Assembly: GCF_037042905.1 (NCBI RefSeq)
Contig: NC_087250.1
Location: forward strand, 18,104,001 to 18,168,000
Source: Lytechinus pictus
Lineage: Eukaryota
Reading direction: 5' to 3'
Length of the DNA stretch: 64,000 nt
Shown here: one piece after another, positions 1 through 64,000 of the stretch
Position numbering within the stretch: position 1 is the stretch's first letter
Layout: each line of letters starts with the position of its first letter
Notes under the pieces: generated by a model
Told to the model about the DNA's origin: nothing
Seen by the model: the letters and a program-made list of their open reading frames with translations, nothing else
The model's database searches: none
Program-made: the position numbers and the translations under genes

Positions 1-629
1 TTCAGGACCAGGTGGTGAGGACCCGTGCCTACGAAAAATCTATCCTCAGAAGAGACACAGACGACACTTGCAGGATGTGTGGAAAAGAGACCGAAACAAT
101 CATGCATTTGGTATCAGCATGTTCGACTCTTGCTGGAACTGAGTACATCACAAGACATGACAATATTGCCAAAGTTATCCATTGGCAACTACTGAAGGAT
201 CGCGGTAAAATGACTTGTGATCACGCTTGGGAACATCAGCCACAAACGATCACCACGATCAATAACAGCACCATATATTGGAACTGTGGCATACTAACGG
301 ATAGAACCATCAACTGCAACAAGCCGGACATCATCGTCAGAGACAACAACGTAGTAAATATCATTGAGGTCTCTGTTCCCCATGATATCAACATTGCTGT
401 AAAGGAAAGAGACAAACGGCTCAAGTATCAAGACCTAAGGATTGAGATCGAGAGGATGTGGAACGTGAAAGCAGAGGTCACACCAGTCATCATTGGTCAC
501 TCAGGAATGGTGAAGAAGGGAATGGAAGCCTGCATAACCAAGATCTCTCCTCACCTTCGGATGTACGACATTCAGAAGGCAGCTATCTTGGGTACAACCA
601 GATTGATAAGAAAGACTCTCGGACATTAG
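1..629 (+). mobile_element. 3' end of an RLE-type non-LTR retrotransposon ORF (R4/Dong/NeSL-like): CCHC zinc knuckle plus restriction-like endonuclease; truncated by the window edge
   Basis: CRMCGKETETIMHLVSAC zinc knuckle, then RHDNI, KPDIIV..IIEVSVP and KRLKY motifs; TAG at 627-629. Confidence 0.88.
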
Positions 630-709
630 TAGTGTAAAGTTCCTAGTTGCACTTGAAATTACTTGGTGCTTTTTGTTAGAGCAAAGTTATTCAAGAAAAA
701 AATACGGAC

Positions 710-837
710 NNNNNNNNNNNNNNNNNNNNNNNNNNNNNNNNNNNNNNNNNNNNNNNNNNNNNNNNNNNNNNNNNNNNNNNNNNNNNNNNNNNNNNNNNNN
801 NNNNNNNNNNNNNNNNNNNNNNNNNNNNNNNNNNNNN
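710..837. other. Assembly gap (128 N)
   Basis: Run of N. Confidence 1.
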
Positions 838-892
838 ACCCAGGGAAGCCACTTCAGTTCTGAAAACTGTTCTCCCAGCGGGCCCTGCTATC

Positions 893-1095
893 ATTTTTAC
901 CCCGGCTTAAGCTGGGCAACCAAGGTGCTCAAGCATTCGAGGAATTTCTTCCTACCGGGTACCCATTCACCTCACCTGGGTTGAGTGCAGCAGTGTAGAT
1001 AAATTTCTTGCTGAAGGAAATTACGCCATGCCTGCGATTCGAACCCACGACCTCTGTTTCAAAGTTAAAATAGTAATCCATTGGGCCACAACGCT
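893..1095 (-). mobile_element. tRNA-derived SINE, partial; same family as 24840-25127
   Basis: GATTCGAACCCACGACC is a reverse-complemented B box; the body GGTACCCATTCACCTCACCTGGGTTGA..AAATTTCTTGCTGA is shared with the copy at about 25 kb. Confidence 0.8.
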
Positions 1096-1797
1096 TCTAT
1101 ACACTCCACAGATTGTTGCGTCCCTTCTGACTGAAAAAAAACCACTAGACACTCACTGCCCATTCTGGAAGATGTGTAACCCAAATGACCTTCATTTTGG
1201 AGTAAAACCGCTTTTTCTTTTTTCTTTTTTTTTTCTTTTGGGGGGGGGGTGCTTTCAAATTTCTTGGGATCAATTCGACCTCCATTTTGTAGTGAAAACC
1301 TTGTAGATGAACTTTTTTTTTTTTTTTTTTTTTTGGCGTTTCAAATTTTGGCCTACCATCATTCAGCACCCGGGCCAGGAAAAAAAAACGTTGGGAAAAT
1401 TCAATAAAAGATAAAAGTAGTTTGCATTATGGATTTCATTGCGCCAAACACGCATTGAAGTGGCGTGCAGTTTTATAACATAAAACGGTTAAGAGAGAGA
1501 GAGAAAGAGGGTGGGTATGTTACATTGATGGTTGAGTGATCAGTACATGCAAAAGCTTATTGTTCAGTTGAGCATCAGTCGTTACGTGTGTAATGCGTCA
1601 TTCCAAGCAATGAAAGGAAAGCGATATTGCATTAATAATAGTTATTAATGAACCTTGACAAGTATCTGTTTTGTATAAAACATGTATAAGCCTCTGTGTT
1701 CTTGCTGCACTATGACATCTGAAATCAGTCTGTTACATGTTCGGAAGAGTTTGTAAACACTTTTTTTTTACTTTTTCAAATTTCTTTTCGCACCCTG

Positions 1798-3671
1798 GAG
1801 GGGCAGTTTATAATCACTCGCGTCGCGTGCGGGTTCGTAATCACTCGCGTTTTGAATTTTTGGCGATTTTTTTATTTCGGTGCGATTTTTTTTTTAACGG
1901 TGTATTCAATGGGACAGACATGCAGAGAAATAAAATGAAATTGAAATTCGAGTTTCGTTTTAAGCCGGCAATTAAGTGCCTTAAAATAAAATGTACTCGA
2001 CTACTGTTCTAAGTACCAAGAATAGATAACACGCTTGATCCGCCCCAGACAGCTGGCAGCAGTCTGTTTCGAGGAGTTTTCAAACATTTTTTTTTTTAAT
2101 TTCTCTGTATTTGGTGAGTGGAGCCAACGGAGTTCAGCGGAACAACCAACATAATTAATAAACACAGAGACCGAAGCTTTTGGTCAAGATCAGCCCCTGT
2201 GGCTGTGCGCGCTCTCACGGTAAAAATTCGCGCGACGATCAAAGCCAAGGTACCGTACCGTACCGGTGCCTTTCTGAAAACTGAAGTTGTGGGCTACATC
2301 ATTCATCCAGGCCCCTGATCCAACTCCAAGCACGAGGTAACTCAGATTGAGCCAAAAATAATGGATTGGAAAACAGAAGACATGGCTTCAGGGAGTCACA
2401 GGTAATAAAAAATTCCTAATATTACCGGTATTTGTTATTTATGTTTTACGTTCTCAGTCTTCCCCTTATTTTATCTTCTCTTTCTCTTCTTCTACATCCT
2501 CCCCTCAATTTTCTCTTCTTAGTTTCATTTTTACCCCCCTTATGTCCTCCATCTTCTTTTTTCTTCTACTTCTCCTCCTCCTTCCTTCTTGCTTTTCTTC
2601 TTCAGCACTATTTTCCTCCCTCATTTACGTTAGTGTAGAATAATTCACAAAGAAAGGGAGAAGCAAGATAAATAATGATATTATGAATTTGTAGCACCTC
2701 ACTATGCTTTATAAAGAATACCACAGACTTCAGGAGAAAACCTCCAAAGCTAAATCGAGAGTAGCCTTTCCTCCTTTTTCTTTTATTCCTTTCTCCTTTC
2801 TTTCTCCCTTCCTTCCTTGCTTCTTTCTTCCTTTCTGTCTGTCTGTCTTTTTTTTTCTTTCTCTTTTTCTCCCTCTTTCCCTTCCTTTCTCCCCCCCCCT
2901 CTCTCTCTTTTTTTAGGGGGAGCATCCCCCCGCTTCCGCCGCCTATGGCTCTAAGATTTAATCTGGCGTGCAATGGCCTACCGTAATTTACGTGTAGGAA
3001 TCATTTCACCTGATGAAATAGTGAATGCTTCCAGATCATTTCGTGTTCCAGCAACAGTATTATCGTCTTCGGCCTCAATCATAAATATTAATATGTCATT
3101 GAAGCCCTCGCTGGCACGCTCATGCATTGGATGATTTTCACCGACCAAAAATAAACAACAACAAAGACATAAGAGATTCAGTGAAATTCAAGTTAGGTGT
3201 CAAGAGGCTAAGAGTGTCGAGAGAGCACGAAAAAGTAAAAACGTGTACGACTTGCACAAGAATCTTTTTAAGGATACCGTAGACATTAGTTCGTGTGTTT
3301 GCGTGTGTTTGCGACCAATAACTTCAGTACAGTGCCGGTACCAAATTGATCAGTGTGCGGAGAGAGAAGTACATGTTGGAGTAAATGGGAGATAACGATG
3401 TGGGATGTACACAAAATTAACAGAAATCAGGTCAAATATGTGGAATGTGATTATCTTAAAACAGTGGTCGAGAACATTTTATTTAAGGCACTTGCCGGCT
3501 TAAAACGAAACTCGAATTTCATTTTCCCAGTACGTTTGTCCCATTGAAGACACCGTTAGAAAAAAAATCGCACCGAAATTAAAAAAAAAAAATCGCCAAA
3601 AATAAAAAACGCGAGTGATTACCAACGCGACGCGAGTGATTACGAACGCGAGTGAATATAATAAGCCCCTG
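1798..3671. mobile_element. Non-autonomous DNA transposon with ~200-bp imperfect TIRs (hAT-like CAGGGGC terminus)
   Basis: 1798-2012 is the reverse complement of about 3455-3671 (AATCACTCGCG sub-repeats, TTTAAGCCGGCAA); no transposase; TSD not evident. Confidence 0.7.
2455..2912. repeat. Low-complexity polypyrimidine (CT-rich) tracts
   Basis: Composition of 2455-2625 and 2765-2912. Confidence 0.8.
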
Positions 3672-3818
3672 GAGGAGGGGGGGGGGGAGGGTCACTGCCA
3701 TTAAACAGTGGGCAGCATCCACGACAAATAAAACGCGGAAGATGGGGTGTTTTTCACGGGTCGGAACGGAACGCGAATACAGTGTCAAAAACGCCCAAAA
3801 TGAAAAAAAAGGCCTCTA

Positions 3819-4015
3819 CACAGTAACAAAATATATACAACGCTGATTACTATATAAGAACCTTACAGTAATTGTTAAATCTTAAGCAACAAAGTTTAAT
3901 TTTCAATATCTAATCTTCAATAAATTTAACATGATTATTTAAACGGTTAAACAATTACTGTAAGGTTCATGTAGTAAACAACGTTGTATAAAATCTTAAA
4001 CAGCGTTTCACTGTG
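3819..4015. mobile_element. Palindromic MITE with TA target duplication
   Basis: TA|CACAGT..GAACCTTACAGTAATTGTT ... AACAATTACTGTAAGGTTC..ACTGTG|TA. Confidence 0.7.
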
Positions 4016-4482
4016 TAAATCACAATGGCCTACAACGCGAATATAGTTGCAATTTTCACCAACTGCGACGTCAAGGCTGTCAGGGTTCGAATCTCCCAAT
4101 ATTAACATTGTACCAAACACAGGAAAGGGGGATATTTTCCCAACGTGACAGAGATTAAAAAATGTTTAAACATTATCTTTTACATGTGGAATAAAATGTT
4201 GAGATCGGCATCTTCCATTCAGTATATTGACCTGTGAGTCAACAGTTATATCATTTTCAAATTAATAAATAAATAATAATTTTTGCTCAATGTGTAAAAG
4301 TTCATGATTTAGCATGAATATAATAACAAGAACATTTTTTTCATCTACACAAGATCAAGGAGAAAATTTAATCCTATATATAAAGCCTTGATTAGATTGT
4401 ATTTGTGGTCCCCGCCAGGTCATCATCCAACCAACCTATAGAGAAGATAGAATATGGATCCGAAATGAATACAGAGGCTTAG

Positions 4483-4975
4483 AGGGGAAGTTCACCCTGA
4501 GGAACAGTTTGTTGTTAAAATAGCAGAAAAGATTATATAAAACATTGGTGACTGCTTGAGGATAATACATTAATTATTGAAATACATTCAAAGATTTAAA
4601 AAGTTAATAGAATTTCAAGTTTGAGATTTGTGACGTCTTAAACGGGCAGCTGCTCCATATGTTATGTATTATAAAATGCATGAAATCTCGTTTTTTTTTT
4701 TAATGGTTTGTGATGACTTATTTTTTTGTTTTGCTTTTAGGAGCGGGTGTGATTAATGTTTTGTGTATTGATATACTCAAGGTTCAATAAAAATTTTTCT
4801 ATTTTTCTGAGAAAATGACATGACATTGATTTCTTAGCATGTACCAAAGCTGCTCGCATATGACGTCACAAATCAAATACCTTTTTATTTTTTGATGGAT
4901 TTTTTCAAACCTTAAGCATTTTTTTGTCTTTCTGCTATAATTACAATAAACTTTTTGTCAGGGTGAACTTCCCCA
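4483..4975. mobile_element. Kolobok-like non-autonomous DNA transposon
   Basis: TIR GGGGAAGTTCACCCTGA / TCAGGGTGAACTTCCCC; degenerate TTAA flanks (TTAG / TTGA). Confidence 0.7.
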
Positions 4976-5064
4976 TTGAGCCCGCGTTCAGAAGCTGCTT
5001 CAATAAGTATCCGAAAGTCTCCCAGGACAAAATTATATGAAACCCCTTGAACATCCGCTGAATT

Positions 5065-5460
5065 TTCAATTGATTCCAATTGCTTTCAATTTGGATTCAA
5101 TTGGTATCAGTGTGTGGGTTTCAATAGGTCCAAATTAGAAACCAATTCAGGTTCTATATTGTAGGGTCAATTGGTCTCAATTCGGCCAACTGGCCTCATT
5201 AGAATTGAATGTTGGGACCAATTGATGTAATTGGTCTTCAAAAGGTCTTCAATTGGTCCCCAACAGCATTATAATGGGACCCTGTAAATGCCCGATTGGT
5301 TTCAGACTCTTTTTGATTGGACCCACTGGGCCACTTGGTCCCCGAATTGGTTTTATTTGGGACCAAGTGTCAATTGGGACAAACAGTCAATTGGTTTCAA
5401 TTGGGACAAACAGTCAATTGGTTTCAATTGGGACAGGGTAACCAATTGGCTTCATTTGGG
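5065..5460. repeat. Degenerate CAATTGG-based minisatellite, including a 27-bp perfect tandem
   Basis: Many CAATTG palindromes; CAATTGGGACAAACAGTCAATTGGTTT occurs twice in tandem from 5371. Confidence 0.75.
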
Positions 5461-7199
5461 ATCATGTGATCAGTTTATTTGCATAATATTCGCATAAATA
5501 CAATTTATTTTATTGCTTTGCAATACACTTTTTAATAATTTACCATTTTCCAGTGATACATTAGTTTGAGAAACAAGTAAAGAATCAGTAACAAAAAATG
5601 AAATACCCATAAATGATGAATGGCTCAATTGCCATGGATTAAAATTTTATTAGTAGAAAACTAACCATAACCAAACCACACTAAACGATAAGGTATATGT
5701 ACATGCTTTAAACAAATGCTCTTCACAAGATGGAATATAAATTTGCACAATATATATCTGCCCTTTCCTGGATAACTCAATTATAAATAGATATCACATA
5801 GCAAAAGAAACGATCAACAGTCGTGCATAAAGTCATTCGTATCGTACCAACAGTTTTATGAAACGCCCCCCTGGTCTCATTCGCATTTACTACATGGATG
5901 ATGGGCATGGCAAAATATATACCCTTAAGAGTCGACACTTCTACTTAATCTAGTAGAAAGGGTTATTATTAAAACGACAACGCACAAAACTCATATACAA
6001 TTACATAATGACATAGCCTACCTGTAATCTTGGCAGTAGTAAGTCAAAAGTCAACATCGATGCAATCGATGAGTTAGGTTCACATAGTTACAGCTAACGA
6101 CAGAGTTCTGGCTTCTGGTGGATAGGCCTACTGGTAGTACTACCCCCGGGGTACTACCATCATTCACAGTCATATAATGAAAACAAAACATTGAATCAAG
6201 ATCGAGTAATGATGATTTTGATGTAAGAAAATCTCTAGCCTCTTATTGTAGGAAGAATAGCATTGAAGTTTGAGGAAAGTCCTTGACACAGCTAGGTCCT
6301 TTCTGCTCTGGGATTCGCGTTGCATGTGCTTTTGCGTATGATTATGGGTGTGTACCTACATGACATAAGGGGTATTCCCCGTTACGTGTAAAATGCAGCC
6401 GCCGTGCTTAAATTCTACCGATCTCCAAGTTCTTGGCGTTCTAAAGTCTCGTTTGACTACTCGCTCTTTATAAAATCATAAAAATGAGGTTTTTATTGTG
6501 GTGGGTGGCGTCAGAATTTGCTGTTTTGGGGCCTAACTACGCGGGTGTGATTCGACGAAAGTAAATATATACTTGTATTCTAAAGTTTGTATAGATTAGA
6601 ACTGCACCAAACGAGCCCTGAGTCTGACGCCATTCGGGCCGCGCGCAGTATGCACCAACCAAAATACATTTTATTTGTCCCAAAATTACATAACACACAT
6701 TAATAGAATGATATCATCAGTGACCAATCAGCGACAAATGTATCACCATAGACACTGACTGTGTATCCTCATTAATTATGATTCATACACATCCATGTAC
6801 TACATGTACTAGACTACGTGTAAATGTGTGTATATTAGTGCATGACTACACTTTGAGTGCAAAGAACTTGAATGCTGATCGTCTGACTCTGGAAAATGAA
6901 TGGCATTAGAAAAAATGCCGGAAAAAATGTGTTTGTTGTTGATCAGCGTGCGTATTACAGATAATACAAAGTTCTGTGACCTACAGTTGTATTCACTCTG
7001 AGAATAACAATGCAAAGGAAATTTCAAAATCCTACACAAATCGTTGCAATTTTTATATAAAAAAAACATTAAAAACAACGATGCAATGTCACTGTTATCA
7101 AGAATTTCTTTCGTTTCCTTCCATATAATACACATCTGTGAATGATTTGATTTATAATGTAAAAAAATGCGCAAATTTATAAAAAGATCGCATATTATA

Positions 7200-7490
7200 C
7201 AGTGCGTCCCAGAAAAAACGAAACCGAGATTAAGCGATGATTTATCATAATTTAATCACAAATACAATAGACAAATGACCTACCAATGTAAGGCTTAGAA
7301 TCTCCTTTTTCATCTGATATTGCTTAGATTATTCCTTATTCACGCATGAGTGAGCAAGAACAATTTGAAGAAAGGACACCAAAAACTCATTTGGCGGGGG
7401 TATCTGAATTTCAAAAAGAAAATCACGTGCCTAAAAATTTCAATATCTGCTCTTTTATTTGATACCTTAATCACAAAAAATGGTCAAGAA
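7200..7490 (+). mobile_element. Tc1/mariner-like terminal arm of a non-autonomous family
   Basis: TA|CAGTGCGTCCCAGAAAAAACG; about 290 bp matches the reverse complement of 22525-22809; a related end is at 61264. Confidence 0.7.
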
Positions 7491-8350
7491 GTAAAAAAAG
7501 TTATTTTCCCTCGAAACAATGCTTGTATTTCCATAATTTCATTAAATAAACGCGTTTTCACCGGTTTCCCACAGAAGCTATCGCATCAGCAGCGTAACAG
7601 GGGTCGGTGGCCAGCCCGGGGGGGGGGGGGGGGGGGCAGGAGCAAAAGTTTTCCCGGTCATATCATGTTATGAACAGGCGTAATGGTGTAATGAGGCGAC
7701 AATTTTTAGAGGGCCAGATATTGCGTATCGGCAGAATTTCTCTTTAAAAAAAGTTGCGAGCGAGCGAAAATCCAATTATGTGATAGATTTTGACATGATA
7801 TCCAGAGAATAATATATTTCATTCTTCTCTCTTTCCATTCCCTTTTTTGTGGTCTGTACCCCACTGTAAACAGGATTATTTGCAGCAGTAGCGTGAAGAG
7901 TACAAAAAACGAGGGGCACAGTATGGCGCATGTGCTAAAAAGCTGCTTAATATAAATCCCGAGCGACTAAGCGAGCGAGAAAAAAATCACCTTTTCATGA
8001 GAATATAATTTTGAGAAATGTTTTGTCATTATATTCAGTAAATAAATTCACATTCCTTCACTTTTCATTGGCTTTTCTTTCCTCCTTTTTTTTGCTCTTG
8101 GTTGTAGAACTTTTGGGGCCGTGGCCCAACCCTTCCATACTCATATGCGGCATGGCAAATTGGCAATGCGGTTGTGGTCTTGATATCAAAGCCATTTAAA
8201 CCTCGCAGATTGCCGCTATTTTTAATCAAATCGCGGGTACATACAGAAAATAGCTTTTACACAACACATTTATTCAACCCAGTTGCGTAATGAACCAAAT
8301 ATTTTTCAAAAATTTGTAACAAGCCGCCAGCCGTTTTTTACAGCTCTCCT

Positions 8351-9240
8351 TTTGGATAACATAAAATGAGACATCTCCCATCTTACTTGAAAATTATTTT
8401 AATATTTGTGGCATTAGGACATTTACTATACATTCGATGGATAAACGAATTTAAGTTGTGTAAAAAAATAAAACTGTTGATAGTTTTCACAAACTTTTAT
8501 TTTGAGGAAATCGTGGTTTAATATGTCACTGTACCATATAAATTATGTGTGTGTAATATTCAAATTTGAAATGTATATTTAATAGACTTATAATTTGAAA
8601 CTCCAAATAAAAAAGGATCGCATATCAAAGATAATCAAACATTTTTACATATTCCGTCAAAATATAAAAATTCGTGATTTTCGACATTCTTTCAGATTTT
8701 ATGCTAAAAATGACACTTTCACGCAAAAGTGCACTTAATATCTGCCCGTACGTTAATCCTCAGTATTTCTGCAAGACTTAAAGCTGGGATGCTAACAATT
8801 GACAAATTTTGATATCCAAAGTATAAAAACTCGTTTTAGTATGTACTTATGCATGTAATTTTGGACATAATGTACCGTATTTTCAATTTTTCTTTCAAAA
8901 TGCACAAATGGTAAAATACGCATTGTCTTTTCGGATAACATAAAATAAGATATCGTCCATCTTACTTGAAATTCTTTTAATATTTGTGGCATTAGGACAT
9001 TTGCTATACATTCGATGGATAACCGAATTTAAATTGAAGAATTTAAGTTGCGTAAAAAACTTCAAACTATTGATAGTTTTCACAAACTTTTATTTTGAGG
9101 AAATCGCGATTTTATGTTTCACTGTGCCATATATGTGTTGTGTAATATTCAAATTTGAAATGCATATATACTTTTAGCTGGGATGCCAAGTATTAGCAAG
9201 CATTAACAAATTTTGCCGTTCAAAGTATAAAAATCGTTTT
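8351..9240. repeat. Imperfect direct duplication of about 230 bp (8351-8580 vs 8931-9170) inside a DNA-transposon remnant
   Basis: Shared GGATAACATAAAAT..GTGGCATTAGGACATTT..GATAGTTTTCACAAACTTTTATTTTGAGGAAATCG..TTCAAATTTGAAATG; Kolobok-like end CCCCTTTAA near 9367. Confidence 0.7.
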
Positions 9241-9493
9241 GGCCGGTCTACTATAAACATGTTGCCTATCAAACCGTTGCAACTCTGAGTAATTCCTTTT
9301 TTTTCTTCTGCTATAGATATAGCATGCCCTCTCAATAATCTTATTTTCTTTCTCAAGGCCCCTTTAACATCGATTATTGTGATTTTATTTAGTTTTTACC
9401 AAAATGCAATGCCCTTTACTCTTAAAAAGTACACGGTTACAACAGACGTTGTTTATCGTTACAGTGTGCATATACCGAATCCTTGGCTCCTTA

Positions 9494-10698
9494 GGCTGGG
9501 TTCACATAGAAGTATACGGTATACGGTATTCGCTATTTGCCATTCGCTATACGCTATACGGGCATGGCGGGTCACATAAAGGTAGCACGCGTGTCTTACT
9601 TTAATATTCAAAATGGATACTTCAGACGAAGAAGATTTGGCTCTTCTCCTACTGGCCGAGGCTGAGGAGGTACATAATTATAAAGTTAATTTCTGAAAAA
9701 AAAGAAAAGAAATCATATTTTTTCTACATAACTTACTAAGATTCGAAAATAAGCTTGTTTTGGACTAACTTCAAGCAGAGAAGTCACCTCTGCAAATTAT
9801 TAAACTTCTATGTAATACAACTTTTAATGATTTTTTTTTAATGGGGTTAATTCAGCCAGTCCGTCGAGATGGGCTTATTTGCGCCATATGATTTTACACA
9901 CTAAAAACTAAAATTTTATTTTGGGGGAGGGGGGGGGGTTGAGGAATGTTATTGGAAATACTGCAGCTATGTTTCCAAATTTATATATCAAGATTTCAAA
10001 CCTGTATCAGCCTAATTGATTTTATCAATCATTCCTATTTTTGCTTTGATGACGTCATTTTTAGGGGGGGGGGGGCTTGATTCTACTCCCCCATCCCAGC
10101 TTTGTGAAATCATAGCAAAAGTGAAATAATAAATAAATCATTTTATAAACGATATTTTCTTGAATGAAATCTATTTCCACATTATTATCGACTTATTATA
10201 AGAATAATTAAGTAATTAATTAAACATGACTCAGCGATACACAACAACATAGGTCAAGTAGCCTTCGCTGCGGACCTTTTTGACCTTGTATCTTCAGTCA
10301 TTTCAAGGTCAAAAAAGACAGAACGAAAAATGCAGAGCCCACATAAATCATATAATAAACTCTGAAGTGCTGAATAACTTAAATATGACGGCATGTGCTA
10401 GAAATTTCAACAAAAAGAGTACCAAGAAATCATTTCATTTGAACTTACCTCATTTAACCAACGCACACATTAAATATTATAGGGAAATTCAGAACACCAC
10501 CTGCCACGTCTGTATACGCTGCACGAAAGAGTACGATTCCTACTATACTATACTATACGCAGCTATACGGCATTTTTGTATAGTGCCCTCTCATGTGACC
10601 CGGTATTAGGAAATCCTATTGTTCGATTCAAGCTATTCGCGTGCCCTCGAAAACGTGCACTGTATACCCGAATAGTATACTTCTATGTGAACCCAGCC
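9494..10698 (+). mobile_element. PIF/Harbinger-type non-autonomous element
   Basis: Perfect 24-bp TIR GGCTGGGTTCACATAGAAGTATAC; 3-bp TTA TSD on both sides. Confidence 0.85.
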
Positions 10699-10855
10699 TT
10701 ATGGCAACATTGCCATCCAATGGTAACGCTGATCAACAGCCAATCAAAATCAAGCAGCAACTGAACCCTTGTCTACATAGAGGCTCGTTTGAGGAAACAT
10801 TTTGCTAATTGTAATTGTACCGCCCTCTACGTCGCGAAATGGTGTGAAAACCGTA

Positions 10856-11035
10856 ACTGGGCGTTGTGGCGTGCGCCTGTAATCCAGGCTGTGGGGAAGT
10901 TACAAATTGATACATAGGTTCTCGGGGTTCGAGCCCTGGTCACATCTTTCGGATGGTGACGTTAATGGTCGGTCCCAGACGAAAATAATCATTTTTGATT
11001 GATGCACGTCTGACAAAACTCAAATCACACATCAT
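10856..11035 (+). mobile_element. SINE with a 7SL-like 5' head, a B box and a Deu/Nin-like core
   Basis: CTGGGCGTTGTGGCGTGCGCCTGTAATCC resembles the 7SL/Alu 5' end; GGTTCGAGCCC; TCTTTCGGATGGTGACGTTAA; CA-rich tail. Confidence 0.65.
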
Positions 11036-11581
11036 ACGTACAGGTTTCACTTGCACTTTTGGTATCAATTAGGAATAATTATTTTCAAACCCGACTACAT
11101 AACTGTTTCGTAGTTTAAAAAATTGCTTTTGCTTCCCCTAAGAAGGAAAAGTGAATGAAAATATGCTTATTGCTAATTTTTTTTTTCTTTTTGAGTGAGC
11201 GCCCTGCGTGGCTGCCTTTCACTCTGTGCTCTAAGTTTTGTCATTTTCTTGAGTTATTCTGGAATATCATTCTTATAATTGTGTGTTACCTGTATTGTAT
11301 ATGCTTTGTGAATCTCCTGGACCATTTTTGTGTCGTGTATTTCAGAAATTTGGACGAAAATCAGTAATTTGGATTTGAGGTTTGTACACTCTCTGAGTAC
11401 TTCTTGATTGTACAGTAGCCATACTACAGATTTCATGTTCATGTACAGCATATGCTTGTGCACTCAACTGCACTATTATGAATAGGCCTTTTCCCTATTG
11501 TATCTGAAAGAGCCACTAAGTATCTTAAGCTCTGGGCCTATTCACAACTAAGTGATACTAAAGGTAAATACAATGGAATGA

Positions 11582-12022
11582 ATGAGGTGTTTGTTTATTA
11601 TGAGTCTAATTCTGACTCTTCTTCCATATACATGTAGGGCTGCCTGTCACATCTATACAGCCCCATGCACTTATAATGCATATCCTAATGTGAAGAATTG
11701 TAGTGATATGTCTTTGAGGGTAAAAAGGTTACTCAAAAGCATGTATTATAAGAATGCAAGCCCCACTTTTCAACTAACACTACTAACCAGTGGGGATATT
11801 GAAATTAACCCTGGCCCTTCTCCTAATGTATCTAAGGATCATACATGTATGATTGATAACAATACAAAATGTATGTACAAGTATAGTGTTACAGAACTTT
11901 TACAACTTAACCCCTACAATGTCAACATAAGTCTGCCTCGCAAGACCCTTCGGATTGATGATGAGACTTGGCAGCAAATTACTGCACTGCGGATTAACAG
12001 AGTTAAGAAGACACACAGATGA
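11582..12022 (+). CDS. N-terminal part of the LINE ORF: hydrophobic leader plus 2A-like peptide; same frame as the APE-RT ORF, cut by one TGA
   Basis: LLTSGDIEINPGP ending at 11818; 11582 and 12068 share a frame; reads THR*KRAGR across the stop. Confidence 0.75.
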   Translation: MRCLFIMSLILTLLPYTCRAACHIYTAPCTYNAYPNVKNCSDMSLRVKRLLKSMYYKNASPTFQLTLLTSGDIEINPGPSPNVSKDHTCMIDNNTKCMYKYSVTELLQLNPYNVNISLPRKTLRIDDETWQQITALRINRVKKTHR

Positions 12023-12067
12023 AAGAGAGCAGGAAGACAGCATAGGGATAACTTAGAGAAACTCTCC

Positions 12068-14953
12068 ATGAAATTAAAAAGAACTCACTTGAATACAGAC
12101 TTTTCAAGTAAAAACATCAAATTTGCTATGTTAAATGCAAGATCGGTGAAGAACAAAACTGCTGAACTTGTCGACTACATTCTTGACCATGAGTTGGACA
12201 TTGTTGCTGTCTGTGAAGCCTGGCTCACACCGAACGATGCTGCTGTGATTGGTCAGCTGACACCACGCGGCTTTACCTTCAAGTACATTCCCAGAGCCGG
12301 TAAACGAGGAGGAGGGGTAGCTGTGCTGTTCAAGAGTCAACTAGATGTCAGAATCCTGGACTCTCCGAATATAACATCATTTGAAATGATCCAAATGTCG
12401 CTCAATCACAAACATAAAGTCTTGCATCTGATAAATGTGTATCGTCCACCTACTCCAACACAGTTTCAGACTTTCTTGGAGGAATTCTCTAATGTTCTTG
12501 ATGGACAGCTCCTGTGTTCTTCTGACTTGCTGATTGCAGGGGATTTCAACATACCAATGGACTTGTCAACTCCTACTTCTAAATCATTTTCTGAGTTGTT
12601 AACAGCCTACAACATGGTTCAACATATTAATGAGCCAACCCATAACCGTGGCCATGTTCTAGATTTGCTCATGACCCATAATGAGAATATTGTTAACCTT
12701 TGTAATATTTGTGTTGAAGAAGGCATACCTGACCATTCAGCACTGATGTGCGAATTAGGCCTTCCAAAACAAACCAACCAGAAGAAAATAGTAACAACAC
12801 GAAATTTGAAATCTGTTGACCCGAAAGAGTTTGCAGATGACACCCATGTTAAGTCTCTTATATCAGGTTGTTTACATGTTAATGGTGTCGATGAAGAAGT
12901 GGATATGTATAATACCTTACTCAGCTCTGCTCTTGATAAGTTGGCACCTGAGAAGCAGCTGCAGGTTACAATTCACCCCAATACCGATTGGTACACCCCA
13001 GAAATTACTCAAGAAAAATTGATTCGAAGACAATTTGAAAGACGATTTAGGTCCACAAGGTTGGAGATTCACAAGCAGATATATCGTGACCAAAAGCAAC
13101 GTGTCAATACTTTGATAAAGAATGCTAAGTTACAATACCATTCGAAAAAGATTGAGGATTGTGTGAAAGACACAAAAAAATTGTACAAAGTTGCCAATGA
13201 TTTGCTTAACAGGAAACAAAAATCTCCTTTACCAGAACATCTCACTCATGGTGATCAGGCTGAGCTAGCAAATTGCTTCGATCAGTATTTTGTAGATAAG
13301 ATTCTAACAATCCGGCAGTGCCTTTTAACTCCTGCCTTACACTCAAATGACACTGTTAGCGAAATTAAGTCAGAATTGAGGGAATTTCGACCTGTCACTA
13401 TCAGTGTGATTGAAGTATTAATAAAAAATTATCCAAACAAATCATGTGAACTTGACCCAATCCCAACAGATTTGGTTAAGAAATGTTCCACAGTTCTGTT
13501 GCCTGTCATTACTAGAATAGTAAATACAAGTCTTAGTTCGGGAGTTGTACCACAGGTCTGTAAAAAAGCTGTCATCCATCCGACGCTAAAAAAATCAGGC
13601 TTAGATCAAGAGTGTTTGAAAAATTACCGCCCGATATCAAACCTGTCTTTTTTAGGTAAACTACTGGAAAGGGTTGTTTTCTCACAACTAACATCATATT
13701 TACAAGATAATGAGTTACTTGACCCACATCAATCCGCGTACAAGCCTGGTCATAGTGTAGAAACACTACTAGTTAACTTAACAGATACTATTTATAGAGA
13801 AATGGATAATGGCAACATTACAGCACTCATTATGCTTGATATGAGTTCAGCATTTGACACAGTAGATCACACTATCCTAATTGAAAGGCTGAACTCATTA
13901 GGTATCAAGGGGACTTCCCTTGCTTGGTTCATATCCTATCTATCAGAACGATCTCAATGTGTTAGAATCGGTAGTTCTATCTCAGGTTTAACTATTCTGA
14001 AGTTTGGGGTACCCCAGGGCTCTGTTGGAGGTCCACTGCTCTATTCCCTCTATATGCAACCAATCAGCAAGATATTTCGTAAACATGGCATAAAACACCA
14101 TTGTTATGCCGACGACATACAACTCTATTTGTCTTTTCAACCCTCAATGTCATCACTGAACTCTGCTATCACAAAACTTGAAGCATGTCTACAAGACCTT
14201 AAGACATGGCTTGTATCTAATTGCCTGAAACTGAATGATGATAAATCAGAATTCTTAATACTTGGATCGAAGTTTATGCTTAGTAAAATTGACTTTCAGT
14301 CATGTCATGTCCATCTTGGTAGCTCTTGTATCACTCCGTCTAAAACAGCCCGCAATCTTGGGGTTATATTTCATCAGGAAATGACTTTTCGCAACCATAT
14401 CACTCAAGTCCAACAAAATGTCAGATATCAACTACGTAATTTGAGTTTCATCAGAAAGTCACTGTCTAAACCTGCAGCCGAGATACTCATCCATGCTTTA
14501 ATTTCATTCCGTTTAGATTTTTCAAACTCATTGTTCTGTAACCTCCCACAAAAAGATTTGACAAAACTTCAACGTCTACAAAACTCTGCTGCCCGTCTCC
14601 TAACTTACACTAAAAAGTATGACTCCATCTCGCCAATCCTCCAGTCCTTACATTGGCTGCCTGTTGGTAAAAGAATCACCTTCAATTTTTTTTTACTAAT
14701 ACATCATTCAATTTATTCTCTCTTCCCCACATATCTCAGCAGCTCTATTTCAAAATATCAACCTTCGCGTAGTCTTCGCTCATCATCTGATGCTCTATTG
14801 CTCCAGACACCCAGAACAAAACACAAATGGGGGGACCATGCATTCTCTGTTATAGAACCAAAGCTATGGAATCAACTGCCTATCCAATTACGCCAAATTT
14901 CATCAACAGAAACATTCAAGTCCCAGTTGAAAACTTATTTAATCTCCCATTAA
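12068..14953 (+). CDS. LINE ORF2: apurinic endonuclease plus reverse transcriptase (961 aa from the internal Met)
   Basis: NARS, EAW, YRPP, GDFN and DH (APE motifs); NYRPISNL, LDMSSAFDTVDH, GVPQGS and YADD (RT motifs). Confidence 0.95.
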   Translation: MKLKRTHLNTDFSSKNIKFAMLNARSVKNKTAELVDYILDHELDIVAVCEAWLTPNDAAVIGQLTPRGFTFKYIPRAGKRGGGVAVLFKSQLDVRILDSPNITSFEMIQMSLNHKHKVLHLINVYRPPTPTQFQTFLEEFSNVLDGQLLCSSDLLIAGDFNIPMDLSTPTSKSFSELLTAYNMVQHINEPTHNRGHVLDLLMTHNENIVNLCNICVEEGIPDHSALMCELGLPKQTNQKKIVTTRNLKSVDPKEFADDTHVKSLISGCLHVNGVDEEVDMYNTLLSSALDKLAPEKQLQVTIHPNTDWYTPEITQEKLIRRQFERRFRSTRLEIHKQIYRDQKQRVNTLIKNAKLQYHSKKIEDCVKDTKKLYKVANDLLNRKQKSPLPEHLTHGDQAELANCFDQYFVDKILTIRQCLLTPALHSNDTVSEIKSELREFRPVTISVIEVLIKNYPNKSCELDPIPTDLVKKCSTVLLPVITRIVNTSLSSGVVPQVCKKAVIHPTLKKSGLDQECLKNYRPISNLSFLGKLLERVVFSQLTSYLQDNELLDPHQSAYKPGHSVETLLVNLTDTIYREMDNGNITALIMLDMSSAFDTVDHTILIERLNSLGIKGTSLAWFISYLSERSQCVRIGSSISGLTILKFGVPQGSVGGPLLYSLYMQPISKIFRKHGIKHHCYADDIQLYLSFQPSMSSLNSAITKLEACLQDLKTWLVSNCLKLNDDKSEFLILGSKFMLSKIDFQSCHVHLGSSCITPSKTARNLGVIFHQEMTFRNHITQVQQNVRYQLRNLSFIRKSLSKPAAEILIHALISFRLDFSNSLFCNLPQKDLTKLQRLQNSAARLLTYTKKYDSISPILQSLHWLPVGKRITFNFFLLIHHSIYSLFPTYLSSSISKYQPSRSLRSSSDALLLQTPRTKHKWGDHAFSVIEPKLWNQLPIQLRQISSTETFKSQLKTYLISH

Positions 14954-15285
14954 CAATTTAATATTGTATTTATTCAGAAGAATTCAGATTCTATTCTTGT
15001 TTGTTTTCTATTGTTGTGTTTTGTGTTTATTTTCCTTGAAGCGCCATGAGCACCGAAAGGTGGACCTGTGCGCTATATAAGTAGCCACCATTATTATTAT
15101 TATTATTAATAAATCGAACTGATATCCAAACAAATTTAAATATGAAAGTGTAGGTGTAGGATAGGTATTGTATTTAAACTGTTAAACTGTTCTTGGTAGT
15201 GAAGAAGATATGAAAATGTATACCGATCAATTTGAAAACATCCCTTATGGGTTACGCATACACATTCTTGCAATTTCATTCACAG

Positions 15286-15583
15286 ATTATCAGTGTACCC
15301 GTCCAGGAATTCCTCTTGGCCTTGACGTCATAGATTCACAGCATCTCGAGGATCAGACCTACAAGTAAGTCACTGCAAGATTACACGGACCAGAGTGCTG
15401 GTAACCTTGAATTCATGACAAAGTGCAGTGGTTACAGATCGATTAATAAACACCCTCCTCGTTACTGGTCTCTCCATGCAGGGAAGTGCTAATGAAGATT
15501 ATTTCGTCACAGCTTTTACTTTGAAATACTCCCTCATAAGCACAGTATTGATAGTCTGTAACGATGAACTAGAACAAGTTAAG
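15286..15583 (+). pseudogene. Decayed F5/8 type C (discoidin) domain exon
   Basis: AG acceptor at 15284-15285; reads C..PLGL..ARLHG..CW*P*..QWLQID/[frameshift]..VTGLSMQG..FVTAFTLKYS..; AAG|GT donor; several stops and a frameshift. Confidence 0.72.
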
Positions 15584-16271
15584 GTGATACATTTACTTTC
15601 TGTATTTTGTTTCTTTGTGATATTGAGATGGAGTAAAGCAGATGCTATTATTGATACTACTTCAATGAAGGTTTAAACAAATAAATCAGCACTCAATGTC
15701 AAGGTCAAAGCAATAAATTTGCGTGGGTACTTGTATTTATTATTTCCATTATTGAGATTAAATACCGGTTTCATACAAGTTTCAGTATTTTCAATTTGAG
15801 TTTGGCGACTGCAGGTAGTTACTGTTCTGAGTAGCTAAATACAGTTGCTACGACCTCGTTGGGTTACGCTGCTGTGGAATCGAACATGTGCCATTCTCTT
15901 AACCCTATCTCTCGCTCTCTTTCTCATTGCTGTTTCCCAATTATTTTCCAGGTAACGCTGACGGTCCCTGTTACGGTACATTCTGGTAAATTACCAAAAT
16001 GTGGGCAAAGTGTTGTTGATCTTCGTGTCTATATATGTTTCTAACAAGACTGTCTTGACATCAGAGCATTTAGTGTTTACTAGGTCAGGCAATCAATGTG
16101 ATCGCTGCTGAGGTAAGTAATCTTGGAATAGAATTCGCTTGGATTGTGTTGTGAGCCTATTCATTCATGAAACACATCACACTCATTTAATTGCTTTAAA
16201 CGCTGTTGTCCCCCCCTTGTCATAAATTGACAGCCCCCCTTGTCATAAATTGACAGAACAAGGAAATATTA

Positions 16272-16510
16272 CACTGCAAAAGCACCGGTGTTGATTTAAC
16301 ACCAGCCCGAAATTTATATATGTCCACACCAAAGAAGTGTAAAACTACACCAGTTTGGTTTCGGTCTAACACCAAATAACTGTTTATACAACATCAAATA
16401 GTATTAAAACAGCATGGGTTTGATTCAAAACTGGTGTTTCAATACTTCTCTGGTGTGGACATATATAGATTCCGGGCTGGTGTTAAATCAACACCTGAGT
16501 TTTTGCAGTG
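16272..16510. mobile_element. Palindromic MITE, TA TSD
   Basis: TA|CACTGCAAAA..GGTGTTGATTTAACACCAGCCCG ... CGGGCTGGTGTTAAATCAACACC..TTTTGCAGTG|TA. Confidence 0.85.
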
Positions 16511-17357
16511 TACAATATTACAAAAACATGCTATGAACACAGGAATATCGAGTTGTATATAAATGCTTTTATTTCCCAATGTATAATAGCAGTTTATTGT
16601 CAAGATACAGAGATCAAGTTTTTTTCAAAGATTACAGTACACCAATCAAAATAAAGTACTACGTTGAAGCTTACCTTATTGTTTTGCCTCTCCATCCTCA
16701 AGATGTGAGTTCATAATAAAAAATCAAAATCTTGAGAAAGGTGTATGTTAATACGTTCAGCCTAATCACTTTGTTGTTGAATTTGTTTAAACCCAAATGA
16801 CCACTACACAAATATTCCGACTCCTTTAGCATCACAATTACACTAAGAAAAATACATGAGTACAATTCTAAACTACTTCAAACAAGTCAAATGAATCGTA
16901 AAATTAAACAAAATAATAATCATATATAAGCGTCTGACTCACCTCAAACTTGTGTAACATACCCAAAATCATAAAAGATTCTCAAATCAATTTATATGTA
17001 CTTGTAAACGATATGGAATAGCATTGATATGTAATCATTATTTATATACAGCTTGTTCAGAAAATACTATCGAACCATCGTCGCAGAAGCTTTATCACCA
17101 TCAGAATGATAATTTTATGAACGTCATAATGCATGATCATTGGATATAAAGCGATCATTTCAGCTGCAATACACATTTCTACATAGCTTGTCTCTACAAC
17201 ATCACGAAGCGTATATCGAATACCAATATTATATTCACAAGTAATTTTGAATACGCAGCTGTATTTGATTTTGATTGTCGATTGACTGTCTATTTCCCTT
17301 TTGTTTAATATTAGATATACCTTCGGGGTACATTTTATGAAAACAAGGATAACCATA

Positions 17358-17596
17358 CACTGTAAAAAATGTGGTGTTAAAACTAACACCAATTGGTGTT
17401 AATAGAGGACCACACCTTGAGGTGTTAAAATAACACCCTAGAGATTGAATATAACACCAAAGTGTGTAAATGTAACAACCATAGGTGTTGTAATAACACC
17501 TATAGATGTAAAACTAACACCACCAATTTAACACCGGTGTAAAATAACTGGTGTGGTTATCTATGTACACCGGTTAACACCACAGTTTTTGCTGTG
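17358..17596. mobile_element. Related MITE with internal AACACC/GGTGTT repeats, TA TSD
   Basis: TA|CACTGTAAAAAATGTGGTGTTAA ... TTAACACCACAGTTTTTGCTGTG|TA. Confidence 0.75.
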
Positions 17597-18755
17597 TAGA
17601 ACACATTACGGTATACTTTTTTAATATAAGTTATGAATAGTAGAGAGCATACAAATTGCGTGTGACATCCTTTGTTTTGGAAATCCCCTCATTGTTTCTG
17701 TTGCCAGCTATTCCTGTTCATACTCTAAAAACATTGTGTGTCTCGTGTGGATGGTACAGAGTAAAGACGCGTTCCAGTGGATGTATATTTCTATAAAACA
17801 TTTTCATCACGTTCAAAATTTGTTTTCTTGTTTGTCTTGTTGATATAAAATGATTCAGCAAGTGTGGAATTACCTGAAAATGAAAGGGAATAATCATTGT
17901 TTATATTTTTCTGATAGGCTACCACTTAAGTCGTAAGAATATTCTATATCTTACATTGAAAACATGAATAACCAAGAGTGTGTGATAACTATTTACAAAT
18001 TAAAGCAGCATCGAAATATTTACAAAGAAACGATATAATCCTTTTTCTAAGATTTGTATGCTCGCTTATGATTTTAGTCAAGTTCAAGTTCAAGTTTTAT
18101 TTTTCATTTCCATTATCAATATTATAAGCAAATACAAATAAAACATACATTATAAATATAAACAAATACAAATGAAATATGATAACAATGATTACAAATC
18201 AAATACAATTTCCAAAATATTTGTAAAATAGATTAACAGAATCTGATATGGAAATGAGTCACATTGTGAAACGTTTACCAAAAACTTTTACACGTTAGAT
18301 GGCCTTCAAATCTAAATTCAAAGGAATGATTAATGACATTGTAGTTAGGTCAAATGAATCAGATGATATGAATATAACATTAATAAACATAAATTGTCAA
18401 CCAGGTGGTACCTTTCATAAAATAAACAACTTGAAACTTGCTATTCGAACTGAGAATATCGGAGTTGGTTGTAACATAGGTCGATCGACGTTTAACATCT
18501 AAATAAAAGGCTAATAAGGATTACAAAAAACAGGATATATAAACAATAAAATGAAAGATTATAAACACCGAACAAATATATTTAAGTAAATCTGCAAAAA
18601 TCGTAGACTTGAAATTTGTAAATCTTTCATTGATACTACCTTACCGAATGACCGGGCCCAATGACTGAAGAAGGAAGCTAAGATTTGATACAGTATGTAT
18701 CATAATGACAAATCTGCCTTTTATATAATTATATTTCTATCTTTCATAAAATGGT

Positions 18756-18967
18756 AAGTCAAAAGGGGCCTAAGCTTTCGATCCTAGCAGAATCTTCGCG
18801 TCGGAGGCAAAATGAAAAAAAAAAAAAAAAAAACATTCTTTTTTTCATTTTGCCTCCGACGCGAAGATTCTGCTAGGATCGAAAGCTTAGGCCCCTTTTG
18901 ACTTTCTAATTTACTCCATTGGCTCTTTTTTATTAGATAAGCAGTTTTCAGCAGCTTCTTTTTGCCA
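18756..18967. mobile_element. Penelope-like pLTR fragment with an inverted duplication and a hammerhead-like motif
   Basis: Perfect 66-bp inverted arms (18756-18821 / 18839-18904); 14-bp direct repeat TTTCATAAAATGGT at 18742-18755 and 18968-18981. Confidence 0.65.
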
Positions 18968-19835
18968 TTTCATAAAATGGTGTATAATCAAGCAGAAAAT
19001 AACTATTTTTACTACGAGATTTCACGCAGTATGTTAGATATGCAAGTATACACGTCATTTAAAAGAAAATAATCATTCTTTAATCATTTTACACAAATCT
19101 CCTATACTCTGTGCACTTAATTTCTATATTTTACATTGCAAAATTCAAGAAAATAAGGAAACCACGAAAGAGTCAGAATTTTATTAAATGTCACTACTGT
19201 TTTACACACTCGCGAACACAAACAAAAAAAGTTTTCATATAATGCATTCTTGCAGGACTTCAGGGCCTACATTGTAACTTATGACAAAAGACTTAAGACA
19301 AAACATTTTTAATAATGCAACATAAATTGTATTTATAAAGTCTAGAAAGTGGTAAGTCAGATTCTTGGATAATAGTGCTATACAACTTTCTTAGATTTAG
19401 AAAGAGTTACCTAAATTATGAGCTCTGTATCTACTTTAGATATAAAACATTACGACTAGTAAGGAGTTGCTTATACTATTGCAGACACTTCGAGATAAAT
19501 AGCTGCATGTATAAACAGGTGGCCTTCAAACTTCCATACATACATTCTCAAAATATTGGTCAATGTATAATACTCATATGGTATGCAATTATTTTCATTT
19601 TCTGTCATTTCAAAATCAGTTGTTATTTTTTTGTTTACTTTATTATTTTATTGTCTTACATCGTAACCAGTATTACAAGTTGTAAAAACCACTGATTTCC
19701 ATTATCACTGTTATAATTATTTTCATGTTGTAAGCATTGTTAAGCTACATGTATGCTTGTACCCCTCTGATAAGCCCTCTGCTTTTCAAGGGGCTCACAT
19801 GTTATGGATAAATGCCTCATTAAATTGTAAACCCT

Positions 19836-19854
19836 ATATATTATATAGATATAT

Positions 19855-19910
<56 letters not shown>

Positions 19911-19911
19911 A
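19836..19911. repeat. (TA)n(TG)n microsatellite
   Basis: Direct reading. Confidence 0.95.
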
Positions 19912-20687
19912 CACATGAAGGTGGAGTAAATGAAATAAATGAATGTTGTAATTCTAACATTGTATGTACATATAATTCTCAGCATAATATGAGTTTTCCC
20001 AGTTGGAGATCATGTCTGTCAAAGATAACAATTTTGACACAGAAAATACTATTCAACATCATATTAAATATTATTTATACTTGCAGCTACAAAATAATTC
20101 ATTCACAACCTTTGCCAACCACAAGCGAACGATTAAATGAAGCTACTTGTTGCTATAACACTTTATAGAATATGTCATGAACATCGACGTATCACCAGCA
20201 TGAACCCGCTCTATACACCTACATGGTACTATCTATCATGTGGTAATTAAAATATGTATTTTCTTTCAATTCCAAAGTCACATATTCCTAAATTCTTGAC
20301 GAATGGTTTATGTGCATTTAATATGAATAATCTATATTACACAGAGTAATACAAATTAAATAGAGTTCCTTAAACCTTACAAGAACAATAACATTTAATT
20401 TCGACATTACTGTCATGCACATTTTACAAAGCTAAAAAGACATACGCACCCCTGTATGCTTTGATAGTACAGAGTGAGTATAACTTTCATTTTACTGGAA
20501 AAGATCACCAAAGGCGCTCCTTTAACAGTCTTGAAAATAGGTACCTGACATGCAGTAACGAAACAAGCTGAATTAAAGTGTTAACAAAACTTTCCCCTCC
20601 AGTTCCTACTTTAGAAGACATGGAAGATTCGTAGGAAATTAGTTGAGCCTATTTGAGCCTATGAGGATCGACTACACTCTATCATGT

Positions 20688-20985
20688 CTAAGTGTCGTGA
20701 AATATGAATTCAGCTTCATTTCTTAACCCAACGGTCTCTAAAGCAAGTTGAAGTTTTTTAACCTGTCCACTAGGTCGGACGCGCTTTCTCCAGTCTTGAA
20801 GCATCTCTTTAAGACCTGCATTCGAGGCAATACTTGCAGAAGAGTCTGCTCTGGAAAGATACTTGCTGACCATCGAGTGGGAGAAACCTAGCTGGTAACC
20901 AAGCTCACTTGCATCCTTTATTCCAGAGACTAAACCAGTCAACACCTGTATCACGTCGTTCGAAACGAACCTCAATCGGCCTCTT
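20688..20985 (-). CDS. Last coding exon: C-terminal death domain (DD5)
   Basis: ..ASELGYQLGFS..LKEMLQDWRKR..KLQLALETVGLRNEAE..*; phase-2 acceptor. Confidence 0.85.
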
Positions 20986-23900
20986 CTGAATGTGGATTAA
21001 ACAAAGTGCAGTCTGAGTTCAGTCAAGTTAGAGTAGACACTTCAAATCACTAATTTCATTGGAAAATATTTTAAATTCAAGGTCAATGTCCACATGATCA
21101 TCAAAGATCTTTATCTGATACGTTCAGTTCAATATTTCAAACCAACGCAAAAAGTGATCACGCTGAGAATTGTCAACATATGATAGAAAAGCGCATGTGG
21201 GACTGTGTTTTATTGTTTGGCGAAATGCATAATTAACCAGCAGCAACAATAAAATTCTTAATTTGCTAATTGGTAAGCAATGACGCATCTACAACCATAA
21301 TCATTTTGCACATGATTATGTTTCGTTTATTGGTGGTTATTTCCTTGCATTTGTGCAAATTCTTTCTCGTCATCACAACTGGGGTTTATTTTTGATCCAC
21401 ACAATCTGCATCATTATGTAAAAATTTGGAGCTACTATACTGTATAATTGAAATACGGACAAAATTCACCTTCCAATTCTATTTAAAAAATAAAAGTAAT
21501 CATTAAATGAATGGTACAAAATACTAATCCATGATTTCATGGAATCTGTTCGTATTCCTTTTCATCAACTTGGCATTTTGTACCGAAATAATTTTGCATA
21601 TATTTTCCATCTAATAAGGAAAAAAAACACGTAGGTGATCATAAAATTGCATTTGTGAAATGTCATGTTTTTAAAATTTGAATAACAATTTTTTTCAGAG
21701 TTCTTTATAAAAAATCATTCTAAAAATGATTCATTTGTCGGTTATCTTAAATTTTTGGCCAAATTGTCGCATTTCAACTATTTTTCTGTAACTACGTAAA
21801 GTTCTAAACTCATACGTGTTGAAAGATTTACATTCTCTTACCTTTGTGTTTTTTCGTAATCAGGTTCCACTGTTAAAGAAAAAAGAAAGCCAACAAAGTT
21901 CTGGATTTAAGTACTCCACAAGCTTATAAATGCACCATAAAATATTCATTTCTCTTAATGGAATGATCTATTCCAAAGATGATTTCGTTATGGATTTTTT
22001 TGTCAAGTCAAGAACATGATGCCTGATACATCATTAGCATTCTTTTTGACGTGATATCATGCGAATAGAATGGAAATCAATATGATTGTTTGAGTACTCT
22101 TACATTCAAAGTGCAATTAGCAAAATTTCTNNNNNNNNNNNNNNNNNNNNNNNNNNNNNNNNNNNNNNNNNNNNNNNNNNNNNNNNNNNNNNNNNNNNNN
22201 NNNNNNNNNNNNNNNNNNNNNNNNNNNNNNNNNNNNNNNNNNNNNNNNNNNNNNNNNNNNNNNNNNNNNNNNNNNNNNNNNNNNNNNNNNNNNNNNNNNN
22301 NNNNNNNNNNNNNNNNNNNNNNNGGAAATCTGACTTTGATCGATAATTTCTCCTAGGTTTTAGTGAATATTACTGTGTGATTGATACCAAATCATTTAAT
22401 TCACTTTAAAATGATACCCTACATAATATGATTATGGTTCACATAGAGGTGCAGTGCCTCGAAATGTGGGGCAATGTCAAAATTCAAAGTTGCAAAATGA
22501 CACAATATTGAAAGTCACTGTTCTTTTTTTTTGTGATTAAGGTATCAAAGAAAAGAGCAGATATTGAACTTTTTAGTCATGTGATTTTCTTTTTGAAATT
22601 CAGATACCCCCCGCCAAATGAGTTTTTGGTATCCTTTCTTCAAATTGTTTTTGCTCACTCATGCTTGAATGAGGAATTATCTAAGTAATATCAGATGAAA
22701 ATTTGGGTTTTTTAGCTTTACATTGGTAGGTCATTTGTCTATTTTATTTATGATTAAGTTATGATAAATCATCGCTAAATCTCGGTTTCGTTTTTTCTGG
22801 GACGCACTGTATATAGATATAGATATAAAATGACTGTGTTCGATGGTGTTTTTATTTTAAAAATCATCCGTCTTCATTCACATATGATCTTTCTTTTTTC
22901 ACATACCTTCTTTAGAGATATTAATTTCTTGTTCTGCAAGTGTGACCTGGCCTTGCTCAATGGAAACACGAACAATCTTATCATCGGTTGAGGGCGGTAG
23001 AATGATGTTGATAGTATTACAACCTCCAGATAGTAGGGAACACACATGAACCTTTATGAATAAAGAGATTGACAATGGAATCTGATAATTGACATGAACT
23101 GCTTTTAATAAAATACATTGTTTACAATCATCATTTTATCTTTGTCGAACATTTTTGGCTCGTGATTTTTTTTTCTGCATCATTCTGTAGAGACCACATT
23201 ATTTACTTTCCTTAAAAAATTGGATCAAGTTTTTAGAAGATGATAGTGATTATTACAAGCGATTCTAGGGAGGATAGTAAGAACATTTTCTTAGTAATAA
23301 TAGATGGGATTTATAAAGCGCCAAATCCACTCTGCGGCAGAGTGCTCAAGGCGCCTATTAAAGTTAGGTGGTAAGCGCTTAGTAAATTTGCTTCACAGTA
23401 ATATAGATATAGATATGCTACATGAAATCAAAGAGGGGTGACAGAAAAGTTCTTCGGATGCTTACAGTTTCTTGGGTCTTCTCAGAGCCAGTTAGGCATG
23501 AAATCTTGATGTCATCTTCAGCAGATTCCAAATTAAATTTGATTACAGTCGTGACTTCATAGAATGGTTCTGATAAGCTATAATTCTGTCCTCTTACACC
23601 CTGGAAAGAAACGTTAAAAATCTAGATATCATGTGTGATTCACTGTTTGGATAAAATGTATGCATGTATCAAGGAAGATGCGTTTATTGTATAATCAATA
23701 AATAAACACAGACACACTTTTTTTTTTTCAATACACACGCATCCCTCTCTCACACACGCACACCCTCATCCACCCACATACACACCCACATATATATTAC
23801 TGATACACGATCAAATTTTCATGTACTTGAGAGCATCTCTTACAGATGCGACAAGTTTTGCTTCTTTAATGTGTTTAAAGGGTCAGATTTTGCTATTGTA

Positions 23901-26900
23901 TAATTATTGTTCATGCATTGAATGCAACTCTTGATAATCAACTTAGGGTCTGTATGTACATACTGTAGTGTTGCAAGGATGTGCTATGTAGATTCGAAGA
24001 TTGGGATGCTGGAAGTTGCTCATGGACAGAGGCTGTGATACTTCACAGGTGAACGGAACTCCATGAATATCGTTTGAAGACAGAGCAAAGTATTGAAGAT
24101 GACGTGTCGAGAAGGTAACTATGTCTTCTGAGATCTCAAAACCCTTCGACGATTCAGGAAGCAAAGTCCTATAACCAAATTCTCCTAGAATATTTAACGA
24201 TAGACGAGAAAATACTTGGCGTTCAAGCCAGTGTATTGTGTTGGAAACAACGTTAACTAATACATTTACGTTATTTACCTCATACATTATTTTAAGTTGC
24301 TATACATTTCACCATCTGTTCTGGCGTATCTGGTGTACAAAAAAAAAGAGAAAATGCGGCTAAATATAAATTTGCAAAATTACATATCAACGCCACGAAG
24401 CCAACAAAGCACACAAGAGAACCAAATTCATATTACATATACTATATCCTATATTACCTGGTTCTATTTTGCTATAAAGCTTCACACGCAAGTCTTGCTT
24501 CTTCTGCTGGTATCGATCTGGAGCAATGTAGTGTGGAAGCACTATAGTTGCAGGTTTGAGAAGATGATGGTTGAAGGAACATCGGATGGGTGGTGTTATA
24601 AGAACCTCCTCAGGATCCAGAGGAAACTTAGATGGACTTCGACTGAGTATAGTGAGAGTAACAAGTGATCTCATTCCTTTGGGGATCGCTCCTGAAGGAA
24701 TGGATACCCTAATATCAGGTTCGTCCATCCTCAGCTCTCCACCCTCATGATCAATGAGGCCATGTGTGAACGGATCTAAGAAACCCGGGTGATGTGGCAT
24801 TGCTGTATTTGGGAAGTAAAAGAAAATCCGATCAGGAAATAATAATGATAATAACAGACATTTGTATAGCGCCATCTATCTAGAAACAATGTATTCCGAG
24901 GCGCAATGATATTATTACTTTTACCCCAGCTTTAGCTCGAGCTGCCTTTCAGCGCTCGTGCATTCAAGGAATTAATCCTGCTGGGTACCCATTCACCTCA
25001 CCTGGGTTGATTGCAGCACAGTGTGGATAAATTTCTTGCTGAGGGAAAACGCGCCATTACTATGATTCGAACCCACGACCCTCTGTTTGAAAGGCGAGAG
25101 TCAGAACCACCAGACCACGTCGCGCCCATTTTAGAAATATATAGTGTGGGTGTTTAAAAAAAATATTTGAGTGTGTTTTTTATTCAATGATAACAAAAGG
25201 AAAAACCTTTCATTGTGTCTTTTTATTCAATTATTAAATCTGAAAAACGAGAGAGAGAGAGAGAGATCTGGCTAGGATAAGACGAAGCATGTCTCCTTTA
25301 TTTTATTGCACAAATAGAAGCATTATATACTTATGGCACAATTATTTACTTTCAAATGTAATTAATAATATGAATAAAGGCACATGTTCGTTTGGCCTTC
25401 GATGTTTATTGTTAGATTTATTGTACAAGGATGGCTACTACATAATACCAGGGACTCAGTTTTGAGGGGAGTGAGAGTGGTCACTTGCTACTGCTCTCCT
25501 TAAACCATTGTGGTAGAGCGATTTATCACTCGCCTCAGCAATTGTTTAAAGAGTGTCAGTCAATGATCAAACTGTTAGAGGCAACCTTGAAAACCTCATT
25601 CTCTTTCAAGGTTTTGTAAATAACACACAATTATATTGTAAGCAATAACATACTTGCAAGAATGACATTAAAAATTTCAATGAGATAAATATTGCATAGA
25701 TCTATTTCTGATTGTTTGTCTCCTTTGGTTGTGTTTTGTAACTTAATGAACGTTCCTCCATCCATTTTTAAATCGGACAAGAGAGTTCCCTTTGTATGTC
25801 AAAGACTTTTTTGTAGTGCTCCCTTAAGATTAAGAGAGTTGTTCATTGCTCCCTCATAATTATAAAACCGAGTCAATGTAATACGCAGAATAAATCAGCA
25901 AAAATATGATAGGTCTATGCGACAAAAGGCACACACATTTCAAAAAAGAAAATACACTTGATTTAATTATGTCCCATGAATATACAAGCCTACCTCTGGC
26001 TATATGTTCTGCAGCATCATTGAAATTAAAAGCTTGAACGATTTCAAGCAACCTCAGCCTTGTTCCTCCTTGTTTGACCCATCTCTGAAGCATGTGTAGA
26101 ATCACCTGACGTATCAAGGCAGGTTCAAAGGTCAAAGATGAAGCCATCACCTGAGGAATTTCAGAAGCTGGTAGATCTAGCCGTTGGGAGAGGTCAATAA
26201 GGTCTGGAGATGTACGAATCTTGACAGAGATTTCATCAATACCTTTATATTGGAGGACATAATCACATAAATTTACAGTGAATCAGGTCGGTGACACAAC
26301 ATTTTCCCGGCGACAATTGCTCCGGGCTTTATTTCGTTTAAGATAACTGATATGGGGTTAGGGTTGCAAGGGTAGGCACTTTTGATGACAAAGTACAGCG
26401 AGGGGCGATGAAATGTCCAGCTCCTACGTCACTATCCATCCGACGGTTCGCCGATGAATATTCATTAGATCGTGGTCGTGTGCATGTGTGTTTGTACAAT
26501 ACCGAGTGTAAAGAACCAAAGAGAGTTTTCAAATGGTGTGTGTGAATAAAACAACGTAGGAGTTTATAGTGTAGAAAATAAATGTGTTTGATGAAGTTTT
26601 TACGAAAGAGGAAATAATATAAATATGGAGGACAATGGAAGATGAGGTGAGGCAAGTACAGTACTATGTTTTTTTTTTTTTTTTTCAAAAGTATTAATAT
26701 ATAATACAAATATATATGAAGGACAATGTAAGATGAGATGAGGCAAGTGTACAGTGAGGCTTTAACAAAGAATGTGTAGAGGACAATGTGAGATGAGCTA
26801 AGGCAAGTGTGCAGTGAGATTTTTTTTCAAAAGAGGAGATAATACAAATATATTATGGAGGACAATGTAAGATGAGGTGAGGCAAGTGTACAGTGAGGTT

Positions 26901-29900
26901 TTTTAAAAGAGGAGATAATACAAATATATATGGAGGACAATGTAAGGTGAGATGAGGCAAGTGTGCAGTGATGTTTTTTCAAAAGAGGAGATGATATGTG
27001 GAGGACAATGTAAGATGAGATGAGGCAGGTATACAGTGAGGTTTTTTTTAAAAGAGGAAATAATACAAATATATTATGGAGAACAATGTAAGATGAGGTG
27101 AGGCAAGTGTGCAGTGAGTTTTTTTCAAAATAGGAGATAATACAAATATATATGGAGGACAATGTAAGACGAGATGAGGAAAGTGTACGGTGAGGTTTTA
27201 TCAAAAAAGTATAGTGATAAAATATATGTAGAGGACAATGTAAGATGAGCTGAGGCAAGTGTGCAGTGAGGTTTTTTCAAAAGAGGAGATAATACAAATA
27301 TATATGGAGGACAATGAGGCAAGTGTGCAGTGAAGTTTTTTCAAAGATTGTATAATGATAAAATACATGTAGAGGACAATGTAAGATGAGATGAGGCAAG
27401 TGTACAGTGAGGTTTTTTCGAAAGAATGTATAATAATGAAATATATGTAGAGGACAATGTAAAATGAGATGAGGCAAGTGTTCAGTGAGGTTTTTTCAAA
27501 AGAGGAGATAATATATATGGACGACAATGTAAGATGAGCTGAGGCAAGTGTGCAGTGAGGTTTTTTTCAAAAGAGGAGATAATACAAATATATATGGAGG
27601 ACAATGTAGGATGAGATGAGGCAAGTGTGCAGTGAGGTTTTCTTCAAAGATTGTACAATGTTAAATACATGTAGAGGACAACGTAAGATGAGATGAGGCA
27701 AGTGTGCAGTGAGGTTTTATCCGATTTTGATGAATTTTTCAGTGTCATGCTTTTTGGATTTTTCTTTTTTAATTCAAATCCACATTTTGCTTGGGTGGAC
27801 TTGACCTTTAAGAAAAAATGTAATGAAAATAGGCTCATGTGGAGGTGAGGCAAGTCTCAAATCATATGGATTGATTGGGGGCCATTTTTTTGGGAGTGAA
27901 CTTAACATCTCAAGTGCTTTGAACCTCCTGCTTGCATGAATGAATTTTGAACCTTTCCACTCCCAAAATAGATAAAATCTCTTCCCAAAAGATGCAAATC
28001 TTATAGAAATAATTGTTCTGTCTTTTTAAAAGCAGAATATGCAAAGCAATTGTCTTAATATTTTTCTTAGTCGTGTTTTACCCGAGTCAGCAGGAAATCT
28101 GTGGTCCCCCAAAAATAAAACTATTTTTTCTTAGTCATGTTTCACCCAAGTCAGCAGGAAAACTGTTGTCCCAGAAAAAATGACCGAGGCAAATTTACGT
28201 GGGCTGGTTCAAATCTAAGTGTTGATTTTGAAAAAAATCAAAAAAATAATATCTTGTCAGTTCATATTAAATACTCATTTTGTCGATAGGAGTCCATTCA
28301 AGGTCAATAATCATAACTGATATTAAGTGGAAAGGCTATATCTTTTCCTTGCTGATCTAGCATGTCATGATCTTTACCTCTGTCATTTTTGCCTCTGCCA
28401 TTTTTACCTTTGCCATTATTACCTCTGCCATTTTTACCCGACACCATGAAATTGAATACCAGCCCTGAACCTTATCATCATTACCATCGATCACTTTCAT
28501 ATATACCTCACATCACTTACATCATCACAAACTTCAACTCTCACACTTTGAGTCAATCAACTTAACACTACCATGCTTGATTAATAATTTTCTGTTGTAA
28601 CGGGACGCACACATTATTACTACACCAAACTGTGAGAGGACAACAGCACTTGAGTTATAACATTATGCCAAAATACCACTTATTCTTGGATTGATTATAT
28701 TGATCAAATTGAAATATATATGACATACTGTTGCACAAGTGGAAGCTATGTTGTCATAATAAGAATAATAATAATAAAAGTCAGAGTATATAATTAGCCA
28801 TAGTAGATTTGATTGACTTATACTTCAGGTTTATGTAGCTATACATATTTCAAGTAATTGGTTTTCTTTCTGGGGGGTGGTGGGGGGGGGTGTCCTCAGT
28901 AGTAGTTGATACCTGCTGTGTGTTTGACCAACTTTAATTGGTAAGCATACATTGACTTAATTTGTAAAAGATAAAGTATATAGAGTATAGACCATGCACA
29001 TGTACAGAAATGAAGTTAAAAATATATTTAAAAAAAAACAACAACAAACAGTGTAAATGCATAACAGGTAATACAACCTATTTGAACAAAAGAACTTTCA
29101 CAATTTGCAAGCACTACATTTGACAGTAAGCTGAATCAAATAGTAGAATCTGATATTGGACGGAAAGAGATTAGATGTCATAACGCTTGAAAGACAATCT
29201 ATTTATATGTAATTAATGGTAACTACAGGATCACTAAGTTTTTCTACATCACGGCTTTATATATTGTTGATTTATCAAGTTTTGTAAGTAGGCCTACTGT
29301 TACAATATTAGTTGCATGGTTGATGCAAGGTTAGTGGTTGTTGTGATTAAATGAAATCTATAAGAGTTAGATAACAAAATAAATACAAGAAAAAAAACCA
29401 ACAGCTAGGCAACTTAAAAAAAAAAAAAATCATACAATATGTTTTTTTTTTCTCATAAAAACTAAATGTGACCAGCCACCCAGAATCAACAATAAGTTGC
29501 CATGGAAAGTTTTTAGTAAATAAGCACAATAGTATTTAATAAAATTAAAAAAATATATTAAAATTTAGTTAATCTAAAAGAGTAATTATTTTTCTTTATA
29601 CTGCGAAAATTTAAGGTTGTAAAAGTTGAAGAGAAAAATACAAGAGTTTCTTTGAAAACCATTGCTTAATAGTTTAAGGTTGCATATTACCCAACTCACA
29701 ATTGAGTGAACCCCAAATATCGAACCTTGTTTTCTCCCAATTCGTTGAAGCTCTCACCAAATTTCCTGCATTCAATCAAGTACTTAAGAGGGACATTATT
29801 GACCTCAATTGATATATCATTTTGAAGCCCATGATATGAATGAAAATCTTCAAATTAATATATGGCATTTATTGTTAGTTTTAGGGTGGCTAGAGACATA

Positions 29901-30200
29901 TAGCTTGTCAATTGCATAAAAAGATCTTTTTTTTTACAAGTGACCCCAATTTTTCTCAAGTTTTACTTCACTTTATAAACTGACCAAGCCATGGTCCTTT
30001 GAGAAAATAAGACTGTCAAAATAATAAGAAATCAGAGAAAAAATTTCAGGAAGGTCCAACACATATTTCATGGTATTGCCGAAATGCCCAAATATATATT
30101 TTTATCTGCCAAAAAAAGCATGTTACAATTAACATGTTTTTTTTTTTACTGGCAAGTATTATACTAGCAGGACATGATAATAAAAAGAAACTGAAGAATA

Positions 30201-30252
<52 letters not shown>

Positions 30253-33200
30253 ACAATAGTATAAATAACGTGTGTTTACAAATGATAGTGGCAGGATCAA
30301 TAAAATAATAAAAAATCATACTAGTGTATGATGTTGGCAAGTACTGTTATAATAGTAGAAGTAGTGTTCCTAGTAGTCAAAACATGACCAAAGTTTAATG
30401 TGTGATAACAGATGCATGTTAACAACGTTTCTGCACCTTCTCCTAAGACTGTTGTATAGGCAGCAAAATGGTTGCAAATTTTGTCTAAAATGGTATGAGG
30501 ACAATCAACAAAAAACAAAATACCAAATAAAACACTATACACTAATAGCACAGAATCTTGCATCAAATAGTTGTCACAGAATAATGATCAGCCATAAAAC
30601 TGATTAATGCTAACAAATAATGAATTATCATATACAAAGTTGACACTTGCATGATCTAATATTAGTAAGTATCGTAAGAGCAATAACTTGAATCGATACA
30701 ATTAGAAACCTTTAGACTAACTAGGTGGATTCTCTACTAAATGTACATGTGGTCAAAATGTACGGCACTGCCTTTGCTAGAATATATCAAATGTTTACAC
30801 AGTTAACATGACTTAGCTGACAATTAACCTTTTGAAGAAAAAAATATTCTTCAATAACAAATGAGGCAATTTCTAAATTGATCCCTTTAAATAGTTCAGA
30901 AGAAAGATATATTAACAGTTATCAGTCTGATCGTAAGTCCCTATCACTTTCCTCACCTCATTTTACATTGTCCTCCATATATATTTGTATTATCTCCTCT
31001 TTTGAAAAAACCTCACTGCACACTTGCCTCAGCTCATCCTACATTGTCCTCTACATATATTTTATCATTACACATTTTTTTGATAAAACCTCACCGTACA
31101 CTTGCCTCATCTCATCTTACATTGTCCTCCATATATATTTGTATTATCTCCTCTTTGGAAAAAAAAACCTTATCGTACACTTTCCTCACCTCATCTTACA
31201 TTGTCCTTCATCATACAGTTTATACTTCTCATTCTCTGTTTAAATAAGCCCCTACGTAATTTATATACACACACCATTTGAAAACCCTCTTTGGTTATTT
31301 ACACTCGGTATTGTACACACACACATGCACCCTACCACGATCTAATGAATATTCATCGGCGAACCGTCGGATTGATAGTGACGTAGGAGCTGGATCAAAA
31401 GTGCCTACCGGTTGGAAGGGTGTTTTATGTTAGTTTAGGGTTAGGTATAGGATATGGTATAGTGTGAAATACAGGGTTGAAGTTGGCCATTCCATTAGTA
31501 TGTGAAATTTATAGTGGAGCAATTAGCAATTGTAATGGAACCATGAGGACACATGTTTCCCTTTTGTCAATATATAAACTGGGTTAAGAAACTTATCAAA
31601 CTTCACAAGCGCACTTTATTAATTCCACTTGGTCAAAAAGAACTAAATTTTGACACAAGATAGCTTCAATAATCCTTAATGAACACAATATGGCAATAAT
31701 TAAGAGATTGGTTTGATTGCAAAGAGGCTGTAGCCCCTCATATCAATTGGTTCCGGAACCCAGAGTCACAAAATGGCAACTTGAGAGAGACCAATGAAAA
31801 TGAGATTGGATTAAACCTACCAGTTTATTGACGTTCATATTACCATCGACATATTTAATTGATTGCCTCAGTAACTAAGGAGTTTACAGGATGCTAGGAT
31901 GAAGATTTTAAACACACGTATTGAGTTTATAGAAGCATAATGCATGAATAGACTCAACAGCAGTCAAACAAAGAATGAACATTTCGTTAAGACTGAAATT
32001 GAGACTTTTGTGACTTTGGATTCCGGAACCAATTGTTTTTAGGGACTACAGCTTCTTTGTTATTAAACTAATCTCTCAATTTTTGAGATGTGGTTATTGA
32101 AGATTATTGAAGCTATAGCCTGTGTCAAATTTTGTTCATTTTGACTGAGTGGAATTTGTGTAGTGCGCTTGTGAATTTTGATTAGTTTATTTTAGAACCA
32201 ATTTTATATACAAAAACATTTTTTGGGGGTTAATATTTTATCAAACTGTCCCTTTTCATTCCAACCAATTTGTTTATAAAACTTGTTATACACAATACCA
32301 AGTGCGATTAAAAGATCAACTTGTGATCAAACCTGGTGGAGCGGCTTCGATGTTGTATCCTAGAAGAAGCGTAGACATCTTCTCTTCCTTCTCCTGTCTT
32401 CCTAAACGTCTACACCATTGATGCAAGAGTTTCCATGCTAGTCTCACCATTAATGCAGGGTCGTGAGGAGCAATGAGAGATATGATGTCATTCACGTCCA
32501 AGCGAAGAGCGTTAGCTACTTGTAAGGCCAACGTAACATTCGCCACTGGACGAACAACTGCACAAAGTTCTGAATTACCAGGTGAACCTCCATACTCGTC
32601 GAAGTCTCCAACAATGTCATCTTGGTCTACGATTTAATAATATATGGTTGGGTGAATGTTATTAGAAATTTCAATAAAGATACAACGTGGTGCAATGTTT
32701 GTCTCTTGGTTTTGGTTCTATCGAAAACGCGTCTGATACATATATACTTTTTGATTCGTTACTATGGCTTCTTTCCTCTTTTTTTTTCTATTAGCCTCCC
32801 CCTCTCTCTCTCCATCCCTCTTCATCCACACCCTCGCTTATCATTCATTCCTACCTGACTCTGAGTATTCGATGATTTTCCAATCTTCATTCTCTTCATC
32901 TTCATCCTCTTCTGGTTCTTGAGGTGATGGGTCGGGATTCACGTCCGGGTAAAGAGGGGTCACATCATCACTGTTCTCATCATCTGTATGATATGATTTA
33001 TAGCCAGAGGTCAGTATTCTGAAGTCGGGTTAAACTTAAACTCGGGTTTAAAGTTATGGTTTAAGTATGGATAGCCAATTGTTACATGAATCACTAACAG
33101 TAGAAATATCATATTCTAGCTCATTTGGCTCTCAAATCATTCATAGTTGTCTAGAAGTGTAAAATTGGTAAATAGATGATTGTCTTCACCATCGATGAAT

Positions 33201-36200
33201 CAGGAAAAAGCACAGTAAACATAAGAAACATACAACTTAATAAAAATGTTGACACTTTTGGCTTCCCATGCTTTTAGCACAGAGTTAGACCATGCATGGT
33301 CTTAGTTAAACCTGACTTCGGAAAACGGGCCAGAGGGTTTTGTTGCATTTAAACAAAAATCTTACCTGATAATAACCATTGAAACTCACCACTTTTGCCG
33401 TAATAGTAATAGTTGGGTGTGTTTGCACAGCCCTCCCCTAAATATTTAAATTTTCATCACATGTGCAGGTAATATAATTTTTTATAACCTTAATTTTTGA
33501 CGATGCCAATTTTGACCAAATTCTACTTCTTTGGTCAACCATTCCTGTCGACGAGAACGAAATATATAACAAGTTGACAACGAAAGTAAAGCCCAAACCA
33601 ACCTTCAAAGCTTTTATCGGCTTGCCTTTCAATTAGGATGCGTGTTTTTTTTTTCTTAAAAGCACCTAACAACTTTTAAATGTATAAATTAGGCTGTGAT
33701 TTTTCTCATTATGCTGTAAAACAGGATCGTGCAAATGAACCTTTTTATTTAAAAGTTCTAGTTTAGTAGTCGATTTCAGTTCAGTAACGTATCAAAATGC
33801 GTTACTGAACTGAAATCGAGTTCTGAACTATAACTTGTCGCCACATTTTTCGTTTTGTGTGCATTTCCTTTTCATTAGATAATTCTAAATACCATTTACG
33901 TCCGTCACTTTGGAAGCCTCATTTAAAGATTCCCAGACGGTCATCAATTTCTCATCCGGTTTATCTGATGATATTTGAGATGCTTTCCACAACGAGAGCA
34001 TTTGAATGTTAGCATCCTTTCTATTGTACAGGGATCGATGCTCGATGTGATGTAACTCTATCTCGTCAAATCCCAGCTGCCTGCCAATCTCATAGAATTT
34101 CTCTTTTATAATGTGACGGGAAAATTGTAATAGCGTGCAGTCGGAAATCTCTCTGTATCATTGGATTGAAATCATGAAATTTACTATCAGCAATTCATAT
34201 CATTAAAAAGTGACATAACATATAATAACTTATAATAAACAATTTTTTTAGAAAACTGACAAGTTTGCGTTATTATAATATAAAAGGCAAATAAAAGTTT
34301 TAACTATATAATTTACTTTAATCCTCCATGTTTTCAGTAGAGCAAAAATAGTCACACTATCATCTATGAAGTTGCTGTTGTTTCTTTTTTCATTTGTCTA
34401 CAATATAATGCTTTGCATATACTGAAGAGACTTACTCAGTCGGGTCAATATCTTGATGGACGTAGCCGAATCCGAGGTGAGAGCAATGTTAAGAGAAAAA
34501 TAAATTTATTGAAGAAAAATCACTGATAAACATAATTATTAGTACGCTGCCTAAATGTCAGCAGGTATGTTGTTTCTCATGCAAATCTTTTTGATCTTAA
34601 GATACAAACGAGATAAGGAATTTTGGCATGTAATTATACAAGAGTTACAGTAGTACCACTTAAGAAAAATTTCCAAATACCCGTACTGTCAAATTTTCTA
34701 GCATGAATCTTGAAGTATTTTTCTGAAACTAGTAAAAAAAATCATTACTCAACCCTTTACCGACGATGAAAAACTAGACTAAATTTATAATTTTATCCAC
34801 AAACAAAAATAAAGGATAACGCTTTTTAATTTGAATGGTAATGTCAACTATTTTTTTTGTGATAAAGAAAAAATAAACTAATGCTTGCAAAATATGTACT
34901 GTTATTAAAAGAAATTGTCAAATATCCGTACTCTCCATTTTATAGCAATATTTCCGATTTCTTACAAACGAAGATGCAGTTACATCATGCAGCTGAAAGT
35001 AATTATTCTGAAACTAGTAACACAAATAATTCTTATCAATCTATTTAGACATGTTGGATACGACAGGCATCATAAAAACAAATAATGAAACCGAAGTAAA
35101 ACCAACAAACACTAACTCAAACCTGGGAAGGTTGTATCATTTGAAGATGAGTTGAATGATTCTATAATTGTGATGAGAGTATTCTTTGCTGCTTGGTTAC
35201 ATGCTTGTCTCCCCCTCCATGCCAGTAGCATGTCATAGGTAGCTTGCTGCCTATCTCCGAATCTCCTGTACTCTATCCGATCCAACTCAGCTATGGTGAA
35301 ACCAAGAGCTATGCCCAAATCATAGAACTGATTTACATCCATTGTCTGAGCTATTGTTAGGATGTCTATGTCCGATTGTAGGTTACTGTTCTTTACTTCT
35401 TCTAGTGTCCTGGAAGATATATTGAAATAAAAAAAGGCATGGCTGAAATATCAAAGAACTGCTGTTTAATGATTATTAAAGGAATATAAACTACACTATT
35501 TTAAAAACTGTTTTACCTTGATATATCACATCTACATCCATGGCGTGGCAAAGTAATTTAAAAGCCTTCGTTGAAACGTTGCCGTTGTGAGAACCTGACT
35601 GATAGTTCACGATCATAATTATTATTGATGTCTTCATCCGTCCTATCGAGTCAACAAGCATATTACCCGAAATGAAATAAATCTTTTTTGTTTGTTTTCT
35701 AAACAAATATTTTGAGCTTCCTCGAAAAAGAAAAACACGTTAACCGATGGAAACTTACCTAGTGACGTCTGTTTGTTTGGAGGGAAATTGGCATACAGGT
35801 CCATCTAACACAGAGAGAAAATGAAGAGAGAATTGGACATTAAACGAACATTCCACTGTGTTTTTTTTTACAATAATAATACTTCTCCTCTTATTTCATA
35901 ATTTAAAAATTACCTTCGGCATTAACAGATCATATAAACTATGCTTATGATGTCAGCGATAGTGTCACAGGATGTATACGTACACCTCGTTATGATAAAT
36001 GGTTTAATACCGTTCATTTAGTTCAAGGAGCTGAATGACATCATGGACATGGCGGGTAATTCTTGAATCCATACCCCTATCCGAGTCTGTGGTGATTAAA
36101 ATAAGAAACACAACATTTCATCATTGAGTTATCAAACATGAAATTCTACCTGTATATCTGATGACAAAGGCAATAGATCGTGATATCCCAAGCTTCCCAG

Positions 36201-36459
36201 CCTGTGTAATTGTTATGGTAATCACTGCAAAGTTTAGATCGTCTTCACTGGGTGGAACGTATATCGATATACATTGGCTTATCTTGGCTAGAAGGTCCCT
36301 AAGAGAAACGATCTGTTGGGGGTGAAAATACAGCAGCAGAATAGAAATGCATAAACCGCCAAGAGGCTGTTCCGTTTGGGCAGGCCTTGATCCACCATCA
36401 AAAAAGGTACTATTTAAACGCAGGGGGGGGGGGGCTACTTAGATTTGGTTAGGATCAAT

Positions 36460-36491
<32 letters not shown>

Positions 36492-39400
36492 GGGGGGGGT
36501 TCTCCAGACTCTACATATCTCCCCAGACAAGAAAAAAAAAGTATAGGGGGTCTACATGTATTGGGCTACTTTTCAGAATCTATTGGCCACATCTGCCTCA
36601 TTCTTGGGGAAGTTTTAACATTGAATAGGGAGTTGCCCGCCTGGGGCTCTTTTTAAAATTTCTTACGGGCAGATTGCACAAGAGGTTCTTTGCAAGGACA
36701 GTCTATTTGTGTCGTTGATTTGTAATGTGCCGTATGAGTCGCATTTTTAATATCCATCACATATGAATATAAAAAGATATACATGTAAGCCTAAATCTAT
36801 TTTTTACTTTTTTTTAGGTCTACTATGCCGGGGGGGGGGGTACTTAGATTTGGTTTGGACAAAGGTGTGCGGCTGAAGGTTTGAAACCCGTACCCATATT
36901 TACAGGCCATTTTGGCTAAAAAGGTACCCATTATTAGGGATTTATTACAGGGGCAGATCCAGGATTTCCAAAAGGGGGGGGGGCACATTTTTGCCTGGAA
37001 AACTTGACAAGCAAAAAAAAAAAAGAAAAAGGTTATCGCCCAAAATGTAAGGTAATTTTGTATTTGCACCTAAGACATTGGAGTAGAATATGGACCCATG
37101 TTTAAGGCCAGTATCTAAAAATTGGGACCATGTTCAGGGATTTTCCAGCATAATACCATACCCCATGTTCAGGATTTTTTTTTCCAAAAAAGCGACCCAT
37201 TCTAGCGGCACATCCCCGTATGCCTTATTTTGTGAGTACTTGAAATCGCTTGGGGATTAGTTTAATGCTAACAAGGAGCCGGATTGCTAAATGCACCTTA
37301 TTTTTTTACGGTTATCAATTAAGTTATGAGCTCATAATTACCTGGCTTTCAATTTCTTCTTCCTCACGATGGCACGTGATTGTGACGTCACCAGCCTTTT
37401 TTTCAACATTGAAAGGGACCGAGCGATGACATCTATGGTAAGATTGTTGTCTCGACTCCTCTTGAGTAGCCTACAAAGATGATTACGATTATAATCTATT
37501 TTAATTGTTGAAAAATGAAAAAAAAAAAAAAAAAAAATCGATATTTTATCATTCTTAATAGAAATCTGAAGTATTAATATTCCTAAGACTAATTTTGCCT
37601 GCCTAATTAATATTTGGTGCGGCAGTGCTATTTATTTGTCTGACGCGACCGGAGCTTGAAATCACGACTTCCCGCCGCTTGTGAGTCGGACGCTCTCCTA
37701 TCTGAGCCAAAACAGTTGAAAATATTGATAATATATAATAATGTTATTACCAACATGCAGTTACAGATGTGAAAAGTTACTTTACTTCATTTAATTGTAA
37801 AAAGTATCTTGGTCTTTATTTACAAAGGTGCTAATATATATCTTAGCAGAACTATCTATAACAATGTTGGTGATAAGAGCAACACTGAATATGACATTGA
37901 TAATTATATCAAAAATGATAATGATAACAATAGTAATAATAAGAATATCTATAATAGTGAAATGGTTCAGAGCGCTTCAAATCATCACGTCAAGCAATAG
38001 CATTCAAGTAATTTTGTTCTACCCGCAAACATTCACCTCATCTGGCTGGAGGGTGGAAATTTTCAATCAACATTTTCTCAAATGATAAGGATCTTCCGGT
38101 TTTCAGAGCTGTCTTGATTTGGCGAATGACCGATAATTTTGAACTTATTGTGAGTGACGATGTTTAGTACTGACCGCTTCGTTTCCAGGTAGGTCATTAC
38201 ACAACTGAAGATTAACTGCAAACTCTTGTCCTCTTTCGATCCTGTCTGGGACGTATGGAGTACAAATAAGTTGTTGTCGGATCACCTGTTGTTCAAGAGG
38301 AATCAGAACCCACCACTCTGCACAGTGGCCAATGTACAGCTCAAGATGTCTTTTGTACATTCTGCAGTATGGTGGTTTGTCTGGTGAGCTGGAAGATTGC
38401 TTTATTAGAGTTTTTGGTAGATCTTGTTTTACCAATGCCGATAAGAGAAAAAAGATCAATGGAATGCACTTTATCACAACTTTCAGAAAGTCATTATGGT
38501 TATAAACTGTATAACTATCAGGAACGGTATTATTAGTGACATAATTAGCTCATGAAGGAAGCTGATATATTGAATGATGACACTGCGGTGTTGATTTTTT
38601 TTTATAACAAACACGTGTACACGTTGGTATCAATAATGCACAAAGCATTTTCATTCATTTAAAGCAAGATAAAAGAGCAATGCATAGAAATACGCCTCGG
38701 TCAATGAAGGGCCCTGCCGGGAATCGAACCCCGGACTTTCAGTGTGTAGTCAGGTGCCTTAGACCACTCGGCCGCGGCACCACGCCGTTGATAGTGAAAA
38801 TGATGACGATCGATGCCACTTGTAATTATACTGATTGTAATGATGATCTTAGAATGTCAAATTAGATATTTGGTATATATATACTGTAGGTTAGCTTCAA
38901 AGTCATTAAAAAAAAAAAAATAGTCCTTATGCTTTACTGATACCATAATAGTCCAATCTCAATCTTTATGGACTTACTCGTGATTGAGTCCCACACACGA
39001 CAAACGATGTCTGGTTTCACCTGCTCTGGATTTACGACCAATAAAGAATGTGGTATATTGATCTTAACAGGCTGGTTGAAGATCAAGGTATGAGGGTCAC
39101 ACCTGATCCCGTAGCAGATCAATGATTCACCTTCAGTGACATAAATACCGGGATTGTCTGTAAGGATGGCTAGGGTGAACTGACAAGAGTCATCAGATAG
39201 AACCGCTCCTGGAGGAAGGTACATTGATATTCCATGGTCTTCTAGATTAACTTCCTGACTGGAATTTCTGTTGACTTTGACAGAGGCATCGTTAGAGTTC
39301 GATGGCCGATCTGTGATATATGCACGTATACAAGGTGAACAAAAAGGTCATGGTACACACAATACAGAGGAACAAACCTGTTCCTTAGCCTTGTTATGAT

Positions 39401-42088
39401 CTCGGTTATTCAAATTCAGTTTAGAATGGTTTGTTTTTAGATTAAAAGAATCAATCAAGGCATAAAAACGAATGACAATAAGGCATAGCATAGTGTACAA
39501 TATAACACAACACAAAAACAACAATTATTACATAGCTGAAGATAAACAAATTATGACAGAACATTGACCATACGACGTCAGCGAACTTAATCACAGAACA
39601 CATATAACATTAAACAAATCCGCTAATATATAGAATACAAAGTTTTATAATCAATATGAATCATATTGATATATGAACATTTCAAAAAAGTCAATGTTAA
39701 AATCAGAATGTTGATTTCCAGATCGTTAAAAATTATTAAGAATGGGAATGAATGGGAAGGTAAGATAGAAGGTGGAGTTGATAGGAATAAGGGAAATGAA
39801 TAAGGGAAATGTATTGAGAGATTTGATATAAAATTACATAGGAGGTAAAGTATTATGAGAAATGTATATTAAGAATAACGATTTCAAGTGAGAAGAAGAA
39901 TAAGAACAAAAAGAGAAGAAGTGGAAGGGCAAGAAGAATCAAAGGTAGAAGAACAATACCATATTAAACGAGACGAAACAAGTAAGTGAATGAAAAGACA
40001 GAAACATTAAAATACAAAGTAAATATACATATAGTACGAATATATAGGTACAAACCACTTGTTCCTAAAGTACACATTACAGTGCTATGTTTTTGGATGA
40101 ACGGCCAATAATATACATATTAACGTGCAGTCATGTGCGACGACTTCGGTGACGATTTCGTGATTCATATTTCAGGAATGCTCTTACCTCTAGTAGACTG
40201 AACACCATCCAAGGAAGGTAATCTGCAGTAAGCAATTAATACAAAATTATTCAACTTCTAATATCTTGAATCATATTTACTTCATCAACTGAAATAAATC
40301 ATTTAGAATATTCAAAAGAAAACCATAATTTTTCGATGGACTTCTGATAATAACGCATCAGTGAAAAGTATTCACATATCATGTGCCATTTCAAATTGCA
40401 CACGATGTTCTTTAAAGCTACACGGGCTAATCAAACGAAGATAATGTTGAAAGGACAATTCCATCCCAACAGAAAATTGGTTTGAATGATAAGATAAACT
40501 CCACACTAGCATAACACCGAATATTTAATCAAAATCGGGTTGGAAATAAGGTTTTCTCTTTTAAAGTTTCGCTCGATTAAAAAATAACATTTGTACAATA
40601 TGCACACTAGCGTACCTATGGGGGGGGGGGGGGGGCAGACAGACTGCCCCCCTGACGAGTCACAACCCATGCAAGGGACGTACCCCCCCCCCTGTCGAGT
40701 CACAACTGATCCCTGACGGGCCACCAGTGGCCCCCTCAATTGAAATTGAAGACCTTTTTTTTCTTTTGCTTGTCAATTTTTTGTTCGGGTGCGAAATGGC
40801 CTTTATATCCTGTTGAGGACCCTTTTTTCTGGCAGAAATCCTATATTTGTGGTTGATGACCCGTTTTTTTTTTTCTTGTCAATTTTTTTTTTGGCGGACG
40901 AATTTGCCCCCCCCCCCCCCCTGTTGAAAATCCTAGGTACGCTACTAAATATACACATTCTGGTCGGTATGCAAAAGAGGGAACTGATAATGTCACCCAC
41001 TTGCCATTTCCTTTGTATTTCATTATATAAAATATTCTAGATTTTCTCCTCATTCTCATATGAAGCAAGGTTTCATTCCACTCCGAGCATGTGGTATTAC
41101 CATTGCTTTAACGATTTTATGGTTCGGTCAAGATGGTCCTCATTGTCAAATCTGTAAAATTGAAATATTACACATTTCAAACAATAAAAATATACAAGTG
41201 GAATGCCTCTGGCCGTCTCACCTGCATCACGCGATTCAATATAGCAGCAGTGCTGATTTTGAAAACTACTATAACTCGCACAAGATGTTCAGTGATACTT
41301 GGTTACTCTTATTTCCACGTTTTATGAACTAGACCAATACACTTATAGAGATATGATGGCAATTCAACAAATACCCCCAACGTGGCCAAAGTTCTTTGAC
41401 CTTACATGACCTTTGACCTTGATCATGTGACCTGAAACTCGCACAGGATGTTCAGTGATACTTGATTACTATTATGTCCAAGTTTTATGAACTAGACCAA
41501 CACACTTTCAAATTTATGGCTGTAATTCAACAAATACCCAAATTTGGCCAAAGTTCATTGACCCTAAATGACCTTTGACCTTGATCATGTGACCTGAAAC
41601 TTGCACAGGATGTTCAGTAATACTTGATTACTATTATGTCCAAGTTTCATGAATCAGATCCATAAACTTTCAAAGTTATGATGGTAATTCAACAGATACC
41701 CCCAATTCGGCCAAAGTTCATTGACCCTAAATGACCTTTGACCTTGGTCATGTGACGTGAAACTCATGCAGAATGTTCAGTGATACTTGATTAACCTTAT
41801 GTATAAGTTTCATGAACTAGGTCCATATATTTTCTAAGTTATGATGACATTTCAAAAACTTAACCTTAGGTTAAGATTTTGATGTTGATTCCCCCAACAT
41901 GGTCTAAGTTCATTGACCCTAAATGACCTTTGACCTTGGTCATGTGACATGAAACTCAGGCAGGATGTTCAGTAATACTTGATTAACCTTATGGCCAAGT
42001 TTCATGAACTAGGTCCATATACTTTCTAAGTTATGCTGTCATTTCAAAAACTTAACCTCAGGTTAAGATTTGGTGTTGACGCCGCCGC

Positions 42089-42119
<31 letters not shown>

Positions 42120-45100
42120 GGAAAAGCGGCGCCTATAGTCTCACTCTGCTATGCAGGTGAGACAAAAAGGAAGCGTTAGGGACATCACCGACTCTTTCAT
42201 ACATGTCACTGATTTGTGCATATAACTTTTTTAGGAAAAATAAGCGAAACTTCAAAATATCATATAATTTTACATTCGATTGTAATAAAATTTTCAATGT
42301 TGTGCATGTTTGATTTTCCTCTATTGAAAATACATGTACATCAAAACCCGTTTGTACTGGAAATTTAGTTTTAAGTAATTGTTCACCTTGCCAATATCAT
42401 CTGTCTGATCATTTCATCCTTTGCATAGTGGATTGGTAGGCAATCTGCTTCATCCTTAATATCAATCCTGGCTCCATGTTCTAAGAGATAGAACACCAAT
42501 GCGTTTTCAGGAGATAACCTGCCACTGTAGTATTCTTTGGATACCTGCAACGGATGATTAATTTAGTTTGTGTGGTAATTATAGTATTGAAAACTAATTA
42601 GTCCATAAAGTGTTGATGTCATTAATTATGTAATAGGCTCAATGATAAAGCAATTTATGGTATGAATTAAATATTTACTTTCTCACAAATTTAATAAAGT
42701 GAAAAATAGTCTCTTATATGCTTTTTCGTTATATGTTTGTATCGTATTGCAATTAGCAGCGGATGCCAGAAATGCCATGATAATCGTACTTCGTTGACTT
42801 AAATGTTTTAAAATCCAAGTGTACACTAAAAATTGAGGCAAAGGTCTTTTCCAAGACTAACCTTTCTGAGTGTTTCGGTGTATTCAACATTCTTTTTCTT
42901 TTGGTAGCATAATTTGATAGCTTTATGAAGACATGTCTGACCGTCATTAGACTGTACATTGAGATCAAATCCTTTAGCAATCATCCTCTCAATGATGGAT
43001 GTAAGTCCGTGCATCACAGCTAGATGGATGGCCACTGAATCATTCTGGATTGACAAAATTATATAAACGTAGTAGAAAAATTAGCATTCTTGTAAATTGT
43101 AGGGAGAGCAGCATAAAATCTTCCATGAATATCAAACTGAAATAATTAACTCTTATTTTTTAATGGTAATCAAAGTACTGTTTTTTCTGTTGTACTGTTT
43201 TCCGAATGTTGCAGAACAAGCAAGTTTGCAAATATACATCAATATTCTATACAGTTTAAAAGGCTCCTTCATTTTCAATTATTTGCATAATGACCAAACG
43301 GCACTTTTTCAGCTATTTATAACTCCGTCAAAGAAAAATTTAAAGGATGTATGTATCGCCTACCTTAGCATCCCTGTTGTCAACTGGAAGATCACATCGT
43401 TGACTGATCAGATATTTGATGACGTCAGTATGGCCTAATCTAGCAGCAATGTGTAATGCAGTCTGACCATTATTATCCTCTTTAACAATCTCAGCTCTCT
43501 TACTGATCAGATATTTGATGACGTCAAGATGCCCATTGGAAGCAGCAATGTGTAATGCAGTCTGACCATCTTTATCCTCCTTATTGACCTTAGCTCCTCC
43601 ACTGATCAGATATTCGATGACGTCAATATGACCACTGGAAGCAGCACTGTGTAATGCAGTCCAACCATTTTTGTCCTTCTTATTGACCTCAGCTCCCTTA
43701 CTGACCAGATATTTCATGACGTCAATATGATCATTGGAAGCAGACCTGTGTAATGCAGTCTGACCATCATTATCCCCATTTTTTACATCAGCTCCTTTAC
43801 TGATCAGATATTTGATGACATCAATATGCCCATCGAAAGCAGCACTGTGTAAAGCAGTCATTCCATTTTTATCCTTCTCATTGATCTCAGCTCCTTCACT
43901 AATCAGATATTTGATGACATTAATATGTCCATTGAAAGCAGCACTGTGTAATGAAATCCAACCACTTTTATCCTTCTTGTTGATCTTAGCTCCCTTAATA
44001 ATAAGATGTTTGATGGCGTCAATATGACCATTGGAAGCAGCACTGTGTAATGCAGTCTCACCATCATTTTCCCCTTTATTGACCTCAGCTCCTTTACTGA
44101 TCAGATAATTGATGACATCAATATGCCCATTGGAAGCAGCAGTGTGTAATGCAGTCCAACCACTTATATCCTCCTTATTGACCTCAGCTCCCTTACTGAT
44201 CAGATATCTGATGACGTCAGTATGACCATTAGAAGCAGCACTGTGTATTGCAGTCCGACCATTATTATACTCCTTATTGACCTCAGCCCCTTCACTGATC
44301 AGATATTTGATGACGTCAGTATGACCATTGGAAGCAGCACTGTGTATTGCAGCCAGACCATCATTATCCTCCTTAACGACCTCAGCTCCCTTACTGATCA
44401 AAAATGTAGTGACGTCAAGATGCCCATTGGAAGCAGCAATGTGTAATGCAGTCCAACCACTTCTATCTTCCTTAATGACCTCAGCTCCCTTACTGATCAG
44501 ATATTTGATGACGTCAATGTGCCCATCGGAAGCAGCACAGTGTAATGCAGTCAAACCACTTCTATCCTCCTTATTGACCTCAGCTCCTTCACTGATCAGA
44601 TATTTGATGACGTCAATATAACCATTGGAAGCAGCACTGTGTAATGCAGTCCCACCACTTTTATCCTCCTTATTGACCTCAGCTCCTTCACTGATCAGAT
44701 ATTTGATGACGTCAGTATGACCATTGGAAGCAGCACAGTGTATTGCAGTCAGACCATCATTATCCTCCTTAAAGACATCAGCTCCCTTATCGATCAGATA
44801 TTTGATGGCATCAATATGCCCATTGGAGGCAGCACTGTGTAATGCAGTCCGACCATCATTAAACTCCTTATCGACCTCAGCCCCTTCACTGATCAGATAT
44901 TTCATGACGTCAATATTACCATTGGAAGCAGCACAGTGTAATGGAGGCCGACCATCATTATCCCCCTTATTGACCTCAGCTCCTTTACTGATCATATGTT
45001 TGATGACATCAATATGCCCATCGAAAGCAGCAATGTGTAATGCAGTCCAACCATTTTTATCCTCCTTATTGACCTCAGCTCCTTCACTGATCAGATATTT

Positions 45101-48100
45101 GATGACGTCAATACGACCAATGGAAACAGCACTGTGTAATGCAGTCTGACCATTATTATCCCCCTTATTGACCTCAGCTCCATGGCTCATCAGATATTTG
45201 ATGACGTCAATACGACCATTCTCAGCAGCACTGTGTAATGCAGTCCGACCATTATTATCCTTCTTATTGACCTCAGTTCCATTACTGATCAGATATTTGA
45301 TGACTTCAATATGGACTAACCTAGAAGCAATGTGTAATTCTGTCTGACCATCTCTTTCCCCCTTATTGACCTCAGCTCCTTCACTGATCAGATATTTGAT
45401 GACGTCAAGATGCCCATTGGAAGCAGCAATGTGTAATGCAGTCTGACAATCTTTATCCCCTTTATTGATCTTAGCTCCTCCACTGATCAGATATTCGATG
45501 ACGTCAATATGACCATTGGAAGCAGCACTATGTAATGCAGTCACACCATTTTTGTCCTTCTTATTGACCTCAGCTCCATTACTGATCAGATATTTGATGA
45601 CTTCAATATGGCCTAACCTAGAAGCAATGTGTAATGCTGTCTGACCATCTCTTTCCCCCTTATTGACCTCAGCTCCTTCACTGATCAGATATTTGATGAC
45701 GTCAAGATGCCCATTGGAAGCAGCAATGTGTAATGCAGTCTGACAATCTTTATCCCCTTTATTGACCTCAGCTCCCTTACTGACCAGATATTTCATGACG
45801 TCAATATGATCATTGGAAGCAGACCTGTGTAATGCAGTCTGACCATCATTATCCCCATTTTTGACATCAGCTCCTTTACTGATCAGATATTTGATGACAT
45901 CAATATGTCCATCGAAAGCAGCACTGTGTAATGCAGTAATTCCACTTTTATCCTTCTCATTGATCTCAGCTCCTTCACTAATCAGATATTTGATGACATT
46001 AATATGTCCATTGAAAGCAGCACTGTGTAATGAAAACCAACCACTTTTATCCTTCTTGTTGATCTTAGCTCCCTTAATAATAAGATGTTTGATGGCGTCA
46101 ATGTGACCATTGGAAGCAGCACTGTGTATGGCAGTCTCACCATCATTTTCCCCTTTATTGACCTCAGCTCCTTTACTGATCAGATAATTGATGACATCAA
46201 TATGCCCATTGGAAGCAGCACTGTGTAATGCAGTCCAACCACTTATATCCTCCTTATTGACCTCAGCTCCCTTACTGATCAGATATCTGATGACGTCAGT
46301 ATGACCATTAGAAGCAGCACTGTGTATTGCAGTCCGACCATTATTATACTCCTTATTGACCTCAGCCCCTTCACTGATCAGATATTTGATGACGTCAGTA
46401 TGACCATTGGAAGCAGCACTGTGTATTGCACTCAGACCATCATTATCCTCCTTAACGACCTCAGCTCCCTTACTGATCAAATATGTGATGACGTCAAGAT
46501 GCCCATTGGAAGCAGCAATGTGTAATGCAGTCCAACCACTTCTATCCTCCTTATTGACCTCAGCTCCTTCACTGATCAGATATTTGATGACGTCAATGTG
46601 CCCATCGGAAGCAGCACTGTGTAATGCAGTCAAACCACTTCTATCCTCCTTATTGACCTCAGCTCCTTCACTGATCAGATATTTGATGACGTCAATACGA
46701 CCATTCTTAGCAGCACTGTGTAATGCAGTCCGACCATTATTATCCTTCTTATTGACCTCAGTTCCTTCACTGATCAGATATTTGATGACGTCAGTATGAC
46801 CATTGGAAGCAGCACAGTGTATTGCAGTCAGACCATCATTATCCTCCTTAACGACCTCAGCTCCCTTATCGATCAGATATTTGATGACATCAATATGCCC
46901 ATTGGAAGCAGCACTGTGTAATGCAGTCCGACCATCATAATACTCCTTATCGACCTCAGCTCCTTCACTGATCAGATATTTCATGACGTCAATATGACCA
47001 TTGGAAGCAGCACAGTGTAATGGAGTCCGACCATCATTATCCCCCTTATTGACCTCAGCCCCTTCACTGATCATATATTTGATGACATCAATATGCCCAT
47101 CGAAACAAGCACTGTGTAATGCAGTCCAACCACTTTTATCCTCCTTATTGAGCTCAGCTCCTTCACTGATCAGATATTTGATGACGTCAAAACGACCAAT
47201 GGAAACAGCACTGTGTAATGCAGTCTGACCATTATTATCCCCCTTATTGACTTCAGCTCCATGGCTGATCAGATATTTGATGACGTCAATACGACCATTC
47301 TTAGCAGCACTGTGTAATGCAGTCCGACCATTATTATCCTTCTTATTGACCTCAGCTCCATTACTGATCAGATATTTGATGACTTCAATATGCCCTAACC
47401 TAGAAGCAATGTGTAATTCTGTCTGACCATCTCTTTCCCCCTTATTGACCTCAGCTCCTTCACTGATCAGATATTTGATGACGTCAAGATGCCCATTGGA
47501 AGCAGCAATGTGTAATGCAGTCTGACCATCTTTATCCCCTTTATTAACCTCAGCTCCTTTACTGATCAGATATTTGTTGACATCAAGATGCCCATTGGAA
47601 GCAGCAATGTGTAATGCAGTCTGACCATCTTTATCCCCTTTATTGACCTTAGCTCCTTCACTGATCAGATATTTGATGACGTCAGTATGACCATTGGAAG
47701 CAGCAAAGTGTATTGCAGTCAGACCATCATTATCCTCCTTAACGACCTCAGCTCCCTTACTGATCAGATATGTGATGACGTCAAGATACCCATTGGAAGC
47801 AGCACTGTGTAATGCAGTCCAACCGCTTCTATCCTCCTTAATGACCTCAGCTCCCTTACTGATCATATATTTGATGACGTCAATGTGCCCATTCGAAGCA
47901 GCACTGTGTAATGCAGTCAAACCATTTCTATCTTCCTTATTGACCTCAGCTCCTTCACTGATCAGATATTTGATGACGTCAATATGCCCATTGGAAGCAG
48001 CACTGGGTAATGCAGTCCCACCACTTTTATCCTCCTTTTTGACCTCAGCTCCTTCACTGATCAAATATTTGATGACATCAATATGCCCATTGGAAGCAGC

Positions 48101-51100
48101 ACTGTGTAATGCATTCCGACCATCATTATACTCCTTATCGACCTCAGCTCCTTCACTGATCAGATATTTGATGACGTCAATGTGCCCATCGGAAGCAGCA
48201 CTGTGTAATGCAGTCCAACCACTTCTATCCTCCTTATTGACCTCAGCTCCTTCACTGATCAGATATTTGATGACGTCAATATGACCATTGGAAGCAGCAC
48301 TGTGTAATGCAGTCCCACCACTTTTATGCTCCGTATTGACCTCAGCTCCTTCACTGATCAGATATTTGATGACGTCAGTATGACCATTGGAAGCAGCACA
48401 GTGTATTGTAGTCAGACCATCATTATCCTCCTTAACGACCTCAGCTCCCTTATTGATCAGATATTTGATGACATCAATATGCCCATTGGAAGAAGCACTG
48501 TGTAATGCAGTCCGACCATTATTATACTCCTTATCGACCTCAGCTCCTTCACTGGTCAGATATTTCATGACGTCAATATGACCATTGGAAGCAGCACAGT
48601 GTAATGGAGTCCGACCATCATTATCCCCCTTATTGACCTCAGCCCCTTCACTGATCATATGTTTGATGACATCAATATGCCCATCGAAAGCAGCACTGTG
48701 TAATGCAGTCCAACCACTTTTATCCTCCTTATTGACCTCAGCTCCTTCACTGATCAGATATTTGATGACGTCAATACGACCAATGGAAACAGCACTGTGT
48801 AATGCAGTCTGACCATTATTATCCCCCTTATTGACCTCAGCTCCATGGCTGATCAGATATTTGATGACGTCAATGCGACCATTCTTAGCAGCACTGTATA
48901 ATGCAGTCCGATCATTATTATCCTTCTTATTGACCTCATCTCCATTACTGATCAGATATTTGATTACTTCAATATGGCCTAACCTAGAAGCAATGTGTAA
49001 AGCTGTCTGACCATCTCTTTCCCCCTTATTGACCTCAGCTCCTTCACTGATCAGATATTTGATGACGTCAAGATGCCCATTGGAAGCAGCAATGTGTAAT
49101 GCAGTCTGACCATCTTTATCCCCTTTATTAACCTGAGCTCCTTCACTGATCAGATATTTGATGACGTCAAGATGCCCATTGGAAGCAGCAATGTGTAATG
49201 CAGTCTGACCATCTTTATCCCCTTTATTGACCTTAGCTCCTTCACTGATCAGATATTTGATGACGTCAGTATGACCATTGGAAGCAGCAAAGTGTATTGC
49301 AGTCAGACCATCATTATCCTCCTTAACGACCTCAGCTCCCTTACTGATCAGATATGTGATGACGTCAAGATACCCATTGGAAGCAGCACTGTGTAATGCA
49401 GTCCAACCGCTTCTATCCTCCTTAATGACCTCAGCTCCCTTACTGATCATATATTTGATGACGTCAATGTGCCCATTCGAAGCAGCACTGTGTAATGCAG
49501 TCAAACCATTTCTATCTTCCTTATTGACCTCAGCTCCTTCACTGATCAGATATTTGATGACGTCAATATGCCCATTGGAAGCAGCACTGGGTAATGCAGT
49601 CCCACCACTTTTATCCTCCTTTTTGACCTCAGCTCCTTCACTGATCAAATATTTGATGACATCAATATGCCCATTGGAAGCAGCACTGTGTAATGCATTC
49701 CGACCATCATTATACTCCTTATCGACCTCAGCTCCTTCACTGATCAGATATTTGATGACGTCAATGTGCCCATCGGAAGCAGCACTGTGTAATGCAGTCC
49801 AACCACTTCTATCCTCCTTATTGACCTCAGCTCCTTCACTGATCAGATATTTGATGACGTCAATATGACCATTGGAAGCAGCACTGTGTAATGCAGTCCC
49901 ACCACTTTTATGCTCCGTATTGACCTCAGCTCCTTCACTGATCAGATATTTGATGACGTCAATATGACCATTGGAAGCAGCACTGTGTAATGCAGTCCCA
50001 CCACTTTTATGCTCCGTATTGACCTCAGCTCCTTCACTGATCAGATATTTGATGACGTCAGTATGACCATTGGAAGCAGCACAGTGTATTGTAGTCAGAC
50101 CATCATTATCCTCCTTAACGACCTCAGCTCCCTTATTGATCAGATATTTGATGACATCAATATGCCCATTGGAAGAAGCACTGTGTAATGCAGTCCGACC
50201 ATTATTATACTCCTTATCGACCTCAGCTCCTTCACTGGTCAGATATTTCATGACGTCAATATGACCATTGGAAGCAGCACAGTGTAATGGAGTCCGACCA
50301 TCATTATCCCCCTTATTGACCTCAGCCCCTTCACTGATCATATGTTTGATGACATCAATATGCCCATCGAAAGCAGCACTGTGTAATGCAGTCCAACCAC
50401 TTTTATCCTCCTTATTGACCTCAGCTCCTTCACTGATCAGATATTTGATGACGTCAATACGACCAATGGAAACAGCACTGTGTAATGCAGTCTGACCATT
50501 ATTATCCCCCTTATTGACCTCAGCTCCATGGCTGATCAGATATTTGATGACGTCAATGCGACCATTCTTAGCAGCACTGTATAATGCAGTCCGATCATTA
50601 TTATCCTTCTTATTGACCTCATCTCCATTACTGATCAGATATTTGATTACTTCAATATGGCCTAACCTAGAAGCAATGTGTAAAGCTGTCTGACCATCTC
50701 TTTCCCCCTTATTGACCTCAGCTCCTTCACTGATCAGATATTTGATGACGTCAAGATGCCCATTGGAAGCAGCAATGTGTAATGCAGTCTGACCATCTTT
50801 ATCCCCTTTATTAACCTGAGCTCCTTCACTGATCAGATATTTGATGACGTCAAGATGCCCATTGGAAGCAGCAATGTGTAATGCAGTCTGACCATCTTTA
50901 TCCCCTTTATTGACCTTAGCTCCTTCACTGATCAGATATTTGATGACGTCAGTATGACCATTGGAAGCAGCAAAGTGTATTGCAGTCAGACCATCATTAT
51001 CCTCCTTAACGACCTCAGCTCCCTTACTGATCAGATATGTGATGACGTCAAGATACCCATTGGAAGCAGCACTGTGTAATGCAGTCCAACCGCTTCTATC

Positions 51101-54100
51101 CTCCTTAATGACCTCAGCTCCCTTACTGATCATATATTTGATGACGTCAATGTGCCCATTCGAAGCAGCACTGTGTAATGCAGTCAAACCATTTCTATCT
51201 TCCTTATTGACCTCAGCTCCTTCACTGATCAGATATTTGATGACGTCAATATGCCCATTGGAAGCAGCACTGGGTAATGCAGTCCCACCACTTTTATCCT
51301 CCTTTTTGACCTCAGCTCCTTCACTGATCAAATATTTGATGACATCAATATGCCCATTGGAAGCAGCACTGTGTAATGCATTCCGACCATCATTATACTC
51401 CTTATCGACCTCAGCTCCTTCACTGATCAGATATTTGATGACGTCAATGTGCCCATCGGAAGCAGCACTGTGTAATGCAGTCCAACCACTTCTATCCTCC
51501 TTATTGACCTCAGCTCCTTCACTGATCAGATATTTGATGACGTCAATATGACCATTGGAAGCAGCACTGTGTAATGCAGTCCCACCACTTTTATGCTCCG
51601 TATTGACCTCAGCTCCTTCACTGATCAGATATTTGATGACGTCAGTATGACCATTGGAAGCAGCACAGTGTATTGTAGTCAGACCATCATTATTCTCCTT
51701 AACGACCTCAGCTCCCTTATTGATCAGATATTTGATGACATCAATATGCCCATTGGAAGAAGCACTGTGTAATGCAGTCCGACCATTATTATACTCCTTA
51801 TCGACCTCAGCTCCTTCACTGGTCAGATATTTCATGACGTCAATATGACCATTGGAAGCAGCACAGTGTAATGGAGTCCGACCATCATTATCCCCCTTAT
51901 TGACCTCAGCCCCTTCACTGATCATATGTTTGATGACATCAATATGCCCATCGAAAGCAGCACTGTGTAATGCAGTCCAACCACTTTTATCCTCCTTATT
52001 GACCTCAGCTCCTTCACTGATCAGATATTTGATGACGTCAATACGACCAATGGAAACAGCACTGTGTAATGCAGTCTGACCATTATTATCCCCCTTATTG
52101 ACCTCAGCTCCATGGCTGATCAGATATTTGATGACGTCAATGCGACCATTCTTAGCAGCACTGTATAATGCAGTCCGATCATTATTATCCTTCTTATTGA
52201 CCTCATCTCCATTACTGATCAGATATTTGATTACTTCAATATGGCCTAACCTAGAAGCAATGTGTAAAGCTGTCTGACCATCTCTTTCCCCCTTATTGAC
52301 CTCAGCTCCTTCACTGATCAGATATTTGATGACGTCAAGATGCCCATTGGAAGCAGCAATGTGTAATGCAGTCTGACCATCTTTATCCCCTTTATTAACC
52401 TGAGCTCCTTCACTGATCAGATATTTGATGACGTCAAGATGCCCATTGGAAGCAGCAATGTGTAATGCAGTCTGACCATCTTTATTCCCTTTATTGACCT
52501 TAACTCCTACACTAATCAGATAGTTGATGACGTCAGTATGACAATTGGAAGCAGCACTGTGTAATGCAGTCAAACCATTTCTAGCTTCCTTATTGACCTC
52601 AGCTCCTTCACTGATCAGATATTTGATGACGTCAATATGACCATCGGAAGCAGCACTGTGTAATGCAGTCCCACCAGTTTTATCCTCCTTATTGACCTCA
52701 GCTCCTTCACTGATCAGATATCTGATGACGTCAGTATGACCCTTAGAAGCAGCACTGTGTATTGCAGTCCGACCATAATCATCCTCCTTATTGACCTCAG
52801 CTCCTTCACTGATCAGATATTTGATGACGTCAGTATGACCATTGGAAGCAGCACAGTGTATTGCAGTCAGACCATCATTATCCTCCTTATTGACCTCAGC
52901 TCCCTTACTGATCAAATATGTGATGACGTTAAAATGCCCATTGGAAGCAGCAATGTGTAATGCAGTCACGCCAATTTTATTCTCCTTATTGACCTCAGCT
53001 CCTTGACTGATCAGATATTTGATGACGTCAGTATGACCATTGGAAGCAGCACAGTGTATTGCAGTCAGACCATTATTATCCTCCTTAACGACCTCAGCTC
53101 CCTTATCGATCAGATATTTGATGACATCAATATGCCCATTGGAAGCAGCACTGTGTAATGCACTCCGACCATCATTATACTCCTTATCGACCTCAGCTCC
53201 TTGACTGATCAGATATTTGATGACGTCATTATGACCATTAGAAGCAGCACAGTGTATTGCAGTCAGACCATTATTATCCTCCTTAACGACCTCAGCTCCC
53301 TTATCGATTAGATATTTGATGACATCAATATGCCCACTGGAAGCAGCACAGTGTAATGGATTCTGACCATTATTATCCCCCTTATTGACCTCAGCCCCTT
53401 CACTGATCATATGTTTGATGACATCAATATGCCCATCGAAAGCAGCACTGTGTAATGCAGTCCAACCACTTTTATCCTCCTTAATGACCTCAGCTCCCTT
53501 ACTGATCAGATATTTGATAACTTCAATATGCCCTAACCTAGAAGCAATGTGTAATGCAGTCTGGCCATCTTTATCCCCCTTAATGACCTCAGCTCTTTCA
53601 TTGATCAGATATTCGATGACGTTAATATGACCATTTAAAGCAGCACAGTGTAATGGAGTCCGACCATCATTATCCCCCTTATTGACCTCAGCCCATTCAC
53701 TGATCATATGTTTGATGACATCAATATGCCCATCGAAAGCAGCACTGTGTAATGCAGTCCAACCACTTTTATCCTCCTTATTGACCTCAGCTCCTTCACT
53801 GATCAGATATTTCATGACGTCAAGATTACCATTGGAAGAAGCACAGTGTAATGGATTTTGACCATTATTATCCCCCTTATTGACCTCAGCCCCTTCACTG
53901 ATCAGATATTTGATGACATCAATATGCCCATCGAAAGCAGCACTGTGTAATGCAGTCCAACCACTTTTATCCTCCTTATTGAGCTCAGATCCTTCACTGA
54001 TCAGATATTTGATGACGTCAATACGACCAATGGAAACAGCACTGTGTAATGCAGTCTGACCATTATTATCTCCCTTATTGACCTCAGCTCCATGGCTGAT

Positions 54101-57100
54101 CAGATATTTGATGACGTCAATACGACCATTCTTAGCAGCACTGTGTAATGCAGTCCGATCATTATTATCCTTCTTATTGACCTCAGCTCCATTACTGATC
54201 AGATATTTGATGACTTCAATATGGCCTAACCTAGAAGCAATGTGTAATGCTGTCTGACCATCTCTTTCCCCCTTATTGACCTCAGCTCCATTACTGATCA
54301 GATATTTGATGACTTCAATATGGCCTAACCTAGAAGCAATGTGCAATGCTGTCTGACCATCTCTTTCCCCCTTATTGACCTCAGTTCCTATACTGGTCAG
54401 ATATTTGATGACGTCAAGATGCATATTGGAAGCAGCACTGTGTAATGCAGTCCAACCATTTCTATCTTCTTTATTGACCTCAGCTCCTTCACTGAACAGA
54501 TATTTGATGACATCAATATCGGAAGCAGCACTGTGTAATGCAGTCCCACCACTTTTATCCTCCTTTTTTACCTCAGCTCCTTCACTTATCAGATATTTAA
54601 TGACGTCAGTATGACCATTAGAAGCAGCACAGTGTATTGCAGTCAGACCATCATTATCCTCCTTAACGACCTCAGCTCCCTTACTAATCAGATATTTCAT
54701 GACCTCAAGATTAGCATTGGAAGCAGCACTGTGCAATGCAGTCCGACCATTATTATCCTCCTTATCGACCTCAGCTCCCTTACTGATCAGATATTTGATA
54801 ACTTCAATATGCCCTAACCTAGAAGCAATGTGTAATGCAGTCTGGCCATCTTTATCCCCCTTAATGACCTCAGCTCTTTCATTGATCAGATATTCGATGA
54901 CATTAATATGACAATTGAAAGCAGCAAAGTGTAATGGAGTCTGACCATTATTATCCCCCTTATTGACATCAGCCCCTTCACTGATCAGATGTTTGATGAC
55001 ATCAATATGCCCATCGAAAGCAGCACTGTGTAATGCAGTCCAACCACTTTTATCCTCCTTATTGAGCTCAGCTCCTTCACTGATCAGATATTTGATGACG
55101 TCAATACTACCAATGGAAACAGCACTGTGTAATGCAGTCTGACCATTATTATCCCCCTTATTGACCTCAGCTCCATGGCTGATCAGAGATTTGATGACGT
55201 CAATACGACCATTCTTAGCAGCACTGTGTAATGCAGTCCGACCATTATTATCCTTCTTATTGACCTCAGCTCCATTACTGATCAGATATTTAATGACTTC
55301 AATATGGCCTAACCTAGAAGCAATGTGTAATTCTGTCTGACCATCTCTTTCCCCCTTATTGACCTCAGCTCCTTTACTGATCAGATATTTGATGACGTCA
55401 AGATGCCCATTGGAAGCAGCAATGTGTAATGCAGTCTGACCATCTTTATCCCCTTTATTAACCTTAGCTCCTTCACTGATCAGATATTTGATGACGTCAA
55501 GATGCCCATTGGAAGCAGCAATGTGTAATGCAGTCTGACGATCTTTATCCCCTTTATTGGCCTTAGCTCCTTCACTGATCAGATATTTGATGACGTCAGT
55601 ATGACCACTGGAAGCAGCACTGTGTATTGCAGTCATACCATCATTATCCTCCTTAACGACCTCAGCTCCCTTACTGTTCATATATGTGATGACGTCAAGA
55701 TGCCCATTGGAAGCAGCACTGTGTAATGCAGTCCAACCGCTTCTATCCTCCTTAATGACCTCAGCTCCCTTACTGATCAGATATTTGATGACGTCAATGT
55801 GCCCATTCGAAGCAGCACTGTGTAATGCAGTCAAACCATTTCTATCTTCCTTATTGACCTCAGCTCCTCCACTGATCAGATATTTGATGACGTCAATATG
55901 CCCATCGGAAGCAGCACTGTGTAATGCAGTCCCACCACTTTTATCTTCCTTATTGACCTCAGCTCCTTCACTGATCAGATATCTGATGACGTCAGTATGA
56001 CCATTAGAAGCAGCACTTTGAATTGCAGTCCGACCATCTTTATCCTCCTTATTGACCTCAGCTCCTTCACTGATCAGATATTTGATGGCGTCAGTATGAC
56101 CATTGGAAGCAGCACAGTGTATTGCAGTCAGACCATCATTATCCTCCTTAACGACCTCAGCTCCCTTATCGATCAGATATTTGATGACATCAATATGCCC
56201 ATTGGAAGCAGCACTGTGTAATGCACTCCGACCATCATTATACTCCTTATCGACCTCAGCTCCTTCACTGATCAGATATTTCATAACCTCAAGATTACCG
56301 TTGGAAGCAGCACTGTGTAATGCAGTCCGACCATTATTATCCTCCTTATCGACCTCAGCTCCCTTACTGATCAGATATTTGATGACGTCAAGATGCCAAT
56401 TGCAAGCAGCACTGTGTAATGCAGTCCGACCATTATTAGCCTCCTTAAAGACCTCAGCTCCCTTACTGATGAGATATTTGATAACTTCAATATGCCCTAA
56501 CCTAGAAGCAATGTGTAATGCAGTCTGGCCATCTTTATCCCCCTTAATGACCTCAGCTCTTTCATTGATCAGATATTCGATGACGTTAATATGACCATTG
56601 AAAGCAGCACAGTGTAATGGAGTCTGACCATTATTATCCCCCTTATTGACCTCAGCCCCTTCACTGATCATATGTTTGATGACATCAATATGCCCATCGA
56701 AAGCAACACTGTGTAATACAGTCCAACCCCTTTTATCCTCCTTATTGAGCTCAGCTCCTTCACTGATCAGATATTTGATGACGTCAATACGACCATTGGA
56801 AGCAGCACTGTGTAATGTAGTCTGACTATTATTATCCCCCTTATTGACCTCAGCTCCATGGCTGATCAGACATTTGATGACGTCAATAGGACCATTCTTA
56901 GCAGCACTGTGTAATGCAGTCCGACCATTATTATCCTTCTTATTGACCTCACCTCCATTACTGATCAGATATTTGATGACTTCAATATGGCCTAACCTAG
57001 AAGCATTGTGTACTGCAGTCCGACCATTATTATCCTTCTTATTGACCTCAGCTCCTTTACTAATCAGATATTTAATGACGTCAAGATGCCCATTGGAAGT

Positions 57101-57868
57101 AGCAATGTGTAATGCAGTCTGACCATCTTTATCCCCTTTATTGACCTCAGCTCCTACACTGATCAGATATTTGATGACGTCAGTATGACCATTGGAAGCA
57201 GCACTGTGTATTGCAGTCCGACCATCATTATCCCCTTTATTGACCTCAGCTCCTTCACTGATCAGATATTTGATGACGCCAAGATGCCCATTGGAAGCAG
57301 CCGTGTGTAACGCAGTCTGACCATCTTTATCACCTTTATTTCCCTCAGTTCCTTCACTGATCAGATATTTGATGACGTCAATGTGACCATTGGAAGCAGC
57401 ACTGTGTAATGCAGTCCAACCATTATTGTCCTCCTTAACGACCTCAGCACTCTTATTGATCAGATATTTGATGACGTCAAGATGCCCATTGGAAGCAGCA
57501 CTGTGTAATGCAGTCCGACCATTATTATCCTCCCTAAGGATCTCAGCTCCCTTACTGATCAGATATTTGATGACGTCAATGTGGCCAAACCTAGCAGCAC
57601 TGTGTAATGCAATCCGACCAATATTATCCTCCTTATTGACCTCTGCTCCTTGACTGATCAGATATTTTATGACGTCAATATGACCATTGGAAGCAGCAAT
57701 TTCTAATGAAGTCCGACCAACTTTATCTTTCTTATTGACCTCTGCTCCCTTCCCGATCAGAGTTTCAATGACGTCAATTTGAGAATGGAAAGCAGCCCTG
57801 TGTAATGCAGTCCAACCACTATTATCCGCCTTATTGACATCAGCTCCTTGGCTTATCAAATAATTCAT
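20688..57868 (-). CDS. Giant ankyrin-repeat / ZU5-UPA / multi-death-domain protein: 21 exons, ~6,070 aa from ATG 57868; start uncertain, possibly a 5'-damaged allele
   Basis: Hand-spliced GT-AG exons with matching phases: 57868-43364, 43044-42862, 42544-42387, 40222-40188, 39310-38978, 38422-38175, 37470-37342, 36312-36150, 35804-35759, 35409-35123, 34451-34436, 34152-33893, 32983-32855, 32626-32333, 26242-25994, 24802-24458, 24184-23964, 23600-23466, 23051-22907, 21869-21842, 20985-20688; no internal stop seen. Confidence 0.8.
21842..21869 (-). CDS. 28-nt linker exon (VEPDYEKTQ)
   Basis: TTTAACAG acceptor, GTAAG donor; bridges phase 1 to phase 2. Confidence 0.7.
22131..22323. other. Assembly gap (193 N) inside an intron
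   Basis: Run of N. Confidence 1.
22525..22809 (-). mobile_element. Tc1/mariner-like terminal arm (same family as 7200)
   Basis: Ends TTTTTTCTGGGACGCACTG|TA. Confidence 0.7.
22907..23051 (-). CDS. Exon, UPA-like domain 2, C-terminal part
   Basis: VHVCSLLSGGCNTINIILPPSTDDKIVRVSIEQGQ..; phase 0 to 1. Confidence 0.75.
23291..23357 (-). mobile_element. Isolated L2-type 3' tail remnant
   Basis: Minus strand GCGCCTTGAGCACTCTGCCGCAGAGTGGATTTGGCGCTTTATAAAT..TATTATTA resembles the LINE tail at 15040-15107. Confidence 0.6.
23466..23600 (-). CDS. Exon, UPA-like domain 2, middle part
   Basis: GVRGQNYSLSEPFYEVTTVIKFNLESAEDDIKISC..; phase 0 to 0. Confidence 0.75.
23964..24184 (-). CDS. Exon, end of ZU5-2 and start of UPA-2
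   Basis: ..FEISEDIVTFSTRHLQYFAL..; phase 1 to 0. Confidence 0.78.
24458..24802 (-). CDS. Exon, ZU5 domain 2
   Basis: GLIDHEGGELR..VSIPSGAIP..LITPPIRC..LLKPATIVLPH. Confidence 0.88.
24840..25127 (-). mobile_element. Full-length tRNA-derived SINE with an L2-like 3' tail
   Basis: Minus-strand head GGGCGCGACGTGGTCTGGTGG..GGTCGTGGGTTCGAATC; tail GCGCCTCGGA..GGCGCTATACAAAT..(ATT)n. Confidence 0.82.
25994..26242 (-). CDS. Exon, death-like domain 4
   Basis: DLIDLSQRLDLPASEI..ILHMLQRWVKQGGTRLRLLEIVQAFNFNDAAEHI; phase 1 to 1. Confidence 0.8.
26610..27720 (+). repeat. ~75-bp minisatellite (about 14-15 units) in the left arm; inverted copies at 30945-31210
   Basis: GGAGGACAATGTAAGATGAGATGAGGCAAGTGTGCAGTGAGGTTTTTTCAAAAGAGGAGATAATACAAATATATAT. 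Confidence 0.92.
30199..30249. repeat. (TA)n microsatellite
   Basis: Direct reading. Confidence 0.95.
31573..32208. mobile_element. MITE with ~200-bp imperfect TIRs, TA-flanked
   Basis: TTCACAAGCGCACT..CAATTGGTTCCGGAA..GTCACAAAA vs TTTTGTGAC..TTCCGGAACCAATTG..AGTGCGCTTGTGAA. Confidence 0.75.
32333..32626 (-). CDS. Exon, divergent death-like domain 3
   Basis: ..LALQVANALRLDVNDII..LAWKLLHQWCRRL..; phase 1 to 1. Confidence 0.75.
32855..32983 (-). CDS. Exon, acidic/Pro-rich linker
   Basis: DDENSDDVTPLYPDVNPDPSPQEPEEDEDEENEDWKIIEYSES; phase 1 to 1. Confidence 0.75.
33009..33331. mobile_element. Harbinger-like MITE
   Basis: Imperfect TIR GGTCAGTATTCTGAAGTCGGGTT / AACCTGACTTCGGAAAACGGGCC; AGA on both flanks. 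Confidence 0.6.
33893..34152 (-). CDS. Exon, death domain 2 (absent from the ORF track)
   Basis: EISDCTLLQFSRHIIKEKFYEIGRQLGFDEIELHHIEHRSLYNRKDANIQMLSLWK..; phase 2 to 1. Confidence 0.85.
34436..34451 (-). CDS. Predicted 16-nt microexon (DIDPTE)
   Basis: AAG|ATATTGACCCGACTGA|GTAAGT; supplies the required phase 1 to 2 shift. Confidence 0.6.
35123..35409 (-). CDS. Exon, death domain 1
   Basis: ..QFYDLGIALGFTIAELDRIEYRRFGDRQQATYDMLLAWRGR..; phase 2 to 1. Confidence 0.88.
35759..35804 (-). CDS. 46-nt linker exon
   Basis: DGPVCQFPSKQTDVT; TTAG acceptor, GTAAGT donor; phase 1 to 2. Confidence 0.7.
36150..36312 (-). CDS. Exon, UPA-like domain 1, C-terminal part
   Basis: IVSLRDLLAKISQCISIYVPPSEDDLNFAVITITITQAG..; phase 0 to 1. 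Confidence 0.75.
37342..37470 (-). CDS. Exon, UPA-like domain 1, middle part
   Basis: ATQEESRQQSYHRCHRSVPFNVEKKAGDVTITCHREEEEIESQ; phase 0 to 0. Confidence 0.75.
38175..38422 (-). CDS. Exon, end of ZU5-1 and start of UPA-1
   Basis: ..PYCRMYKRHLELYIGHCAEWWVLIP..CTPYVP..; phase 1 to 0. Confidence 0.78.
38630..38781 (-). mobile_element. tRNA-derived SINE (second family)
   Basis: Minus strand GGTGCCGCGGCCGAGTGGTCTAAGGCAC..GGGGTTCGATTCCCGGC (A and B boxes); imperfect cloverleaf. Confidence 0.7.
38978..39310 (-). CDS. Exon, ZU5 domain 1
   Basis: VNLEDHGISMYLPPGAV..LICYGIRCDPHTLIFNQPVKINIPH; phase 1 to 1. Confidence 0.85.
40188..40222 (-). CDS. 35-nt linker exon (LPSLDGVQSTR)
   Basis: CTGCAG acceptor, GTAAG donor; phase 2 to 1. 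Confidence 0.72.
40605..40947. mobile_element. hAT-like MITE nested in a Kolobok-like element (~40450-42330)
   Basis: TIR TAGCGTACCTA / TAGGTACGCTA; 8-bp TSD AATATGCA / AATATACA. Confidence 0.7.
41194..42168. mobile_element. Helentron/HINE-like non-autonomous element carrying ~160-190-bp tandem repeats
   Basis: Subterminal IR GTCTCACCTGCAT / ATGCAGGTGAGAC, terminal hairpin, (GCC)n; GACCTTTGACC recurs at about 41409, 41570, 41734 and 41925. Confidence 0.75.
42387..42544 (-). CDS. Exon, terminal divergent ankyrin/cap repeat
   Basis: VSKEYYSGRLSPENALVFYLLEHGARIDIKDEADCLPIHYAKDEMIRQMILA; phase 0 to 2. Confidence 0.82.
42862..43044 (-). CDS. Exon, divergent C-terminal ankyrin repeats
   Basis: NDSVAIHLAVMHGLTSIIERMIAKGFDLNVQSNDGQTCLHKAI..; phase 0 to 0. 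Confidence 0.85.
43364..57868 (-). CDS. Giant single exon encoding about 146 tandem ankyrin repeats (4,835 aa)
   Basis: 33-aa unit GxTALHxAAxxGHxDVIKYLISxGAEVNKxDxx; AAG|GTAGG donor at 43364/43363. Confidence 0.93.
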
Positions 57869-59705
57869 GACGTCAAACCGACCAAACTTAGCAGAACGGT
57901 TTAATGCAGTCCAACTATCATTATCCTCCTTATTGACCTCAGCTCCTTCACTGATCAGATATTTAATGACGGCAATATGACCATTGGAAGCAGCACTGTG
58001 TATTGCAGTCCGACCATCATTATCCTCCTAATTGACCTCAGCCCCTTCAACTGATCAGATATTTGATGACGTCAATATGACTCATCTCAGCAGCACGGTG
58101 TAGTGCAGTCCAACCATCATTATCCTCCTTATTGACCTCAGCTCCTTCACTAATCAGATATTTGATGACGTCAATATGACCATTGGAAGCAGCACTTTGT
58201 ATTGCAGTCCGACCATCATTATCCTTCTTATTGACCTCAGCTCCCTCACTGATCAGATATTTAATGACGGCAATATGACCATTGGGAGCAGCACGGTGTA
58301 TTGCAGTCCGACCATTATTATCCTCCTTATTGACCTCAGCCCCTTCACTATTCAGATATTTGATGACGTCAATATGACCATTGGAAGCAGCACTGTGTAT
58401 TGCAGTCCGACCATCATTATCTTCCTTATGGACCTCAGCTCCTTCACTAATCAGATATTTGATGACGTCAATATGACCATTGGAAGCAGCACTGTGTATT
58501 GCAGTCCGACCATCATTATCTTCCTTATTGACCTCAGCTCCCTTACTGATCAGATATTTATTAACGGCAATATGAACATTGGAAGCAGCACGGTGTATTG
58601 CAGTCCGACCATCATTATCCTCCTTATTGACCTCAGCCCCTTCACTGATCAGATATTTGATGACCTCAATATGACTCATCTCAGCAGCACGGTGTAGTGC
58701 AGTCCAACCATGATTATCCTCCTTATTGACCTCAGCTCCTTCACTGATCAGATATTTGATGACGTCAATATGACCATTGGAAGTAGCACTGTGTAATGCA
58801 GTCCGACCATTATTATCCTCCTTAGCGACCTCAGCTCCCATACTGATCAGATATTTGATGACGTCAATATGACCTTTGGAAGCAGCACTGTGTAATGCAG
58901 TCAAACCACCATTATCCTCCTTATTGACCTCAGCTCCCTCACTGATTAGATATTTGATGACATCAATATGACCATTGGAAGCAGCACTGTGTAATGCAGT
59001 CAAACCACCATTATCCTTCATATTGAACTCAGCTCCCTTACTGATCAGATATTTAATGACATCAATATGACCAATTGAAGCAGTACTGTGTATTGCAGTC
59101 CGACAATCATTATCCTCCTTATTGACCTCAGCTCCTTCACTGATCAGATATTTGATAACGTCAATATGACCATTGGAAGCAGCACTGTGTAATGCAGTCC
59201 GACCATCATTATCCTCCTTATTAACCTCAGCTCCTTCACTGATCAGATATTTGATGACGTCAATATGACTATTGAAGGCAGCACTGTGAAATGCAGTCCG
59301 ACCATTATTATCCTCCATATTGACCTAATCTCCTTGACTGATAGATATTTGATGACTTCAATATGATAATTTTGAGCAGCACGGTCTAATGAAGTCAAGC
59401 CATTATTATCCTCTTTTTTTAACCTTAGCTCCTTGACTTATCAGATATTTGATGACGTCAATATGACAATCGAAAGCAGCAATATGTAGTGCAGTCTGAC
59501 CATTATCATCCTCCTAATATTGACCTCAGCTCCTTGATTGAAATTTGATGACTTCAATATGACCATTTTGAGTAGCACGGTGTAATGCAATCCGACCAAC
59601 ATGACCAATTTTATCCTCCTTATTGACCTCTGCTCCTTGAATTGTAATATTTTTAATGAAGACAATGACCTTTCTGAGCAGAATCGTGTAATGAAGTCCG
59701 ACCAT
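43395..59705 (-). repeat. 99-bp coding tandem array (~165 units) with higher-order duplications
   Basis: Near-identical blocks recur at offsets of 1584, 1683 and 2079 bp (16, 17 and 21 x 99). Confidence 0.95.
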
Positions 59706-59718
59706 ACATCTGTTAGTT
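58028..59718 (-). pseudogene. Disrupted 5' portion of the ankyrin array; includes the 423-aa ORF 59318-58047
   Basis: In-frame TAG at 58030-58028; 1-bp insertion at 58049/58050; further indels at about 59342 and 59500-59670; candidate acceptor TTTTTTCCTCAG before 59718. Confidence 0.75.
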
Positions 59719-60667
59719 CTGAGGAAAAAATGTTTTCGTTAGAATATTGTAGCTACAACTCTGAAACTTGTAATGTCTATTTTTAAATCTAGAATGTATA
59801 ACTTTACAATTTTGTAAATGAATTTTGTTTTTATTTAGATGGATGTTATACCTTTTGGACAGGAAATATCTCCGAGCATGTTCATTAACAGGTATCACAA
59901 TAGTGACTTATTCCCAAAGGAACCACTAACACAATGTCACATCGCTTGTTAATAAATCAGGGAGGGGTCAAAACAATGATGCATTGTTTAGACAAACTGT
60001 TATAGGCGACCCTCACTTTTTTTAAAAACAAACTTTGTTTACACCCCTCCCCCCCCCCCCCCCCCCACTCCCTCCGATATGTTTTCAGGGCTAACTTTGC
60101 TTCAATTAATCACACACGTTTATATACCCAGAAAAGAGCTAAAAGTGAAATTGAAAAATGGAAAATCTATAGCCAACAGAGCATTTAGCTTCATGCATAT
60201 TAACCGCTTGCCAGTTGAGTATGTTTGCCTATTAAAGAAAAACTCAAATATGCGAGTTTCCAAAACAGGCTAATTTTTTATTATCTCCTTAACGCCTGTA
60301 TGGCACGCCATTGCAGAATATGTTATTTTAATATAGGTTTTCCCGTCCAATTCGTCAAAATTTCGACCGATTTAATGATGTAATAATACTGCCAAATACT
60401 TAATTCAATTCAATTCTATTGGCACGCGATTTCATGGTTATCTCATTTAAATATGTACAAAGAACGATCAAATTAAAATAGCTGAAGTCGCACCGGTAGG
60501 CCTACCCTTCTAGCGAACATTTAGGAATTCAAAATCATTAATATGCAATCATTTATAGGATATGGACAGTGTAACTAAATCAGCTTTGCTTTCGTTGACA
60601 AAGTCGTTGATCGCAGTTGTTTGTTACGAACGGAGCGTACATTGATGGAGCAAAATTAAAGGATAGA

Positions 60668-60721
60668 CCGCGGGTCCGTTAGTCCGCAGGTCCGTTAGTC
60701 CGCGGGTCCGATAGTCCGCGG
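60668..60721. repeat. 16-bp tandem repeat x3 (CCGCGGGTCCGTTAGT)
   Basis: Direct reading. Confidence 0.85.
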
Positions 60722-62885
60722 TGAGTGTAAAATATGATCAGGATATAGGGAGTTTATAATGTCATCGAGAGGTCAAAAGGTCAAATAATACGAGACAATG
60801 GGGTTCTATAACAACAACCAAAAGGGCAATCGCCCCCTGACAACTTCTTTAATGATTTTTTCAATACTTTTTTATTTCAATACATTCATAATCATACAAA
60901 TCATATATGTATCACAAGACATTACAAGACGAAAAATTTTTTATTGCAAATAATTATCAAAGGTAACATTTTTCTCACCCTTTCTGAAGATTACATAATA
61001 ACATAAGACTAATCCCCTTTTCGCCTACCCGGGGGCCTAGGCCCCGAAAGCCCCCCCCCCCCCCCCCCCCCGTCCACCCCAACCCCCAGAATACGCGCAT
61101 GGAAGACGTCTCCGATACTTTTTTTTCTCCTCCAAGATAAGTTTCAAAGGCCCAAATCCGTCCCCGCGAAATGAGTGAAGCAGGGCCCCTCATTGTAGCA
61201 AGATGAAATAAACAAACATTCCCGTACACATTCCTAGTAGCAGATTCCACGAAATATAGGCTACAGTGCGTCTCAGAAAAACCTGGACCTGTATAAAAAC
61301 TTTTTTTTTTCTCGGTGAAAGCATGCAAATACTAAAATTGTAAGTGAGGCATTTGAAAGTCCAAACATTTCTTTCATTGGCATCAAATGCATTTAGAGGA
61401 CAAGTCCATCTCAGCAAATAGTTTATTTGAATAAAAAGAGAAAAATCCAGCAAACTTATTAATTAAAATTTCATCAAAATCGGATGAAAAATAAAATAGT
61501 TATGACATTTTAAATTTCGTTTTATTTTACAAAAGAGTAATATGCACGTTCTGGTCGGTAATTCAAACATTATAGATAGGCAGAAGTGAAAAATCAACAC
61601 TTAACATGGGCATTTATAATCACATCAGAATTGATCTTCACTAGGTGAAATTGGCAATTTGTATTTTTTTATTCAAACTGATGGAATTACCCCATAACCA
61701 TTCAAAACACATAAAAAAAGCATGAATTAAAATCGTAATTAATTATATTTTTTTCTTTCAAATGAACTGACTCTAAAATTTCCTTCCTTGCACAGGGATG
61801 GTTTGGAGGTCTAGAGGGAATCATGCCCCCCCCCCTCCCTGACTTGACTTTACATTTTAATATTTGAAGTACAAAATATGTAACATACCCCCCATTGTTT
61901 TGAATAATTTTGGAAATTGATATTGAGACCATGTAGTTGTTAATAAAAATTAATAAATAGTTTATGTAAAAAAGTTTTTTATGTTTCTCCTCTTCCGTTA
62001 TTTTTGCAGATGCTGTAAGTTGAAATGGAAGGTGTCCTGAAAGCCATCCAAACTGAACTGCCTTACCTGCTTGCACCCAGTCATCTGTTCTTGAGCCTTT
62101 TAATTTTCTTCCATTTTTCATCATCATTCGTTTCGGCCTGTATGACGTGAATTTTACAATGATCGGTGGAGGTGATAAGTAGGCGTTACGGGCCGGGGTA
62201 TGATCCTTGGGGGTTGAACATCATGACTGCTAGTTGGTCGGCGAAGGCGATAAGATCGATCAATGTAGCATGGAGTAAGATCAATACCAATCTGATTTTT
62301 TTTTATTAGTATTTATTAACATCACTCAGTTCAAAATCATACAAGCAATAGTATATAAACAAAACAATGTTCAAAAAGTCAAATAAATAATTATTCATAA
62401 TACAAAAAAATGACCAAAAAATACAGAATATAACATTCAAATAATCTAGAACAAAATAGATACTTAATCTGTAGAGAAAAAAAATACAGATACAACAAAA
62501 AATTATTTATAGCGACGCAAATGAACTTAATGAGTAATAGAAGTAAAACACCCACCCATCCCAACAACACCCCCCCCCCCCTGTGACATCCCATCCAAGC
62601 CCAGGAAGCGCGGCCTGCTTCCCTCCCCTAAACCCAAGCTACCCATCATTTCAATATGCATTCTGTGCCGCAACCATGGTCTAACTTGCGCAACTGAATC
62701 TTCACTCCAAATGCAAAAGAGCCACTCAAGCCCCCAATCACACCCCTCCCATAGAGAGATAAGAGACTGGTCACTCCAGAAGCGGGATCCATAATTATCC
62801 CCGAGAGCGCGCCATAGCTCCCTCTGGAGCGAACAGCGTATATTTATTTTTTATGTATATTGTTATTTTTTTACATTACTACTCC

Positions 62886-63757
62886 TGTTACATATAAGAA
62901 TTGTAAAAGCAATTACATTCATTTATTTAGTTATTTCCTCTTTAAGGATATTTTATAGCATAGAATGATCAAGAATGTTCCACTACAGCTTTGTTTGACA
63001 CTAATATTTGAGTACTCTTTGTTATTTCTGAACAGAGATTGCTTTATAATAGACTTGTATTGGTAGTGGAAATGAACAATAGGCTTAGCTATTTTGTTCA
63101 AAGAGGTCATTTAAGAGTGTTCTAATTGTAGACTGCTCTAGAAATGGGCAGAATGGTCTTTATCAGACAATAATAGAAACCTCTAGAATAGTGAATACTA
63201 GAATGTTCTAGAATAGTTGAAATGTGCATATATAGCTGTAGTTTCTTCAAGGACATCATCATATCAGATCACTTCATCATATCAGATCAGAGCTAAGAGT
63301 TTCACGCCAGACTTTATGTCAGAGCAGAGTTTATTTCCACCTGGAATATTTATCTTCTGTGGAATTATTTGCCCGCCATCAATGAACTGTTTGCAGTTAT
63401 CTTGAGAGAGGAATTCTCAGTTCTCATTGAGATCATCATCCTGTTTAATGAACACTTTTCAACCCATGGATCACTGAAATTGACTGTTAATCATCATCAA
63501 CATCGTCTTCACGGACATTTCAACTCGTTACAGTTATTCATCGTGCTTCAACATCGGTTTCATCGTTCGCCAACCAACCTGGATTAAATACTGGATTTTA
63601 CTTTGGATTATTATCGCAATCTCAAGAGACGTAAGGTCAATATTTATTTATGTTTTATTTATGATTGTCAATGTATAATCAATTTCCTGTAATAAAAGAA
63701 AAGGAAATTCAACTTCAACACTCTATATTTATTGTTATTTGTTGCATTATCGTAACA
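62886..63757 (+). mobile_element. Solo LTR (Gypsy-like, 872 bp)
   Basis: TGTTAC...GTAACA termini; 4-bp TSD CTCC at 62882-62885 and 63758-63761; AATAAA at 63691. Confidence 0.75.
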
Positions 63758-64000
63758 CTCCAGAAGGAATCACAATGCACCCCAAAGACACAAAGTCCAC
63801 CCCAAAATGACTGCCCCAACCCACTCCAGGAGGAGTGCGACAATACGGACCAGACCATCTCCCTCGCATTTTGAGTGTTTAATAACCATGATAACTGTAT
63901 GCTTGAACTTTCTTTGCCCCCAGCATCTCTAGAAAATAAACTTGTCCCATTTTCTGAAATGGTTTGTTAATAGACCTCTCTGTTCAGCTAGTTTTCTTTC

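What the first reader, a model, noticed from the sequence alone, without database searches (positions are those of the whole stretch)
20688..59718. Giant ANK~146+ / ZU5-UPA / five-death-domain protein: candidate diversified intracellular sensor-signalling system
Seen: the scattered minus-strand ORFs splice with continuous phase into one ~6,070-aa protein, ANK array-ZU5-UPA-DD-DD-acidic-DD-DD-ZU5-UPA-DD. I see no signal peptide, TM segment, NACHT or kinase domain. Known: canonical ankyrins have 24 diverged repeats plus ZU5-ZU5-UPA-DD; PIDD1 is LRR-ZU5-ZU5-UPA-DD; the UNC5 tail is ZU5-UPA-DD. None of these has about 150 homogeneous repeats, two separated ZU5-UPA modules or five death folds. Inference: a rapidly evolving cytosolic recognition array coupled to a death-fold scaffold, like an NLR or PIDDosome receptor without an NTPase, possibly one of an expanded echinoderm innate-immune family.
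Basis: partly seen in the sequence, partly recalled or inferred. Interest (0 to 1): 0.9.

Follow-up and report, generated by a model that had tools for sequence, protein, structure and literature searches.

The report
Giant ankyrin-repeat death-domain gene, sea urchin
A sea-urchin gene joins about 148 nearly uniform ankyrin repeats, all in one 14.7-kb exon, to a duplicated UNC5/ankyrin-type death-signalling tail; it belongs to an unstudied sea-urchin-only gene family whose repeat number varies widely, but this copy's start is broken.

Summary
On the minus strand, 20 exons with GT-AG borders join in continuous phase into 6,062 codons, counted from an internal ATG at 57868.

- **Array:** exon 1 is 148 in-frame 33-residue ANK units. 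It has no stop, where about 39 are expected by chance.
- **Tail:** 1,227 aa reading ZU5-UPA-DD-DD-acidic-DD3-DD-ZU5-UPA-DD. It aligns end to end (89% identity) with a Lytechinus variegatus protein annotated as uncharacterized.
- **RNA:** contigs join exons E2-E3-microexon-E4-E5.
- **Assembly gap:** it lies in an intron, and no coding sequence is missing.
- **Fold:** module 1 best matches the UNC5b ZU5-UPA-DD structure. Four death domains are supported. DD3 is only a probable divergent death-like domain.
- **Family:** found only in sea urchins, in tandem clusters (26 DD3 loci, 72 ZU5 exons in this genome).
- **Repeat number:** about 9 in the L. variegatus homologue, 30-55 in three sampled paralogues, 148 here. 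Other ANK frames in this genome reach 9,098 codons.
- **Variation:** it is concentrated at known ANK binding positions.

Caveats: the ancestral start (about 59705) is followed by six frameshifts and two stops, so this copy may be a null allele or use an internal start. Immune function is untested.

The scan had already noted parts of this gene separately.

The parts
43364..58027 (-). Giant exon 1: open frame holding 148 ANK units of 33 aa (one of 31 aa); first in-frame ATG at 57868; donor AAG|GTAGGC after 43364
   Evidence: 0 stops against 39 +/- 6 expected
58028..59709 (-). Decayed 5' edge of the array: 17 units carrying 6 frameshifting indels, one in-frame 9-nt insertion and 2 in-frame TAGs (59327, 58030). 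The ATG at 59705-59703 is orthologous to the L. variegatus start. A 425-codon open stretch runs 59324-58050
47462..52411 (-). Recent higher-order duplications of 16-17 units; 48254-49936 is 100% identical to 49937-51619
42862..43044 (-). E2, a divergent ANK repeat (Pfam Ank 1.4e-5)
42387..42544 (-). E3, last weak ANK-like repeat; joined to E2 in RNA contigs of two runs
40188..40222 (-). E3b, a 35-nt micro-exon (ctgcag|...|gtaaga); present in RNA contig X3 record 18
38978..39310 (-). E4, ZU5a
   Evidence: Pfam ZU5 1.1e-10; joints
36150..38422 (-). E5 (38422-38175), E5b (37470-37342) and E6 (36312-36150): UPAa
   Evidence: fold match to the UNC5b ZU5-UPA-DD structure
35759..35804 (-). E6b, a 46-nt linker exon
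35123..35409 (-). E7, DD1
   Evidence: Pfam Death 3.9e-5; six helices in the model
33893..34150 (-). E8, DD2
   Evidence: Pfam Death 2.5e-5; hhalign DD1-DD2 98.7%
32855..32983 (-). E9, acidic linker (19 D/E in 43 aa)
32333..32626 (-). E10, DD3: a conserved helical domain, probably a divergent death-like fold
   Evidence: no Pfam hit; hhalign 82.6% against the pooled DDs; only 15 representatives in 1.84 billion proteins
25994..26242 (-). E11, DD4
   Evidence: Pfam Death 0.011; six helices at pLDDT about 90; the top VIA-align matches to the two-domain DD3-DD4 model are death domains, Z up to 10.8
24458..24802 (-). E12, ZU5b (an acceptor at 24775 is an alternative)
   Evidence: Pfam ZU5 8.9e-14
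22907..24184 (-). E13 (24184-23964), E14 (23600-23466) and E15 (23051-22907): UPAb
22131..22323 (.). Assembly gap (N run) inside the intron between E15 and E16; not coding
21842..21869 (-). E16, a 28-nt linker exon; conserved with its splice sites in paralogue A
20688..20985 (-). E17, DD5 and the stop codon
   Evidence: Pfam Death 0.002; hhalign DD2-DD5 83%; aligns with DD1 in A2

Best explanation
**What it is (shown).** This is one gene of a sea-urchin-only, tandemly clustered family of cytosolic proteins.
- An N-terminal ankyrin-repeat array of very variable length sits in a single exon. Here it has 148 in-frame units.
- The tail has two divergent last ANK repeats. Then comes an internally duplicated UNC5/ankyrin-type ZU5-UPA-DD unit with two extra tandem DD pairs between the copies: ZU5-UPA-DD1-DD2-acidic-DD3-DD4-ZU5-UPA-DD5.

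**How it most likely works (inferred).**
- The concave face of the ANK array, where the between-repeat variation is concentrated, binds protein ligands, possibly multivalently.
- Each ZU5-UPA pair holds its death domain in a closed, autoinhibited unit, as described for UNC5b (from my own knowledge of that work).
- Ligand binding or clustering opens the units. The five death domains on one chain then seed a helical death-domain oligomer. That oligomer recruits DD adaptors, leading to caspase or NF-kB-type signalling.
- The array grows and shrinks by unequal crossing-over within the exon.

**State of this copy.** It has lost its ancestral start. It is either read from an internal ATG (57868) or is a recent null allele.
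For: - **Anatomy:** 20 in-phase GT-AG exons, collinear at 88.8% identity with XP_041467271.1. RNA contigs support the spliced joins.
- **Fold:** the AF2 model of ZU5a-UPAa-DD1 was built on the 79-92% identical L. variegatus homologue (pLDDT 76). Its best match is 3g5b, the UNC5b cytoplasmic domain: E 9.9e-16, TM 0.55/0.58 over 404 columns. Ankyrin-B 4d8o follows at 1.2e-12 and CARD8 at 1.2e-3.
- **Death domains:** the DD3-DD4 model (pLDDT 86) shows six helices for DD4. Its 12 best VIA-align matches are all death domains (FADD Z 10.8, rmsd 2.2 A over 80 aa).
- **Duplication:** the two modules align collinearly (hhalign ZU5a/b 91.6%, UPAa/b 71.9%). They share the intron phases 1,1,0,0,1,2.
- **Selection:** 0 stops in 148 units against 39 +/- 6 expected. 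Tail pN/pS is 0.35-0.45 against three paralogues, with splice sites kept.
- **Recognition-like variation:** the highest entropy is at ANK positions 2, 3, 5, 10, 13, 14, 26, 31 and 33. pN/pS is 1.74 there against 0.73 in the framework.
- **Family:** 26 DD3 loci and 72 ZU5 exons in clusters. Named homologues come only from Lytechinus and Strongylocentrotus.
- **Array length:** about 9 units in the L. variegatus locus, 30-55 in paralogues A-C, 148 here.
Against: - No functional, localisation or immune-challenge data exist.
- RNA depth on the tail exons in the one raw-read run was about 0.2-1.2.
- The 5' end carries six frameshifts and two stops. Translation from 57868 would need a long leader full of upstream ATGs.
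- DD3 is not shown to be a death fold.
- The UPA domains and the closed conformation rest on a model of a homologue, not of this protein.
- The pN/pS figures are crude: they compare repeats within one gene, and gene conversion is present.
- A perfect 1,683-bp duplication could be an assembly over-expansion.
Confidence: 0.5

Rival explanations
1. This copy is a young pseudogene or null allele. The start region decayed, and the array then inflated neutrally by unequal crossing-over. The long open frame is a leftover that has not yet had time to break.
For: - Six frameshifting indels and two in-frame TAGs lie within the first 17 units.
- The start that is orthologous to the L. variegatus ATG reads out of frame.
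- There are perfect and 99.7% identical 1.6-kb internal duplications.
- The array is 3-15 times longer than in the sampled close relatives.
- RNA depth is very low.
Against: - The next 148 units have no stop, where about 39 are expected from their 1,517 differences to the consensus, and only one in-frame indel. Most of the divergence therefore arose under selection for an open frame.
- All 19 tail exons are intact with conserved splice sites, and pN/pS is about 0.35-0.45.
- Other very long open ANK frames exist in the same genome (3,421 and 9,098 codons), so length alone is no sign of decay.
Confidence: 0.28
2. It is a structural or mechanical adaptor like the canonical ankyrins. The long array acts as a spring or multivalent membrane-protein anchor, the ZU5 domains bind cytoskeletal partners, and there is no role in sensing or cell-death signalling.
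For: - The ANK-ZU5-UPA-DD order is that of the ankyrins.
- The model matches ankyrin-B and ankyrin-G ZU5-UPA structures (E 1e-12 to 1e-6) and the ankyrin-G DD (Z 8.6).
- There is no signal peptide, TM segment or enzyme domain.
Against: - There is one ZU5 per module, not the ZU5N-ZU5C pair of the ankyrins.
- The best fold match is UNC5b, not ankyrin.
- Single-sequence phmmer found no ankyrin match for the ZU5, UPA or DD parts.
- Five death domains, a clustered multigene family, changing repeat numbers and variation focused on binding positions are not features of the conserved housekeeping ankyrins.
Confidence: 0.15
3. The array length is an assembly artefact: a shorter array was over-expanded during assembly.
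For: - 48254-49936 is identical to 49937-51619, and a third block is 99.7% identical.
- An N gap elsewhere in the gene shows the assembly is not perfect.
Against: - Units are individually distinct: neighbour identity is 84%, falling to 64% at lag 39. At most about 17-33 of the 148 units could be duplicated in error.
- The register is kept across 14.7 kb.
- Several other long arrays occur in the assembly.
Confidence: 0.05

Closest known systems
UNC5 netrin receptors (cytoplasmic ZU5-UPA-DD unit, PDB 3g5b)
   Same: Each tail module has one ZU5, one UPA and one DD. The best structural match for the whole 402-residue model is 3g5b (E 9.9e-16, TM 0.55/0.58). UniRef automatically names the S. purpuratus homologues 'Netrin receptor UNC5'.
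   Different: There is no ectodomain and no TM segment. An ANK array stands in place of the receptor part. The module is present twice, with four further DD-type domains between the copies. Sequence identity is about 12%.
Canonical ankyrins (ANK1/2/3: 24 ANK repeats, ZU5N-ZU5C-UPA, DD)
   Same: The order is ANK repeats, then ZU5-UPA, then DD. It matches the fold of the ankyrin-B ZU5-ZU5-UPA-DD tandem 4d8o (E 1.2e-12) and the ankyrin-G DD (Z 8.6).
   Different: It has 148 near-consensus repeats instead of 24 diverged ones, and a single ZU5 per module instead of a ZU5N-ZU5C pair. It has two modules, five DD-type domains, and no long unstructured regulatory tail. It belongs to a clustered multigene family rather than being a conserved single gene.
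PIDD1 (LRR, ZU5-ZU5-UPA, DD; PIDDosome)
   Same: A repeat array is followed by ZU5-UPA-DD. The PIDD/RAIDD DD complex 2of5 is among the best DD matches (Z 9.4). The plausible logic is the same: a repeat sensor upstream of a DD oligomer.
   Different: It has ANK repeats instead of LRRs. There is no HFS/HFT/SFS tripeptide anywhere in the tail. The strand that ends each ZU5 reads IPHSLL and LPHYIA, so PIDD-type self-cleavage is not expected. My alignment of this motif to PIDD1 is from memory, not computed.
Unnamed sea-urchin predicted proteins (for example XP_041467271.1 from L. variegatus, UPI000222891A from S. purpuratus)
   Same: They are the same family. XP_041467271.1 has the same tail, collinear at 88.8% identity. 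The 2,135-aa S. purpuratus protein has about 30 ANK repeats plus two ZU5 domains and a Death domain.
   Different: All are annotated as uncharacterized. They are 0.7-2.1 kb-aa models with few ANK repeats. No protein of 2,700 aa or more with this ANK type turned up in the 5.8-billion-protein search. I found no paper describing the family.
Designed ankyrin repeat proteins (DARPins)
   Same: The repeats are close to the ANK consensus, and the variation is concentrated at positions 2, 3, 5, 13, 14 and 33. From my own knowledge, these are the positions randomised in DARPin libraries.
   Different: This is natural, about 50 times longer, and uses a restricted residue alphabet at each variable position. 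Positions 10, 26 and 31 vary as well.

Membership tests
Death domain superfamily (Pfam PF00531, six-helix bundle) | Sequence match to the Death profile over its curated cut-off | tested here: met
   DD1 scores 24.1 bits and DD2 24.7 bits against a cut-off of 22.6. DD5 (18.7 bits) and DD4 (16.3 bits) fall under the cut-off. DD3 has no hit.
Death domain superfamily (Pfam PF00531, six-helix bundle) | Six-helix bundle fold | tested here: met
   This holds for DD1 and DD4, in models of the 90-92% identical homologue. Six helices run 303-393 and 98-179. The 12 best VIA-align matches to the DD3-DD4 model are solved death domains, Z 7.6-10.8. DD2 and DD5 were not modelled.
Death domain superfamily (Pfam PF00531, six-helix bundle) | DD3 (exon 32626-32333) is a death fold | tested here: inconclusive
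   No Pfam hit, no PDB sequence hit, nothing useful in the Atlas. The model gives four helices, one 33 residues long. hhalign against the pooled DD1/2/4/5 profile gives 82.6% over 76 collinear columns. The VIA output does not say which of the two modelled domains was matched.
ZU5-UPA-DD unit (UNC5 / ankyrin / PIDD type) | ZU5 domain | tested here: met
   Pfam ZU5 1.1e-10 (42 bits) and 8.9e-14 (52 bits), cut-off 21.
ZU5-UPA-DD unit (UNC5 / ankyrin / PIDD type) | UPA domain between ZU5 and DD, the three packing as one unit | tested here: met
   Pfam gives no UPA hit on single exons. The 402-aa model matches the whole UNC5b ZU5-UPA-DD structure: 3g5b, probability 1.00, 404 columns. This was tested on the homologue P0137, not on the window's own spliced protein. 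Module 2 is inferred from its alignment to module 1.
Canonical ankyrins | Adjacent ZU5N-ZU5C pair before UPA, and about 24 ANK repeats | tested here: not met
   There is one ZU5 per module and 148 repeats. phmmer of the ZU5, UPA and DD parts against five ankyrins found nothing at 1e-2.
UNC5 receptors | Ig/TSP ectodomain and a transmembrane segment | tested here: not met
   Exon 1 is filled by ANK units. The maximum 19-residue hydropathy is 1.32.
PIDD1 / FIIND self-cleaving proteins | HFS-type (or SFS) cleavage motif at the end of ZU5 | tested here: not met
   No HFS, HFT, SFS or HFC occurs in the tail. The motifs read IPHSLL and LPHYIA. The motif's position relative to PIDD1 is from memory.
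NLR / STAND sensors | NACHT or NB-ARC NTPase domain | tested here: not met
   Every exon is accounted for by ANK, ZU5, UPA, DD or short linkers. Pfam scans of the tail exons show no NTPase.
Expanded innate-immune receptor family of echinoderms | Multigene, clustered, lineage-restricted, diversifying | tested here: met
   26 DD3 loci and 72 ZU5 exons lie in clusters on C6, C8, C9 and C21. Named hits come only from sea urchins. Repeat numbers vary.
Expanded innate-immune receptor family of echinoderms | Expression in immune cells or response to challenge | not testable with these tools
   Only one read-laying run was allowed. It showed low depth in one RNA run of unknown tissue.

The most novel reading that the evidence does not exclude
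Sea urchins have a family of intracellular receptors built on ankyrin repeats. In it, a hypervariable ANK array, resized from about 9 to more than 150 repeats by unequal crossing-over inside one exon, plays the part that LRRs play in NLRs. It signals without any NTPase through two autoinhibited ZU5-UPA-DD units and a chain of five death domains that pre-forms part of a death-domain oligomer.
Probability: 0.25. Interest if true: 0.85.

Novelty: new variant of a known kind. Interest (0 to 1): 0.62.

Why it matters
If the family is functional, it adds a new kind of receptor to animal innate immunity and cell-death signalling: an ANK-based, NTPase-free sensor with several death domains on one chain. 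It would also be a natural counterpart to designed ankyrin binders.

The gene is a clear case of a coding tandem array that is kept open over 14.7 kb while its length changes many-fold between close relatives. It also shows that current sea-urchin annotations cut these genes short: the closest annotated model keeps only about 5 ANK repeats.

The questions are directly testable with long-read cDNA, population long reads and death-domain interaction assays.

Tried and rejected
- **Search for a similar giant protein.** A search with the last 496 residues of the array against 5.8 billion proteins returned only generic ANK proteins at 51% identity or less, with no sea-urchin giant among the 120 listed hits.
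- **Canonical ankyrins.** phmmer of the tail domains against five ankyrins gave ANK matches only.
- **UPA by Pfam.** Scans of single UPA exons found nothing. A weak GIDE hit on the 43-aa exon E5b is chance.
- **DD3-DD4.** The profile against PDB sequences found nothing. Foldseek against the PDB found nothing, but VIA-align did. An Atlas feature search with DD3 gave only TPR-like leads under 0.9.
- **Micro-exon.** It was missed at 3 mismatches or fewer and found by local alignment.
- **Other paralogues.** The tails next to the 3,421- and 9,098-codon ANK frames are therefore unseen.
- **Literature.** Five searches found no description of the family. The 2006 sea-urchin apoptosis-genome paper, which I recall as listing many DD proteins, is not held.
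- **Intron element.** An Rfam search on the abundant intron repeat found nothing.
- **'MVGL' start.** I rejected 'MVGL...' as a true N-terminus. At this locus it is the orthologous ATG read out of frame after a 1-nt deletion.
- **TAG at 58030 as a splice acceptor.** I considered and rejected this because the upstream stretch is purine-rich.

Full report
**1. What is in the sequence**

On the minus strand, Tandem Repeats Finder reports one array at 43403-59602 with a 99-bp period, 163.7 copies, 84% matches and no indels. The frame from 58027 down to 43343 is open for 4,895 codons. It parses into 148 ankyrin units: 146 of 33 residues, one of 31 residues at 54652, and a divergent last unit. Nothing else fits in this exon, so it holds no NACHT, kinase or other domain. 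The highest 19-residue hydropathy in the whole model is 1.32, so there is no TM-like segment.

**2. The gene model**

Using splice sites, phase, conservation in a 60%-level paralogue and RNA contigs, I closed the chain into 20 exons. All have GT-AG borders and there is no stop.

| Exon | Coordinates (minus strand) | Content |
|---|---|---|
| E1 | (57868)-43364 | ANK array |
| E2 | 43044-42862 | divergent ANK |
| E3 | 42544-42387 | weak ANK-like |
| E3b | 40222-40188 | 35-nt micro-exon |
| E4 | 39310-38978 | ZU5a |
| E5 | 38422-38175 | UPAa |
| E5b | 37470-37342 | UPAa |
| E6 | 36312-36150 | UPAa |
| E6b | 35804-35759 | 46-nt linker |
| E7 | 35409-35123 | DD1 |
| E8 | 34150-33893 | DD2 |
| E9 | 32983-32855 | acidic linker |
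| E10 | 32626-32333 | DD3 |
| E11 | 26242-25994 | DD4 |
| E12 | 24802-24458 | ZU5b |
| E13 | 24184-23964 | UPAb |
| E14 | 23600-23466 | UPAb |
| E15 | 23051-22907 | UPAb |
| E16 | 21869-21842 | 28-nt linker |
| E17 | 20985-20688 | DD5 and stop |

From the first in-frame ATG (57868) this gives 6,062 aa with a tail of 1,227 aa.

Three independent checks support the model.
- **Annotated homologue.** The NCBI protein XP_041467271.1 of Lytechinus variegatus (P0137, 'uncharacterized protein LOC121417600') aligns with the tail from its first to its last residue at 88.8% identity. The only gaps are a 6-aa indel at the E7/E8 border and a 1-aa indel. It also carries the E1/E2 join (...VDNRDAK|SDSVAIHL).
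- **RNA contigs.** In run X3, a 491-nt contig holds E2, E3, 33 further letters and E4. Those letters are the micro-exon, which I then found in the intron between ctgcag and gtaaga. Another X3 contig joins E4 to E5. A contig of run X1 joins E2 to E3. For E1/E2 the RNA support is indirect: one contig ends exactly at 43364, next to an unspliced contig that reads through. In the one raw-read RNA run, depth over the tail exons was only 0.2-1.2, on the strand expected for a minus-strand gene.
- **Paralogues.** In three paralogues of the same genome, nearly all projected exons keep AG/GT borders and open frames. pN/pS is 0.35-0.45.

**3. The assembly gap**

The N run 22131-22323 lies in the intron between E15 (donor after 22907) and E16 (acceptor before 21869).
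- E15 leaves one base, the 28-nt E16 brings the count to two, and E17 supplies the last. The phase therefore closes without anything from the gap.
- E16 is conserved with both splice sites in paralogue A.
- P0137 has no extra residues across this junction.
- In paralogue A, the positions matching 22120 and 22813 are 17 nt apart. The gap therefore sits in DNA that the paralogue lacks.

**4. Domains**

*Pfam on single exons*

| Domain | Result |
|---|---|
| ZU5a | 1.1e-10 |
| ZU5b | 8.9e-14 |
| DD1 | 3.9e-5, over the cut-off |
| DD2 | 2.5e-5, over the cut-off |
| DD5 | 0.002, under the cut-off |
| DD4 | 0.011, under the cut-off |
| DD3 | none |
| UPA exons | none |

- **ZU5a-UPAa-DD1** (402 aa, pLDDT 76) is beta-rich up to residue 290 and then has six helices. 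Foldseek's best match is 3g5b, the UNC5b cytoplasmic ZU5-UPA-DD structure (E 9.9e-16, probability 1.00, TM 0.55/0.58, 404 columns). Next come the ankyrin-B ZU5-ZU5-UPA-DD tandem 4d8o (1.2e-12), ankyrin-spectrin complexes, and CARD8 (1.2e-3).
- **DD3-DD4** (180 aa, pLDDT 86) gives six helices for DD4. For DD3 it gives three short helices and one 33-residue helix. Foldseek found nothing. VIA-align's 12 best matches are all solved death domains: FADD Z 10.8 with rmsd 2.2 A over 80 residues, then Fas/FADD, RAIDD/PIDD, ankyrin-G, MyD88, RIPK1, p105, TNFR1, Pelle/Tube and UNC5H2. DED, CARD and PYD folds follow. The output does not tell which of the two domains was matched.

*Profile comparisons*

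| Pair | hhalign probability |
|---|---|
| DD1-DD2 | 98.7% |
| DD2-DD5 | 83% |
| DD4-DD5 | 62% |
| DD3 vs pooled DD1/2/4/5 | 82.6% over 76 collinear columns |
| ZU5a-ZU5b | 91.6% |
| UPAa-UPAb | 71.9% |

The DD3 alignment lines up the LxL and Trp motifs.

The two modules align collinearly and share the intron phases 1,1,0,0,1,2. The module was therefore duplicated as a block.

My reading is two ZU5-UPA-DD modules, four supported death domains, and DD3 as a probable divergent death-like domain that may lack the last helix. DD3 is nevertheless the best-conserved tail exon between distant paralogues (89% aa to the 25.0-Mb copy). It is rare: 15 representatives in 1.84 billion proteins.

No HFS, HFT or SFS tripeptide occurs in the tail, and the ZU5 ends read IPHSLL and LPHYIA. 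PIDD-type self-cleavage is therefore not expected. The motif's placement relative to PIDD1 is from my memory.

**5. The array as an evolving object**

- Units are not uniform. Mean nucleotide identity is 84% between neighbours and falls steadily to 64% at a distance of 39 units.
- Recent block duplications lie on top of this. 48254-49936 is 100% identical to 49937-51619, and 47462-49144 is 99.7% identical to the block 3,267 bp away.
- If the 1,517 differences from the consensus were placed at random, 39 +/- 6 stops would be expected (minimum 20 in 1,000 trials). None is seen.
- Amino-acid entropy is highest at ANK positions 3, 5, 10, 13, 14, 26, 31, 2 and 33. This set includes the beta-turn and first-helix positions that form the binding surface of ANK proteins and are randomised in DARPins (from my own knowledge).
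- A crude between-repeat pN/pS is 1.74 at these codons against 0.73 elsewhere.

**6. The 5' end is broken**

The region upstream of the array aligns with the start region of the L. variegatus gene. The orthologous ATG is at 59705-59703, but a 1-nt deletion puts it out of frame.

Against the array consensus, the first 17 units carry the following lesions:

| Position | Lesion |
|---|---|
| 59666 | -2 nt |
| 59608 | +9 nt (in frame) |
| 59542 | -5 nt |
| 59517 | +2 nt |
| 59422 | +1 nt |
| 59342 | -1 nt |
| 59327 | in-frame TAG |
| 58050 | +1 nt |
| 58030 | in-frame TAG |

Most are multi-base changes outside homopolymers, so they are unlikely to be simple read errors. The following 148 units have none.

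Otherwise this haplotype is a recent null allele. I could not test this, because the single read-laying run was used on the tail.

**7. Family and relatives**

The genome has 812 Mb in 368 contigs, and the window is C6:18104001-18168000.
- The ZU5a exon has 72 matches, the DD3 exon 26, and Pfam Death at least 75.
- The copies form same-strand clusters at C6 17.8-18.1 Mb (five genes, including this one), C6 24.5-25.0 Mb, C9 8.1-8.4 Mb, C8 10.7 Mb and C21.
- Identity to paralogue A varies by exon from 81% to 98.8%, a mosaic that suggests gene conversion.
- All named homologues come from Lytechinus variegatus, L. pictus and Strongylocentrotus purpuratus. They are called 'uncharacterized', 'ankyrin-3-like' or, by automatic naming, 'Netrin receptor UNC5'. 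A 2,135-aa S. purpuratus protein has about 30 ANK repeats plus two ZU5 and a Death hit.

Repeat numbers differ widely:
- 7.8 TRF copies (a 341-codon frame) at the L. variegatus locus of P0137. P0137 is closer to this gene (86%) than to paralogues A-C (75-82%), and its locus lies at a similar chromosomal position.
- About 30, about 33 and about 55 in paralogues A, B and C.
- 148 here.
- Open ANK frames of 2,520, 3,421 and 9,098 codons elsewhere in this genome.

Exact orthology is uncertain because of the gene conversion. No protein of 2,700 aa or more with this ANK type appeared in the large protein search. Public annotation therefore seems to truncate these arrays.

**8. How it most likely works**

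*Shown:* the anatomy, the fold relationships, purifying selection on the tail and on the array's frame, and the family's expansion and length variation.

*Inferred:*
- The ANK concave face binds ligands.
- ZU5-UPA clamps the DD as in UNC5b.
- Opening exposes the death domains, which assemble with adaptor DDs as in the PIDDosome or Myddosome.
- Five DDs on one chain could pre-form part of such an oligomer.

*Rivals:* a young pseudogene with runaway array growth (0.28), an ankyrin-like structural adaptor (0.15), and assembly over-expansion (0.05).

**9. Novelty**

The building blocks and the ANK-ZU5-UPA-DD order are known. The following are not described in any paper I could find:
- the duplicated module;
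- the chain of five DD-type domains;
- the single-exon array of about 150 near-consensus repeats;
- the family's restriction to sea urchins, with repeat numbers that change many-fold.

The family does exist as unnamed predicted proteins. I rate it a new variant of a known kind. Earlier first-stage notes of this scan had already flagged parts of this same gene. These were the repeat code, the higher-order blocks, the duplicated module and the 5' decay. My checks agree with all four.

Noticed in passing
G000:C8:33856242-33882437 (+), outside the window: A single open frame of 9,098 codons made of ANK repeats 60-64% identical to this array. Further frames of 3,421 codons (C6:24944428-24952722) and 2,520 codons (C6:17936435-17943520) also exist. 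No ZU5 match was listed near the C8 giant, so its tail is unknown.
   Followed up: partly
window 41177-42262 (intron between E3 and E3b): A tandem element with 163-192-bp periods. It is extremely abundant in all four runs laid (summed contig depth up to about 490,000). In the stranded raw-read RNA run, about 1,800-2,100 first mates lie on + against 2-10 on -. It has no Rfam match. It is probably a dispersed, transcribed repeat family.
   Followed up: partly
window 26341-27856 (intron between E10 and E11): A long minisatellite-like tandem repeat with strong GC skew (+0.375 in 26001-28000). It gives repeated pseudo-ORFs (KKPHCTLAS...). It lies inside a 6-kb intron that is only a few hundred bases long in paralogues A-C.
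   Followed up: no
window 48254-51619: A perfect 1,683-bp (17-unit) tandem duplication inside the coding array. It is either a very recent event or a possible assembly over-expansion.
   Followed up: partly
window 20688-43044 compared with G000:C6:17813500-17863450 and C6:18054000-18103900: Exon-by-exon identity to the neighbouring paralogues is a mosaic. For example, E4 is 98.8% and E14 is 81% identical to paralogue A. E6 is 98.8% and E4 is 88.5% identical to paralogue B. This suggests gene conversion within the cluster.
   Followed up: partly
L016 (L. variegatus CM031020.1:17648542-17705348), 9775-10797: The NCBI model XP_041467271.1 starts at an out-of-frame ATG inside the array ('MVGL...'). 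The genomic frame instead starts MAWAPLHRAAYLGH..., so the annotated N-terminus looks wrong.
   Followed up: partly
window 42080-42120: A (CGC/CGT)n microsatellite in the intron, next to the abundant repeat. Reads appear cut there.
   Followed up: no
window 710-837: A second assembly gap (128 N), outside the finding.
   Followed up: no

What the first reader, a model, noticed from the sequence alone, without database searches (positions are those of the whole stretch)
43395..57868. Repeat variation concentrated at DARPin-like binding positions (a natural repeat code)
Seen: the framework (TALH, G, DVIKYLIS, GAEV) is nearly invariant. Variation clusters at the hairpin (DNN/DND/DKS/DRS/DKD/ERD/YND/HKS), the residue after G (R/W/Q/L/G/V), the residue after H (S/I/C/F/R) and the pair before G (SN/SD/FD/FN/RL/KN/SI). 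Known: these approximate the beta-turn and helix-1 surface positions randomised in designed ankyrin repeat proteins, and the pattern parallels variable residues in fungal NLR repeats, lamprey VLRs and TALE RVDs. Inference: the concave surface is under selection for binding diversity.
Basis: partly seen in the sequence, partly recalled or inferred. Interest (0 to 1): 0.82.

Follow-up and report, generated by a model that had tools for sequence, protein, structure and literature searches.

The report
Giant sea-urchin ankyrin array: ordinary variability pattern
A 14.5-kb exon of a sea-urchin ankyrin-like gene encodes 146 near-identical ankyrin repeats whose differences sit at the usual binding-surface positions, but this pattern is seen in ankyrin repeats generally, was multiplied here by block duplication, and is not a special repeat code.

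Summary
The minus-strand ORF 43340-57868 holds 146 in-register 33-aa ankyrin units. Variability peaks at positions 5, 26, 3, 10, 2, 31, 14, 13 and 33, and all seven DARPin library positions are among the top nine (permutation p = 1e-5).

The pattern is not special to this gene:
- The same profile appears in 1725 repeats from 120 unrelated ankyrin proteins (Spearman 0.75).
- It also appears in sea-urchin relatives (Spearman 0.74).

The 146 units are not independent samples:
- They fall into about 35 types, copied as 16/17-unit and 21-unit higher-order blocks.
- Three blocks are nearly identical.
- The variable positions are tightly linked to each other.

Evidence on selection is mixed:
- Between types, nonsynonymous divergence at the DARPin positions is about 1.9 times synonymous divergence (bootstrap CI 1.2-3.3). 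This points to selection for, or maintenance of, distinct surfaces.
- The tree-based test weakens without the CpG codon at position 5.
- Recombination among units is evident.
- Changes since amplification look neutral (85 N : 24 S) and are evenly spread. Core-damaging changes were copied along with the blocks.

The gene's current state is uncertain. The 5' edge is broken and RNA support for this copy is close to nil.

Verdict: a new, extreme member of a known kind.

Other first-stage notes of this scan cover the same stretch (blocks, 5' decay).

The parts
43340..57868 (-). Open reading frame of 4842 aa made almost entirely of ankyrin repeats. Its first Met is an I20-to-M change inside a unit.
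   Evidence: Pfam Ank_2 E = 1e-144 on the first 330 aa.
43379..57826 (-). 146 in-register 33-aa (99-bp) ankyrin units: unit 0 at 57728-57826 through unit 145 at 43379-43477.
   Evidence: There are 108 distinct DNA units, with a mean of 16 nt differences per 99.
47537..52486 (-). Units 54-103: three near-identical copies of a 16/17-unit higher-order block (type string DDFCCEAGABB(B)LBBHA).
   Evidence: Most homologous units differ by 0 nt.
43676..46546 (-). Units 114-121 and 135-142: two copies of a block repeated at a lag of 21 units (types HAKMNOPQ).
54467..54559 (-). Unit 33, carrying the only indel in the ORF: an in-frame 6-bp deletion that removes G15-H16.
43362..43363 (-). Likely splice donor (AAG|GTAGGC). 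The exon ends in phase 0 at 43364, after ...CDLPVDNRDAK.
   Evidence: Sequence read directly. Use of the donor is not shown by RNA.
57869..58046 (-). Broken junction between the two ORFs: an extra T near 58049-58052 causes a frameshift, and there is an in-frame TAG at 58028-58030.
58047..59318 (-). Upstream ORF of 423 aa: 13 near-consensus ankyrin units, out of frame with the main ORF.
59319..59602 (-). Decayed 5' units of the same 99-bp array, with stops and frameshifts.
42387..43042 (-). Two downstream exons (42860-43042 and 42387-42542), joined by a GT-AG intron in contigs from RNA libraries.
   Evidence: records 7 and 10. The contigs are 95-97% identical, so they may come from a sister copy.
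38934..39312 (-). ZU5-domain exon.
   Evidence: Pfam ZU5 E = 8e-8. An RNA contig piece covers 39200-39312.
24387..24875 (-). Second ZU5-domain exon.
   Evidence: Pfam ZU5 E = 2e-13
20688..20975 (-). Death-domain-like exon.
   Evidence: Pfam Death E = 0.0016, 19 bits, below the gathering score of 22.6

Best explanation
This is the ankyrin-repeat exon of a sea-urchin ankyrin-like gene (ANK array, then ZU5, ZU5 and a death domain).

The exon was inflated by unequal crossing-over in 99-bp register. Single units were copied first, then blocks of 16/17 and 21 units. The result is 146 in-frame units plus about 18 decayed units at the 5' edge.

The positional pattern comes from the constraints of the ankyrin fold acting on a founder set of roughly 17-35 unit types. 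Buried framework residues are purged of change over time. Residues of the beta-turn and helix-1 surface differ between types, and at about twice the synonymous rate. So selection either favoured distinct surface residues or protected them against gene conversion.

Block amplification then multiplied these types. The apparent richness of 146 'variants' is mostly copy number.

Mutations that arose after amplification are spread evenly and behave neutrally.

What is shown and what is inferred:
- Shown: the anatomy, the positional profile, its generic nature, the block structure, and the two layers of substitution.
- Inferred: selection on the surfaces in the older layer, and protein binding along the concave groove feeding ZU5/death-domain signalling.
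- Uncertain: whether this copy is functional today.
For: - Anatomy.
- Block structure: with about 35 clusters at 6 nt or less.
- Linkage of variable positions: 61 signatures in 146 units, mutual-information z up to 12.8.
- Generic profile: Spearman 0.75 against 1725 repeats of 120 unrelated proteins, and 0.74 against 14 sea-urchin relatives that share top positions 2, 3, 5, 10, 13, 14 and 33.
- Older layer: pN at the DARPin positions is 0.37 against pooled pS of 0.19, ratio 1.93 (CI 1.2-3.3). The other 26 positions give 0.71. ML omega is 2.0 against 0.87.
- Recent layer: 85 N: 24 S, with 32 of 85 in variable sites against 28 expected.
- Core-damaging changes were copied with the blocks.
- The ORF is kept open: 0 nonsense changes against 8-15 expected from about 390 events.
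- Fold: AF2 pLDDT 94.5 and a match to ankyrin-1 with TM 0.90.
- Relatives: S. purpuratus and Lytechinus 'ankyrin-1/2/3-like' ANK+ZU5+Death proteins, 40-57% identical.
- Elevated dN/dS between repeats within a protein is a general rule (PMC5120217).
Against: - The excess of dN over dS rests on only about 21 synonymous sites per unit.
- Gene conversion is evident: 53% of site pairs show all four gametes, rising with distance. It could erase synonymous differences without any positive selection.
- The 5' edge is broken.
- Two raw RNA-seq runs give almost no reads on the exons.
- Zero stops in the recent layer is only weakly significant (P = 0.015-0.1). The array may therefore be a recently dead gene.
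- The three identical blocks could partly be an assembly artefact.
- No binding partner is known.
Confidence: 0.6

Rival explanations
1. The array is an active diversity generator, an animal counterpart of the highly conserved ANK/WD/TPR repeats of fungal NOD-like receptors. Unequal crossing-over keeps reshuffling units, and positive selection keeps renewing the concave-surface residues. Individuals would then carry different binding solenoids coupled to death-domain signalling.
For: - dN exceeds dS at the a priori binding positions.
- Units are mosaic and recombination is evident.
- Block duplications are very recent, with 0 nt differences.
- The gene has a death-domain partner architecture.
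- Fungal ANK repeats show the same combination, with selected sites on the concave face (PMC4986451).
Against: - The youngest substitutions are not focused on the surface positions and look neutral. At 38%, the share of nonsynonymous changes in the variable sites is well below the roughly 55% expected if the older regime still held.
- Units with G4D+H9Y or H9P were amplified.
- Unit-to-unit amino-acid identity is 68%, below the 85% that defines the fungal class (PMC4986451).
- No NACHT or NB-ARC domain was seen in the window.
- Repeat-number polymorphism was not tested.
- Expression of this copy is unproven.
Confidence: 0.15
2. The array is a recently inactivated, decaying gene copy. The positional pattern is a fossil of the functional ancestor, and the long ORF is still open only because the array is young.
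For: - A frameshift and a nonsense codon lie at the 5' junction, and further 5' units are decayed.
- Overall omega is about 1.0-1.1.
- The recent layer is neutral and evenly spread.
- 29% of units have a core change.
- Raw RNA-seq depth on the exons is close to zero.
- Another decayed copy of a huge ankyrin exon is reported elsewhere in this genome (unchecked).
Against: - There are no stops or frameshifts in 14.5 kb, where 8-15 nonsense changes are expected overall (P = 3e-4 to 3e-7) and 2-4 in the recent layer (P = 0.015-0.1).
- The splice donor and the downstream ZU5 and death-domain exons are intact.
- Omega near 1 between repeats is normal for live repeat proteins (PMC5120217).
- Only two tissues or libraries were sampled.
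Confidence: 0.22
3. The pattern is purely mutational, from CpG decay and neutral drift, with no selection involved.
For: - Position 5 is CGG/CAG/TGG, and position 16 is CAT/CGT.
- The array has CpG o/e of 0.37 and TpG+CpA o/e of 1.48.
- The tree-based LRT drops to p = 0.06 without position 5.
Against: - Positions 2, 3, 10, 13, 14, 26, 31 and 33 have no CpG.
- The tree-free ratio stays at 1.85 (CI 1.18-3.16) without position 5.
- Framework positions show omega of 0.7, and nonsense changes are absent. Selection is therefore acting.
Confidence: 0.03

Closest known systems
Generic ankyrin repeats and the designed libraries derived from them (DARPins; ANK-N5C)
   Same: Same 33-aa fold and register. 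The same positions are variable: 2, 3, 5, 10, 13, 14, 33 and 26. Correlation with unrelated ankyrin proteins is 0.75. The library designers chose those positions precisely because they are variable and surface-exposed in natural repeats (PMC4308713, PMC9611651).
   Different: This is a natural array of 146 units, against 2-5 units in the libraries. Its residue repertoire is narrow and mostly one nucleotide step from the consensus codon. The positions are linked into types rather than independently randomised.
Highly internally conserved ANK/TPR/WD repeats of fungal NOD-like receptors (Podospora; PMC4986451)
   Same: Near-identical tandem repeats, signs of recombination between units, variable sites on the beta-hairpin and inner helix, and dN above dS at those sites.
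   Different: Unit identity is 68% rather than 85% or more. No NACHT or NB-ARC domain was seen. Repeat-number polymorphism was not tested. The recent substitutions are not focused. The partner domains here are ZU5 and death, and the organism is an animal. The array is about ten times longer.
Canonical ankyrins (AnkR/B/G) and sea-urchin 'ankyrin-1/2/3-like' ANK-ZU5-Death proteins
   Same: ANK solenoid followed by ZU5 and death domains. The closest named relatives are S. purpuratus and Lytechinus proteins, 40-57% identical with the same framework motif. The best structural matches are ankyrin-1 and ankyrin-B.
   Different: Canonical ankyrins have 24 diverged repeats that are conserved between species. 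The sea-urchin relatives have about 10-25. This gene has 146 (164 with the decayed edge), homogenised and organised in higher-order blocks. Its unit types show no significant match to individual canonical repeats.
TALE repeat-variable di-residues; lamprey VLR
   Same: Only the general idea: near-identical repeats with a few variable surface residues.
   Different: Residues are not chosen independently per repeat. No linear target is known. There is no sign of somatic cassette assembly. The variable set is about 10 positions, not a di-residue.

Membership tests
Ankyrin repeat (Pfam Ank/Ank_2) | 33-residue helix-turn-helix-hairpin unit that matches the family profile | tested here: met
   Ank_2 E = 1.4e-144 and Ank E = 1e-90 on the first 330 aa. 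AF2 gives two helices per unit with pLDDT 94.5. Foldseek matches ankyrin-1 with TM 0.90.
Ankyrin-type ANK-ZU5-UPA-Death architecture | ZU5 domain(s) downstream of the ANK solenoid on the same strand | tested here: met
   ZU5 at 38934-39224 (E = 8e-8) and at 24387-24875 (E = 2e-13). Physical linkage in a single transcript is not shown for this copy.
Ankyrin-type ANK-ZU5-UPA-Death architecture | C-terminal death domain | tested here: inconclusive
   Pfam Death scores 19 bits at 20688-20975, below the gathering score of 22.6.
Ankyrin-type ANK-ZU5-UPA-Death architecture | 24 individually conserved repeats | tested here: not met
   There are 146 homogenised units. No unit type matches a canonical repeat beyond chance.
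Binding-surface positions of designed ankyrin libraries | Variability concentrated at positions 2, 3, 5, 13, 14, 33 (and 26), or at 2, 3, 5, 10, 13, 33 | tested here: met
   All seven DARPin positions are in the top nine by entropy (permutation p = 1e-5). The exact DARPin numbering comes from established knowledge (Binz et al. 2003). The ANK-N5C positions were read in PMC4308713.
Fungal-NLR-type hypervariable repeats with high internal conservation | At least 85% amino-acid identity between units | tested here: not met
   Mean identity between distinct units is 68%. Only duplicated blocks exceed 85%.
Fungal-NLR-type hypervariable repeats with high internal conservation | Positive selection at concave-face sites | tested here: inconclusive
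   The tree-free ratio is 1.93 (CI 1.2-3.3), and ML omega is 2.0 with p = 0.005. Without the CpG site p = 0.06, recombination is present, and the recent layer is unfocused.
Fungal-NLR-type hypervariable repeats with high internal conservation | Repeat-number polymorphism between individuals | not tested
   This needs long reads from several individuals.
Fungal-NLR-type hypervariable repeats with high internal conservation | STAND NTPase (NACHT/NB-ARC) in the same protein | tested here: not met
   No such ORF was found on the minus strand of the window. Sequence beyond 64000 was not seen.
TALE-like repeat code | Independent per-repeat choice of specificity residues that read a linear target | tested here: not met
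   Variable positions are strongly linked and inherited as types. Whether a linear target exists cannot be tested here.

The most novel reading that the evidence does not exclude
Sea-urchin ANK-ZU5-death genes may use in-register unequal crossing-over of 99-bp units and 1.6-kb blocks as a germline (or even somatic) generator of individual-specific ankyrin binding solenoids. Surface residues would be kept diverse by selection. This would be an animal analogue of fungal NLR repeat diversification, wired to death-domain signalling.
Probability: 0.12. Interest if true: 0.7.

Novelty: new member of a known kind. Interest (0 to 1): 0.3.

Why it matters
The pattern of variation repeats what is already known about ankyrin repeats. 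That knowledge is the very basis on which the designed libraries were built, so the finding as written adds little.

Two things are worth keeping:
- The object itself. It is one of the longest homogeneous ankyrin arrays seen, at 146 in-frame units, or about 4-5 superhelical turns if it folds like other ankyrin solenoids (an estimate from general knowledge, not computed here). It has a clear higher-order block structure inside a coding exon.
- The two-layer signal. The older layer shows surface-focused change with dN above dS, and the younger layer is neutral. Concerted evolution keeps synonymous divergence unsaturated here, so repeat-by-repeat selection can be measured, which ordinary ankyrin proteins do not allow. 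With population data, this locus could test whether animals use repeat shuffling to diversify intracellular binding proteins.

Tried and rejected
Change counts came from treekit.changes.
2. The first generic control used a one-unit HMM and suffered from alignment-end artefacts. I replaced it with a three-unit HMM and took the middle unit.
3. I tested whether the unit types descend from individual repeats of canonical ankyrin, because the F type 'QTALHIASRLGHIEV' resembles repeat 15. A column-shuffle null gave a maximum score at least as high as observed (8) in 423 of 500 shuffles, so I rejected the idea.
4. A pure CpG explanation accounts only for positions 5 and 16.
5. A search for giant relatives found no close homologue among proteins of 2.6-8.5 thousand aa. 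The best were 29-37% identical.
6. A literature search for sea-urchin ANK/death-domain expansions in the held library found nothing specific.
7. The RNA check gave no junction read for the donor at 43363, and the raw reads had almost no depth on the exons.
8. Mapping variable sites onto model coordinates was not possible, because the tool returns only secondary structure. Placement on the concave face rests on the register plus published library designs.

Full report
**What is there**

Tandem Repeats Finder reports a single 99-bp array at 43403-59602, with 163.7 copies and 84% matches. On the minus strand an ORF of 4842 codons runs from 57868 to 43340. Cut in the register D1...E33, it gives 146 units of exactly 33 residues. 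The only indel is an in-frame 6-bp deletion in unit 33, at 54467-54559.

Pfam scores the sequence as ankyrin repeats (Ank_2 E = 1e-144 on 330 aa). The closest solved proteins by sequence are NOMPC, ankyrin-1/2 and DARPins, aligned in the canonical register. An AlphaFold2 model of ten units has mean pLDDT 94.5, with helix 1 at unit positions 7-14 and helix 2 at 17-25. It superposes on ankyrin-1 with TM 0.90.

The ORF ends at a good splice donor, AAG|GTAGGC, at 43363. Further down the same strand lie two ZU5 exons and a weak death-domain exon.

The nearest named relatives are sea-urchin (Strongylocentrotus, Lytechinus) 'ankyrin-1/2/3-like' ANK+ZU5+Death proteins. They are 40-57% identical and share the framework xNDGxTALHxAAxxGHLDVxKYLISQGAEVNKG, but have only about 10-25 repeats.

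Framework residues are 84-98% invariant. Entropy peaks at positions 5, 26, 3, 10, 2, 31, 14, 13, 33 and 17.

The seven positions of the DARPin library (2, 3, 5, 13, 14, 33, plus 26) all fall in the top nine (permutation p = 1e-5). The DARPin numbering is from established knowledge (Binz et al. 2003). Six randomised positions per module are confirmed in PMC9611651. Position 10, the residue after H, is one of the positions randomised in the ANK-N5C library, whose designers chose high-entropy positions on beta-turn 1 and helix 1 (PMC4308713).

The concentration is about two-fold, not absolute.

**The pattern is generic**

I extracted 1725 middle repeats from 120 unrelated long ankyrin proteins: bacterial proteins, vertebrate ankyrins, and insect and fungal proteins. 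Their positional entropy correlates with this array at Spearman 0.75 (p = 5e-7). Their top positions are 5, 14, 10, 13, 17, 2, 33 and 3. Fourteen sea-urchin relatives give 0.74 and share 2, 3, 5, 10, 13, 14 and 33. This is the property of natural repeats from which the designed libraries were derived, so it does not single out this gene.

**The units are not independent**

Single-linkage clustering at 6 nt or less gives about 35 types. Written as letters, the array reads as repeated blocks: DDFCCEAGABB(B)LBBHA three times with almost no differences (units 54-103, 47537-52486), older copies of the same block upstream, and HAKMNOPQ twice at a lag of 21 units.

There are only 61 seven-residue signatures among the 146 units, and the variable positions are strongly linked (mutual-information z up to 12.8). 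That is inheritance of types by duplication, not a per-repeat code.

Recombination between units is also evident. All four gametes are present in 53% of informative site pairs, rising from 43% at under 20 nt to 70% at over 80 nt.

**Selection**

Overall dN/dS between units is about 1:
- pairwise estimate 1.03;
- event counts on a tree 0.98;
- ML 1.11.

This agrees with the general rule for repeats within proteins (PMC5120217).

The sites differ, however:
- At the a priori DARPin positions the ML omega is 2.0 (LRT against 1, p = 0.005). At the other 26 positions it is 0.87.
- A tree-free estimate on one representative per type gives pN/pS of 1.93 (bootstrap over units and codons, CI 1.2-3.3, P(ratio at or below 1) = 0.002). 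It is 1.85 without position 5, and 0.71 for the rest.

The caveats are real:
- Position 5 is CGG/CAG/TGG, that is, the two CpG transitions of CGG.
- The array has CpG o/e of 0.37, against 0.68 in the rest of the window.
- Without position 5 the tree-based LRT falls to p = 0.06.
- Only about 21 synonymous sites per unit carry the denominator.
- Gene conversion could erase synonymous differences while selection merely preserves old surface residues.

I therefore read the older layer as evidence that distinct surfaces matter. I do not read it as proof of continuing positive selection.

**The young layer looks different**

Within clusters of 3 nt or less there are 85 nonsynonymous and 24 synonymous changes, close to the neutral ratio. 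Only 32 of the 85 fall in the 11 variable positions, against 28 expected if the spread were even. The share rises to 50% within clusters of 5 nt or less and to 58% within clusters of 7 nt or less.

Units with G4D+H9Y or H9P were copied three times along with their block. This is what delayed purging of framework damage would produce, or relaxed constraint. It is not what surface-targeted diversification would produce.

**Is the gene alive?**

For:
- There are no nonsense or frameshift changes in 14.5 kb, where 8-15 nonsense changes are expected from about 390 events (P = 3e-4 to 3e-7).
- In the young layer the expectation is only 2-4 (P = 0.015-0.1).

Against:
- The array's 5' edge is broken by an extra T near 58049-58052 and a TAG at 58028-58030, with decayed units beyond.
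- Two raw RNA-seq runs put almost no reads on the exons.
- Contigs from RNA libraries that show spliced downstream exons are only 95-97% identical and may come from a sister copy.

**Verdict**

The mapping to binding positions is correct but generic. Selection on the surfaces is supported for the founder types but not for the present. The comparison with TALE or VLR 'codes' fails on the test of independence.

The nearest known parallel is the highly conserved ANK repeats of fungal NLRs (PMC4986451). Two of its defining features are not met here, namely 85% unit identity and a NACHT/NB-ARC domain. The third, repeat-number polymorphism, could not be tested.

Noticed in passing
window 41179-42300: A dispersed repeat (tandem periods 163 and 192 bp) lies in the intron below the array. 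It has 500-1400x depth on both strands in two raw RNA-seq runs, while the neighbouring exons have about zero. Many reads run on into A-rich tails at 41194 and 42168. It looks like an abundantly transcribed SINE-like or satellite-like family.
   Followed up: no
window 57869-59602: The 5' edge of the array is broken. An extra T near 58049-58052 and a TAG at 58028-58030 separate a 13-unit ORF (58047-59318) from the 146-unit ORF, and further 5' units are decayed. The 13 upstream units are close to the consensus and lack the type diversity of the main array.
   Followed up: partly
window 43379-57868: CpG o/e is 0.37 inside the array against 0.68 in the rest of the window, and TpG+CpA o/e is 1.48. 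The exon looks heavily methylated in the germline.
   Followed up: partly
window 47537-52486: Three copies of a 1.6-kb block are identical or nearly so. This is either a very recent duplication or an assembly problem, and it could not be checked against DNA reads.
   Followed up: no
window 12068-14953 (+): An intact 961-aa LINE ORF2 with endonuclease and reverse-transcriptase domains (Pfam E = 3e-13 and 3e-33).
   Followed up: no
window 26827-27527 and 30878-31243: A low-complexity minisatellite gives long spurious ORFs ('SSYIVLH...') and a GC-skew spike of +0.375 at 26-28 kb.
   Followed up: no
window 20688-39312 (-): Two ZU5 exons lie 14 kb apart, with a death-domain-like ORF between them (25860-26150) and another after them (20688-20975). 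Either the ZU5-death module is duplicated or a second gene lies downstream.
   Followed up: no

What the first reader, a model, noticed from the sequence alone, without database searches (positions are those of the whole stretch)
47400..52500. Three near-identical higher-order blocks of 16-17 repeats: very recent unequal crossing-over inside a coding exon
Seen: identical antisense shadow ORFs start at 47694, 49278 and 50961, spaced 1584 (16x99) and 1683 (17x99). One block carries an extra copy of the TEHKSGGTALH unit near 49900-50010. Rare variants (ALPSAAS, GDEVNK, RNALH) recur in all three blocks. Inference: ongoing in-frame expansion and contraction, so strong allelic length polymorphism is expected, possibly somatic as well.
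Basis: seen in the sequence. Interest (0 to 1): 0.7.

Follow-up and report, generated by a model that had tools for sequence, protein, structure and literature searches.

The report
Freshly triplicated block in giant ankyrin exon
Inside a 14.5-kb open reading frame made of about 146 ankyrin repeats, in what looks like a sea-urchin genome, a block of 16 repeats has very recently been copied to three near-identical tandem copies by misaligned recombination; this is a clean example of a known way in which repeat proteins grow, not a new mechanism.

Summary
A 99-bp array (43403-59720, 164 units) encodes, on the minus strand, a 4842-aa stop-free ankyrin-repeat frame. Within it, 47583-52485 (4903 bp) is three tandem copies of a 16-unit block. 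Copies C and B differ only by one exact extra 99-bp unit. Copy A differs from both by one base (51694).

The two block junction units are exact chimeras of the two outer boundary units, with a 52-bp identical exchange window. That is the footprint of unequal homologous exchange, not of homogenisation.

Older, more diverged multi-unit copies (97%, about 95%, 92%) surround the blocks. Seven of 17 paralogous arrays in the same genome carry their own multi-unit duplications at 99% identity or more, so the process runs through the whole family.

Coding status is supported by sequence statistics: stop-making changes are avoided only in this frame, variability depends on position, there is a splice donor, and downstream exons encode ZU5 and Death domains. 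No RNA evidence supports it, and the 5' 18 units are broken.

Copy number in reads, allelic polymorphism and somatic change could not be tested, because only short contigs from other individuals were on hand. This is a new member of a known kind: concerted evolution of coding repeats. Interest is moderate.

The parts
43403..59720 (-). Tandem array of 164 units of 99 bp (33-aa ankyrin repeats)
   Evidence: TRF finds period 99, 163.7 copies, 84% matches. My own segmentation gives 164 units. Pfam Ank, Ank_2 and Ank_4 score E 1e-146 to 1e-155 on one block.
43340..57868 (-). Open reading frame of 4842 aa covering units 18-163. The only indel inside it is one in-frame 6-bp deletion, in unit 51, near 54503-54595.
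50850..52485 (-). Block A, the 5'-most copy in the gene: 16 units, with the first unit only partly inside the copy. It differs from blocks B and C by one base, T at 51694, which is derived because the older copy has C at 46843.
49167..50849 (-). Block B: 17 units (1683 bp). It is identical to block C apart from one exact extra 99-bp unit.
47583..49166 (-). Block C, the 3'-most copy: 16 units (1584 bp).
49819..50060 (-). Zone of exact period-99 identity (242 bp) that holds the single-unit duplication (units 97 and 98, NTEHKSGGTALH type).
50840..50938 (-). Junction unit 88, an exact chimera: positions 1-37 match unit 121 and positions 90-99 match unit 72.
49157..49255 (-). Junction unit 105, identical to unit 88.
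52424..52522 (-). Boundary unit 72, the 5' parental unit. It differs from the junction units only at positions 9, 14, 20 and 37.
47573..47671 (-). Boundary unit 121, the 3' parental unit. It differs from the junction units only at positions 90 and 95.
46765..47582 (-). Older partial fourth copy of the block. It has 24 differences in 818 bp (97.1% identity) against 48349-49166.
43415..47473 (-). Older 21-unit duplication: units 123-142 against units 144-163, 106 differences in 1980 bp. The core of 7 units is about 98% identical.
47694..48284 (+). Antisense 196-aa 'shadow' ORF, with identical copies at 49278-49868 and 50961-51551. It is a by-product of a stop-poor antisense frame of the unit, and there is no evidence that it is a gene.
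57869..59720 (-). The 5' 18 units of the array, broken by stops and by four +/-1-2-bp unit spacings (100, 98, 100, one of them twice), plus one unit spaced 96.
43362..43366 (-). Predicted splice donor AAG|GT(AGG) that ends the giant exon. The same ...DNRDAKVG... end is found in paralogue L013.
20691..43080 (-). Downstream exon-like open frames of the same gene:
- ANK cap, 42829-43080
- ZU5, 38937-39347
- Death, 35115-35450 and 33888-34157
- ZU5, 24390-24875
- weak Death, 20691-20996

Best explanation
The three blocks are a real and very young tandem triplication of a 16-unit (1584-bp) segment inside the giant ankyrin-repeat exon of an ANK-ZU5-Death-domain gene.

Proposed sequence of events:
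1. Two 'C-type' units lay 16 units apart (the ancestors of units 72 and 121). They misaligned at meiosis or during sister-chromatid repair, and an exchange resolved inside a 52-bp stretch where they were identical. This duplicated the 16 units between them and created a chimeric junction unit.
2. The two perfect 1584-bp copies then misaligned again, or a template switch occurred, giving a third copy.
3. One 99-bp unit was duplicated in the middle copy, and one C>T change arose in copy A.

Every exchange is in unit register (99 = 33 codons), so the frame is kept and the protein gains 16, 16 and 1 repeats.

Shown here: the geometry, the chimeric junction, the near-zero divergence, the ladder of older multi-unit copies, and the same kind of fresh duplication in paralogues.

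Inferred: the mechanism (homologous unequal exchange rather than replication template switching), the order of events, and that the locus is still length-polymorphic.
For: - Exact self-matches of 1727, 844 and 795 bp at lags of 17, 33 and 16 units.
- One substitution and one 99-bp indel are the only differences among the three copies.
- Junction units 88 and 105 are exact chimeras of units 121 (5' part) and 72 (3' part).
- Derived variants (ALPSAAS, NGDEVNK, GRNALH, TALY) are shared by all three blocks. The NGDEVNK and TALY changes are absent from the matching unit of the older copy, unit 124.
- There is an age ladder of multi-unit copies: 100%, 97.1%, about 95%, about 92%. The letter map shows the core order C-F-E-G-A-(H|IJ)-D-B recurring at least 8 times.
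- Seven of 17 paralogous arrays have their own multi-unit duplications at 99% identity or more, with exact runs of 300-580 bp at lags of 4-21 units.
- There are no Ns in the array, and no frameshift in 14.5 kb, which argues for high base accuracy.
- Three distinguishable block versions exist (T/16 units, C/17 units, C/16 units). An assembler cannot invent these from a single copy.
Against: - No read spanning the 4.9 kb could be examined. The only runs on hand were 60-110-nt Logan contigs from individuals that differ from the assembly, holding 27% and 15% of the sampled words.
- Two haplotypes with two blocks each, wrongly joined by the assembler, would produce the same picture.
- Homologous exchange cannot be told from template switching within 52 bp of homology using sequence alone.
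- No RNA support: run X14 gave one partial read. That run carries the label of organism B, whose DNA holds only 15% of the words, so this says little.
Confidence: 0.7

Rival explanations
1. Assembly artefact. The individual carries two haplotypes with fewer blocks each (for example A-C and A-B, or B-C), or a two-block array, and the assembler strung the versions together or over-expanded a perfect repeat.
For: Perfect repeats of 1.6 kb are where assemblers err. No spanning read could be checked. No alternative haplotig is present in G000 for comparison.
Against: - The chimeric junction unit needs at least two real tandem copies.
- Three distinguishable versions exist.
- There is no gap or N in or near the array.
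- The 14.5-kb frame has no indel error.
- 4.9 kb is well within the length of one long read.
- Paralogues show the same phenomenon at sizes (300-580 bp) that are trivial to assemble.
- Even under this rival, the two haplotypes would differ in block content, and that is itself recent length change.
Confidence: 0.15
2. Gene conversion. Three pre-existing, diverged 16-unit copies were homogenised, with no change in copy number.
For: Concerted evolution of coding repeats includes conversion (PMC5100051). The array already had a multi-unit periodicity.
Against: - It would need tracts covering 4.9 kb, with sharp ends exactly one period plus 52 bp apart, and junction units that happen to be exact chimeras of the outer units.
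- Older copies in the array differ in unit content: units are missing or replaced. Three pre-existing copies of identical order are therefore unlikely.
Confidence: 0.07
3. The duplication is real, but the array is no longer a working exon. The gene is a recently dead member of the family, and the blocks are neutral satellite-like turnover.
For: - The 5' 18 units are broken by stops and frameshifts, whereas the neighbouring paralogues L013 and L014 are open from acceptor to donor.
- Overall dN/dS between copies is about 1.
- There are essentially no reads in RNA run X14.
- The array is more than twice as long as any paralogue found.
Against: - There are no stops in 14.5 kb despite about 16% divergence among units. 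None of the 11 possible stop-making changes forms a stop, against 182 of 286 other changes seen, and the stop variants are present in the other five frames.
- Nonsynonymous change is concentrated at codons 5, 12, 14, 15 and 17, while G6, G16, A23, G27 and V31 hold despite synonymous change, for example G27 with 72 synonymous against 9 nonsynonymous.
- Lesions run at about 3 per kb in the 5' 1.8 kb and at 0 in the next 14.5 kb, so the break may simply mark a shifted exon start.
Confidence: 0.2

Closest known systems
High-internal-conservation (HIC) ANK/WD/TPR repeat domains of fungal NOD-like receptors (Podospora het-d/het-e/nwd family and relatives)
   Same: The repeats are tandem 33-42-aa solenoid units that stay very similar within a gene. 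Concerted evolution is ascribed to unequal crossing-over, variation is concentrated at a few surface positions, and repeat number differs among isolates (PMC4986451; PMC12222747). Here too variability sits at a few codons and multi-unit copies are up to 100% identical.
   Different: The array here is followed by ZU5 and Death domains; no NACHT or NB-ARC domain was seen in the window. There are 146-164 units instead of about 7-16. Mean unit-to-unit amino-acid identity is 69%, below the 85% criterion, so only the higher-order copies qualify. Polymorphism was not tested. The organism is an animal; PMC4986451 finds HIC repeats in only 0.8% of metazoan ANK/TPR/WD repeats.
Coding repeat arrays with population-level unequal crossing-over (yeast FLO1, Drosophila dumpy, spider and moth silk genes)
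   Same: In-frame gain and loss of whole repeat units happens by misaligned recombination inside one large exon, and the repeats evolve in concert (PMC5100051; PMC9779670 and PMC12962854 were listed and not read).
   Different: Those repeats are mostly disordered or fibrous low-complexity modules. Here each unit is a folded ankyrin repeat with a conserved framework.
Higher-order repeats of satellite DNA, and multi-domain 'super-repeat' duplications in proteins (nebulin triplicate region, NBPF Olduvai triplets, LPA kringle IV-2). These are named from my own knowledge and were not checked here.
   Same: A multi-unit period has much higher identity between higher-order copies than between neighbouring units. 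The youngest copies are in the middle of the array and more diverged ones lie towards the ends.
   Different: Unlike satellites, this array is an open frame with protein-level constraint. The protein examples are multi-exon duplications, whereas here everything lies within one exon.
Canonical ankyrins (ANK1/2/3: 24 ANK repeats, ZU5-ZU5-UPA, Death domain)
   Same: The domain order is the same: ANK repeats, then ZU5, then Death domain. Sea-urchin relatives are annotated 'ankyrin-3-like', 'ankyrin-1-like' or 'ANKRD50-like'.
   Different: There are 146-164 repeats instead of a fixed 24. Identity to the best sea-urchin models is only 41-57%. The ZU5/Death module appears twice. No orthology to ankyrins was shown.

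Membership tests
Ankyrin repeat (Pfam PF00023 / PF12796 / PF13637) | 33-residue units that match the Ank profiles above the gathering score | tested here: met
   Block C (527 aa): Ank_4 E 1.2e-155, Ank_2 E 9.8e-151, Ank E 3e-146, with 15 stretches.
Higher-order repeat made by unequal exchange | Copies one multi-unit period apart are much more alike than neighbouring units | tested here: met
   99.9-100% identity at 16/17/33 units, against about 82% at 1 unit.
Higher-order repeat made by unequal exchange | The junction unit is a chimera of the two boundary units, with the exchange inside shared identity | tested here: met
   Units 88 and 105 match unit 121 at positions 1-37 and unit 72 at positions 90-99; the 52 bp between are shared.
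Higher-order repeat made by unequal exchange | Copy number differs among chromosomes or individuals | not testable with these tools
   Only 60-110-nt contigs from other individuals were available, and no spanning reads.
HIC repeat sensor domain (fungal NLR type) | Internal repeats at least 85% identical over at least 100 aa | tested here: inconclusive
   The criterion is met by the higher-order copies (100% over 527 aa) but not by single units (mean pairwise amino-acid identity 69%).
HIC repeat sensor domain (fungal NLR type) | Diversifying selection at a few positions of the binding surface | tested here: inconclusive
   Nonsynonymous change is concentrated at codons 5, 12, 14, 15 and 17, with 0-8 synonymous changes there, while the framework is fixed. 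No formal site test was run and nothing was mapped on a structure. The match to DARPin randomised positions is recalled from memory, not verified.
HIC repeat sensor domain (fungal NLR type) | Coupled to a NOD (NACHT / NB-ARC) module | tested here: not met
   The ten largest minus-strand open frames downstream carry an ANK cap, ZU5 and Death domains only. The region upstream of the array was not scanned for NACHT.
Canonical ankyrin (ANK1-3) | 24 ANK repeats followed by ZU5-ZU5-UPA and a Death domain | tested here: not met
   ZU5 and Death domains are present, but the array has 146 units in frame and 164 in all.

The most novel reading that the evidence does not exclude
This gene and its roughly 17 or more paralogues would be an echinoid counterpart of fungal HIC-NLR sensors. 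Their ankyrin arrays would serve as fast-diversifying recognition surfaces wired to ZU5/Death-domain signalling. New specificities would be made in the germline by in-frame multi-unit exchange plus change at five or six surface positions, so that array length and content differ between individuals. A somatic version of the same process is not excluded, but nothing supports it; I put it at 0.03 or less.
Probability: 0.22. Interest if true: 0.7.

Novelty: new member of a known kind. Interest (0 to 1): 0.42.

Why it matters
The locus catches domain-repeat expansion nearly in the act, with both parental units and the recombinant junction still intact. Such a footprint is rarely this clean for a folded repeat in an animal gene.

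If reads confirm the blocks, the locus would be a ready marker for measuring unequal-exchange rates and length polymorphism in a coding array. It would also flag an echinoid ANK-ZU5-Death family whose arrays turn over quickly, which is the pattern seen in non-self recognition genes elsewhere.

There is also a practical point. Gene models, short-read assemblies and RNA mapping will be unreliable for this family.

Tried and rejected
(1) Read support. One search for runs and one laying of reads were allowed, and both caps are now used.
- They gave only 60-110-nt Logan contigs, mostly multi-mapping and laid on the first copy, so depth across the blocks means nothing.
- The best holders carry 27% and 15% of the sampled words and show variants absent from the assembly, so they are other individuals or a related form.
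- RNA run X14 gave one partial read. That is uninformative for the same reason.

(2) Search for an independent gene model of the same locus.
- With the 4842-aa frame (region 1750-3470), no protein of 2663-8473 aa exceeds 42% identity.
- With one block, sea-urchin ANK-ZU5 models reach 41-57%.
- So there was no second assembly to compare copy number with.

(3) Search for an alternative haplotig in G000. The best match elsewhere is 85%.

(4) Whole-copy dN/dS as a test of coding. It is about 1 and cannot separate neutrality from a mix of constraint and diversification. I replaced it with the stop-variant test and the per-codon profile.

(5) The antisense 196-aa ORFs as genes. Rejected: they follow from a stop-poor antisense frame of the consensus unit.

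(6) A contig of run X2 that joins 52575 to 50104 in unit register. With only 37 nt on the short side, it is too weak to count as a structural variant.

(7) A literature check of the DARPin randomised positions. The paper I read does not list them, so that mapping remains recalled knowledge.

Exons were searched one by one by reference.
Full report
WHAT IS THERE

The window is G000:C6:18104001-18168000 of an 812-Mb, 368-contig assembly. Tandem Repeats Finder reports one 99-bp array at 43403-59602 with 163.7 copies and 84% matches. On the minus strand it reads as 33-residue ankyrin repeats. The stretch 43340-57868 is one open frame of 4842 aa. One block of it scores E 1e-146 to 1e-155 against Pfam Ank, Ank_2 and Ank_4.

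My own segmentation gives 164 units. Units 18-163 are in frame, and the only irregularity among them is an in-frame 6-bp deletion in unit 51. The first 18 units (57869-59720) contain stops and unit spacings of 96, 100, 98 and 100 bp. The array holds no N; the window's two N runs are at 710-837 and 22131-22323.

CHECK OF THE OBSERVATION

- The three plus-strand ORFs of 196 aa start at 47694, 49278 and 50961.
- Base-by-base comparison gives:
  - 47583-48377 = 49167-49961 (795 bp, no difference);
  - 48235-49961 = 49918-51644 (1727 bp, no difference);
  - 47583-49218 against 50850-52485, one difference (C at 48427 and 50110, T at 51694).
- So 47583-52485 (4903 bp) is three tandem copies of a 1584-bp, 16-unit segment plus 52 bp.
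- The middle copy carries one extra, exact 99-bp unit (period-99 identity over 49819-50060).
- The rare protein variants ALPSAAS, NGDEVNK and GRNALH recur once in each copy.

For scale, neighbouring units are about 82% identical, all unit pairs average 84%, and the best match anywhere else in the genome is 85%.

HOW THE BLOCKS AROSE

The decisive detail is the junction.

- The block is bounded by two units of the same type, unit 72 (52424-52522) at the 5' side and unit 121 (47573-47671) at the 3' side.
- The two internal junction units, 88 and 105, are identical to each other. At positions 1-37 they read exactly as unit 121, and at positions 90-99 exactly as unit 72.
- The 52 bases between are the same in all four units.

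This is what an unequal homologous exchange between two units 16 apart leaves behind. It also explains why the repeated span is three periods plus 52 bp. A second misalignment of the now perfect 1584-bp copies (or a template switch) gives the third copy. The single-unit duplication and the C>T change at 51694 are later events; the change is derived because the older copy has C at 46843.

Gene conversion of three older copies would not be expected to give these sharp ends and chimeric junctions. It is also unlikely because older copies in the array differ in unit content.

The mechanism and the order of events are inferences. The geometry is shown.

IS THE PROCESS ONGOING?

Around the three blocks lie older multi-unit copies:
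- 46765-47582 is 97.1% identical to the end of the block (24 differences in 818 bp);
- units 123-142 against units 144-163 show 106 differences in 1980 bp at a lag of 21 units;
- a slide of the block along the array finds further copies at 92%.

A letter map of unit types shows the core order C-F-E-G-A-(H or I-J)-D-B at least eight times. Identity falls steadily with distance along the array.

Seventeen paralogous arrays were fetched from the same genome (C6 at 17.84-18.08 and 24.4-26.8 Mb; C2, C8, C9, C13, C15, C19). They are 15 to about 75 units long, and their longest open frame spans all or nearly all of each detected array segment. Seven have their own multi-unit duplications at 99% identity or more, with exact runs of 300-580 bp at lags of 4-21 units.

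Repeated in-register multi-unit duplication is therefore a property of the family. This array is its largest and freshest case.

IS IT A CODING EXON?

For:
- Of the 11 single-base changes of the consensus unit that would make a stop, none forms a stop in 145 units. Two of the base changes do occur, but with a second change in the same codon. By contrast, 182 of 286 other changes are seen. If each stop variant had the same 64% chance of being seen, finding none would have a probability of about 1e-5.
- In the other five frames the stop variants are seen at 11/16, 22/25, 3/5, 11/20 and 17/20.
- Change depends strongly on position. Codons 17, 15, 14, 5 and 12 are altered in 67-108 of 145 units, almost only nonsynonymously. 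G6, G16, A23, G27 and V31 hardly change despite synonymous variation (G27: 72 synonymous, 9 nonsynonymous). This mix explains why whole-copy dN/dS is about 1.
- From memory, the five most variable codons correspond to positions randomised in designed ankyrin repeat proteins. I could not verify the position list in the paper I read.
- The frame ends at AAG|GTAGG (43364/43363), the same ...DNRDAKVG... end as paralogue L013.
- Downstream minus-strand frames encode an ANK cap, ZU5, two Death domains, a second ZU5 and a weak Death domain.

Against:
- The 5' 18 units are broken, while the neighbouring paralogues are open from acceptor to donor. This agrees with note s1-317750.
- RNA run X14 gave a single partial read. 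That run is labelled organism B, whose DNA runs hold only 15% of the array's sampled words. The 95% likeness threshold may therefore simply have excluded its reads.

I rate a working exon as likely, about 0.75-0.8, but unproven.

IS IT AN ASSEMBLY ARTEFACT?

I could not test this directly. The one run search and the one read-laying run gave only 60-110-nt contigs, mostly multi-mapping and laid on the first copy, from individuals that differ from the assembly.

The indirect arguments favour a real structure:
- the chimeric junction needs at least two true tandem copies;
- three distinguishable versions exist (T with 16 units, C with 17 units, C with 16 units);
- there is no gap nearby;
- 14.5 kb without a single frame error argues for accurate consensus;
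- 4.9 kb is short for a long read;
- paralogues show the same phenomenon at trivially assemblable sizes.

The remaining risk is a mis-join of two haplotypes with two blocks each. That would itself be an allelic length difference. I put this risk at about 0.15.

COMPARISON WITH WHAT IS KNOWN

The phenomenon is concerted evolution of coding domain repeats by unequal crossing-over. It is described for FLO1, dumpy and the fungal het-d/het-e WD repeats (PMC5100051).

The closest functional parallel is the 'high internal conservation' ANK, TPR and WD repeats of fungal NOD-like receptors. These show repeat-number polymorphism and hypervariable positions on the binding face (PMC4986451). They are known to be mis-assembled from short reads but recovered from long reads (PMC12222747).

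Differences here:
- an animal gene;
- ZU5/Death domains instead of a NOD module;
- 146-164 units;
- only 69% mean amino-acid identity between single units.

Very long ankyrin proteins as such are not unique. The word search returned many of 2,700-6,500 aa from Wolbachia, abalone and metagenomes, all at 42% identity or below. The nearest named relatives are sea-urchin 'ankyrin-3-like', 'ANKRD50-like' and 'RF_0381-like' ANK-ZU5 models at 41-57%, which is why I take the genome for an echinoid.

VERDICT

- Observation: confirmed.
- Interpretation: partly supported. The recent unequal exchange is well supported. The coding exon is likely. Polymorphism is plausible but untested. Somatic change has no evidence.
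- Novelty: a new member of a known kind.
- Interest: moderate (0.42), mainly for the unusually clean junction footprint, the size of the array, and the hint of a fast-turning ANK-Death-domain family in an echinoid.

A withheld follow-up report on the same stretch exists in this scan. I did not see it.

Noticed in passing
window 57869-59720 (-): The 5' 18 units of the array are broken by stops and by four 1-2-bp spacing errors; one further unit is spaced 96. The next 14.5 kb has none. The neighbouring paralogues L013 and L014 are open from a pyrimidine-rich acceptor through an N-terminal cap repeat to the donor. The exon start of this gene may have moved to about 57.9 kb, or the gene may be dying from its 5' end.
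   Followed up: partly
window 54503-54595 (-), unit 51: An in-frame 6-bp deletion removes the 'GH' of the repeat (…SAASD-IDVIK). It is the only indel inside the 4842-aa frame.
   Followed up: yes
L011-L027 (G000 C6 17.84-18.08 Mb and 24.4-26.8 Mb; C2, C8, C9, C13, C15, C19): There are at least 17 paralogous ankyrin arrays of 15 to about 75 units whose longest open frame spans all or nearly all of each array segment. Several have fresh multi-unit duplications: L015 535 bp exact at 11 units, L022 580 bp at 4 units, L012 437 bp at 21 units, L011 388 bp at 4 units. Five members, including this one, sit on the minus strand within about 320 kb of C6.
   Followed up: partly
window 26779-27718 and 30945-31211: A 76-78-bp tandem array (12.6 copies) lies among the ZU5/Death exon-like frames, presumably in introns, and a shorter array of the same unit lies in inverted orientation 3.2 kb away. 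It has a strong local GC skew (0.375).
   Followed up: no
window 41273-42079: Tandem arrays of 163-bp and 192-bp units lie between the ANK-cap exon and the first ZU5 exon, followed by a CGC/CGCCGT microsatellite at 42080-42120.
   Followed up: no
window 52575 / 50104 (run X2): One short contig from a DNA run of organism B joins 52575 to 50104 in unit register. It makes a chimeric unit (5' part as unit 96, 3' part as unit 71) that is not in the assembly. It could be an allelic or paralogous variant, but with only 37 nt on the short side it is too weak to count.
   Followed up: no
window 47354-47460 (runs X1 and X2): Both DNA runs show only G at 47393 and G at 47418, which are the states of the blocks, and not the C and T of the older fourth copy. 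These individuals therefore differ from the assembly at the edge of the blocks.
   Followed up: no
window 43343-57868 (-): In a set of 5.8 billion proteins, no protein of 2663-8473 aa is more than 42% identical to the block region. Gene models of this size for this family seem to be missing from public annotation.
   Followed up: partly
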